Assembly: GCF_000284115.1 (NCBI RefSeq)
Contig: NC_017080.1
Span: forward strand, 1,350,001 to 1,382,000
Reading direction: 5' to 3'
Source of the DNA: Phycisphaera mikurensis NBRC 102666
Lineage (GTDB): Bacteria; Planctomycetota; Phycisphaerae; Phycisphaerales; Phycisphaeraceae
DNA: 32,000 bases
Every line of letters starts with the position of its first letter. Within the stretch, counting starts at the first letter, position 1. The translations under genes were made by a program, and so were the position numbers. The notes beneath the pieces are model-generated. The model made no database searches. It was not told the origin of the DNA and saw only the letters and a list, made by a program, of their open reading frames with translations. Of this stretch, positions 1 to 32,000 are shown in pieces.

Positions 1-28
1 TTGCGGCGAAGTTTTCAGCCTTAAAGCT

Positions 29-166
29 ATGGATAGGCACAGGAGGCGTGTCCATTTCATACCAACGCCACAACAGTCTGCTATGGTGAAATGCCCGCAC
101 TGCCGGAAAGCCGTGAGGCAGTGCAATCTGCGAAAGCACATGGAAAAAATGCATCCTCAATCTTGA
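29..166 (+). CDS. hypothetical micro-protein with a C2H2 zinc-finger-like motif (45 aa from ATG 29, or 27 aa from ATG 83; the frame is open to the left window edge)
   Basis: Hand translation of frame 2 gives MDRHRRRVHFIPTPQQSAMVKCPHCRKAVRQCNLRKHMEKMHPQS, stop TGA 164-166. The motif is C-X2-C-X11-H-X4-H. Codons are AT-rich, unlike the rest of the window. It is too short for the ORF track, and there is no homology evidence. Confidence 0.25.
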   Translation: MDRHRRRVHFIPTPQQSAMVKCPHCRKAVRQCNLRKHMEKMHPQS

Positions 167-180
167 AGGCCAGCTCGCCG

Positions 181-302
181 GCGTGCGGCCTAACTCGGCG
201 TTGCAGCGGACCGGCAGTGTGTGCGGGTTTACAGTGCTCCCCCCGGGTCCAGCTGCGTCGTCGCTCTGGCCGGCCGCTGAACGCTTCTTCGTTAGGCCGC
301 AC
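181..302. repeat. MITE-like 122-bp hairpin element, copy 1
   Basis: The termini GCGTGCGGCCTAAC ... GTTAGGCCGCAC are exact reverse complements. The arms extend imperfectly to about 38 bp (CGTTGCAGCGGACCGGCAG pairs with CTGGCCGGCCGCTGAACG). It is highly similar to the copies at 455 and 1367. Confidence 0.8.
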
Positions 303-454
303 CAAACCGGGCGGTTGGGCTCCGCTCCTCCGCACGCTGGCGGGCGTCGCCGCCGGCCGCTGCTCGGCGTGCTCGCCGCTCGGTTCGCTGCGTCGGCCGC
401 CGCGGCTCCAGCTCGCCGGTGCTCTCGTGCAGCCGGGCCCGTGGCACATCCGCC

Positions 455-575
455 GCGTGCGGCCTAACCAGGCAATGCAGCGGACCGGGGGTGTGCGCGG
501 GTTTACGGTGCTCGCCCGGATCCGGGCCGCCGTTGTGGTTGCCCGGCCGCTGATTGCTTCTTCGTTAGGCCGCAC
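455..575. repeat. MITE-like 121-bp hairpin element, copy 2
   Basis: It has the same termini (GCGTGCGGCCTAACCAGGC ... CTTCTTCGTTAGGCCGCAC) and a conserved interior (GCAGCGGACCGG, GGTTTAC, CCGGCCGCTGA). Confidence 0.8.
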
Positions 576-648
576 CAGTGGAGTGGAAATGCACTGCGCT
601 ATGCCGCAATCACCAAGTGCCGTCTCTTCTTCTCTGGTGCGTTTCACA

Positions 649-1212
649 TCAGCTGCGTGGAGCGATCCTCGACTCTGCTACACCGGAGAAGAGTGATTCC
701 AGTCCCTTCTGCACGCGTTGAGCGAGGTCCGGCGTTGCGGCAATATCACCTGCTGAGAGATTCGCGGGGAACGCCGGGAGCTGGACCGATCGATCGCCAA
801 GTAGTACAACCCCCATCGTGCGGAGTACCTCGCGAAGTGCCGCGTCCGCGTGATGCGCGCCGGCGCGAGCGTTGATGACCAACACGGGCTTATCGGTCGC
901 GGCGGGCACGCTCACGAGCCACTCCAGCGTGTTCTTTATATGGGCGCTGATCCCGTGTGCGTACTCCGGGCTTGCGAGCAGCAGGCCGTCGCATGCTGCG
1001 ACCCACTCTCGGCAAGATGTAACGGTGCGCGGCGGGTCCGCCTCCAGGTCGGGATTGAAGAGCGGCAGCCGGGCCGGTAGGTCGGAGGTCTCCAGCTCGG
1101 CGTACTCCGGGAAGAGAGTTCGCGTCGCTTTGAGAACGCGCGCATGAACAGAATTGGCACGCAGGCTGCCGCACAGACCGGCAATTCGGACTTCCGGGCG
1201 AGTACGTGGCAC
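649..1212 (-). CDS. NADPH-dependent FMN reductase family oxidoreductase (SsuE/ChrR/ArsH-like flavodoxin fold)
   Basis: The 187-aa ORF carries family hallmarks: IAGLCGSLRANSVH near the N-terminus, LPLFNPDLE, and LLLASPEYAHGISAHIKNTLEWL. The start is a GTG at 1212. Confidence 0.85.
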   Translation of the reverse strand: MPRTRPEVRIAGLCGSLRANSVHARVLKATRTLFPEYAELETSDLPARLPLFNPDLEADPPRTVTSCREWVAACDGLLLASPEYAHGISAHIKNTLEWLVSVPAATDKPVLVINARAGAHHADAALREVLRTMGVVLLGDRSVQLPAFPANLSAGDIAATPDLAQRVQKGLESLFSGVAESRIAPRS

Positions 1213-1296
1213 AGGACGCCTCGACTGTACCGCCGCGAGGGACGTCTCTTCTATCAGGTCCGCGGGGCCGTTAGGGACGCTCCTGCCATGTGAAAG

Positions 1297-1342
1297 CCGC
1301 GGACCGTCACATCCTCAAGCGTTCCGGCGCTCCAGTGCGCGG
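1297..1342. repeat. 46-bp palindromic element, degenerate copy
   Basis: The left arm CCGCGGACCGT is exact at 1297-1307. At the expected 46-bp spacing the right arm is CCAGTGCGCGG, matching ACGGTCCGCGG at 8 of 11 positions. Confidence 0.45.
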
Positions 1343-1366
1343 CGCGGTCGTTTCTCGCGGGCCCCC

Positions 1367-1487
1367 GCGTGCGGCCTAACCAGGCGTTGCAGCGAACCGG
1401 CAGTGCTCGCAGGTTTACACTGCTCCTCCGGTTCTAGCTGCGTCGTCGCTCTGGCCGGCCGCTGAACGCTTCTTCGTTGGGCGGCCA
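1367..1487. repeat. MITE-like hairpin element, copy 3 (right terminus degenerate)
   Basis: GCGTGCGGCCTAACCAGGCGTTGCAGCGAACCGGCAGTG ... GGCCGGCCGCTGAACGCTTCTTCGTTGGGCGGCC. It is colinear with copies 1 and 2. Confidence 0.75.
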
Positions 1488-1675
1488 TTTCTCCAACTCG
1501 TTCCACAATCCGCCTGATCTCCTCCATCATCGCGACCGTGGCCTGCCTCGCGTTGCTGGCTTCGCTCTTGGTGCTCCTGCTTGCCCCACATCCGCTCATG
1601 GCACTGCCTGTCGTCATCTTCGGCGTCGGTGGGCTCGGTGCTGCGGCGGTGGCGTACTCCGCCAGTCGCGCTCCC

Positions 1676-1705
1676 GCCGCCTAACGCTTCTCCGTTGGGC
1701 CGCAC
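1676..1705. repeat. truncated or solo-end copy of the MITE-like element
   Basis: GCCGCCTAAC-GCTTCTCC-GTTGGGCCGCAC matches the last ~26 nt of the full element (AACGCTTCTTCGTTAGGCCGCAC). It can itself fold as a ~10-bp hairpin. Confidence 0.5.
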
Positions 1706-1750
1706 CCAAAGCGGGCTTGTGCTGCTGCGCACATCCGCCGTCTCGCCAAG

Positions 1751-1796
1751 CCGCGGACCGTCGCGGGTTTCGGCGTCCCGGCCCCACGGTCCGCGG
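1751..1796. repeat. 46-bp palindromic element (REP-like)
   Basis: CCGCGGACCGT (1751-1761), 24 nt, ACGGTCCGCGG (1786-1796): perfect 11-bp arms. The reverse-complemented loop resembles the loop of the 6550 copy (GGGA.GC.GAAACC.GC). Confidence 0.8.
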
Positions 1797-2147
1797 CGCG
1801 GCGGCCTCGTGCGGTGCAGCTCCGCCGCTCATCCGGTCGCCCTCCCCGCCGCCTTCCACGCTCGCCGCGTGTGGTCCTACCGGTCGTCGGCCGTGCCCGC
1901 GGCGACCTGCAACACCGCCGCCGCCTGCGGCTGGGTCCTCCCCACGTCTTCGACCGCCGTGGGCCCCCGCGACCGCGAAACCATGGATCCGCCGTCCGTG
2001 AGCCTCCGAGCCTCGGACATCCCGCTCCGGCGGCTGGGAAGTCGAGAAGCGTTGGGCTGGACGCGGCCCTTGAGGTCGTTGGGCGGTGCTCTCGGGACGT
2101 TCAGGACCGCGACGCGGCCGCGGGTGTTGCGAGGCCGGTCCGGTCGC

Positions 2148-3113
2148 TCAGGGCTTCGAGGCGTCGCTGCCTCGGCCCTCGATCACGCCGACGACGCCGT
2201 TCTCCTGCGAGGACCGGTGCAGCGCGCCCTGCTCGTGCATCGCGGGGAGATCGGTGTGCTGGCGCTCGAACTGCATCGCGGCCATCTTGTCGAAGAGGCT
2301 CGGCACCGCTTTGGCCAGTGCCGTGTTGAGGTGGGCCATCGCGCCGACCTTCTGGACGTCGGTGGGGGAGGTCGCGGCTTCGAGGATGGCGTGAGCGACC
2401 TTCGTCGCCTCGATCATCGGGGTCGGCAGCTTCGCCTCTTGGTCGCGGAGGTTCCGGGCGTGCTGGGGGTAGGGCGTGTCCACGGCCGTGGGCTGGACGA
2501 GCGTGACCTTCACGCTGGCCTTCTCCACCTCTTCGAGCTCGATGCGGAAGGCGTCGTTGATGCCCTTGACCGCGTGCTTGCTCGCGGAGTAGACGCCCTG
2601 CATCGGGATGGTCGCGTCGGAGACCTCGCTGCCGACGTTGATGAGGGCTCCGCCTTGCACCTTCAGGTGCGGGATCGCCGCCTGGCAGCCGTTGAAGACG
2701 CCCCAGACGTTGGTGTCGAAGAGGCGCCTGGCGTCGTCGAGCGGAGTCTCCTCCATCGTGCCGTAGATGCTGACGCCGGCGTTGTTGACCCAGGTGTCGA
2801 TGCGGCCGAAGCGGTCGATCGCGGTTTGCGCCGCGGCGTCGACCTGCGCCCGGTCGGCGACGTCGCAGGTGGCGGTGGCGACGCGGCCTAGCGCGTCGGC
2901 CTCGGCTTCGAGCCGGCGGGCGATCTCGGCGAGGGCGTCGCCGCTGCGGGCGACCAGCACGACCGAGGCCCCGGCGCGCACGGCGGCCTCCGCGGTGGCC
3001 AGGCCGATGCCGCTGGAGGCGCCGGTGACGACGAGGACCTGCTCTTGGAGCGGCTTCAAGAAGATCGACACGGCGGTTCCTTTCGGTGGGTGAAGAGGCG
3101 ATGCCCCCCCCAA
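2148..3113 (-). CDS. SDR-family (short-chain dehydrogenase/reductase) oxidoreductase
   Basis: It has the cofactor motif VTGASSGIG, NNAG, and the catalytic YSASK with a downstream extension. The track start at 3113 is a TTG. A GTG at 3071, preceded by AAAGGAACC, is the more likely start (VSIFLKPLQEQVLVVTGASSGIG). Confidence 0.9.
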   Translation of the reverse strand: MGGASPLHPPKGTAVSIFLKPLQEQVLVVTGASSGIGLATAEAAVRAGASVVLVARSGDALAEIARRLEAEADALGRVATATCDVADRAQVDAAAQTAIDRFGRIDTWVNNAGVSIYGTMEETPLDDARRLFDTNVWGVFNGCQAAIPHLKVQGGALINVGSEVSDATIPMQGVYSASKHAVKGINDAFRIELEEVEKASVKVTLVQPTAVDTPYPQHARNLRDQEAKLPTPMIEATKVAHAILEAATSPTDVQKVGAMAHLNTALAKAVPSLFDKMAAMQFERQHTDLPAMHEQGALHRSSQENGVVGVIEGRGSDASKP

Positions 3114-3235
3114 CGCTGCCCCGGATCCGTAGCGCCGCCCGGCCGCCGCGTCCAGCCCGGGACGCCGCGGATCCCGCGCTCCCGGGGGGCGGCGAACGGC
3201 CCCGTCGGCGGCGCGGTCGGTAGCCTCCGAGGCGG

Positions 3236-4636
3236 ATGAGCCCGCCGCCCAACGTCCTGCTGCTCTACGTCGACCAGCTGCGGTGGGACGCCCTGGGGTG
3301 CGCCGGCAACCCCGACGTGCTCACGCCCAACCTGGACGCGCTCGCGGCGCGGGGCACCCGCTTCACGCACCACTTCGTGCAGAATCCGGTGTGCATGCCC
3401 TCGCGGCTGTCGATGCTCACCGGCCGCTACCCCGCCAACCTCGGAATCACGGAGATGGCGGTGCCGGTCCCGCCGGGCACCGAGACGGTCGCGACGCGTT
3501 TCGCGGCGGCGGGGTACCGCACCGCCAACATCGGCAAGCTGCACTTCCTCCCGCACAGCAACCGGGACCACCGCGAGCCGCACCCGTCGTACGGCTTCCA
3601 CCACCTGGAGATCAGCGACGAGCCGGGCCCCTACGACGACGCCTACCGCGCCTTCGTGCGGCGTGTTGCACCAAAGCACCTGCCGGCGGTGTCGCTCCAC
3701 GTCGACCCGCCGGCGGCCCGCGTGCACCGGGAGGTGACCGGCCGGGACGACGGCATCCCGCACCCCAGAGCCTGGAGCCCTTGGACCACGGCGGCGGCGT
3801 CGGTCCCGTGGGACCTCACGCACACCGCCTTCGTCGGCCGCCGCGTGCGCGACTTCCTCGGGAACCAGGCGGCCGGCGGAACGCCCTTCTTCTGCGTCGC
3901 GGGCTTCTACAGCCCGCACTCGCCGCTGGTCGCGCCGCAGCGCTTCCTGGACCTCTACGACCCCAAGTCACTCACGCCGCTGCCCGAGCCCGACGACCGC
4001 GCCGGGCTCGACGACCCGGAGCACCGGCGGCAGGCGCTGCACGGCTACTACGCGATGATCAGCGAGGTCGATCACTGGGTCGGCGAGATCCTCAGCGAGC
4101 TGGCGCGGGCGGGCCACGCGGAGGACACCGTCGTCGCCTTCACGGGCGACCACGGCGAGTCCCTCGGCGACTTCGGCCGCTGGGGCAAGTCCTTCCCCGG
4201 GGAGGACTGCGTCTCGCGGGTGCCGCTGCTGGTGGCGAGCCCCGGGCAGCGGCCGGGTGTGTGCGACGCGCTCGTGGAGGCGGTCGACCTGGTGCCGACG
4301 CTGTGCGAGCTCTGCGGCGTGGTGCCCTCGCCGGACCTCGACGGGGCGAGCCTCCGGGCGGCGATCGACGCGCCGGCAGCTTTCGCGGGCAAGGGCGAGG
4401 TGCTGATGGAGGGCAGCCTGCGCAAGCCCGCGTGGCGCTCGATCCGCACGCGGACGCATCGCTACGTGCTCGACGCGGCGGGCGAGGAGATCGTCCACGA
4501 GCTGGCCGAGCCCTTCGGTGAGAGCCGCAACGCGGCGGGCGAGATCGACCCGGCGGTGCTTGCGGAGCTGCGGCACCGGCTGGCGACGCGTGTGATCGCG
4601 TCGCACCGCGGGAGCCCGGCGGTGTGGCCGTATTGA
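3236..4636 (+). CDS. S1-family sulfatase (formylglycine-dependent, Cys-type)
   Basis: 466 aa. The N-terminus reads NVLLLYVDQLRWDALGCAG, followed by the sulfatase signature CMPSRLSMLTGR (C-x-P-x-R). FTGDHGE and GKS motifs are present. No signal peptide is visible. Confidence 0.92.
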   Translation: MSPPPNVLLLYVDQLRWDALGCAGNPDVLTPNLDALAARGTRFTHHFVQNPVCMPSRLSMLTGRYPANLGITEMAVPVPPGTETVATRFAAAGYRTANIGKLHFLPHSNRDHREPHPSYGFHHLEISDEPGPYDDAYRAFVRRVAPKHLPAVSLHVDPPAARVHREVTGRDDGIPHPRAWSPWTTAAASVPWDLTHTAFVGRRVRDFLGNQAAGGTPFFCVAGFYSPHSPLVAPQRFLDLYDPKSLTPLPEPDDRAGLDDPEHRRQALHGYYAMISEVDHWVGEILSELARAGHAEDTVVAFTGDHGESLGDFGRWGKSFPGEDCVSRVPLLVASPGQRPGVCDALVEAVDLVPTLCELCGVVPSPDLDGASLRAAIDAPAAFAGKGEVLMEGSLRKPAWRSIRTRTHRYVLDAAGEEIVHELAEPFGESRNAAGEIDPAVLAELRHRLATRVIASHRGSPAVWPY

Positions 4637-4665
4637 GCCGCGGTCCGGCGGGTCGCGGTGGAGGT

Positions 4666-6509
4666 TCAGCCGCGGGCGATCTCGATTGCGGCGGCGTCGA
4701 AGGCGGCGGCGCCGATCGCGCCGCCGGCACGGCTGCCCCGGTGGACGGCGGCGACGGACCACCCGGCCGCGAGCCGCAGCGGGGCCGTCGCCTCGCCCGG
4801 GGCGGCGTCGACCGGGACCAGCACGCGGCGGTCGCCCGCGAGGGCGTGCTCGATCGAGCCCAGGCGCGGGTGACGGGCGGAGGCGACGCGGCTCGTGTCG
4901 CCAGCGTCGCCCAGCCGGTGCCGGGTGAGCACGAGGTTGCCGTCGGGCTCGGCGGCGAGCACCTCGGCGCGGTCGCCCGCGGCGGAGAGCTCCAGCTCCC
5001 AGCGGGCGGAGGAGGCGTGGGGAACGCCCCCCGGGCAACTCGGTGCGGAGGCCCCCGCCCACCGGCCGCGGGAACCGCCGGTGCAGGTGGACGCCGAAGA
5101 CGCGACCCAGGTCGTTCACGTGCGCGTCGTCGATGGCGACGAGCACGCGAACCCCCGCCCGCGCCCGCTGCTCCAGCTCGCGGGCGAGAGGCGCCCGCAT
5201 CGCGGTGAGGCCGGTGGCCGAGGGCACGATCCGCAGCGGCAGGTCCGGGATTGGGCCGCTGCTCGCGGCGTAGACGACGTCGAGCCCCGCCTGCCGGGCG
5301 AGCACCCATGCATCGCAGGCGGCGGCCCGGGGATCTTGCTCCGGCTTAAGGGTCACCGCCGCTTCGGCTCGCCGCGCCGGAAGCCGCCCGAAGGGCATCC
5401 CCGCCGCCGCCTCCGCCACCTCGCCCAGCGCCGCCAGGGCCGGCTTCTCCGAGCCGTCCCCGCGGACCAGGCCCAGCTTCCGTTCATCCGCCACCCACCC
5501 GCACGGCGGGTGCGTAAGCGCGTCCTGGTCGGAGGCGTACCACCACATCGCGGCCCGGCCGCCGTGCTGCCAGAGGCTCCAGGCCGACGCGCGGAGGAAG
5601 TCGGCCGAGCGTTCGTCATCGCACACGGTCGGGCCCATGCTGCCGATCTCCTCGGCGGAGCACGGTCTGCCGGAGAGGTCGGCGTGCAGCCGGGTCTCGC
5701 AGGCGGCGTGGGCGATCGGCCGCAGCGTGTCGGTGGGGTCGTTCCCGGCGTGGTCCACCCAGAAGGCGTGCGGGTGCGTGGTCAAGACGTCGATCCGCTC
5801 GCCCTGGTCGTCGATCCGCCAGCTGGCCAGGCCGGCCGCGTCGTCGCGGTCCACCTCCACCCTCAGCGTGTGCACGCCCAACACCAGCGGGCGGGTGGGA
5901 TCGGCCGCCTTGCTCGTCCCGGCGAGCAGGGCGGTCCACGCGTAGGCGGCTTCCCGCGAGAGGGTCTTGCCGTGCTCGTTGCACTCGTTGCCCAGGTCCC
6001 GGGCGGCGATGGCCCCGGCGTGCTTCGTGCGCCCGATGATCCCGCGGCACAGGCGGACCTGCCGCTGCATCGACAGCAGGCTGGTGATCGGGCCGAGGTG
6101 CGCCAGGCCCGGCGGGGCGAAGCGTCGGCCGCTCACGTGCCCGGTCACCAGGCCGACGGAGAGCTTCAGCCCCCGCTCGCCGGCGAGCCCGCAGAAGCGG
6201 TCGAAGCGCCGAAGCATCGCCGGGTCGAGCTCCTCGCGGTTGGGCAGGGGCGAGCCGTCGGCGATCGTGTCGCCGAAGGGCTCGCCGCGGCCGCTGTCGA
6301 GCCGATGGATCGGCTGGAAGTCCGACCACAGCGGAAACACGCGCAGCAGCGTGACGCTCGCGGCCGCGAGCGTTTGTGGATCGGCCGCGACCACGTCTTC
6401 GCGCCGGTCGCTCAACACGGCCTCTCCCGCGGGCGACGCCCAGTGGTCCGCGCACCGCCAGCCCGCCGGCGGGCAGCAGCGTCTCGACGGCTTGCTCGAT
6501 CTCGTCCAT
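4666..6509 (-). pseudogene. clan GH-A glycoside hydrolase (GH5/GH42-like architecture), reading frame interrupted
   Basis: The middle frame (track ORF 3968..6418) reads RVFPLWSDFQP, DLGNECNEHG (NE acid/base-type motif) and SAEEIGSMG. It turns into Arg/Pro-rich nonsense after ...GLRTELPGG. A different frame (track ORF 4666..4962, open upstream) continues sensibly (VPHASSARWELELSAAGDRAEVLAAEPDGNLVLTRHRLGD...) and stops 30 nt from the convergent sulfatase. The switch maps to CCCCCCGGG at 5027-5035. An ATG at 6509 lies in a third frame. Confidence 0.6.
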
Positions 6510-6549
6510 CCCGAATGGGATGCCGCGTCCGCGTGAACGCCGCAGACGC

Positions 6550-6595
6550 CCGCGGACCGTGGGCGTCGGGAGGCGAAACCGCCGACGGTCCGCGG
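6550..6595. repeat. 46-bp palindromic element (REP-like)
   Basis: CCGCGGACCGT-GGGCGTCGGGAGGCGAAACCGCCG-ACGGTCCGCGG with perfect arms. It lies just downstream of the FG-GAP gene stop (6619) and upstream of the GH start. Confidence 0.8.
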
Positions 6596-6618
6596 GATCG
6601 GGTCCTTGGGCTCCGCGG

Positions 6619-9489
6619 TCAGTCCGCGCTCAGGTCGAGCTCGTCACGCCGGATCCCGTAGACGAAGCCCGGCCCGTCGCCCATGTACAGGAGGTCCCAG
6701 CGGCCGTCGCCGTCGGCGTCGCGGGGTGCCACGGCGAAGCCGTGGGTCTCCACGCGGGTGACCCCGCCGTCCGCCCAGCGGATCCGGCGGGCAGGCTCGA
6801 ACACGGGCTCGGCGGCGGTGCCGGCGTTGCGGATCCAGAAGGCGGAGCTGCTCTTGAGTCCCTCGGTGGTCGCCTGGTCCACCGGGTCGGGGTTGTAGAC
6901 CTGCACGTTCTTGGCCACGGTGCCGAAGAGCACGTCCCACACGCCGTCGTCGTCCATGTCGGTGACGGCGAAGGCGGTCCGCCCGGACATGCCCGCCGAG
7001 CCGGAGGTGCGGACGGGGCGGCCGTCCTGGTAGTTCATCGGGATCTCCCGCTCGATCTCGGTGGAGCCGGTGCGTGTCGGCACGCCGGCGACCAGGTTCT
7101 GCTCGGCGTTCAGGTAGAGCAGCACCGGCCGGTCGTCGCCGGCCACGCCGCAGGCGCCGGGCACGCCGGCGGGGCGGTGACGCCACGACACCGGCAGCTT
7201 CGCGTCGGAGCCGGCGCGGGTGAAAACGGCCTCGGAGGTGACGGCGGGGTCGCCGGGGTCGGTCCGCTTCAGCAGCCGGAAGGTCGCGGTGTTGTCGTTG
7301 CCGATGAGGTCCAGCGTGCCGTCGGCGTCCCAGTCGAACAGCTCGGGCTGCGTGTAGCCCCAGCCTCTCTCCTGCGGGCCTTGGAGGTTCTGCTCGCCGA
7401 CGTAGCGGCGGTCGTGGCCGGAGGAGTCCTTCAGCGTGCGGGCGCCTCGGAAGACCATCGGATCGTCGGTGCCCGGGAACAGCAGGTAGTAGCCGGCGCC
7501 GTCGCCGGTGACCAGGTCCGGGGTGCCGTCGCCGTCCCAGTCGCCGACGGCGGGGATGGCGAGCGTCGCCGCGCCCACCACGCCGCCGACGTTCTCGAGG
7601 ACGCCGAGCCGGCGGAAGGCCCCGACCTCTTCGCCGCCGAGGGCGACGGCTCGTCCCGCCGAGCCCGAGCCCACCACGACCTCCTTGGTGCCGTCGCCGT
7701 CGAGGTCCTGCACACCGACGATGTAGGGGATGATGATGTCGCGGGCGTCCGCCTCGCTCGCCAGAAGATTCTGCGCTGCGCCCAGGTGCAGCGAGCCCTC
7801 CGGCGTCCCGGTGAGCACGGGCAGCGCGAGCGCCTCGGACACCGCGGAGAAGAGCAGAACGTGGCGGGTGCCGTCGCGCTCGATCATCGCCGGCACCATC
7901 CGCTGGCTGAAGTTGCGCCACTGCACCGGGTAGTCGTCGCGGCCGAGGTAGACCGGCTGCCGCGGACCGAGCACCAGATCGCCGTTGGAGGCACGCGATC
8001 CGCGGGCCCACTGCAGGGCGTAGTTGACGCGGGTGCCCAGCCACTGGCCGTCGACGCCGTAGCCGCGGAAGCCGGGGGTGTTCTGCGTGTCGGTGTGCGG
8101 CCCGACGTTGGTCTGCGGCTGGATCGTCCACGGCGGCGAGCCGTCGGGCCAGTACATCCGCTTCTGGGCGCGGTCGACCTGGCGGCCGATCAGCAGGTCG
8201 GTCACGCCGTCGCCGTCGGCGTCGCCGAGGAAGAAGTCGCTGTGCAGCGCAAGGTCGCGGAGCGCTGCAGCGCGCTCGCCGGGCTCCACCCGCTCGGCCG
8301 GCCCGGCGGTGCGGGTCTCGTCGCCGCCGGCGGCCGGCGCGGCGAGCCCGATCGGCCGCGGCTTGGCGAACATCGTCCGCTCGCCCGTGGCCGAGACCTC
8401 GCCGACGTGCTCGAGCCGCTGGAGGTGGTAGAGGTCGAAGCCGCCTGCCTCACGCGGCACCGCCTGGTACCGGCCGTTCGCGAAGCCGTGGTCGCTGTGG
8501 CCGCCGTCGTAAAGGGGGAGGCCCGAGGTCGGCGCGGGCGAGGCCTCCGCCCGCGTCGCCGCGTCCACCGGCCGGTACGCCATCGAAGCCGCGGGGATCC
8601 ACTCCGAGCTTCCGAGCACGAGCAGCTCCGGCGCCTCGCCCTCCCCGCGGGGGATCAGCGAGAGGCCCGCCCACTGCACCGGCAGCGGCTGCGTCGCGTC
8701 GGGAGCGAGGCGGACGTGCGTGAAGTCGCGGTAGGGGTGCGTCTGCGCCGGCGGCACGTCCTCGTAGGCGATGCCCGCGAAGAGGCCGTTCCAGTCGGTG
8801 GCGATGCGCGTCTCGCCGAAGGTCGCGGCGAAGCCGGCGGCGTTGCCGGTGTCGATGCGGACGGTGTTCGATGCCCCGTCGTAGTCCGCCTCGATGACGC
8901 CGTCGGGGCGGCTCGGCACGGACGCCGGCGCCGCATTGCCCGCCGGCCAGGCCCAGACCTCCATGCGGTCGAGGCCTTCGGCCGAGGGGCGGGTGACCAG
9001 CCGGGCGGCGATGGTGATCGGTCCGGTTGCCGAGACCCCCGCCTCGCCGAGCTTCACGTCCGCCCGCTCCTCGCCGAGGCTCACCAGCAGCGTGTTGCCG
9101 CTGGAGAAGCCCACCTTCAGCGGCCGGTTGTTGACGGAGGCGTCCTTGGTGAAGAGCCCGATCGACGCGTGGTCCGAGCCGCCGCCCAGGCCCGAGCGGC
9201 CGACGGTGGTGCGGAAGAAGTACTCGCCAGCTCGCTCGAAGTCGACCTTCACCGCGACGTTGCGGGCCGCCCAGCCGGCGCCGGTGAGGCCGCCGCCGCC
9301 CGCGTAGGCCATGCCCTTGCCGCCCCAGGCCCCGAGGAAGCCGGGGCTCGGCAGCTCGGCCTTCAGCGACCCCGCGTTCCCGACCATCGGGTCCGCGGCG
9401 AGCGCCTCGGCCGCCGCGGGGCCGGCGGAGGCGAACGCGGCGGCAAAAACGGCAGCCGTGGGGAGCGAGCGGGCGGTGGAGCGGGTCAT
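6619..9489 (-). CDS. secreted FG-GAP/VCBS-repeat beta-propeller protein with an N-terminal jelly-roll-like domain
   Basis: 956 aa with a signal peptide (MTRSTARSLPTAAVFAAAFASAGPAAAEA). Ca-binding FG-GAP-type repeats recur: DADGDGVTDLL, DLDGDGTKEVV, GDWDGDGTPDLV, FDWDADGTLDLI, TDMDDDGVWDVL, RDADGDGRWDLL. Confidence 0.85.
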   Translation of the reverse strand: MTRSTARSLPTAAVFAAAFASAGPAAAEALAADPMVGNAGSLKAELPSPGFLGAWGGKGMAYAGGGGLTGAGWAARNVAVKVDFERAGEYFFRTTVGRSGLGGGSDHASIGLFTKDASVNNRPLKVGFSSGNTLLVSLGEERADVKLGEAGVSATGPITIAARLVTRPSAEGLDRMEVWAWPAGNAAPASVPSRPDGVIEADYDGASNTVRIDTGNAAGFAATFGETRIATDWNGLFAGIAYEDVPPAQTHPYRDFTHVRLAPDATQPLPVQWAGLSLIPRGEGEAPELLVLGSSEWIPAASMAYRPVDAATRAEASPAPTSGLPLYDGGHSDHGFANGRYQAVPREAGGFDLYHLQRLEHVGEVSATGERTMFAKPRPIGLAAPAAGGDETRTAGPAERVEPGERAAALRDLALHSDFFLGDADGDGVTDLLIGRQVDRAQKRMYWPDGSPPWTIQPQTNVGPHTDTQNTPGFRGYGVDGQWLGTRVNYALQWARGSRASNGDLVLGPRQPVYLGRDDYPVQWRNFSQRMVPAMIERDGTRHVLLFSAVSEALALPVLTGTPEGSLHLGAAQNLLASEADARDIIIPYIVGVQDLDGDGTKEVVVGSGSAGRAVALGGEEVGAFRRLGVLENVGGVVGAATLAIPAVGDWDGDGTPDLVTGDGAGYYLLFPGTDDPMVFRGARTLKDSSGHDRRYVGEQNLQGPQERGWGYTQPELFDWDADGTLDLIGNDNTATFRLLKRTDPGDPAVTSEAVFTRAGSDAKLPVSWRHRPAGVPGACGVAGDDRPVLLYLNAEQNLVAGVPTRTGSTEIEREIPMNYQDGRPVRTSGSAGMSGRTAFAVTDMDDDGVWDVLFGTVAKNVQVYNPDPVDQATTEGLKSSSAFWIRNAGTAAEPVFEPARRIRWADGGVTRVETHGFAVAPRDADGDGRWDLLYMGDGPGFVYGIRRDELDLSAD

Positions 9490-9524
9490 GGCGGGGGCGT
9501 GAGGCGAGAGGAGGGCCTGGGAGC

Positions 9525-9538
9525 TGTAGAATACTACA
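9525..9538. promoter_or_regulatory. AT-rich near-palindromic box TGTAGAATACTACA
   Basis: It has 5-bp perfect arms (TGTAG/CTACA) and lies 36 nt upstream of the FG-GAP ATG. It shares GAATACTACA with the box at 19009. On the minus strand it reads TGTAGTATTC, containing a TAGTAT -10-like hexamer. Confidence 0.4.
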
Positions 9539-9603
9539 TCGCTTCGAGGGGTCGAGGAAGCGGCAACCTGTCCGACGGCCGGCGGGACGGGGGCAAGCGT
9601 TTC

Positions 9604-10965
9604 TCAACCCGCTCCGGGCAGCGCAAACCCGTCGCCGACCTCTTCGAGCAGCGCCTTCAACCGCCCGTGCAGCTCCCGCCGCTTGGGGGCGGCGTGGGCG
9701 TGGTGGGCGAGGTTGCACATCTCCAGCGGGTCCTCGTCGAGGTCGAACATCAGGTAGGGGGCGCCCGCGAAGCTCGCGTACTTCCAGCCGTCGGCGGTAA
9801 CGATCCCGCGCCACGGCAGGTCGTTGGCGGGGCCGTGCCCGGTCGGCCGGATGTACTGCAGCAGCGCCGCGTCGGGCGGTGTGCCCTCGGCCCGGGCGAG
9901 CCCGCCGGGGCGGGCGGCGGCGGAGAAGTCGAAGCCGGGCATCGCGTCGGGCTTGGGGATCCCGCACAACCCCAGCGTCGTGGGAACCGCGTCGACGGTC
10001 CCGATCGGCGCCGCTTCGGCGTGCGGCATCGCGTAGTGCCGGTCGCAGGGCCCGCCGACGATCATCGGCACGTTCACGCTGCCCGCGTAGGGCGTGCATT
10101 TGCGGAAGTGCCCGTGCTGGCCGTGCTGGTCGCCGTGGTCGGAGAGGTAGACCACCGCCGTGTCGTCGGCGAGGCCGAGCCGGCGCAGGGCCTCGCGGAT
10201 CCGGCCGACGTTGTGGTCGAGGTTCTCCACGAGGGCGTTCGCCCCGGCGATCTCGCGGCGGGCCTGCTCCTCGATCCGCGGAATCGGCGGGACGTTGCGT
10301 GGCAGCACGACGTCGGCGGGTCGGTGCCGCCGCATCCAGTCCGCCGGCGCGGTGTATGGGTCGTGCGGCGGCTGCACCGAGATCGCGACGAAGAAGGACG
10401 CGCCCGCGGCGGCGAGCTCTTCGAGGTGCCCGATCGCGAGGTCCGTCAGGTCGTCGGTCTCGAAGGAGGGCAGCCGGTGCCGCTCCACCTCCTCGGTGGT
10501 GTCGCCGGTCCGCCGGTGGCCGTGCACGTGGCAGTCGAACTGCGCATTGTTGTTCTCGTAGCCGATCCACGTGTCGAAGCCGCCGCGCCGCTCGCGCGGG
10601 ACGTGGTGGAAAGCCGCCCGGCCCGTCTTCTCGTGGAAGCCGTCCAGGTGCCACTTGCCGAACCACGCGGTGCGGCGGCCGGCCTCGCGGAAGGCGTGCG
10701 CGATCGTCGGCATCTCCGGCGGCATGCGCACCTCGTGCCCGTCCACGCAGTGGTGCGGGTAGCGCCCGGTGAGCAGCGTGCCCCGGGCGGGGCAGCACAG
10801 CGGGAAGACGCTCTGGTGCCGGGTGAAGCGCACGCCCTCGGCGGCGAGCCGGTCGAGGTTGGGCGTCGCGGCGTTCGGGTCGCCGGCACACGAGAGCATC
10901 GAGGCGGGGTGCTGGTCGGAGAGGATCCAGACCGCGTTGCGGGCGAAGGGGCACGACTTGGACAT
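9604..10965 (-). CDS. S1-family sulfatase (Cys-type)
   Basis: The real start is the ATG at 10965 ([19 protein letters not shown]...). Upstream residues of the track ORF are Arg-rich nonsense. The signature is [12 protein letters not shown] (C-x-P-x-R), with [12 protein letters not shown] also present. No signal peptide is visible. Confidence 0.9.
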
Positions 10966-11091
10966 GAAGAAGGATGCGCGGAGCACGGGGACGGCTCCGC
11001 TGGCGCCCGGGCCCGGCGGTTGGCGGACCCGGCTCCGGCGCGTGCCCGGGCCCGCACCCGAGACCGGGAGCACTTGCCTCCGAGCGTTCAG

Positions 11092-11101
11092 TAGTATACC
11101 A
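11092..11101. promoter_or_regulatory. TGGTATAC-type box (TAGTATACCA; minus strand TGGTATACTA) in a divergent intergenic region
   Basis: It sits between the sulfatase (start 10965, minus) and the pseudopilin-like gene (start 11219, plus). It reads as TGGTATACT (extended -10 form TGnTATAnT) on the minus strand and TAGTAT on the plus strand. Confidence 0.45.
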
Positions 11102-11218
11102 TTCGGGGTGGCTCGGCCCGTCCTCTCGTGGCGCCGGGCTTGCCGAGGGCCGATTCTCCTCGCCCCCGCGTCCCGGTCTCTGGGTGTTTCCGCTCTTCGC
11201 CTCCTCCTCGGTGTCCCC

Positions 11219-12061
11219 ATGCCCCGCTCCCGACGTTTCCGCTCCGCCTTCACGCTCATCGAGCTGCTGGTCGTCATCTCCATCATCGCCATACTCGTGG
11301 GCATCCTTCTGCCGGCGCTGGGCGCAGCCCGTGACGCGGCCAAGAACGTGCAGTGCCTCTCGAACCTCCGGCAGGTCGGCATCGCGGCGAGCGCCTACGC
11401 CGCGGACTTCGGCCGCTACCCCACGCACGTGCAGGAGCTGGTGGCGGCGAGCAGCCTGCCCACGCAGCTCAAGCTGTTCAACACCGCCGGCGACCCGGAC
11501 CGCGACCTCCGCCGGCTCTGGGCGGATTACATGAGCAGCGTGAACGCGATCGAGTGCCCCTACACGGAGCCGTTGGACCTCTCCAGAGAGAACATCCCCG
11601 TCGCGTCGAGCGATCGCGTCTACGTCGACTTCTTCCTCACCCCCGGCTACTGGAGCAACGAGGCCGCGCGGACCGGACCCTTCTCCGAGGTGCCCGGCGC
11701 CCGCACCGGCCTCTGGACGAGCCCGGACGAGAACTGGGAGATCGCCGAAGAGAAGTACGAGGTCATCGCGGGCGATCTCGCGCTCATCCGCGGCCGCTTC
11801 AACGGCGCCTTCGGCCAGTTCAATCACGTCAACGGCTTGAGCGGCGACATCATCGAGAGCGTCAACGACACGCCCGGCAGCTTCTGGAGCACCTTCTTCC
11901 GCGTCAACAATGCCTTCCCCGACAAATACTTCGACGGCCGGGCGAACTACGTCCTGCGGGACGGAAGCGCCTCGGGCTACGAGGTGCGTGACCCGAAGAT
12001 CCGCGAACTCGCACTCACGGGCACCCGGCAGCCTTGGCGGATGATGTTGCCGACGCAGTGA
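11219..12061 (+). CDS. prepilin-type N-terminal cleavage/methylation domain protein (planctomycete DUF1559 / H-X9-DG-like pseudopilin)
   Basis: It starts at ATG 11219: [43 protein letters not shown], the classic type IV/T2SS pilin N-terminus. The C-terminal [10 protein letters not shown] resembles the aNvlFaDGSv end of the H-X9-DG family, but the His is absent. Confidence 0.88.
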
Positions 12062-12092
12062 CCGCCGCGGCGGCGACACCCCGCAGAACGTT

Positions 12093-12098
12093 TACGCT
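12093..12098 (+). promoter_or_regulatory. candidate -10 hexamer TACGCT placed 7 nt before the gntR-like ATG (leaderless arrangement)
   Basis: TACGCT-cgcccgc-ATG(12106). The same TACGNT-N7-ATG geometry occurs at 28010 and 28712. Confidence 0.4.
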
Positions 12099-12105
12099 CG
12101 CCCGC

Positions 12106-12915
12106 ATGCAGCGGACCCGGGCCGACGCGAAGCTCCCCAACTTGGCCCGAGGCAGCGGCTCCGCCCCCGAGGCGGGCGACGGCTCGGGCCTGCCGCTCAA
12201 GCCGACGCTGTCCAGCCGGGCGTACCGGCAGATCCGCCAGATGCTGCTCGACGGCACCCTCGCCGAGGGCATGCTCGTCAGCGAGCAGTCGCTCGCGGCG
12301 AAGCTGGGCATCAGCCGCACGCCGGTGCGCGAGGCGATCCGTCGGCTGCGGGCCGAGCGGATCGTCGAGCAGGTCCACCGCGTGGGCACCACCGTGCGGA
12401 AGCCCAGCCCCGAAGAACTCGTCGAGCTCTACGACCTGCGGGAGGCGCTGGAGGTGTTCGCCGCGGGCCGGGCCGCGAGCGGCGCCGCGAGCGAGAAGCA
12501 GCTCGACCGCCTCGGCCGCTACTGCGACGCGATGATGATCCTCGCCCGCCGCCTCCGCGCCGCGGACCGCGGGCGGAAAGACGCCGAAGCCGCCACGGTC
12601 CGCGGCCAGTTCTTCGCCGCCGACATGGCCTTCCACACCGAGCTGATGGGCGTCACCGGCAACGCGGCGATGCTCAACCTGATCCGCGAGACCCGCGTCT
12701 TCACGCAGATCTTCACGCACCGCCGCCACCCCTTCATCGACGACCTCACGATCGCCCACGTCTACCGGCACCACCGGCGGATCCTAAACGCGATCCGCCA
12801 CGGCAACGCCGCCGAAGCCGGCCGCCGCATGGCCGATCACATCCGCGCGAGCAAGGAGGGCATGCTGCCCTTCCTGCGCGAGCGCGAGGCGGCTGGGGCG
12901 GTTGAAGTCCGCTGA
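12106..12915 (+). CDS. GntR-family transcriptional regulator, FadR/FCD subfamily
   Basis: A winged-HTH is present: SEQSLAAKLGISRTPVREAIRRLRAERIVEQVHRVGTTV. It is followed by an all-helical FCD-type C-terminal domain (LYDLREALEVFAA... HRRILNAIRHGNAAEA). The track start at 12034 is a TTG that overlaps the upstream gene, so ATG 12106 is preferred. Confidence 0.88.
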   Translation: MQRTRADAKLPNLARGSGSAPEAGDGSGLPLKPTLSSRAYRQIRQMLLDGTLAEGMLVSEQSLAAKLGISRTPVREAIRRLRAERIVEQVHRVGTTVRKPSPEELVELYDLREALEVFAAGRAASGAASEKQLDRLGRYCDAMMILARRLRAADRGRKDAEAATVRGQFFAADMAFHTELMGVTGNAAMLNLIRETRVFTQIFTHRRHPFIDDLTIAHVYRHHRRILNAIRHGNAAEAGRRMADHIRASKEGMLPFLREREAAGAVEVR

Positions 12916-13063
12916 CGCGGCTCACCGCCGGGGCGTCGGAGTCGACCCGGGCCGGCCGTTCCGGTTGCGTCGAGGGGCCAGCCCCCGCCGCGGTGTACGC
13001 AGAGCGTGGTGCCGCACGCCGGCGATCCCGGGAGCGGCTGGCCGTGGAAGGGTGTCGGGTGCT

Positions 13064-13666
13064 TCAGGCGTCGCGGCGACGCTTCAGCAGCAGCACGCCG
13101 CCGGCGAGGGCCAACGCCGCGGAGGCGGGCTCGGGGATCGCGTCGATGTTCACGGCGTTGATGCGGTAGCCGACGTTCCCGCCGGTGCCCGTCGAGAGGT
13201 TGTCCACCGTGAGCACCTCGCCGGCGGCAAAGGAGAGGCCCAGGGGCACGTCGCTGTCGGGCGCCTGAGCGGACAGGGCGGTGGAGAAGGTCGCGGAGTC
13301 GCCGTCGGCGGCGGACACCGTGATGGTGTGGGTGCCATCGAAGAGGCGGGCGGTGAGGCCGATCAACGTGCCGGCGGTGTCGAAGCTCAGCGTGTAGGAC
13401 TCGCCGCTGCTCACGTTGAAGCCGGGGTTGGTGAAGCGTGTCTCGCCCGGACCCACGATGCCGGTCCCGCCGCCGGTGCCCTCGAAGATCCCGCTGCCGG
13501 TGCTCATGGTCAGCGTCACGCCGTCGGCGGTGGTGGTGCCCGAAGACACGCCCTCCAGGAAGGTGCCGTTGTTGGCGTTGAAGTCGGTGAACGAGACGGG
13601 GACGGCGGAGGCGGTGCCCGCGACCGCGGTGCAGGCGGCGGCGGACAGGACGGAGCGGAAGAGCAT
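13064..13666 (-). CDS. PEP-CTERM sorting-domain protein (small secreted protein)
   Basis: The ATG at 13666 is preceded by GGAG. It has a signal peptide (MLFRSVLSAAACTAVAGTASA) and a C-terminal IPEPASAALALAGGVLLLKRRR (PEP motif, TM helix, basic tail). 200 aa. Confidence 0.85.
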   Translation of the reverse strand: MLFRSVLSAAACTAVAGTASAVPVSFTDFNANNGTFLEGVSSGTTTADGVTLTMSTGSGIFEGTGGGTGIVGPGETRFTNPGFNVSSGESYTLSFDTAGTLIGLTARLFDGTHTITVSAADGDSATFSTALSAQAPDSDVPLGLSFAAGEVLTVDNLSTGTGGNVGYRINAVNIDAIPEPASAALALAGGVLLLKRRRDA

Positions 13667-13694
13667 GGGTTCTCCAAGACATGAACGGTCTGGC

Positions 13695-13714
13695 GTGCGG
13701 GGACACCCCCGCAC
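13695..13714 (-). promoter_or_regulatory. perfect 8-bp stem / 4-nt loop hairpin in the 5' leader of the PEP-CTERM gene
   Basis: GTGCGGGG-ACAC-CCCCGCAC lies between the TGGTATACT box (13723-13732) and the start codon (13666). It would therefore sit at the extreme 5' end of the transcript. Confidence 0.5.
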
Positions 13715-13722
13715 CGGGCACC

Positions 13723-13732
13723 AAGTATACCA
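13723..13732. promoter_or_regulatory. TGGTATAC-type box (minus strand TGGTATACTT)
   Basis: The minus strand reads atcTGGTATACTtgg, a textbook extended -10 (TGnTATAnT). It lies ~57 nt upstream of the PEP-CTERM ATG and downstream of the sulfatase stop (13815). Confidence 0.45.
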
Positions 13733-13814
13733 GATGGATGCGGTGCCGACCACGCCTGGTCGAGACCAAACCCAAGAGAAGGCGGCGTGGCCGATCCGCA
13801 ACGGGCGGCGCTGC

Positions 13815-15440
13815 TTAGCGGTTCCACGCCGTACCGGCGAGGCTGCCGCCGGCGGCGAAATACGCGTCGACGCTGAGCTTTGTGGGGTCGAGCGTCGTCT
13901 CCTTGGCGATCGCCCGGTCGAAGGCCTCGGCGGCGGACTCCACCGGGTGCGGGTGGCCGGGCGGCAGGCGGTCGGCCCAGCGGCCGTCGTTGATCTCGAC
14001 GCGGCCGGCGGCGGCGGCCCGGGCGGCGTCGTCGAGCGGGGGCTCGGGCCAGACGCGGAAGCCGGTGGCGTCGGTGGAGCGGTCGCCCAAGCCGTGTTCG
14101 CGCTCCCAGGCGAGCGCGGCGGCACGCCACCGGGCGACCCACGCGGGCGGATCGTCCCGCTCCGCGAGGTTCTCGAGCTCGTGCGGGTCGGCGGCGAGGT
14201 CGTAGGCCTCCTCGCGGCCGCCGCTGGCCCAGAACACGTACTTCTCCTTGTCACTCCGCCGGCAGACCCAGCGTTGGTCGTCGTGGCCGAAGTCGATGAC
14301 GTGGGCCTCGCGCTCCGGCGCGGGAGCGAGCAGGCTGGCGCCGGGGAGCGGCGGGAGCTCGGTGGGGAAGGGCGGGTCCGCCGCGTCGAGAACCGTGGGC
14401 AGCACATCGGTGAGGCAGGCGAGGCGGTCGTCGACGGCTCCGGCGGGGATCCGGCCGGGCCAGCGGGCGATCAGCGGGATCCGAACCGACGCCTCGTAGG
14501 GCGTGTTCTTCTGCGAGAGGCCGTGGTCGCCGAGCATCTCGCCGTGGTCGGAGAGGAACAGCACCAGCGTGTTTTTGGAAAGGCCCAGTGCGTCGAGGCG
14601 GTCGAGAACCGAGCCGACGCAGGCGTCCACGTGAGCCACCTGGCCGTGGTAGAGCGCGGCGATGCGGCGCATCCGCGGCGGGTCGAGGTGGGCGCCATCG
14701 AGCCGGCCGCGGTGGGCGCGGGCCGGGGCGGGGAGGCTCTCCAGCGGGCGGTCCGCGTAAACCGGCGGCGGCATGTCATCGGGGTCGAAGACGTCGTCCC
14801 AGGGCTCAACCGGCGCGAAGGGCGGGTGCGGGGCGATCCACGAGGACCACAGGAAGAACGGCCGGCCGCCGTCGTAGGCGGCGTGTTCCTCTAGAAAAGC
14901 GTTGGAGCAATCGGCGACCCATCGGTTCTGCGAGCGCGGCTCGGGCACGCCGCTGGTCTGCGGCTGGTAGTACAGGAGGTCGCGGAGGCCCTGCGGGAAC
15001 CGCGTCGGCACGCCGGACCTCTGCAGGTGCTTCAGGTAGTCGTCGTGGGCGAGGCAGTCGATGCACTCCTCCATCAGCTCCTGGTGCTGGAAGCCGAAGG
15101 GCCGACGGCCGAAGTGGAACTTGCCGACGCCGCGCGTCGTGTACGCGGCGTCGTTGAGGCAGGTCATCAGCGTCGGCCACAGCGGCGTGGGCGCGTCGGG
15201 TCCGCCGGGGCCGCCGTTGGCGGTGACGCCGGTCTCGCGGGCCCGCCGCCCGGTGAGCAGGCTGTACCGGGCCGCCATGCAGATTGGCGTGGGCGTGACC
15301 GCCTGGGAGAAGCGCGTGCCCTCCGCCGCGAGCCGGTCGAGGTTCGGCGTGCGGGCGGTGGAGCTGCCGGCGCAACCGAGGGCGTCGTGGCGGAGCTGGT
15401 CCGCCATCAGCAGCAGCACGTTGGGGCGCTCGGCGGGCAT
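13815..15440 (-). CDS. S1-family sulfatase with a variant C-x-A-x-R active-site motif
   Basis: 541 aa. The N-terminus reads NVLLLMADQLRHDALGCAG. The signature is ICMAARYSLLTGR (CMAAR at 15267-15281, checked at DNA level: tgc atg gcg gcc cgg). LSDHGE is present. The ATG lies 7 nt after the GH2 stop and is preceded by GAGGA. No signal peptide is visible. Confidence 0.9.
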   Translation of the reverse strand: MPAERPNVLLLMADQLRHDALGCAGSSTARTPNLDRLAAEGTRFSQAVTPTPICMAARYSLLTGRRARETGVTANGGPGGPDAPTPLWPTLMTCLNDAAYTTRGVGKFHFGRRPFGFQHQELMEECIDCLAHDDYLKHLQRSGVPTRFPQGLRDLLYYQPQTSGVPEPRSQNRWVADCSNAFLEEHAAYDGGRPFFLWSSWIAPHPPFAPVEPWDDVFDPDDMPPPVYADRPLESLPAPARAHRGRLDGAHLDPPRMRRIAALYHGQVAHVDACVGSVLDRLDALGLSKNTLVLFLSDHGEMLGDHGLSQKNTPYEASVRIPLIARWPGRIPAGAVDDRLACLTDVLPTVLDAADPPFPTELPPLPGASLLAPAPEREAHVIDFGHDDQRWVCRRSDKEKYVFWASGGREEAYDLAADPHELENLAERDDPPAWVARWRAAALAWEREHGLGDRSTDATGFRVWPEPPLDDAARAAAAGRVEINDGRWADRLPPGHPHPVESAAEAFDRAIAKETTLDPTKLSVDAYFAAGGSLAGTAWNR

Positions 15441-15447
15441 GGGATCC

Positions 15448-18063
15448 TCAGGAATCCGCGGACCGGACGCTCATCGGGTCCGCGGTGGCGGCGGTGCGCG
15501 GCTCGGTCGCCTCCCGGCGCCCGCGGCCGGAGAAGGCGTTGGCGCTGAAGAGGCGCGGCCCGGCCGCGGGCACGCCGGCTCGCTCGCGGGCGAGGGGAAA
15601 GCGGAAGAGCGCGGTTTCGCCGGGGAGCAGCGTGCGGGTCTGCTCGTCGGCGGGCGCGTCGGCGAGGGACGGTCCGGGGTCGACGACGGCGTCGCGGAGC
15701 AGCGTGTGCGCGGTGACGGTCACGGCGAGCGTGCCGGCGGAGCGCTCGGCGGCGAGGTCGAAGCGCGGCTCTGGCAGGTGCATCGCGTGGTCGGGCGCGG
15801 GGGCCCAGACGCGGCGGCCAAGCGTCGGGTCGTCGGCGACGACGAGGCCGCCGCTCTCCTGCGCGGCGGCGGTCAGCTCCGCGGGCACCGCAGCGCGGAG
15901 CAGGATCTCCGCCGTGGCCGCGGGGTCGGCTCGCAGCGGGACGTCGGCCGAAGCGAGCTCCTCGCCCGCGGCGTCGACGGCGCGGAGACGCACGGGCACC
16001 CCGCGGCTCCAGCCGGCTGGAGCGAAGCGGACGAACGCGAGGTTCGCGGGGTCGTTTTCCGCCGCGAGCAATGCGGCCGCGTGATCGCCCATCGACCGCC
16101 GGCTCCCGTACCAGGCGAGCTTCCGGCGGCCGAAGAAGTCGATCACCGACCAGCTGACCGCGGGCCAGCTGTCCTGCAGCTGCCAGACGAGCGTCCCCGA
16201 GCAGCGTGGTTGTAGCGAGCGGTACCAGCCGGCGCCCAGCTCCACCGCCCGGCTCTGCATCAGCTGCGTGGCGTACACCCAGGCGTCGAGCGCGAGGGGC
16301 GGATCGTCCGGGCCCGGCACGGCGGCCCGGCCGAAGACCTCGTCCAGCCGGGCCTCCATCTTCGCCCGCCCGCGGGTCGCCATGAGGAAGCCCCAGGCCG
16401 CCTCGGAGCGGTCGGCCTCGGGCACGCCCGGCGTCGCCCACCGCAGCGTCTGGGCGTGCGCCGCGCCGCAGAAGCCGAACTCCGCGGCGAAGCGCGGGCG
16501 GGTCCGCAGGTACGCCTCGCCGGGCTCGCGGTTCCACGCGTCCCAGGGGTGCTGCGGGCCGTGGTTCTCGTCGTCGGCGGGGGAGCCGAGCGAACGGCCG
16601 CTGGGGCTGTTGATGACGTACGCGCTGCCCGGTGAGCGCTCGGCGACGGCCTCGGGCAGCAGCTCGCCGTAGAAGCCCTCGCCCCAGCCGGTGTCGCCGA
16701 CGGCCTCGGCCCAGCCCGGCTGCGAGCGGTGGAACCACAGGCACTCGTTGCCGCCGCACCACAGCGCGAGGCTCGGCCGCCACGCGAGGCGGTCGGCGAG
16801 GTGCGTGGCTTCCTCCCGCACCTCCCCGGCCAGCTGCGCCTCGTCGTACATCGCGCAGGCGAAGGGGAAGTCCTGCCAGACGAGGATCCCCTCCTCGTCG
16901 CAGCGGTCGAAGAAGGCGTCGCTCTCGGCCACGCCGCCGCCCCAGACCCGGATCGCGTTCGCGCCCGCGGCGAGTGCCTCGTCGAGGCGCGCCTGCGTGG
17001 TGGCCGGATCCACCCGATCGAGCAGCGTGTCGCTGGGGATCCAGTTGAAGCCGCGGCAGAAGACCTCGCGGCCGTTGACCCTCACCGCGAAGCGGGTGCC
17101 CGCGGCGGGTTCCGCGGGGTCGTCGGGGCTTCGGTCGATCTCGACGGTGCGGAGGCCGACGCGGCGGGTCACGGTTCCGTCGGCCGTCCGGGCTCGGAGC
17201 GTGGCGGTGAGTTCGTACAGCGGCTGTTCCCCGCAGCCCCGCGGCCACCACCACGCCGGCTCGCGCACGCGCAGCGTGGCCGTGGCGACGCCGTCGTCAC
17301 CGAGCGTCGCCTCGCCCGCCGCGACCACGCCACGGGTCGGATCGCTCAGCCGCAGCCGCACACGCTCTCCCGCCGCGTTGGATCCGCGGACCGTGGCGGA
17401 AACGACCGCGTTTCGCCCACGGTCCGCGGATTCCGTGGAGACCGCGAGCGCATCGATCCGGGCGGCGTCGCGCGGCCGCAGCGTCACCGCACCCGACAGC
17501 CCGCACGTGTCCAGCGGCGGAGCCCAATCCCAGCCGAAGCCACAGGCCATCTTGCGGACGCCGTTGTACGGCGTGATGCCCGGCATCGCGATGGGGTGCG
17601 GGCCCTCGGCGGCGGCAACCGCGGAGCCGGTCGGCGGAGCGAAGCGGACCTCCAGCGTGTTGCGCCGCCGGAGCCTCTCCCCGAGATCGAAAGCGTGCGG
17701 CCGGAAGCCGTTCTCGCAGCGGCCGAGCGACCCGCCGTTGAGCAGGACCTCCGCGGGCCCGTCGACGCCGGCAAGAACCAGCTCCAGGGCTGGGCCGTCG
17801 GGGTCGGCCGCGAAGCGTCGCGTCCACGACCAGCCGCAACGGCCGATCCAGCGGAGCTTCTCCCACGCTCCTCCGCGATAGGGCTCGTCGATGAGTTCCG
17901 CGGCGAGCAGCGCTGTGTGGACGCTGGCCGGCGCGTCGGTGGTCACCTCCGCCGAGCGGACCTCGGGCGGGGCGGCATCGCCGGAGCAACGCAGAGCCCA
18001 ACCGGCGGACAGATCGGCCGGCGCGGCGGCGGCATCCACGGACGGAAGAGCCGCCACCGTCAC
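15448..18063 (-). CDS. GH2-family glycoside hydrolase, beta-mannosidase-like
   Basis: Family motifs are present: VNGREVFCRGFNWIPSD, IRVWGGGVAESDAFFDRCDEEGILVWQDFPFACAMY, LWCGGNEC (acid/base) and FAAEFGF (nucleophile). The preferred start is GTG 18063, which overlaps the aldolase stop as GTGA. The track ORF extends to 18183 inside the aldolase gene. No signal peptide is visible. Confidence 0.9.
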   Translation of the reverse strand: MTVAALPSVDAAAAPADLSAGWALRCSGDAAPPEVRSAEVTTDAPASVHTALLAAELIDEPYRGGAWEKLRWIGRCGWSWTRRFAADPDGPALELVLAGVDGPAEVLLNGGSLGRCENGFRPHAFDLGERLRRRNTLEVRFAPPTGSAVAAAEGPHPIAMPGITPYNGVRKMACGFGWDWAPPLDTCGLSGAVTLRPRDAARIDALAVSTESADRGRNAVVSATVRGSNAAGERVRLRLSDPTRGVVAAGEATLGDDGVATATLRVREPAWWWPRGCGEQPLYELTATLRARTADGTVTRRVGLRTVEIDRSPDDPAEPAAGTRFAVRVNGREVFCRGFNWIPSDTLLDRVDPATTQARLDEALAAGANAIRVWGGGVAESDAFFDRCDEEGILVWQDFPFACAMYDEAQLAGEVREEATHLADRLAWRPSLALWCGGNECLWFHRSQPGWAEAVGDTGWGEGFYGELLPEAVAERSPGSAYVINSPSGRSLGSPADDENHGPQHPWDAWNREPGEAYLRTRPRFAAEFGFCGAAHAQTLRWATPGVPEADRSEAAWGFLMATRGRAKMEARLDEVFGRAAVPGPDDPPLALDAWVYATQLMQSRAVELGAGWYRSLQPRCSGTLVWQLQDSWPAVSWSVIDFFGRRKLAWYGSRRSMGDHAAALLAAENDPANLAFVRFAPAGWSRGVPVRLRAVDAAGEELASADVPLRADPAATAEILLRAAVPAELTAAAQESGGLVVADDPTLGRRVWAPAPDHAMHLPEPRFDLAAERSAGTLAVTVTAHTLLRDAVVDPGPSLADAPADEQTRTLLPGETALFRFPLARERAGVPAAGPRLFSANAFSGRGRREATEPRTAATADPMSVRSADS
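15456..15485. repeat. short variant of the palindromic element
   Basis: CCGCGGACC-N12-GGTCCGCGG with a GGAAT flank. It lies inside the last codons of GH2 (...ADPMSVRSADS*). Confidence 0.5.
17384..17429. repeat. 46-bp palindromic element embedded in the GH2 coding sequence
   Basis: GGAT-CCGCGGACCGT-N24-ACGGTCCGCGG-ATTCC with perfect arms and exactly 46 bp. It is translated in frame as ...STESADRGRNAVVSATVRGSN... Confidence 0.75.
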
Positions 18064-19007
18064 GACGCGACCGCTCCGAGCGATGCGTCCACCGCCGTCT
18101 GCGCCCGCTCCAGCAGCTTCCTGACCTTCGGCCGGTCTTCGGGCTTGAAGCCCTCGTACGGCATCGCGAGGCCGCCGCCGCACACGCCCAGCTCCGCGAG
18201 TGCCCCCTTCACCGACTTGATGAACGACGATCCGTGCTGACCCACCCGGTACAGCGTCGCGGAGATCTCCATCACGACGCCGTGCAGCCGCCGGACCCCC
18301 GCCAGGTCGCCCGCCGCGGCCGCTTCGTACAACGCCACGAACAGCGCCGGGAACAGATTCGCCCCGCCCGCCACCCCGCCATCGGCACCGAAGAGCACCG
18401 CCTCGCCGAGCAGCTCCTCGGGCCCCACGAGCACCTTGAAGCCCGGCCGATTCGCGTCCCGCTCGCGGATGACCTCGTGCAGCGTGACCATCCGGCCGGA
18501 GCTGTCCTTGAAGCCGACGAAGCGGTCGAGCGTCATCGCGTGACGCACCGCCTCGGGCGGCACCGCGCCCGTGCGCGACGGGATGTCGTAGAGGAAGACC
18601 GGCAGCGGCGACGCGTCCGCCACCGCGTCGAGGTAGTGGATCAACTCCGGCCCCGCCGTCGGGCTGTACGGCGGCGGCGCCAGCACCGTCGCCGCCGCGC
18701 CCGCCTCCGCCGCGTGGATGGACAGCTCCCGCACGCCGTCGAAGCTCGCGTCCGTCACGCCCACCAGCACCGGCAGCCGGCCCGCCGCCGCCTCGGTGGC
18801 CGTTGTCACGACGCTCTTCTTCTGCTCCATCGACAACGCCGGCCCCTCGCCGGTCGTTCCCAACACGAACAGCCCGTGCACGCCGCCGCCGATCACCCGC
18901 TCGACCACGGCCGCGAGCCCGTCGCGATCGACCCGGCCATCAGGCCCGCAGGGCGTGACCAGCGGCGGGATCACGCCGGTGCCAAGAGAGGGGGCGGGGT
19001 TGCTCAT
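18060..19007 (-). CDS. DapA/NanA-family class I aldolase (dihydrodipicolinate synthase family protein)
   Basis: 315 aa. Motifs: GVIPPLVTPCGPDGRVD, GLFVLGTTGEGPALS, and the Schiff-base lysine context GFKDSSG. It is probably not the lysine-pathway DapA, because it sits between a symporter and a glycosidase. Confidence 0.9.
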   Translation of the reverse strand: MSNPAPSLGTGVIPPLVTPCGPDGRVDRDGLAAVVERVIGGGVHGLFVLGTTGEGPALSMEQKKSVVTTATEAAAGRLPVLVGVTDASFDGVRELSIHAAEAGAAATVLAPPPYSPTAGPELIHYLDAVADASPLPVFLYDIPSRTGAVPPEAVRHAMTLDRFVGFKDSSGRMVTLHEVIRERDANRPGFKVLVGPEELLGEAVLFGADGGVAGGANLFPALFVALYEAAAAGDLAGVRRLHGVVMEISATLYRVGQHGSSFIKSVKGALAELGVCGGGLAMPYEGFKPEDRPKVRKLLERAQTAVDASLGAVAS

Positions 19008-19008
19008 G

Positions 19009-19026
19009 CCCTGGAATACTACAGGG
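19009..19026. promoter_or_regulatory. imperfect palindrome CCCTGGAATACTACAGGG spanning the symporter stop and the 11-nt gap before the aldolase ATG
   Basis: 14 of 18 positions are self-complementary. It shares GAATACTACA with the 9525 box. On the minus strand TAGTAT lies 8 nt before the ATG at 19007. Confidence 0.35.
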
Positions 19027-20569
19027 CCGCCGCGTCGTCGGCATCCCGCTCCTCGACCGGCAGCTCCCGGCTCCCGCTCCGCGGCCAGATGAAGCTCAGC
19101 GCGTACGCCACCACCATCAGCGTGACGTTGGACACCACGCCCACCCAGTAGGTGTGAACCGGGATCTGCCAGCTCGCCGGCAGCCAGCCAGCGAGCACGA
19201 CGCCGTACCAGACCTTCACCCCGACCGCGATCGGCAGCGCCAGGAGCAGCGCCTTGGGCCCCACCCGCGGCACGAAGATCGCCAGCAGGAAAATGCCGCC
19301 GACCACGCCGCCGAAGATCGACGCGATGCGGCGGGTGAGGTCCACCACGCTCTCCATCTCCAGCGTCGCGATCACCAGCGCGATGCCGATCATCGCCGCC
19401 CCCGCCGCGGCGGAGAGCAGCTTCGCGTAGAGGAGGAACTGCTTCTCCGTCGCTCCCGGCGTCAGGTACCGCCGCAGCACGTCGGTCGTCCCGATCGTCG
19501 AGACCGCGTTGATCGAGGAGTCCAGCGAGGACATGCTCGCCGCGATGATCGCCGCGACGATCAGCCCGGTCACCCCCACCGGCAGGTAATGCAGCGTGAA
19601 GTGCGGGACGATCTCTTCAGGCGTCATCGCCGCGAGCCCCGGATCGGGCAGGGCGTTGTAGAAGCTCCAGAGCAGCGTGCCGACCAGGTAGAAGAAGGTC
19701 CACGTGGGGATCGAGAGCAAGAGCGAGATCCACACCGCCTTCTGCGCCTCCCGCTTCGAGCTCGCGGCGATGTACCGCTGCACCACCGTCTGGTTGCTGC
19801 AGTTGTTCGCGATCGCGTCGAAGGTGCCCACGAACAGGAGCGTCCAGAAGGTCCGCTCCTGCAGGTTCCACCCGAAGCTGCCGACGCTGAACTTGTCCGC
19901 GTGCCACGCCCGGCTCAAGCCGCCGCCGAGGCCGTCGGGCATCTCGAAGGCGATGTAGCCGAAGATCACGATCGCCCCGCCCCAGAGCACGAAGGTCTGC
20001 ACGACGTCGGTCCAGATCACCACCTCGATGCCGCCGAACACCGTGTAGAGCAGGATGAACAGCCCGCCGAGCACGATCACCCAGACGATGGGCACGTCCA
20101 GCAGCACCGAGATCGTCACCGACACCAGGAACAGCACCGTGCCGATGCGCAGCAGCTGGAAGAGCATCACCGTGAGCGCGCAGTAGAGCCGGCTGAAGCG
20201 GCCCAGCCGAGCCTCCAAAAACTCGTACGCCGTCGTGTACGGCAGCGCCCGGAACAGCGGGACGAAGACGAAAACCGCCACCAGCATGCCGATGATGACC
20301 GCGTAGTTGGCGACCAGCAGCCGCCAGTCCAGCGCAAACGCGGCGGCGGGCAGGGCGATGAAGGAGATCGAGCTGATCGAGGTGCCGATCAGCGACAGGC
20401 CCACCGCCCAGCCGGGCACGTTGCGGCCGCCGAGGAAGTAGCCCTCGGTGTCGGCGTTCCGCCGGCCGAACCAGACCGCGAAGGCGGCGGTGGCCAAGAA
20501 ATACGCCCCGATCACGACCAGGTCGATCGCGGGCAGCGTGGCGGCGAGCAGCGGCGGAGGCACGGGCAA
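19019..20569 (-). CDS. sodium:solute symporter (SSS) family transporter
   Basis: 516 aa and highly hydrophobic, with roughly 13-14 predicted TM segments. Typical SSS motifs are present (YFLGGRNVPGWAVGLSLIGTSISSISFIALPA; WTDVVQ). The start is TTG 20569 or GTG 20563. Confidence 0.9.
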   Translation of the reverse strand: MPVPPPLLAATLPAIDLVVIGAYFLATAAFAVWFGRRNADTEGYFLGGRNVPGWAVGLSLIGTSISSISFIALPAAAFALDWRLLVANYAVIIGMLVAVFVFVPLFRALPYTTAYEFLEARLGRFSRLYCALTVMLFQLLRIGTVLFLVSVTISVLLDVPIVWVIVLGGLFILLYTVFGGIEVVIWTDVVQTFVLWGGAIVIFGYIAFEMPDGLGGGLSRAWHADKFSVGSFGWNLQERTFWTLLFVGTFDAIANNCSNQTVVQRYIAASSKREAQKAVWISLLLSIPTWTFFYLVGTLLWSFYNALPDPGLAAMTPEEIVPHFTLHYLPVGVTGLIVAAIIAASMSSLDSSINAVSTIGTTDVLRRYLTPGATEKQFLLYAKLLSAAAGAAMIGIALVIATLEMESVVDLTRRIASIFGGVVGGIFLLAIFVPRVGPKALLLALPIAVGVKVWYGVVLAGWLPASWQIPVHTYWVGVVSNVTLMVVAYALSFIWPRSGSRELPVEERDADDAAAL

Positions 20570-20645
20570 GAGCGGGCTCGGAATCGAAGAGGTGGAGCCG
20601 CCGGCGACGTCGGCGGCGCGGGTGCAGACCGCGGGCGTCGGGGCG

Positions 20646-21479
20646 TCACCGCGGCTCGGCGACGGCCGGCGTGCCCGATCCCGCCGCGTGGTGCGCGGCG
20701 ATGCGGTCCTCCGGCAGCCCCTCCGCGTAGAACGCGACCTCGTCGATCCGGCCGTGGTGGCCGTTGGTCGCCCCGCCCTCGCCGTCGAGCACGGCCCCGA
20801 TGCCGGCGGGCCGCTCGCCGGGTTGGAACGTGTCCGCCTGGAACGCGACGGAGGACTCGTCGACCCGTTCGCCGTTGAAGTACGTGGTGATCGTCTTCCC
20901 GGCGAAGTCGACCACGCCCGCCACGTGGACGAAGCCGCCGGCGTGCGGAGCGAGCTTCACATACTGCCCCGCCTGGAAGCCGTCGCCGCCGATCGACCGG
21001 CCGCCGATCCGCAGGCGGCCGTTGCGGATGGAGGCGTTCACGCCGGTGGTGATGCCGCCGCCCTTGGCGGTGCCGACGAAGACCGGCGTGAGGTTCTGGT
21101 TCTTGAAGCCCGAGAGGACGTCGGAAGTGACCTCCAGCCAGAACTCCAGCGTCACCGCCGACGCGCCCGCCAGCGATCGCGTGAGGCCGGTACCGAGGCG
21201 CACCACGCCGCCCTCGCCGCGGTCGAAAGCCGCGGCGGAATTGCTCGGGCCGAAGCCGCCCGCCTCGGGTCCGTCGACGCCGAGGTCCACGCCGGTCTCG
21301 CTCGCCTCGCCCGCACGATCGCTTGCGGCGTTCCCGACCTCGGATCCCGACGTTTCGCTGAACCGGTAGAACGCCACCGGCTCGTCAAAGAGCACGGCGT
21401 CGGCGTACTCCGGAGCGGCCGACGCCAGCGGGGCGGCGGCGAGAGCGAGGGCGGCAAGGGGGGAACGGAGGTCGATCAT
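20646..21479 (-). CDS. secreted LamG/concanavalin-A-like lectin domain protein
   Basis: A signal peptide begins at ATG 21479 (MIDLRSPLAALALAAAPLASAAP). The LamG-type core reads TLEFWLEV...VHVAGVVDFAGKTITTYFNGERV...GRIDEVAFYAEGL. Alternative upstream ATGs lie at 21512 and 21536. Confidence 0.8.
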   Translation of the reverse strand: MIDLRSPLAALALAAAPLASAAPEYADAVLFDEPVAFYRFSETSGSEVGNAASDRAGEASETGVDLGVDGPEAGGFGPSNSAAAFDRGEGGVVRLGTGLTRSLAGASAVTLEFWLEVTSDVLSGFKNQNLTPVFVGTAKGGGITTGVNASIRNGRLRIGGRSIGGDGFQAGQYVKLAPHAGGFVHVAGVVDFAGKTITTYFNGERVDESSVAFQADTFQPGERPAGIGAVLDGEGGATNGHHGRIDEVAFYAEGLPEDRIAAHHAAGSGTPAVAEPR

Positions 21480-21523
21480 CGGGATGCAGGAGGAGGGGAA
21501 GGGCGGCCACATGCCGCGCCTAA

Positions 21524-21533
21524 TGGTATACCA
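21524..21533. promoter_or_regulatory. perfect 10-bp palindrome TGGTATACCA
   Basis: It is the head of the putative LamG-symporter-aldolase-GH2-sulfatase operon, 45 nt upstream of ATG 21479. It matches the FadR-subfamily operator pattern t.GT..AC.a and also the extended -10 form TGnTATACC. Confidence 0.5.
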
Positions 21534-21573
21534 CATGCGAGCGGCGGCGACCCCGGATCCTCAGGCTCCTTTC

Positions 21574-21619
21574 CCGCGGACCGTCGAGCGAATCCAGCTC
21601 AAAGCCCCAGCGTCCGCGG
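21574..21619. repeat. 46-bp palindromic element, slightly degenerate
   Basis: CCGCGGACCGT is exact at 21574-21584. The right arm is AGCGTCCGCGG (9 of 11) at the exact 46-bp spacing. It lies ~135 nt downstream of the sulfatase stop (21755). Confidence 0.6.
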
Positions 21620-21754
21620 CGACCTCTGCAGGCCGGGGCCACCGCCCGGACGTGCCGGCATTCGCGGCAACGCTGAACCTCCGACGGCGTGTGCGGGTTG
21701 CACGGTCGGCACGCCGGAGCCCCTCGGGCTCCACGTCGGGGCGGCAGCCCTGAT

Positions 21755-23155
21755 CTACGGCGAGGCCTCCATCGCGAGGAAGCCGTTGATCGCGGCGCCC
21801 AGCCGTGCCTCGGCCTCCGCTCCCGCCGGCTCGCCCGCGAGGTCGTGCAGCTGGTTGGCGTCTGCGACCCGGTCGAACAGCTGCGTCCCCCGCGGCGTCG
21901 GGTCGCCCGGGCCGGCGTGGTAGCGGGCGAGGGTCCAGCGGCCGTCGGTCGCGCAGGTGAGGTGGATCGGCGGGTCGTGGGGCTTGTGTCCCGCGCCAAG
22001 CCCGGAGTTGCGGTACGCGTTGATCGCGATTTCCCGACGCCGACACCCCAGCGGGTCGATGGCGTCGGGCAGCTCCGCGTCCACGCCCGCGGCGTGGAGC
22101 AGCGTGGCCGTCAGGTCATTGAGCTGGATCGGCCCTGCATGCCGCATCCCCGCCTCCACGCGGCCCGGCCAGCGCACGATCGCGGGCACCCGCAGGTTCG
22201 CGTCGTAAACCACCGGGCCCTTGACCAGCAGCCCGTGGTCGCCGAGCAGGTCGCCGTGGTCGGAGAGGAACAGCACGAGCGTCTCCTCCGCGAGCCCGCG
22301 GGCGTCGAGATGCGTGAGCAGCCGACCCACGAGGTCGTCGATCATCCCGACCTCCGCGTGGTAGCCCGTCCGCATCCGCCGGACCTGCTCGTCCGTCATC
22401 TCCGCGTAGTCGCCGAAGTAGTTGTCGCGGGCGTGCCGGGCGACGCCCGGCGGGACGGTGCCCGGCGCCGGCGGCGGGATCGGCGGGGGCAGCGCCGCCT
22501 CGTCCACCCGGGCCTCCGCCTCCGGCGGGTGGTCGTCGTAAGGATTGTGCGGGTCGAAGACGCTGACCATGAGAAACCACGGCCGGCCACCGCCGCCCTC
22601 CGCGTCGAGGAACGCCGCCGCCCGCTCCGCCGCCCAAGCGTTCATGTGGACCTCCGCCGGGATCGGCCCCGCCGCCTTCTCGTGCTCCACCAGCAGCTGG
22701 TAGACGTCCGGCCGACGCGCCTCCACCCACGGCGCGTACGCATTCAGCGGCGAGCCCATCATCGCCCCGCCCCCGTAGTAGAGGTCGTAGACGTCGAAGC
22801 CGTCGTGTGGATGACGCCGCCGCGACTCGATGGCCCCCGACTGCGCGTGCAGCTTCCCGACCAGCCCGGTGCGGTAGCCCGCTCCTCGCAGCCGCTCGGG
22901 GAAGAGGACCTCTTCGGGGTCCAGCTCGCCGTCGATCGTCTCCACCTGGTGCCGCGGCAGGTGGTGCCCGGTCAGGAACGACGCCCGGCTGGGCGTGCAG
23001 ATCGGGTTCGTGCACCACGCGTTCTCGAACAGCACGCCGCTTTGCGCGAGGCCGTCAAGGTGCGGCGTGGCCACCGCGTGGTTGCCCAGGCAGCCAAGCG
23101 AGTCCGCCCGCTGCTGGTCGGTCATGATGACGAGCAGGTTGGGGCGGGCGGGCAT
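21755..23155 (-). CDS. S1-family sulfatase (Cys-type)
   Basis: 466 aa. The N-terminus reads NLLVIMTDQQRADSLGCLG. The signature is CTPSRASFLTGH (C-x-P-x-R), and LSDHGD is present. No signal peptide is visible. Confidence 0.92.
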   Translation of the reverse strand: MPARPNLLVIMTDQQRADSLGCLGNHAVATPHLDGLAQSGVLFENAWCTNPICTPSRASFLTGHHLPRHQVETIDGELDPEEVLFPERLRGAGYRTGLVGKLHAQSGAIESRRRHPHDGFDVYDLYYGGGAMMGSPLNAYAPWVEARRPDVYQLLVEHEKAAGPIPAEVHMNAWAAERAAAFLDAEGGGGRPWFLMVSVFDPHNPYDDHPPEAEARVDEAALPPPIPPPAPGTVPPGVARHARDNYFGDYAEMTDEQVRRMRTGYHAEVGMIDDLVGRLLTHLDARGLAEETLVLFLSDHGDLLGDHGLLVKGPVVYDANLRVPAIVRWPGRVEAGMRHAGPIQLNDLTATLLHAAGVDAELPDAIDPLGCRRREIAINAYRNSGLGAGHKPHDPPIHLTCATDGRWTLARYHAGPGDPTPRGTQLFDRVADANQLHDLAGEPAGAEAEARLGAAINGFLAMEASP

Positions 23156-23161
23156 CCCTGT

Positions 23162-23171
23162 TGGGATACCA
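23162..23171. promoter_or_regulatory. TGGTATAC-type box (TGGGATACCA; minus strand TGGTATCCCA) immediately upstream of the sulfatase ATG
   Basis: The minus strand reads TGG-TATCCC-aacaggg-ATG(23155). That is an extended -10-like element whose hexamer ends 7 nt before the start codon. It has one mismatch to TGGTATACCA. Confidence 0.45.
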
Positions 23172-23195
23172 GAACCTCCGCCCGCCCGCCGTCGT

Positions 23196-23834
23196 TCAAC
23201 CCTTCGCGGCGGCGTGCTTCTCGCCGACCTTGTCCCAGTCGATCACGGAGAAGAAGGCCTCGATGTAGTCGGGCCGGCGGTTCTGGTAGTGCAGGTAGTA
23301 GGCGTGCTCCCACACGTCGAGGCCCAGCACGGGGTGATGGCCCTCCCCGTGCCCGCCGAAGGCGGGGGGCATGAAGGTGGTGTCCTGATTCGCCGTGCTC
23401 GTGACGTGGAGCTTGCCGCCGGGCTGCACGCAGAGCCACGCCCAGCCGGAGCCGAAGCGGCTGGCCGCGGCATCGCTGAAGGACTTCTTGAAGTCGGCGA
23501 AGCCGCCGAAGTCGCGCTCGATGGCTTCCGCCAGCTCGCCGGAGGGGGCGTTGTTCTCGCTGGGAGCCTTCAGCGTCGTGAAGAACAGGTCGTGGTTGAA
23601 GTACCCGCCGCCGTTGTTGCGGACGGCGGTCTGCTTGCCCTCGGGGAGCTGATCGAGCTTCGCGAGGATCTCCTCAACGGACCTGTCCGCCCACTCGGTG
23701 CCCTCGAGCGCCGCAGTCAGCTTGGAGGCGTATCCGGCGAAGTGCTTGCTGTAGTGGACCTCCATCGTGCGGGCGTCGATCGCCGGCTCGAGCGCGTCGT
23801 AGGCGTAGGTGAGGCTGGGGAGGGAGAAGGCCAT
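23196..23834 (-). CDS. sodA: Fe/Mn-family superoxide dismutase, Mn-type signature
   Basis: 212 aa: LPSLTYAYDALEPAIDARTMEVHYSKH, NNGGGYFNH, STANQD, DVWEHAYYL. The GGG..NH and NQD signatures are those of MnSOD rather than FeSOD. GGAG lies 7 nt upstream of the ATG. Confidence 0.95.
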   Translation of the reverse strand: MAFSLPSLTYAYDALEPAIDARTMEVHYSKHFAGYASKLTAALEGTEWADRSVEEILAKLDQLPEGKQTAVRNNGGGYFNHDLFFTTLKAPSENNAPSGELAEAIERDFGGFADFKKSFSDAAASRFGSGWAWLCVQPGGKLHVTSTANQDTTFMPPAFGGHGEGHHPVLGLDVWEHAYYLHYQNRRPDYIEAFFSVIDWDKVGEKHAAAKG

Positions 23835-24123
23835 GGTTGACTCCGGGTTCGGGGGAGAAGGCGCCGCCGGAGAGGGTCCGGCGGACTCCCGCGAGGGTAC
23901 GGCTCGCCGACGCTCGCCGCCCGGGAGGCCGCCCGCGGCGCCGCCCCCGGCCGCCGCGAACGGTTTGAACGAATTTTTCTCGATTTCGCGGCCTCCTGCG
24001 AACCCGGCTGTGCCCTAGTAAGTAGGATGCAGCTCCCGGGTGCCGTCTGAAGCTGAGGGTTTGCCCTCTGCCCGACGACGGTCCCGCTCCCCCTGAACCC
24101 GTTTCCTGCCCCCGGAAACCCCC

Positions 24124-25140
24124 ATGAACAGCTTCGCCCTCGCCGGCAACCCCGGAACCCTCGCCGTCTCGCCCCTCGCGCAGGCCCGCCGCCTCGGCGG
24201 CATCGACTACGTGCAGGACGGCCTCTCCGAGGAAGAAGCGGCCACCGTCCGCGAGATCCTCGGCGAGAAGTACGAGTACATGGACCACCCCGCCTTCGAG
24301 CTCCCCCGCGAGGAAGCCGAGGAGCAGCTTTTCGATGATCCCGAGCCCATCGGCCACGCCGACGTGTCGTGGTACCACCCCGCCATGAGCTGGATCGACG
24401 AGCCCCGGCTCGGCCGGTCCGCGACCAAGACGCTCACCGCCGCCGAGGAGCGGGTGATCTTCGCTCAGTTCAACTACTGCCGCTTCCGGGTCTTCAACCT
24501 GAAGCAGGAGCTCGTCGACCAGACCCACCGCGACCCCGCGCTCGTGCGGGAGATGCTGACCTGGTACGAGAAGGCCGAGGGCTACCGCGAGCAGATCGCG
24601 GGCCTGAACCTCGCTCTCGTGCTGGCGATGGCCAAGCGGATCCGTGGCGCCGACGTCGACTGGGGCGAGATGATCTCCGAGGGCAACATGGCCCTGCTCC
24701 GATCGATCGACAAGTTCGACATCACCCGCGGCTTCAAGTTCTCGACCTACGCCTGCCGCGCGATCCTCAAGGCGTTCAGCCGCCAGGGCATCAAGCACAG
24801 CAAGTACCGGTCCACGTTCCCCACCGACTTCGATCCGAAGTTCGAGCGGTCGAACCATCAGTCGGAGAAGAACGAGGAGCACGAGACCGACTGCGTCGAC
24901 GAGCTGCGGGAGATCATCCGCCGCAACAAGGCCAGCCTCTCCGACGTCGAGCGCGGCGTCATCGAGCGCCGCTTCGCGGTCGGCGACAACGCCCGCATCG
25001 ACGCCAAGGGCGACCCCCGACCGCTGACGCTGGAGCAGGTGGGCAAGATCCTCGGCGTCACCAAGGAGCGTGTCCGTCAGATCCAGACGGAGGCCCTGGA
25101 CAAGATCCGGGACCACTTCGAGGGCGACTTCCTCCGCTGA
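24124..25140 (+). CDS. sigma-70-family RNA polymerase sigma factor (group-3-like)
   Basis: Region 2 reads NLALVLAMAKRIRG...ISEGNMALLRSIDKFDITRGFKFSTYACRAILKAF. Region 4 reads LTLEQVGKILGVTKERVRQIQTEALDKIR. It lacks the WW dyad of primary sigma factors. Confidence 0.88.
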   Translation: MNSFALAGNPGTLAVSPLAQARRLGGIDYVQDGLSEEEAATVREILGEKYEYMDHPAFELPREEAEEQLFDDPEPIGHADVSWYHPAMSWIDEPRLGRSATKTLTAAEERVIFAQFNYCRFRVFNLKQELVDQTHRDPALVREMLTWYEKAEGYREQIAGLNLALVLAMAKRIRGADVDWGEMISEGNMALLRSIDKFDITRGFKFSTYACRAILKAFSRQGIKHSKYRSTFPTDFDPKFERSNHQSEKNEEHETDCVDELREIIRRNKASLSDVERGVIERRFAVGDNARIDAKGDPRPLTLEQVGKILGVTKERVRQIQTEALDKIRDHFEGDFLR

Positions 25141-25236
25141 AAAACTTCCGGGATTTCCCGATCCATCGCCGAACCCGCCCAGGGCCGGCCGCGTAGACCA
25201 CAGCAGACCCGGGCACAACCTCTTCTCCTCCGGCAG

Positions 25237-25269
25237 GCCCCGCGGTTCAACCCGCGGGGCTTGCTTTTT
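25237..25269 (+). terminator. Rho-independent terminator downstream of the sigma factor gene
   Basis: GCCCCGCGG-ttcaac-CCGCGGGGC (9-bp GC stem, 6-nt loop) is followed directly by TTGCTTTTT. Confidence 0.75.
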
Positions 25270-25339
25270 GCGCGCCGCGGCCTCCTCCCGGGAGCGCCGG
25301 CTCGATCGGCACCTGGCGCGCTTCGGAGCGTGGAACCCG

Positions 25340-25385
25340 CCGCGGACCGTGGGCGTTTTCAGCGGTTCGGGGCGACGGTCCGCGG
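25340..25385. repeat. 46-bp palindromic element (REP-like)
   Basis: CCGCGGACCGT-GGGCGTTTTCAGCGGTTCGGGGCG-ACGGTCCGCGG-ATCC with perfect arms. It lies 28 nt upstream of the dapL start. Confidence 0.8.
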
Positions 25386-25412
25386 ATCCGAAGCCGTATC
25401 CTCTCCGCCCGC

Positions 25413-26684
25413 TTGCACGCCCGCCCCGAAAGGAATCCCGCCATCGCCCGCCTGAACGACCACTTCCTGAAGCTCTCCGCCGGCTACCTGTTCCCCGAGA
25501 TCGGCCGGCGGGTGGGCGCGTTCATCGAGGCGAACCCCGGCGCGGCGGAGCGGATCATCAAGCTGGGCATCGGCGACGTCACCGAGCCGCTGCCCGCGGC
25601 CTGCCGCGAGGCGATGAAGTCGGCGGTGGACGACCTGGGCGAGAAGGCGAGCTTCCGCGGCTACGGACCCGAGCAGGGCTACGGCTTCCTCCGCGAGAAG
25701 ATCGCCGAGCACGACTTCCAGAGCCGCGGCTGCGACGTCTCGGCGGACGAGATCTTCGTCTCCGACGGCAGCAAGTGCGACTGCGCCAACATCCTGGACG
25801 TCCTCGGCTCCGGCAACCGGGTCGCGGTGACCGATCCCGTCTACCCCGTTTACGTGGACACCAACGTGATGGCCGGCAACACCGGGCCGGCGGCGCACGG
25901 CGGCGGCTACGAGGGCATCACGTACCTACCGCTCACCAAGGAGAACGGCTTCGAGGCCGAGATCCCCACCCAGCGGCTCGACGTCGTGTACCTGTGCTTC
26001 CCCAACAACCCCACGGGAGCCGTCGCGAGCCGTAAGCACCTCGCCGCGTGGGTGGCGTACGCCAAGGAGCACGATGCGCTGCTGCTCTTCGACGCCGCCT
26101 ACGAGGCTTTCGTGCAGGACGACGCGCTGCCGCGGAGCATCTACGAGATCCCCGGCGCCGACACCTGCGCCATCGAGTTCCGCAGCTTCTCCAAGAACGC
26201 CGGCTTCACCGGCACCCGCTGCGCCTTCACCGTCTGCCCGCGGGGCGTCATGGCGACGGACGCCGACGGCAGAAAGCACGCCCTGCACGGGCTCTGGAAC
26301 CGCCGGCAGAGCACCAAGTTCAACGGCGTCAGCTACGTCGTGCAGCGGGCCGCCGAGGCGGTGTACTCGCCCGAAGGCCGGGAGCAGTGCCGCGGCCTCG
26401 TCGCCTTCTACATGGAGAACGCCCGGATCCTCCGGGAGAAGCTCTCCGCCGCCGGCATCGCCGTGCACGGCGGCGTCCATGCGCCGTACCTCTGGCTGGA
26501 GACGCCCGGCGATGCTTCCAGCTGGGACTACTTCGACCGGCTGCTCCACGGGGCCCACGTCGTCGGCACCCCCGGCGCCGGCTTCGGCCGGGCCGGCGAA
26601 GGCTACTTCCGCCTCTCCGCCTTCAACAGCCGCGAGAACGTGGAGGAGGCGATCCGCCGCATCGAGACGATGACCGCCGCCTGA
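25413..26684 (+). CDS. dapL: LL-diaminopimelate aminotransferase
   Basis: 423 aa. It is colinear with my recollection of characterised DapL proteins: [100 protein letters not shown]. The start is a TTG, and TATCCT lies 10 nt upstream. Confidence 0.9.
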
Positions 26685-26901
26685 GCGGCGGACGATGACC
26701 CGCCCGGCTCGCGCCCGGTGGGCGGGTGAGCGCCCCGGTCCCGCGGCTCCGAGGCATCCGATTCGGTGCAGGGCCACCCCCGAGCGGGCGTGGCACCCCG
26801 CGAGCGCAGGTTCCCGGCGTTTGATGCGGGAAAACCGCAAACGGCCACAGCCACTCGGCGTGCGCCGTGCATTGGGGCGCGTCGGCCGGCCTCGCGTGCG
26901 A

Positions 26902-27597
26902 TCAGCCCGCCACGCGGGCCCGGCGCCGCCCGAGGCAGGCCAGGCCGGCCGCCGCGAGCAGGCCGGTCGCGGGCTCGGGGATCTCCTGGAGGCTGACCGC
27001 CAGCACCGGTCGGTCGCCGAAGGGGATGGCGCCCGGCCCCGCGATCGACACGTTCGTGTCGCCCTGCCCGCGGAACGCCACGCCGAAGCCGTCGCCCTCG
27101 GCCACCAGCGCCGCCGCCGCCGCGCCGAGGTCCAGCGAGAAGCGGCCCAGTTCGTCGGCCGCCGTGGAAGCGAGAAGGGTCGCGCCCGGGTCGGAGCCGA
27201 GGATGACAAACGGGGAGTCGTCCAGCGAGAAGCCCGACACGTCCACCCCGCTGTTCGGCGTCGAGCCCGTGCCGGTTGAGGTGAAGCTGGTGACGGTGAA
27301 GTCGAGCTCCACGCCCACCACGTCGAAGCGGTCCAGCGGCAGCGTCGACGTGTCGAAGCTCAGCCGCCCCGACCGCTCGGCGAGGTCGGGAAGCACGTCG
27401 AAGCGCCGCACCTGGAACCCCGGCAGGTCCGGCCCGCCGCTGGTGGAGAACAGCCCATTCGCCGCCTCGTCCACCTGCAGGCCCAGGTCGCTCTGGAGGA
27501 TCGCGACGTTCACCTGGGCCGACGCCGCCGCGAGCGGCAGGACACAGGCGAGCGCAGCGACGCGGCAAGAGAAGGCGGTCATGGTTTTCATCTCCAT
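26902..27597 (-). CDS. PEP-CTERM sorting-domain protein
   Basis: It has a signal peptide (MEMKTMTAFSCRVAALACVLPLAAASAQ) and a C-terminal IPEPATGLLAAAGLACLGRRRAR. The start could be ATG 27597, 27591 or 27582. Confidence 0.8.
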   Translation of the reverse strand: MEMKTMTAFSCRVAALACVLPLAAASAQVNVAILQSDLGLQVDEAANGLFSTSGGPDLPGFQVRRFDVLPDLAERSGRLSFDTSTLPLDRFDVVGVELDFTVTSFTSTGTGSTPNSGVDVSGFSLDDSPFVILGSDPGATLLASTAADELGRFSLDLGAAAAALVAEGDGFGVAFRGQGDTNVSIAGPGAIPFGDRPVLAVSLQEIPEPATGLLAAAGLACLGRRRARVAG

Positions 27598-27946
27598 ATG
27601 GGCTAGTCGGTTGCGGCTCGGCGGCCGCATCCGGGCATCATGACGGCGGCACGCCCCGCCGGCAACTTCGCCACCGGCCAACCCCGGTGCCGCTCGCGAC
27701 GGTCGGCCGCTTTGCCCTCGCCTCCTCGACCGCGACCTCCCGACACCCGCGGCCCACCCCGTCCGCGCAGCGTGCCCGGCACGCTCCGCCTGCCGAGCCA
27801 GGCCCCGGACATACGCGATCGCGGCCTGGACTCGCGGACCACCCCGAGCCCCCGCTCCTTCCGCCTTTCCTCCCGGAGTGGCTGCGAGAGCCCAGCGGCG
27901 ACGCCGCTCTGTCCGCTTGTGCGCGAAGGGGTGGGGAGGGGGTCGG

Positions 27947-27969
27947 GCCGCGTGGCGTCGCCACGCGGC
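27947..27969. other. 23-bp perfect DNA palindrome GCCGCGTGGCG-T-CGCCACGCGGC
   Basis: It has 11-bp arms around a single central T, and lies ~40 nt upstream of the TACGAT hexamer of the methyltransferase gene. A 1-nt loop argues for a DNA (protein-binding) role rather than an RNA role. Confidence 0.3.
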
Positions 27970-28009
27970 GCGCGCGGCCAGGGGGTGCCCCCGGCGGCTG
28001 CCGAGTCTC

Positions 28010-28015
28010 TACGAT
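28010..28015 (+). promoter_or_regulatory. candidate -10 hexamer TACGAT, 7 nt before the methyltransferase ATG (leaderless arrangement)
   Basis: TACGAT-caggcgg-ATG(28023). Confidence 0.4.
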
Positions 28016-28022
28016 CAGGCGG

Positions 28023-28652
28023 ATGGAGCCCGATCCGGCGTTTTGGGATCGCCGTGCCCCGGGCTACGACGCGAAGCTGCCGGCGAAGGGCGTGAACTAC
28101 GCGGCGCGGCTGCGGCGGGTGGCGGAGGCGGTGCCCGCGGGCGGGCGGCTGCTCGATGCGGGCTGCGCGACCGGGGAGATCACGCTCGACCTGGCGGCGG
28201 GGTGCGGGTCGGTGCTGGGCATCGATTCTTCGGCGGCGATGATCGAGCGGGCGGAGGCGAAGGCGGCGGGGCGGGGCGTGGCCAATGCGTCCTTCCGCGC
28301 GGTGGGTCTGGCCGACCCGACGCTCGACGGGGAGGCGTTCGACGCGGTGACGGCGTACAGCCTCCTGCACCTGGTGGACCCCGCGGCAGCGCTGCGTCGC
28401 GTGCGGGCGCTGCTGCGGCCGGGCGGCGTGGCGGTGACGGAGACGCCGCTGCTGGGCGACTGGGCCTGGGGCTGGCGGGTGCTGATCGCGGCGGCCTCGC
28501 GGACGCCGGCGGCGCCGCCGGTGGCGATGCTCACCCGCGTCGGTCTTGAGGCAGCTTTTGCCGCGGCGGGGCTCGACGTGCAGGAGAGCCGCGTGCACAA
28601 CCCCAGGAGCGGGATGCACTGCATCACGGCGCGGCGGCCCAACGGGGCCTGA
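28023..28652 (+). CDS. class I SAM-dependent methyltransferase
   Basis: It starts at ATG 28023 (MEPDPAFWDRRAPGYD). Motif I is LLDAGCATGEITLDLA, followed by VLGIDSSAAMIE and LRPGGVAV. Upstream residues of the track ORF are low-complexity. Confidence 0.8.
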   Translation: MEPDPAFWDRRAPGYDAKLPAKGVNYAARLRRVAEAVPAGGRLLDAGCATGEITLDLAAGCGSVLGIDSSAAMIERAEAKAAGRGVANASFRAVGLADPTLDGEAFDAVTAYSLLHLVDPAAALRRVRALLRPGGVAVTETPLLGDWAWGWRVLIAAASRTPAAPPVAMLTRVGLEAAFAAAGLDVQESRVHNPRSGMHCITARRPNGA

Positions 28653-28711
28653 CGCGGGCGAAGCGGGCACCGCACGCAGCTCCCGCGGAGGCGGTGCCGG
28701 GGTGCGGGGCG

Positions 28712-28717
28712 TACGAT
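28712..28717 (+). promoter_or_regulatory. candidate -10 hexamer TACGAT, 7 nt before the nuoI ATG (leaderless arrangement)
   Basis: TACGAT-cggcccg-ATG(28725). Confidence 0.4.
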
Positions 28718-28724
28718 CGGCCCG

Positions 28725-29279
28725 ATGCCAGCGATCACCGACTCGGACACCCTCAACGTCGACCTCCCCGCGCTCGACGCCGCGGAAAACTTCTTCCTGC
28801 CGGAGGTCTTCAAGGGCCTGGGCACGACGATGAAGCACATCCTCGGCTCGGTCGGCGGCTCGTCGCGCTCCGGGAACAAGGCGATGGAGTACCCCGAGCA
28901 GCGGCGGGAGGACCTGCCGGTGCTCGAGGGCGGGCTGCACCGCGGCAACTACCGCGGGGTGCACCGGCTCAACCGCGACGAGGAGGGCCGCGTGAAGTGC
29001 GTCGCCTGCTTCATGTGCGCAACGGCGTGCCCGGCGAATTGCATCCACATCGAGGGCAAGACCGCCCCGTGGGACGATCGCGAGAAGTACCCCGTGAAGT
29101 TCGACATCGACGAGCTTCGGTGCATCTTCTGCGGGATGTGCGAGGAGGCCTGCCCGGTGGACGCGATCGAGTTGACACCGGTCTACGACGTGGTCGGGCT
29201 CACCCGCAACGAGATGGTCTTCGACAAGACGAAGCTGCTGGCGGTGTACGACGAGACGGTGGAAGACAAGCCGATGTAG
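28725..29279 (+). CDS. nuoI: NADH-quinone oxidoreductase subunit I (2x[4Fe-4S] ferredoxin-type subunit)
   Basis: 184 aa with two Cys clusters, CVACFMCATACPANCI and CIFCGMCEEACPVDAIEL. NuoI-specific flanks are present (EYPEQRR, YRGVHRLNRDEEGRVKC, KFDIDELRCIFCG). No other nuo genes are in the window. Confidence 0.88.
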   Translation: MPAITDSDTLNVDLPALDAAENFFLPEVFKGLGTTMKHILGSVGGSSRSGNKAMEYPEQRREDLPVLEGGLHRGNYRGVHRLNRDEEGRVKCVACFMCATACPANCIHIEGKTAPWDDREKYPVKFDIDELRCIFCGMCEEACPVDAIELTPVYDVVGLTRNEMVFDKTKLLAVYDETVEDKPM

Positions 29280-29298
29280 GGCGGCGGCAGAGCCGCCC
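29279..29298 (+). terminator. GC hairpin directly after the nuoI stop (no U-tract)
   Basis: GGGCGGC-ggcaga-GCCGCCC begins within the TAG stop codon. There is a 7-bp stem but no T-run, so terminator function is uncertain. Confidence 0.3.
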
Positions 29299-29315
29299 AT
29301 GCCGCTGCGCGGCAG

Positions 29316-29387
29316 GCAAGCGAAGAAGCCAAGAAGAAAGAAAGTCAGCACCGAGGCAGCTCTGCCCCTGCTGACTTCTTCGCTTGC
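29316..29387 (+). other. long two-tier imperfect hairpin in the nuoI-fldA spacer
   Basis: The outer arms GCAAGCGAAGAAG (29316-29328) and CTTCTTCGCTTGC (29375-29387) pair. The inner arms AAGTCAGCA (29342-29350) and TGCTGACTT (29369-29377) pair. The right outer arm is repeated at 29489-29503. Confidence 0.4.
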
Positions 29388-29459
29388 TCCATGGCTCCCG
29401 CGTCGCCGATCCGCCGCGATCGCGGCGATGCCGTCCGCCCCGCAGGCGATCTCGCCGCG

Positions 29460-29493
<34 letters not shown>

Positions 29494-29509
29494 TCGCTTG
29501 CTCTCCGCC

Positions 29510-29515
29510 TAAACT
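29510..29515 (+). promoter_or_regulatory. candidate -10 hexamer TAAACT for the flavodoxin gene
   Basis: It is the only TANNNT element between the CT tract and ATG 29558. A 17-bp spacer would put the -35 at 29487-29492, overlapping the end of the CT tract. Confidence 0.3.
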
Positions 29516-29557
29516 CAGCGTCCGGGACCCCGCACGCACCCAGCCCCCACAGAACCC

Positions 29558-30079
29558 ATGAAAGCCGCACTTCTCTACGGAACCTGCACCGGCAAGACCG
29601 AGGCCGCCGCGGAGCTGATCCGCGATGAGTTCGGCGAAGACTTCTTCGAGACCTACGAAGACATCGCCCAGCTCGAGCCCGGCGACCTCGCGCAGTACGA
29701 CTTCATCGTCTGCGGCGTGCCGACCTGGGACGTCGGCGAGATCCAGTACGACTGGCAGGACGTCTACGACGAGCTCGACAGCGTCGACCTCGCGGGCACG
29801 AAGATCGCCTTCTTCGGCATGGGCGACCAGGGCGGCTACCCCGACACCTTCCAGGACGCCATCGGGCTGGTCTACCTCAAGATGCTCGAGCGCGGCGCGG
29901 AGGGCAAGATCGGCTTCACCGAGACCGACACCTTCGACTTCACCGAGAGCAAGGGCGTCATCGACGGCAAGTTCTGTGGCCTCTGCCTCGACGACGACTG
30001 CCAGCCGGAGCTGACCGAGCAGCGGGTGAAGGACTGGGTCGAGCAGGTCAAGCGAGAGCTTGAGGCCGTGCCGGCCTGA
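29558..30079 (+). CDS. fldA: long-chain flavodoxin
   Basis: 173 aa: MKAALLYGTCTGKTEAAAELI (FMN phosphate loop T/S-x-T-G-x-T), CGVPTWDVGE, FFGMGDQGGYPDTFQDA, and the long-chain insertion. Confidence 0.92.
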   Translation: MKAALLYGTCTGKTEAAAELIRDEFGEDFFETYEDIAQLEPGDLAQYDFIVCGVPTWDVGEIQYDWQDVYDELDSVDLAGTKIAFFGMGDQGGYPDTFQDAIGLVYLKMLERGAEGKIGFTETDTFDFTESKGVIDGKFCGLCLDDDCQPELTEQRVKDWVEQVKRELEAVPA

Positions 30080-30102
30080 TCCGGGCGGGAAGCGCCGGCT
30101 GA

Positions 30103-30120
30103 CGGGGGCGGCTGCCCCCG
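30103..30120 (+). terminator. GC hairpin downstream of the flavodoxin gene (weak T-tail)
   Basis: CGGGGGC-ggct-GCCCCCG lies 24 nt after the stop and is followed by cgTTgaagcTTT. Confidence 0.3.
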
Positions 30121-30322
30121 CGTTGAAGCTTTGGGAGCGTCGATCGCACCGCTGGAGCCTGCCCCCGCGGCGGGCTGTCCGTGCGCTCGCCGCTGCCGCT
30201 CCGAGGCGCTGGTTCCGGCGATCACTGGGGGGGAAATCCGCAAAAGGTTGCGAGGGTCGTTCAGTCTGTGCCGAAGAAGGGCGATAGACGGGCGAACCTC
30301 CTTCCCTCCTCCAAGGAACCTC

Positions 30323-30544
30323 ATGCGTCTTCCCCACGACCCGATCCGCGACAACCTCCACGACCTTGTTCGCGGGCTCGACGGCCGCGAGAAAGCGATC
30401 GTCATGCTGTACTACGCGGACGAGCTCCAGCCCGAGGAGGTCAGTGCCGTGATGGAGTTGCCGGTGACGGTGATCACCGCGACGCTGAGGTCGTTCCGCG
30501 CCTCCGCCGCGACCATCCTCGCTCCGCGGCTCCTCGCCGCCTGA
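30323..30544 (+). CDS. stand-alone sigma-70 region 4 (HTH) domain protein, 73 aa
   Basis: ATG 30323 is preceded by AAGGAA. LDGREKAIVMLYYADELQPEEVSAVMELPVTVITATLRSFRA follows the ECF region-4.2 pattern (L..re..v..l.y...l...EiA..l..s.gTV...l.rar). I saw no region-2-like sequence in the frames I translated upstream. Confidence 0.65.
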   Translation: MRLPHDPIRDNLHDLVRGLDGREKAIVMLYYADELQPEEVSAVMELPVTVITATLRSFRASAATILAPRLLAA

Positions 30545-30597
30545 GCGGGATCGCGTCGCCTCGGTGCGCCGCGTGCTCGGCACGCGGCGCCGGCGGA

Positions 30598-31311
30598 TCA
30601 GCGGGGCGCAAGGCTTCGTCCGCCGACCGCTGCGCTCACGTCCGCCACGCGGCCGGGGCCCACGGCGTACACCCGGTCGCCCGGCCGCGGGCGGATCGGG
30701 TGTACGCCGGTGAAGGCCCCGAAGGCGGGCAGCAGGGCGGTGCTCCCGCGGAACAGGAAGCAGGGCATCCGCATGCGGTCCCGGCCGGTTCTGATCGACA
30801 CCGCCGGGTGCAGGTGCCCGCAGAAGGTCGGCGTCGCTCCGTCGCCGCAGGGCTCCGCGAGGCCGGCCGCGGGCTCGTGCGCGAAGGCGACCCCGCCGTC
30901 CCCGATCGGGCCGTTGACGCACCGGATCCGCAGCGAAGCGGGCGGGTCGCCGGCGTGGCGGTCGTGGTTCCCGCGGACGTTCTCGATCCGCAGCTCCGGC
31001 CAGGCGGCCCGGAAGGCCTCGAGGCGGCCGAGCACGGCGTCGGTCACCCCCTGGCGGTTGTGGAAGAGGTCGCCGAGGACGACCAGCCGCCTCGCCCCGA
31101 CAGCGCGGAGCAGCGCGTCGAGGCGGCCGAGCGTGTCGCCGTCGGCGCCGTCCGGCACCGGGATGCCGGAGGCGCGGAAGTGATCGGACTTGCCGAGGTG
31201 CAGGTCCGTCACCAGCACCGTGGCGTCGCGGACGCGTACCAGCGCCCGCTCGGCACGGACCTCCCAATCGTCGCCGCCGAAGCGGGTGTGCAGCGTCATC
31301 GCGAGGATCAT
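30598..31311 (-). CDS. pdeM: ligase-associated DNA damage response endonuclease PdeM (metallophosphoesterase)
   Basis: LVTDLHLGKSDHFRASGIPVP, LVVLGDLFH, VRGNHDRH, FAHEP, CGHLHPAV, MPCFLF...LLPAFGAFTG: the PdeM family pattern. Confidence 0.85.
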   Translation of the reverse strand: MILAMTLHTRFGGDDWEVRAERALVRVRDATVLVTDLHLGKSDHFRASGIPVPDGADGDTLGRLDALLRAVGARRLVVLGDLFHNRQGVTDAVLGRLEAFRAAWPELRIENVRGNHDRHAGDPPASLRIRCVNGPIGDGGVAFAHEPAAGLAEPCGDGATPTFCGHLHPAVSIRTGRDRMRMPCFLFRGSTALLPAFGAFTGVHPIRPRPGDRVYAVGPGRVADVSAAVGGRSLAPR

Positions 31312-31358
31312 GGGGATGGGACTCCTTTCCGAGGGAAGCGGCTCTCCTTCCGTGGAAG

Positions 31359-31404
31359 CCGCGGACCGTGAGCGTTCAGGCGGGAATCAGCCGGCGGTCC
31401 GCGG
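31359..31404. repeat. 46-bp palindromic element overlapping the mqn-like gene stop
   Basis: CCGCGGACCGT-N25-CGGTCCGCGG-ATCC, 46 bp in total. It encodes the last residues (...SLRGSADRRLIPA*) and spans the TGA at 31376-31378. Confidence 0.75.
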
Positions 31405-32000
31405 ATCCGCGGAGGCTCGGCTTGCCGGTCGCCCCGTCGCGGACGACCTCGCGGTAGAGCGTGTCCCGCTCGACGGGCGTGTACCCGGCCTCGGCGATGG
31501 TCCGCTCCAGCACCGGCACGCTGACCTCCTGGTGCGTCGGCCTCGCGTCCTCGCTCTGGACCTTGGTGATGTCGTACCAGACGACGGTGCCGTCGATGTC
31601 GTCGGCGCCGAAGTCGAGCATCACCTGGGCCATCGGCAGCGTCTGCATGATCCAGAATGCCTTGAGATGCTCGACGTTGTCGAGCATCAGCCGGGCGACG
31701 GCGATCGTGCGGAGGTTCTCCATCCCGGTCGGCCCCGGCAGGTGCTCCAGCGGGCTGCCGTCGGGGAAGAAGGGCAGCGGGATGAGGCACTGGAAGCGGG
31801 CGGGGAAGCCGCTGTCGATCGCCACGTCCTGCTCGTCGCGGAGCGCGAGCAGGTGATTCAGCCGGTTCTCGCGGCTCTCCAGGTGCCCGTAGAGCATCGT
31901 CGCGTTCGTGAAGAGCCCCAGCTCGTGCGCGACGCGGTGCACGGTCAGCCACTCGTCGCTGCGGATCTTGCCCCGCCACGCCTCGCGGTGCACGCGGTCG
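31376..32000 (-). CDS. futalosine-pathway radical-SAM enzyme (MqnC/MqnE/CofH family), C-terminal part; the gene continues beyond the right edge
   Basis: TNATMLYGHLESRENRLNHLLALRDEQD, FQCLIPLPFFPDG, IAVARLMLDNVEHLKAFW, DFGADDIDGTV, GYTPVERDTLY. The frame stays open to position 32000. Confidence 0.85.
   Translation of the reverse strand, partial: DRVHREAWRGKIRSDEWLTVHRVAHELGLFTNATMLYGHLESRENRLNHLLALRDEQDVAIDSGFPARFQCLIPLPFFPDGSPLEHLPGPTGMENLRTIAVARLMLDNVEHLKAFWIMQTLPMAQVMLDFGADDIDGTVVWYDITKVQSEDARPTHQEVSVPVLERTIAEAGYTPVERDTLYREVVRDGATGKPSLRGSADRRLIPA

Follow-up and report, generated by a model that had tools for sequence, protein, structure and literature searches.

Introduction

REP-RAYT systems were reportedly described by Nunvar in 2010 and by Bertels and Rainey in 2011. 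The uptake signals of Pasteurellaceae (USS) and Neisseriaceae (DUS) are single 9-12-mers that occur genome-wide, lie within genes in preferred frames and are common to related species; they are abundant as singletons, show many one-off variants and form inverted pairs at gene ends. HIP1, the cyanobacterial highly iterated palindrome GCGATCGC, is a single 8-bp palindrome with a high density in and between genes, where it is formed in place and retained at orthologous positions. GTAG-tagged REP doublets, or REPINs, belong to the REP-RAYT systems (Di Nocera 2013, PMC3733652). The REP unit is a stem-loop with a stem of 5-13 bp and a loop of 2-20 nt (Table 1 of PMC3733652), and genes of Opitutus terrae and Rickettsia are known to contain REPs and REP dimers (PMC3733652).

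Here we describe a palindromic motif in a window of 32,000 nucleotides of Phycisphaera mikurensis (contig JACHEL010000003.1) and compare it with these systems.

A 46-bp motif with fixed spacing

The motif is a high-copy, genus-level element of P. mikurensis and its close relatives. It consists of two invariant, inverted 11-nt arms, CCGCGGACCGT-N24-ACGGTCCGCGG, 46 bp in total, with the arm core CCGCGGAC...GTCCGCGG and half-site centres 35 bp apart. It recurs roughly every 3-4 kb, both between genes and within them.

The window contains 10 copies (Table 1), of which four are perfect, two have one mismatch, one has two and three have three. The perfect copies were located by an exact pattern search of the window, and none is expected by chance, as judged from 100 dinucleotide-preserving shuffles of the window. 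The palindromic family proposed in an earlier sequence-only reading of this DNA is thus real. The eight copies tallied there, seven full-length and one short, are all members, but the tally was incomplete, the copies at 12560 and 7960 having been overlooked. The right-arm degeneracy that it gave for the copies at 1297, 21574 (9/11) and 31359 (10/11) was confirmed. The element at 15456, earlier taken for a 30-bp variant, has the full 46 bp and belongs to the family like any other; its orthologue in a related species (L039) has one mismatch. The supposed collapsed remnant at 4638-4658 is not a member, because no second arm accompanies it at any spacing, even with four mismatches allowed.

Table 1. 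Copies of the 46-bp element and attC-like sites in the window
Feature	Position	Strand	Arms or boxes	Context
46-bp element	1297..1342		3 mismatches, right arm 8/11	last gene cassette of attC array
46-bp element	1751..1796		perfect	
46-bp element	6550..6595		perfect	intergenic, 23 nt past FG-GAP stop, convergent gene ends
46-bp element	7960..8005		3 mismatches	inside FG-GAP gene (6619-9489, minus)
46-bp element	12560..12605		1 mismatch	within GntR/FCD regulator gene (12106-12915, plus), in frame
46-bp element	15456..15501		3 mismatches	last codons of GH2
46-bp element	17384..17429		perfect	in frame inside GH2 beta-mannosidase-like gene (15448-18039, minus)
46-bp element	21574..21619		2 mismatches	between two same-strand genes
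46-bp element	25340..25385		perfect	199 nt after sigma-70 gene, 27 nt before aminotransferase start
46-bp element	31359..31404		1 mismatch	overlaps stop of radical-SAM CofH/MqnC-like gene (31376-32569, minus)
attC-like recombination site	188..297	+	R'' GCCTAAC ... R' GTTAGGC	
attC-like site	462..570	+		
attC-like site, last of array	1374..1482	+	R' GTTGGGC	

Phycisphaera DNA totalling 135 kb contained 43 N24 copies with up to three mismatches, a number far above chance. Copies with 0, 1, 2, 3 and 4 mismatches numbered 18, 13, 5, 7 and 1, respectively; this spectrum is bimodal, and the spacing-24 scan of the same DNA showed no excess at 4-6 mismatches. Other spacings from 5 to 60 gave no match with up to two mismatches in the 135 kb, except for spacing-17 by-products, which are shadows of true N24 copies. 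Within the window, 18 arm matches have at most one mismatch, and 15 of them belong to N24 pairs. Single arms are almost always partnered, and the pair is therefore the unit. Metagenomes yielded 16 perfect N24 copies, from 14 of the 18 matching sequences, and a search of 185,579 species representatives for the N24 motif gave zero matches. A true repeat family, as opposed to hairpins evolved independently, is supported, as the sequence-only reading had argued, and the conserved arms are indicative of a recognition site.

Like USS and DUS, the motif is genome-wide, has preferred reading frames in genes and is shared by related species, but its arms are almost never single and its spacing is exact. 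An uptake-signal class was rejected on the pairing of the arm matches and the missing excess at 4-6 mismatches. The motif resembles HIP1 as a lineage-specific palindrome that is dense in and between genes, retained orthologously and of in-place origin; unlike HIP1, it has 22 specified bases split by a 24-nt spacer, a far lower density and a strong intergenic excess.

Conservation of the arms and folding

Mismatches are almost confined to the innermost arm positions 9-11. The variant arm pairs number 38, with 31 broken, six G.T and one compensated; covariation is absent, and pairing is therefore not the conserved feature. The conserved features are the arm sequence and the spacing. The loops had been described as related and partly self-complementary, so that the whole unit could fold into a hairpin of about 20 bp. 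Their relatedness holds, although it is weak (about 8 bits over 24 positions), with T patches common at positions 7-8 and 17-18 and a weak spacer consensus common to many intergenic copies. The self-complementarity does not hold in general, since symmetric loop pairs amount to 3.4 of 10 compared with 2.8 in shuffles, and the 20-bp hairpin is therefore limited to a few copies, such as that at 17384. Folding as single-stranded DNA gave about -17 to -28 kcal/mol for the window copies, and 46-mers folded with RNA parameters gave -14 to -44 kcal/mol.

A function at the RNA level, with the stem as an mRNA stabiliser, a processing site or a protein-binding hairpin as proposed for REPs, would agree with a G+C-rich 11-bp stem that is stable by folding, with palindromic arms that yield the same stem from either transcribed strand, and with several copies that are intercistronic or at gene 3' ends. 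We nevertheless consider it improbable, because the broken pairs stay uncompensated, a fixed 24-nt loop length with free sequence lacks an obvious RNA rationale, the spacer orientation is not consistently related to the transcribed direction and one copy lies between divergent genes. The Rfam check proposed with the first description also brought no family for the element: covariance models at gathering score had no match in the window, and at E<=1 none fell on any of the 12 copies in positions 1-10000 of locus L018.

The flanks are variable or show AT on one side, and 25 of 60 copies are directly bordered by AT at one end. Conserved inverted termini around a less conserved interior recall a MITE, whose DDE transposase would bind the 11-bp arms as terminal inverted repeats. 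This is very improbable, considering that 46 bp is far under known MITE sizes, that target-site duplications are absent (AT is on both sides in one of 60 copies), that the length is fixed around an unrelated interior and that the in-gene copies formed without a change in length.

Relation to GTAG REP doublets

Both arms are identical in 11 of 11 positions to the inner arms of GTAG REP doublets at seven loci of other Planctomycetota, the hosts being Alienimonas, Phycisphaerales MAGs and a Planctomycetota MAG. These doublets have the layout GTAGGGTCCGC-x-CCGCGGACCGT-N19-29-ACGGTCCGCGG-x-GCGGACCCTAC, and the REP likeness seen in the sequence-only reading thus has a real basis. On the one hand, the two are alike as short high-copy palindromes with two inverted units and a less conserved spacer, and each has intergenic as well as intragenic copies; in the manner of REPINs, the Phycisphaera motif occurs as inverted-unit pairs in high copy, all 43 in the 135 kb being N24. 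On the other hand, the Phycisphaera copies are without the GTAG tag and without a self-folding REP unit on either side, and no outer arm of the GTAGGGTCCGC type was found beside them, even at two mismatches. Each arm corresponds to no more than the 3' half of the relatives' REP hairpin (GGTCCGC-TCC-GCGGACC), and pairing in Phycisphaera is possible only between the arms, across the 24-nt loop. The spacer is fixed at 24, whereas that of the relatives is variable, and the in-gene copies are not insertions.

The motif could be a mobile element of the REPIN type, with a Y1 (RAYT) or similar HUH transposase that recognises the 46-nt single-stranded hairpin and copies it around the genome; its conservation would then reflect copying from master sequences and the loss of damaged copies. 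The arms common with the GTAG doublets, a very high information content with a quasi-species-like copy spectrum, and the spacer consensus of many intergenic copies would be consistent with this, as would AT at one end, which is expected of target-adjacent insertion without duplication. The intragenic REPs and REP dimers of Opitutus terrae and Rickettsia offer a precedent (PMC3733652). However, the tag used by RAYTs and the individual REP hairpins are missing, the in-gene copies show no length gain of 46-48 bp and retain native spacer residues, orthologous sites are stable across species at ~76-88% nucleotide identity, and presence/absence polymorphism was not seen. In addition, no transposase gene was found in about 63 kb of the 3.8-Mb P. 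mikurensis genome, and the ORFs between paired GTAG doublets at L001 and L012 do not have a Y1_Tnp domain. We therefore regard such mobility as unlikely, although not remote.

Position relative to genes

Outside the array there are about 19 non-redundant sites, of which about eight are intergenic, three overlap gene ends and six to eight are intragenic. Intergenic sites are in strong excess relative to coding density, but the genic minority is large, with about one third of the non-redundant sites inside well-supported genes (GntR, GH2, halogenase-like, FG-GAP). In co-directional gene strings, several intergenic copies precede the next start codon by 7-27 nt, and one copy lies between divergently transcribed genes. 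The description of the copies as sitting just 3' of genes is accordingly not supported, and the copy at 17384, which had been placed 3' of GH2, is in frame within it. The 21574 copy is 135 nt past a sulfatase stop and 61 nt ahead of the start of a LamG-domain gene, and the intergenic region of the 25340 copy also has a perfect copy in L039. The 15456 copy is 8 nt from the GH2 gene end (stop included), and the sulfatase start (15440) follows it closely.

The role first proposed was that of intrinsic (bidirectional) transcription terminators. A stable hairpin does follow some stop codons directly, namely at 6550, 31359 and L042:2662 (a second P. mikurensis contig). However, none of 60 copies has a run of at least four T within 12 nt of either end, copies lie inside genes and before downstream starts, and termination needs no invariant stem sequence. 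By position and by the missing U-tract the terminator reading is largely refuted, and we now find it scarcely credible.

Copies within genes

At the in-gene sites the arms are read as protein. The reading frame is identical, AADR...TVRG, in all four independent in-gene sites (at most two mismatches, well-supported genes), and the peptides are AADRGRKDAEAATVRG for the 12560 copy in the GntR/FCD gene and SADRGRNAVVSATVRG for the 17384 copy in GH2. The spacer of the 7960 copy encodes SNGDLVLG, a native-looking FG-GAP motif, and one arm of the 31359 copy supplies the C-terminal ...GSADRRLIPA of the radical-SAM CofH/MqnC-like protein. Copies are retained at orthologous sites in five genomes (GntR), three (GH2-internal), four (GH2-end) and three (halogenase-like). 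For the GntR and GH2-internal sites, arm identity is 94-96% and that of the flanks 75-79%. Divergence at third codon positions amounts to 8.9% in the arms, 33% in the flanks and 46% in the spacer (pairwise counts; Fisher p = 2e-8).

Compared with motif-free homologues, the genes contain no inserted block. The GH2 with the 17384 copy is equal in length to nine motif-free homologues, the GntR proteins with the motif are longer by only 3-4 residues and not by 16, and in the halogenase-like gene the outgroups have AAREAGAEVIEGCAVRG where Phycisphaera has AADGGAEVRRGVTVRG, without an indel. At the same GH2 place in a syntenic outgroup locus (L045), nothing similar to an arm was found. These comparisons indicate that in-gene copies were made by substitution and not by insertion, the in-place evidence coming from three genes and the clearest case, the halogenase-like one, having one to two arm mismatches. 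Given this origin, the motif behaves like a selected protein recognition site and not like a terminator. Rickettsia palindromic elements (RPE) and the REP dimers of Opitutus terrae are likewise palindromes read through in frame (PMC3733652); by their description, RPEs and intragenic REPs are inserted and lengthen the protein by 20-50 residues, whereas the Phycisphaera motif overlays native residues.

Copies that arise where they stand in native coding DNA and override a conserved protein motif would also be expected from molecular drive, as would genic and intergenic occurrence with a single tolerated frame and the persistence of copies at orthologous sites. Biased DNA uptake, biased short-patch repair or quasi-palindrome template switching would convert near-matches to the consensus wherever tolerated, genes included, and the copies would have no function at each locus. 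We give this a low probability, considering that unpartnered single arms hardly occur, that the continuum at 4-6 mismatches that additive uptake or repair bias would give is missing, and that a 46-bp bipartite palindrome is unlike any known uptake signal.

A putative recognition site

We tentatively prefer, at somewhat less than even confidence, the reading that the motif is a headless relative of the REP doublets, kept as the putative recognition site of a two-fold symmetric protein. Such a sequence-specific protein would read both half-sites, most likely on duplex DNA, with the spacer sequence free except for two T-rich patches about 10 nt apart. By descent the motif would be related to GTAG REPINs, which hold the same arms within the outer GTAGGGTCCGC hairpin module, and purifying selection would hold the sites at their present density in intergenic and intragenic DNA. 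The intergenic copies were probably spread by copying, because many have a common weak spacer consensus and some ride on duplicated integron cassettes. In-gene copies would have formed where they stand, by substitution in native coding DNA, and would survive in the single frame giving tolerable peptides (A/S-A-D-R ... T-V-R-G). As for what binding would achieve, chromosome-wide organisation or a REP-type interaction with DNA-processing enzymes is our guess.

Several features fit a recognition site less well. An information content of ~40 bits far exceeds the need of ~1000 sites per genome and is more typical of copied (mobile) DNA, and the common consensus of many intergenic spacers indicates descent by copying. 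The bimodal mismatch spectrum equally fits an all-or-none templated creation, and a bipartite spacing of 35 bp between centres is unusual among known DNA-binding proteins. The substrate may alternatively be a hairpin with an 11-bp stem and a 24-nt loop, in single-stranded DNA or RNA.

The motif could also be a chromosome-wide signal of a new kind, written into genes and intergenic DNA by selection or by a conversion or repair activity and read by a putative two-fold symmetric protein conserved in Planctomycetota. The GTAG REP doublets would then be mobile carriers of a host site and not its ancestors. We hold this to be doubtful; if it is true, the motif is written even at the cost of conserved protein residues.

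The attC array

The first 1.5 kb of the window are the tail of an attC cassette array, which has 13 attC-like sites, starts 3.8 kb upstream of the window and neighbours the copies at 1297 and 1751. Integron attC sites and the 46-bp element are both imperfect palindromes with conserved ends and a variable centre. However, the element is without RYYYAAC/GTTRRRY boxes and extrahelical bases, and its copies are dispersed over ordinary operons and genes. Its identity as an attC was rejected, as it has no R''/R' boxes or L''/L' stem, both of which are present in the neighbouring repeats of ~110 bp. The 1297 copy lies 31 nt upstream of the last attC-like site, and the right flank of the 1751 copy, cgcggtcgt, is common to copies in the upstream 336-bp cassettes.

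Distribution of the 46-bp element

The window contains a real repeat family of palindromic 46-bp elements, and the sequence-only reading that described it can be both confirmed and extended. Four perfect copies of CCGCGGACCGT-N24-ACGGTCCGCGG were found by pattern search, where none is expected in shuffled sequences, and ten elements are present once mismatches are allowed. The starts listed in that reading do hold elements, but those at 7960 and 12560 had been overlooked. Also, the supposed 30-bp variant at 15456 is an ordinary 46-bp member (one mismatch in the orthologous copy of a related genome), and the suggested remnant at 4638 falls outside the family. The window, which corresponds to positions 7299-39298 of contig JACHEL010000003.1 (assembly GCA_014207395.1), has a G+C content of about 72% and carries a polysaccharide-utilisation-type gene set (five sulfatases, a GH2 enzyme, an FG-GAP protein, an SSF transporter, DHDPS, and a GntR/FCD regulator), together with genes for SOD, a sigma-70 factor, an aminotransferase, a ferredoxin, and a flavodoxin.

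Positions of the elements, attC-like sites and GTAG REP doublets, and retention of copies at orthologous sites (L numbers in the table denote loci in other Planctomycetota)
Feature	Sequence	Position	Mismatches	Genomes retaining the copy
46-bp element	window	start 1297	3	
46-bp element	window	start 1751	0	
46-bp element	window	start 6550	0	
46-bp element	window	start 7960	3	
46-bp element	window	start 12560	1	
46-bp element	window	start 15456	3	
46-bp element	window	start 17384	0	
46-bp element	window	start 21574	2	
46-bp element	window	start 25340	0	
46-bp element	window	start 31359	1	
GntR site				5
GH2 internal site				3
GH2 3' end site				4
Halogenase-like gene site				3
attC-like site	window	188-297		
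attC-like site	window	462-570		
attC-like site, last of array	window	1374-1482		
GTAG REP doublet	L001	4492-4562		
GTAG REP doublet	L001	5264-5334		
GTAG REP doublet	L003	665-735		
GTAG REP doublet	L003	1061-1129		
GTAG REP doublet	L012	5534-5604		
GTAG REP doublets	L002, L005, L011, L013			

Family statistics were taken over 135 kb of Phycisphaera DNA: the window, 16 kb flanking it, another P. mikurensis contig, and five contigs of related species. This DNA held 18, 13, 5, 7, and 1 N24 copies with 0, 1, 2, 3, and 4 mismatches, respectively, and at all other spacings from 5 to 60 there was nothing with two mismatches or fewer, apart from spacing-17 shadows of true copies. The 46-bp family is genuine, exact in length, and without a tail of decayed copies. 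Gaps between elements span 0.4 kb to over 9.9 kb, and therefore the elements have no regular spacing along the chromosome.

Orthologues of GH2, GntR, and the halogenase-like gene, about 80-87% identical to the versions of P. mikurensis or of contig L040, led to the five related contigs; each contig has three to five elements, about one per 3-4 kb. A more distant syntenic locus (L045; 49% GH2 identity, 64% G+C) has no element. Across one genome per species from 185,579 species, a set that evidently does not cover the source species, the arm pair occurred 13 times and never with N24. In metagenomes, N24 copies were present in 14 of 18 matching loci, mostly from one marine assembly, with 16 perfect copies in total. 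Viral contigs held no exact N24 copy, and an Rfam search, which the sequence-only reading had suggested, matched nothing.

Three further loci (L015, L017, and L019) match the window at 100% identity or repeat P. mikurensis DNA already in the data set, and are uninformative on polymorphism. A presence/absence test of the SASA/sulfatase intergenic region between L038 and L041 was invalid, because the flanking proteins (47% and 30% identical) are non-orthologous. On related contig L044, two copies 378 bp apart (5117-5162 and 5495-5540) share the same flanks (agcg...cgcttggttg) and differ little in their spacers, indicating a local segmental duplication that carried the element. Gene order around GntR varies among the five relatives. 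On related contig L039, the interval from the ferredoxin to the aminotransferase gene contains an insertion of two genes, Transposase_mut (IS256-type) and Fic (1557-2774); in the window, a methyltransferase gene and hypothetical genes occupy this place.

Constraint on the arms

Over 60 copies, mismatches are almost confined to arm positions 9-11, the innermost, and the outer eight arm bases, CCGCGGAC/GTCCGCGG, are nearly invariant. Among 38 variant arm pairs, 31 are broken, six are G.T, and one is compensated. Accordingly, selection targets individual arm sequence and inter-arm distance, and not base pairing. The self-complementarity previously noted for the loops is also not general, since spacers average 3.4 of 10 symmetric pairs versus 2.8 in shuffles. 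An RNA hairpin as the functional form, which the palindromic arms would allow, is in our view improbable.

The arms are also constrained as DNA beyond what the protein requires. At the GntR and GH2-internal sites the arms are 94-96% identical, versus 75-79% in the flanking coding sequence. Pairwise, third codon positions diverge by 8.9% in the arms, by 33% over 20 flanking codons to either side, and by 46% within the spacer; the contrast gives p = 2e-8 by Fisher's test, with pairwise counts that are not independent. The low third-codon divergence in the arms, together with the rare codon CGT retained in three of five GntR orthologues, points to this additional constraint.

Most spacers match a weak oriented consensus, CGSCGTTTYCRGCCGYTT.G.CCC, which owes its information to two T patches at positions 7-8 and 17-18, separated by about 10 nt. 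These patches (e.g., window 25356-25359 and 25366-25367) are about one helical turn apart in G+C-rich surroundings, and in most copies their arrangement is direct rather than inverted. The dinucleotide AT, which is rare at 72% G+C, stands directly next to the element on one side in 25 of 60 copies and on both sides in a single copy; examples of the AT flanks are at window 17382-17431, 25386-25387, and 31405-31406. The one-sided AT shows no obvious dependence on spacer orientation. Two explanations were rejected. A restriction-modification explanation was considered because the arms contain CCGCGG and CGGWCCG, and was dropped since neither is avoided elsewhere in the window (114 observed versus 75 expected and 29 versus 25, respectively). 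An invertible spacer was discarded on the collinear, unflipped spacers of orthologous GntR and GH2 sites.

Placement relative to genes

There are about 19 non-redundant sites outside the cassette array: about eight are intergenic, three lie over last codons or the stop, and six to eight are within genes. Some intergenic copies lie 7, 13, and 27 nt 5' of the next start codon in co-directional gene strings, and another separates two genes with divergent transcription. A T-run follows none of the copies. This placement before starts, between divergent genes, and within genes does not fit terminators, and the terminator role suggested by the sequence-only reading was not borne out; we regard an intrinsic terminator as very improbable.

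The arms form the C-terminal residues or stop region of the GH2 and CofH/MqnC-like genes (window 15440-15450 and 31311-31404). GH2 therefore ends in a C-terminal tail of about 20-25 residues in P. mikurensis and its closest relative, and this tail is missing from the other aligned homologues. For annotation, it matters that the motif overlaps stop codons and lengthens ORFs.

Four in-gene sites with two mismatches or fewer lie in well-supported genes (GntR, GH2, metallophosphatase, and halogenase-like). All four are independent and share one frame, xCC GCG GAC CGT - 8 codons - ACG GTC CGC GGx, translated as A/S-A-D-R ... T-V-R-G. The in-gene copies formed in place on native sequence and not by insertion. 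In the halogenase-like flavoprotein, 13 sequences align without gaps, with AAREAGAEVIEGCAVRG in the outgroups and AADGGAEVRRGVTVRG in the four Phycisphaera proteins, and the alignment with the solved structure 8zop is likewise gapless. Its spacer residues (GAEV..G) are native, and change is confined to residues under the arms, which include a conserved motif. In GH2, the 16 motif-encoded residues form a loop and beta-strand of an Ig-like domain; the length there equals that of nine motif-free homologues, and the outgroup GH2 DNA at the corresponding place has no likeness to the arms. The GntR region is three to four residues longer, not 16, than in homologues with 35-46% identity. In the FG-GAP copy, which has three mismatches, the spacer encodes SNGDLVLG, a native-looking FG-GAP motif. 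Considering this formation in place, spread as a MITE, which would insert the repeat as a unit, is hardly credible. Molecular drive through uptake or biased repair would be another source of such copies, to which we give little weight.

Relation to REP doublets and possible function

Seven of the 13 matches in other genomes are 65-75-bp palindromes, GTAGGGTCCGC-x-CCGCGGACCGT-N19-29-ACGGTCCGCGG-x-GCGGACCCTAC. They occur in Alienimonas, Phycisphaerales MAGs, and the Planctomycetota MAG MFD09495.bin.2.75, with more than one at several loci. They are GTAG-tagged REP doublets, in which each half consists of GTAG and a 7-bp stem (GGTCCGC/GCGGACC) closed by a 3-nt loop. Earlier records place GTAG REPs in Planctomycetes, and both intragenic REPs and REP dimers in Opitutus terrae and Rickettsia (PMC3733652).

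On the one hand, the Phycisphaera arms equal the inner arms of these doublets. On the other hand, the Phycisphaera element retains just the inner 11 nt of each half, and no copy has a GTAG module next to it. The element therefore lies outside the structural definition of a GTAG REP, although the relationship is still clear, and the REP analogy of the sequence-only reading holds for the arms and not for the GTAG REP structure. We consider the 46-bp element a headless relative of REP doublets. Three copies in the DNA upstream of the window lie in another repeat, about 330-490 bp apart (L018 1286-1381, 1777-1872, and 2106-2201; window -5479, -4988, and -4659). In these copies the right arm continues into AGCGGAC, the opening bases of the outer REP module of other planctomycetes, which may be a vestige of the longer REP form.

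We tentatively favour, with less than even confidence, the reading of the 46-bp element as a putative bipartite protein recognition site, in which two half-sites at a fixed distance would be kept by the host through purifying selection for a putative protein reader. This reading is based on the fixed spacing with a free spacer, the invariant half-sites without covariation, the synonymous constraint, the absent decayed copies, and the formation in place within genes. The serious rival is a mobile REPIN-like mechanism, which we consider rather unlikely. On the side of this rival, about 40 bits are conserved, far above the need of about 1000 sites; many intergenic copies have a common spacer consensus; and the mismatch spectrum is all-or-none. 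These features point to templated copying. ORFs between paired GTAG doublets of L001 and L012 gave no Pfam match, no Y1 transposase domain, and no RAYT. The Phycisphaera element has the arms of bona fide GTAG REP doublets but has lost the parts that a RAYT would use.

REP-type repeats are commonly regarded as extragenic hairpins, spread by insertion, that serve as terminators or mRNA stabilisers. What stands out here is an element imposed on coding sequence and constrained at synonymous sites. If 22 bases and an exact 24-nt spacing are under purifying selection, synonymous sites included, this would be a departure from usual REPs; native coding sequence has been overwritten without insertion, in one case altering a conserved Rossmann-fold motif. 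As a protein recognition site, the element would allow the host-conserved part, two half-sites at a fixed distance, to be told apart from transposase requirements, and the 46-mer would be a concrete bait for a candidate reader protein of REP-like DNA in Planctomycetota, whose chromosome biology is, to our knowledge, poorly known. The element density could also confound assembly and repeat-based typing.

The attC-like array

Thirteen attC-like sites, 274-912 bp apart, lie at L018 2937-8255 (window -3828 to 1490); the array starts 3.8 kb upstream of the window, whose first 1.5 kb is the array end. The sites have R'' (GCCTAAC) and R' (GTTAGGC/GTTGGGC) boxes and an attC-like fold of R stem, internal loop, L stem with single-base bulges, and variable tip. 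Folding z-scores were -4.5 to -5.4 in three of four strands and -2.8 in the fourth, from the last array site. The array is either an integron cassette array or an attC cluster that lacks an integrase. No ORF of L018 900-8800 has a recombinase domain and the 7 kb to the left contain no integrase, and at this locus the array therefore looks like the latter.

ORF-less 336-bp cassettes, 81-94% identical, form tandem pairs or triplets at L018 2706-3731, 4162-4947, and 5749-6536. Within each cassette is a single 46-bp element whose flanks are conserved (gcacgt...cgcggtcgtccgctgcgggcc). Duplicated cassettes thus account for the copies at 1297 and 1751 and for a further ten immediately upstream of the window, and the dense elements at the array represent cassette duplication and not independent placement. 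Recurrent 104-aa ORFs in these cassettes are Arg/Ser/Pro-rich, lack a Pfam match, and are not called as genes, and were rejected as spurious. A cassette BLAST against plasmids gave no match, and the integron cassette of the window flank is also present on two metagenome contigs, L021 and L025 (about 88% identity).

The product of another array cassette (L018 6542-6931; window -223 to 166) is a small protein containing two zinc fingers of the C2H2 type (PF13894, E = 3e-7), an unusual feature in bacteria. In the adjoining cassette, the opposite strand carries a gene for an FMN reductase (window 649-1212).

What the first reader, a model, noticed from the sequence alone, without database searches (positions are those of the whole stretch)
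9525..23171. Recurrent TGGTATACCA-type palindromic boxes in front of the glycan-locus transcription units: candidate operator of the locus-encoded GntR/FadR regulator, or an extended -10
In ~70% GC DNA, six short AT-rich islands stand out, and all are intergenic. They are:
- 21524 TGGTATACCA, a perfect palindrome at the head of the LamG operon;
- 11092 TGGTATACTA (minus strand), between the divergent sulfatase and pseudopilin genes;
- 13723 TGGTATACTT (minus strand), before PEP-CTERM gene 1;
- 23162 TGGTATCCCA (minus strand), before a sulfatase;
- 9525 TGTAGAATACTACA, before the FG-GAP gene;
- 19009 CCCTGGAATACTACAGGG, before the aldolase.

Aligned, they share nTGG(T/A)ATAC(T/C). The core fits the published FadR-subfamily GntR operator pattern (t.GT..AC.a). 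E. coli NanR, a FadR-type GntR regulator, is known to bind GGTATA repeats in front of a NanA aldolase/transporter operon. Here a FadR/FCD-type GntR gene (12106-12915), a NanA/DapA-family aldolase and an SSS symporter are all in the same locus.

The alternative reading is that TGGTATACT is simply the extended -10 (TGnTATAAT) used by this organism.
Basis: partly seen in the sequence, partly recalled or inferred. Interest (0 to 1): 0.7.

Follow-up and report, generated by a model that had tools for sequence, protein, structure and literature searches.

The report
GntR repressor boxes on glycan-locus promoters
A 10-base palindrome, TGGTATACCA, sits on the -10 region of four promoters in a sulfated/sialo-glycan utilisation locus of Phycisphaera mikurensis; it is most likely the binding site of the locus's own GntR/FadR-type repressor, an ordinary kind of switch that has not been described before in this little-studied phylum.

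Summary
The window is from Phycisphaera mikurensis (72% GC). Four TGGTATACCA-type boxes lie in front of sulfatase C, the LamG-SSS-aldolase-GH2-sulfatase B operon, PEP-CTERM gene 1, and between divergent sulfatase A and pseudopilin. Matches with up to 2 mismatches: 8 found against 1.2 expected.

Five related Phycisphaera-like contigs carrying the 81-83% identical GntR add 13 boxes. All 17 read TGGTAT-(A/C)-C in the gene direction. TGGTATAC occurs 18 times in 119 kb against 0.75 in shuffles, and never before the about 60 unrelated genes.

Generic promoters of this clade are different: TAnnnT with a GC-rich interior and no TG, often 6-7 nt before the ATG (leaderless).

The box fits the FadR-subfamily operator consensus TKGT-N2-3-ACMA. 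Perfect copies sit at the 5' end of GntR homologues in Planctomycetales, Verrucomicrobia, Phycisphaerales and Streptomyces: 8 in 26 kb near those genes against 1 in 1.28 Mb elsewhere. Their position relative to the promoter varies.

In the Phycisphaera clade the box also occupies the -10 position.

The two looser sites (9525, 19009) are degenerate variants, more likely -10 only.

Kind of mechanism: known (AusR, UxuR). Binding is untested.

The parts
21524..21533 (-). Box 1, TGGTATACCA, a perfect palindrome. It lies 12 nt upstream of the called LamG ATG (21512), at the head of the LamG-SSS-aldolase-GH2-sulfatase B gene string.
   Evidence: The LamG orthologue in L004 has TGGTATACTT with TTGACC 16 bp upstream of TATACT.
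11092..11101 (.). Box 2. It reads TGGTATACTA towards sulfatase A (- strand) and TAGTATACCA towards pseudopilin-GntR (+ strand). It is a single shared site in a divergent promoter region, and each strand offers a TAnnnT hexamer (TATACT / TAGTAT).
   Evidence: The same divergent arrangement is seen in L004 (12663), L005 (1695) and L086 (6787).
13723..13732 (-). Box 3, TGGTATACTT on the - strand, about 57 nt upstream of the PEP-CTERM gene 1 ATG (13666). The gene has a GGAGAA Shine-Dalgarno sequence.
   Evidence: The L005 orthologue has the identical box with TTGACC at a 16-bp spacer. The L003 orthologue has the variant TAGTATTCTA instead.
23162..23171 (-). Box 4, TGGTATCCCA on the - strand. It ends 6 nt before the sulfatase C ATG (23155). 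The arrangement TATCCC + 7 nt + ATG is the clade's leaderless -10 geometry.
   Evidence: The box and spacing are identical in L003 (8545) although the flanks have diverged. The leaderless geometry was established.
19012..19021 (-). Degenerate variant, TAGTATTCCA on the gene strand. It contains the SSS stop codon and lies 8 nt before the aldolase ATG (19007). It is probably an internal leaderless -10 (TAGTAT), and at best a weak operator.
   Evidence: The core is conserved in L005 (12896) while the flanks differ.
9527..9536 (-). It lies 37 nt upstream of the FG-GAP ATG (9489).
   Evidence: The same 10-mer replaces the strong box at the PEP-CTERM promoter of L003.
12106..12915 (+). GntR/FCD (FadR-subfamily) regulator, 269 aa, the proposed box-binding repressor.
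   Evidence: It has PF00392 and PF07729. Its HTH (VSEQSLA...ISRTPVREAIR) is near-identical to homologues that carry perfect boxes at their own genes. D173, H177, H223 and H245 are invariant in 27 homologues.
12093..12098 (+). The regulator's own box-less leaderless -10: TACGCT + 7 nt + ATG.
   Evidence: Equivalent hexamers precede the GntR gene in L003 (TACCCT+6), L004 (TAGCAT+6) and L005 (TACGCT+7).
13815..23155 (-). Box-controlled catabolic genes: sulfatase C 21755-23155, LamG 20646-21512, SSS symporter 19019-20569, DHDPS-family aldolase 18060-19007, GH2 15448-18039, sulfatase B 13815-15440.
9604..12061 (.). The divergent pair under box 2: sulfatase A 9604-10986 (-) and DUF1559 pseudopilin 11219-12061 (+).
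13064..13666 (-). PEP-CTERM protein 1, under box 3.

Best explanation
The four strong boxes are operators of the locus-encoded FadR-subfamily GntR/FCD regulator (12106-12915). Each operator is fused to the -10 region of a promoter of the sulfated/sialo-glycan utilisation locus.

Proposed mechanism:
- A regulator dimer binds the 10-bp palindrome TGGT-AT-ACCA.
- The same bases supply the promoter's -10 hexamer (TATACY) and an upstream TG, so bound repressor and RNA polymerase exclude each other.
- A sugar-acid intermediate of the pathway is the likely inducer (a sialic-acid-like or 2-keto-3-deoxy acid). It would bind at the FCD metal site and release the repressor.
- The regulator gene has its own box-less leaderless promoter, so it is made constitutively. 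Read-through from the boxed pseudopilin promoter may add to this.

Shown here: the boxes, their conservation, their restriction to this locus, their position at -10, and the association of the same palindrome with homologous regulators in other phyla.

Inferred: that this protein binds the boxes, that it represses, and what the inducer is.
For: 1. Enrichment and restriction. TGGTATACCA with up to 2 mismatches gives 8 matches against 1.16 expected in the window. TGGTATAC occurs 18 times (both strands) in 119 kb of six Phycisphaera-clade contigs against 0.75 in shuffles. Nearly every TGGTAT in that DNA is a box. There is no further box in 46.8 kb of P. mikurensis outside 11092-23171.

2. Conservation with the regulator. 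The five contigs whose GntR is 81-83% identical each carry 2-3 boxes in front of orthologous or similar genes (sulfatase, SASA esterase, pseudopilins, LamG, PEP-CTERM). This holds although the gene order is rearranged.

3. It is not the generic promoter. 16 of 80 genes have TAnnnT 5-9 nt before the start codon, against about 1 expected. The 14 of these outside the box-controlled genes (12 at 6-7 nt) are TA(C/G)nnT types with no TG.

4. It fits the FadR-type operator consensus TKGT/ACMA (PMC4494728), given as TKGT-N2-3-ACMA in PMC7641319. The UxuR site used in PMC8092373 is AAATTGGTATACCAATTT. Natural E. coli uxu sites are TGGT-N2-ACCA.

5. The same palindrome is found at homologous regulator genes. 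There are 8 perfect TGGTATACCA in 26 kb around the starts of 80 GntR homologues, against 1 in 1.28 Mb elsewhere. The 29 composition-matched control palindromes give 1 near-hit in total. The position varies:
- at -10 in L007 and L011 (TTGACC/TTGACA - 17 bp - TATACC);
- in the -35/-10 spacer in L008;
- downstream of the -10 in L033.
A polymerase element would not move like this; a transcription-factor site can.

6. The recognition helices of the P. mikurensis protein match those of L008 and L009.

7. The box lies at -10. Sulfatase C has TATCCC + 7 nt + ATG in two species. TTG-type -35 elements sit 15-18 bp upstream of the TATAC(C/T) hexamer in 6 of 17 boxes (16 bp in three). All mismatches fall at positions 7, 9 and 10 in the gene direction, and C9 to T creates TAnnnT in 10 of 17.
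Against: - No binding, transcription-start or expression data exist for this organism, so everything rests on sequence comparison.
- The regulator's own gene has no box, unlike most of the distant homologues.
- P. mikurensis probably has other FCD-type GntR paralogues. Assignment to this one rests on co-localisation only.
- Only about 47 kb of the 3.8-Mb genome and about 119 kb of the clade could be inspected. Boxes elsewhere in the genome, in front of unrelated genes, are not excluded.
- Two of the four window boxes (TATACC, TATCCC) lack the -7 T of a normal -10. The claim that they serve as the -10 themselves is therefore weaker for them.
- The 17 sites were found by similarity to the palindrome, which inflates their apparent invariance somewhat.
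Confidence: 0.72

Rival explanations
1. The boxes are only strong extended -10 promoter elements (TGnTATAcT) read by RNA polymerase. No repressor binds them, and their likeness to a FadR-type operator is coincidence.
For: - The boxes lie at the -10 position: sulfatase C has TATCCC + 7 nt + ATG, and TTGACC/TTGCCA sit 15-18 bp upstream of the hexamer in 6 of 17 boxes.
- There is an orientation bias. TGGTAT is always intact in the gene direction, and position 9 is T (giving TAnnnT) in 10 of 17.
- The degenerate variants TAGTATTC(C/T)A keep TAnnnT but lose the palindrome.
Against: - The 14 generic TAnnnT promoters of the clade outside the box-controlled genes have no TG and almost never TAT. Polymerase therefore does not need this sequence.
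- G at the 'n' of TGn and AC at -9/-8 are invariant or nearly so in 17 boxes. A -10 does not require them.
- 7 of 17 boxes lack the -7 T.
- The same 10-mer stands at homologous GntR genes in Verrucomicrobia, Phycisphaerales and Streptomyces at positions that are not -10.
- In all six contigs the boxes occur only next to the GntR gene.
Confidence: 0.12
2. The boxes are operators, but of a different transcription factor encoded elsewhere (another FCD/HutC-type GntR paralogue or an unrelated dimeric factor). The neighbouring GntR would then control something else.
For: - GntR-family HTH domains are very similar across paralogues, and several subfamilies read GT..AC palindromes (PMC4494728).
- The local regulator gene carries no box of its own.
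- Only a small part of the genome was seen.
Against: - Co-localisation of boxes and this GntR orthologue survives three different gene orders.
- Its closest cross-phylum homologues carry perfect boxes at their own promoters.
- No other regulator gene is conserved in these loci.
Confidence: 0.1
3. The boxes are chance AT-rich words, or remnants of a short dispersed repeat, with no function.
For: Only that they are short, at 10 bp.
Against: - The enrichment is roughly 7-fold (window, up to 2 mismatches) to 24-fold (clade, TGGTATAC) over shuffles.
- They are exclusively intergenic and exactly conserved while their flanks diverge.
- There is no flanking similarity that would mark a repeat element.
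Confidence: 0.01

Closest known systems
AusR of Zobellia galactanivorans, a FadR-subfamily GntR repressor of the alginate utilisation system (PMC7641319)
   Same: - A marine polysaccharide-utilisation locus is controlled by a locus-encoded FadR-type GntR.
- The operators fit TKGT-N2-3-ACMA.
- Operators occur at several promoters of the system and overlap the promoter's -10-equivalent (-7) box.
- Repression is lifted by a degradation intermediate.
   Different: - The phylum and promoter type differ: Bacteroidota with a TAnnTTTG -7 box, against Planctomycetota with TAnnnT and frequent leaderless mRNAs.
- AusR promoters often carry 2-3 operators, and ausR itself has one. Here there is one box per promoter and none at the regulator gene.
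- The substrate differs: sulfated or sialylated glycan rather than alginate.
- AusR binding was shown by EMSA; here nothing has been tested.
E. coli UxuR/ExuR hexuronate repressors
   Same: - They are FadR/FCD regulators with a metal-containing effector site.
- Their operator architecture is TGGT-N2-ACCA.
- The UxuR site used in PMC8092373 contains exactly TGGTATACCA.
- Natural uxu-locus sites are TTGGTCAACCAT, GTGGTTAACCAA and TTGGTTGACCAG.
   Different: - Protein identity is only 25%.
- The ExuR model scores 26 bits against a cut-off of 396.
- No hexuronate genes are present in the locus.
- E. coli sites extend to AAATTGG...CCAATTT, whereas here there is no conservation beyond the 10-mer.
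E. coli NanR, the sialic acid repressor (PMC8012715)
   Same: - It is a FadR-subfamily GntR.
- Its GGTATA core is the same as in the box.
- It controls an aldolase-plus-transporter operon.
- This regulator group neighbours sialate O-acetylesterase (L005, L086), BNR sialidase-like genes (L007, L033) and DHDPS aldolases (window, L008).
   Different: - NanR reads three direct GGTATA repeats bound by three dimers. Here there is a single inverted repeat with no neighbouring GGTATA.
- The NanR model scores 48 bits against a cut-off of 260.
- The aldolase is below the NanA cut-offs.
Extended -10 sigma-70 promoters (TGnTATAAT)
   Same: TG lies one base upstream of a TATAC(T) hexamer. A -35 element is weak or absent in most boxes. 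The spacing to the start is correct.
   Different: It is not the clade's general promoter form. 7 of 17 boxes lack the -7 T. The sequence is palindromic and follows a regulator gene.

Membership tests
FadR-subfamily GntR operator | Palindrome with conserved TKGT / ACMA half-sites and 2-3 nt between GT and AC | tested here: met
   TGGT-AT-ACCA is perfect at 21524. The other three window boxes have 1-2 mismatches, all in the 3' half. The consensus is from PMC4494728 and PMC7641319.
FadR-subfamily GntR operator | Sites lie in 5' regions of genes linked to a FadR-type regulator gene and are conserved across genomes | tested here: met
   There are 17 boxes in six clade contigs, all within 10 kb of the GntR orthologue and all intergenic. 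Around 80 homologues, 8 perfect boxes lie near the gene starts against 1 elsewhere.
FadR-subfamily GntR operator | Specific binding by the regulator, relieved by a small-molecule effector | not testable with these tools
   This needs EMSA, fluorescence polarisation or DAP-seq.
FadR (FCD) subfamily of GntR regulators (the protein) | N-terminal GntR winged HTH plus an all-helical FCD effector domain | tested here: met
   PF00392 scores 65 bits and PF07729 scores 57 bits, both above their cut-offs.
FadR (FCD) subfamily of GntR regulators (the protein) | Asp and three His of the FCD metal/effector site | tested here: met
   D173, H177, H223 and H245 are invariant in 27 homologues and align with D/H positions of UxuR. 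That these residues bind metal is taken from knowledge of FCD structures, not tested here.
E. coli-type NanR | Operator of three direct GGTATA repeats | tested here: not met
   Each promoter has a single inverted repeat, and the flanks contain no second GGTATA.
E. coli-type NanR | Protein reaches the NanR family model cut-off | tested here: not met
   NF003011 scores 48 bits against a cut-off of 260.
E. coli-type NanR | Controls sialic acid catabolism (NanA lyase, transporter) | tested here: inconclusive
   A DHDPS-family aldolase and an SSS symporter are present, but the aldolase scores 82-96 bits against NanA cut-offs of 281-382. SASA esterase and BNR sialidase-like neighbours in relatives point the same way.
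UxuR/ExuR | Orthology to UxuR/ExuR and linkage to hexuronate genes | tested here: not met
   Identity to UxuR is 25%. The ExuR model scores 26 bits against 396. No uxu or uxa genes are in the locus.
Generic extended -10 promoter element of the organism | Present at -10 distance upstream of most genes regardless of function | tested here: not met
   None of about 60 genes outside the glycan/GntR locus in 119 kb has it. The 14 generic TAnnnT promoters lack the TG and the TATAC. Only about 1% of the genome was sampled.
Sigma-70-type -10 element (position and form) | TAnnnT hexamer about 7 nt upstream of the start, with -35 at 16-18 bp | tested here: inconclusive
   The geometry is met for sulfatase C in two species. 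TTG-type -35 elements are present in 6 of 17 boxes. TAnnnT is present in 10 of 17, but TATACC and TATCCC lack the -7 T. No transcription start data are available.

The most novel reading that the evidence does not exclude
The 10-bp palindrome would be a three-in-one element. It would serve at once as repressor operator, as the promoter's own (extended) -10, and, at the divergent sulfatase A / pseudopilin pair, as a bidirectional -10 that offers TAnnnT on both strands (TATACT / TAGTAT). In places it would drive leaderless mRNAs. One regulator dimer on 10 bp would then switch two divergent transcription units with no other promoter DNA. This would also be the first regulon-level cis-element defined in Phycisphaerae, and it would tie a PVC-wide GntR clade to sialic-acid-like glycan catabolism.
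Probability: 0.35. Interest if true: 0.5.

Novelty: new member of a known kind. Interest (0 to 1): 0.35.

Why it matters
Gene regulation in Planctomycetota, and in Phycisphaerae especially, is almost unexplored, although these bacteria are major degraders of sulfated algal and animal glycans.

This finding offers three things:
- a concrete and cheaply testable regulon: one regulator, four to six promoters, and a defined 10-bp site;
- a picture of the clade's ordinary promoters (TAnnnT, many leaderless);
- a candidate inducible promoter-repressor pair for genetic tools in high-GC planctomycetes.

The mechanism itself is well known: a FadR-type repressor sitting on the -10 of catabolic promoters.

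Tried and rejected
- A genome-contig scan with the single GntR protein found nothing, so the source genome could not be sampled that way.
- Look-ups of the P. mikurensis plasmid by accession failed.
- L002 proved identical to the window and added nothing.
- A strict sigma-70 consensus scan of 9000-28900 found no promoter. This is uninformative in 72% GC DNA.
- The natural E. coli uxu locus has no TGGTATACCA with up to 1 mismatch. The literature site may therefore be a consensus or lie elsewhere. Only the TGGT-N2-ACCA architecture is shared.
- No palindrome or conserved bases extend beyond the 10-mer.
- I rejected NanR-type direct repeats, chance occurrence, and a dispersed repeat element.
- Other GntR homologue groups (Acidobacteria) carry different palindromes, TGTCGACA and TTGTATAC, so the box is not universal for the family.
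The genome-wide test therefore remains partial.

Full report
**Source and gene map**

The window is from Phycisphaera mikurensis (GCA_014207395.1, contig JACHEL010000003.1). The GntR protein is named as P. mikurensis in the protein collection. The window is 71.9% GC.

Gene calls and Pfam/NCBIfam hits give this map:

| Gene | Coordinates | Strand |
|---|---|---|
| FG-GAP | 6619-9489 | - |
| sulfatase A | 9604-10986 | - |
| DUF1559 pseudopilin | 11219-12061 | + |
| GntR/FCD regulator | 12106-12915 | + |
| PEP-CTERM protein 1 | 13064-13666 | - |
| sulfatase B | 13815-15440 | - |
| GH2 | 15448-18039 | - |
| DHDPS-family aldolase | 18060-19007 | - |
| SSS symporter | 19019-20569 | - |
| LamG | 20646-21512 | - |
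| sulfatase C | 21755-23155 | - |

Unrelated genes follow: SOD, a sigma factor, an aminotransferase, a methyltransferase, ferredoxin and flavodoxin.

**Checking the observation**

TGGTATACCA with up to 2 mismatches gives 8 matches against 1.16 expected, and no shuffle out of 100 reached 8. Five matches are intergenic. The three coding ones are what chance predicts.

The four strong boxes, read in the direction of the gene, are:
- TGGTATACCA (LamG);
- TGGTATACTA (sulfatase A; the other strand, TAGTATACCA, faces the pseudopilin);
- TGGTATACTT (PEP-CTERM 1);
- TGGTATCCCA (sulfatase C).

The two looser sites read TAGTATTCCA (aldolase) and TAGTATTCTA (FG-GAP) on the gene strand. The aldolase site contains the stop codon of the symporter gene and fills an 11-nt gap. 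Its outer CCCTG/CAGGG arms are not conserved in a relative.

**Relatives**

Five metagenomic contigs encode a GntR that is 81-83% identical (L003, L004, L005, L086, L087). Gene order differs among them:
- in L003 the regulator follows sulfatase C;
- in L004 it follows an unrelated FAD-binding enzyme and precedes sulfatase, two pseudopilins and LamG;
- L005 and L086 carry an added sialate O-acetylesterase-family gene.

Each contig carries 2-3 boxes, 13 in all. They lie in front of sulfatase C, sulfatase A / SASA or pseudopilin (divergent), pseudopilins, LamG and PEP-CTERM.

Across the 17 boxes, positions 1-6 and 8 (TGGTAT.C) are invariant in the gene direction. Position 7 is A in 15. Position 9 is T in 10 and C in 7. 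Position 10 is A in 11. Nothing outside the 10-mer is conserved.

In 119 kb of clade DNA, TGGTATAC occurs 18 times (both strands) against 0.75 in shuffles, and almost every TGGTAT is a box. Extending the P. mikurensis sequence to 46.8 kb added no box outside 11092-23171.

**Is it the organism's generic -10?**

No. Of 80 called genes in these contigs, 16 have a TAnnnT hexamer 5-9 nt (mostly 6-7) before the start codon, against about 1 expected. This indicates frequent leaderless transcripts.

Fourteen of the 16 lie outside the box-controlled genes. Their hexamers are TACGCT, TACGAT, TACCTT, TAGCGT, TAGCAT, TAGAGT, TACCCT, TACGGT, TATCGT and TAGCCT. None has TG one base upstream, and only one begins TAT. 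The regulator gene itself has such a promoter in four genomes (TACGCT + 7 nt + ATG at 12093-12098).

SOD, the sigma factor, enolase-side genes, AhpC, QueC/QueF, ferredoxin and others have no box.

**Does the box nevertheless sit at -10?**

Yes, as far as sequence can tell.
- At sulfatase C the arrangement is TATCCC + 7 nt + ATG in both P. mikurensis and L003. That is exactly the leaderless geometry.
- Six of 17 boxes have a TTG-type -35 element (TTGACC, TTGCCA, TTGCCC, TTGCGT) 15-18 bp upstream of the TATAC(C/T) hexamer, 16 bp in three of them.
- All departures from the palindrome fall in the downstream half. The commonest, C9 to T, creates TAnnnT.

This asymmetry is what a double constraint predicts: an operator that must also serve as a -10.

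In L003 the PEP-CTERM promoter carries TAGTATTCTA where P. mikurensis and L005 have TGGTATACTT. The variant form is therefore a decayed box that keeps TAnnnT but loses the palindrome. For this reason I rate the 9527 and 19012 sites as promoter elements and, at most, weak operators.

**Is it a transcription-factor site?**

The box fits the FadR-subfamily consensus: TKGT/ACMA boxes (PMC4494728), written TKGT-N2-3-ACMA in PMC7641319. The UxuR site used in a biosensor study is AAATTGGTATACCAATTT (PMC8092373). In the E. coli K-12 uxu locus I found no exact copy, but three TGGT-N2-ACCA sites.

The strongest evidence is comparative. I scanned genomes with an alignment of 27 homologues, which returned 80 loci. 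Eight perfect TGGTATACCA lie within -300 to +30 of the match start of the GntR homologue (26 kb in all), against one in the remaining 1.28 Mb. Twenty-nine composition-matched palindromes gave one near-hit between them.

The loci with boxes are:
- L007 (Planctomycetales): two adjacent boxes, TTGACC - 17 bp - TATACC;
- L008 (Verrucomicrobia): the box lies in the spacer between TTGATG and TAGAAT + 7 nt + ATG;
- L009 (Chthoniobacterales): TGGGATACCA;
- L011 (Planctomycetaceae): CGGTATACCG at -10;
- L033 (Phycisphaerales): the box lies 13 nt downstream of TTGACA - 16 bp - TATTCT, inside the first codons;
- three Streptomyces loci: TTTGGTATACCAAA;
- L085 (Moorellaceae), where one perfect box lies beyond the gene's 3' end; it is the single perfect copy counted outside the near-start windows.

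A polymerase element would not change position like this; a repressor site can.

The recognition helices of the P. mikurensis protein (VSEQSLA, ISRTPVREAIR) are the same as in L008 and nearly the same as in L009. Other homologue groups, mainly acidobacterial, carry other palindromes (TGTCGACA, TTGTATAC).

**Function of the regulon and the inducer (inference)**

The controlled genes are four sulfatases without signal peptides, GH2, LamG, an SSS symporter, a DHDPS-family aldolase, a pseudopilin and a PEP-CTERM protein.

Relatives add a sialate O-acetylesterase-family gene. The distant homologues with boxes are followed by BNR sialidase-like genes (L007, L033) or a DHDPS aldolase (L008). This points to a sialic-acid-like or keto-deoxy sugar-acid branch of sulfated glycan breakdown.

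No protein reaches an equivalog cut-off for NanA, NanR, UxuR or ExuR. The regulator keeps the Asp/His/His/His pattern of the FCD site. I therefore propose a carboxylate sugar acid as inducer, without evidence for which one.

**Comparison with known systems**

The closest working analogue is AusR of Zobellia. It is a FadR-type repressor of a marine polysaccharide system, and its TKGT-N2-3-ACMA operators overlap the -7 box of several promoters. A degradation intermediate releases it.

UxuR/ExuR share the operator architecture but not orthology (25% identity).

E. coli NanR shares the GGTATA core and perhaps the physiological theme, but it reads three direct repeats (PMC8012715; PMC4494728). Direct repeats are absent here.

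**Verdict**

The operator reading is supported. The generic extended -10 reading is refuted as stated, but it is correct in that the operator is fused to the -10.

This is a new member of a known kind of switch, in a phylum where hardly any regulon has been described. Binding, repression and the inducer remain to be shown.

Noticed in passing
Phycisphaera-clade loci: window 12093-12105, 28003-28022 and others; L003, L004, L005, L086, L088: 16 of 80 genes have a TAnnnT hexamer 5-9 nt (mostly 6-7) before the start codon, against about 1 expected. Leaderless mRNAs with GC-rich -10 hexamers (TACGCT, TACGAT, TACCTT and others) therefore seem common in this clade.
   Followed up: partly
L089 2706-6536 and on to about window 1470 (window = L089 - 6765): There is a tandem array with a period of about 336 bp (81-90% matches) spanning roughly 5 kb at and beyond the left edge of the window. 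The first 2 kb of the window has a weak coding signal. Its nature is unknown.
   Followed up: no
window 3236-4636, 9604-10986, 13815-15440, 21755-23155: All four sulfatases begin their catalytic domain at residues 4-17 and have no signal peptide. They appear to be cytoplasmic, which is unusual for glycan sulfatases and implies that sulfated sugars are imported.
   Followed up: no
window 12106-12204: The regulator has an N-terminal extension of about 33 residues before the winged helix (MQRTRADAKLPNLARGSG...). It is conserved in the Phycisphaera clade and absent from most homologues. E. coli NanR also has a functional N-terminal extension. I could not tell whether the two are related.
   Followed up: no
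L004 about 3210-3407 and about 6690-6810: CTCTTT-rich repeats (ctctctttctctctttctctc) recur in three intergenic regions of this related contig.
   Followed up: no
L014-L016, L018, L019, L024, L025 (Acidobacteria), upstream of the GntR homologues: These homologues carry a different repeated palindrome, (A)TGTCGACA(T), often in two copies. This suggests a sister group with a changed operator specificity.
   Followed up: no
window 23834-24124: The divergent SOD / sigma-factor intergenic region (290 nt) has no box. Upstream of the sigma gene there is a TAGTAAGTAGGAT stretch that may hold its -10.
   Followed up: no
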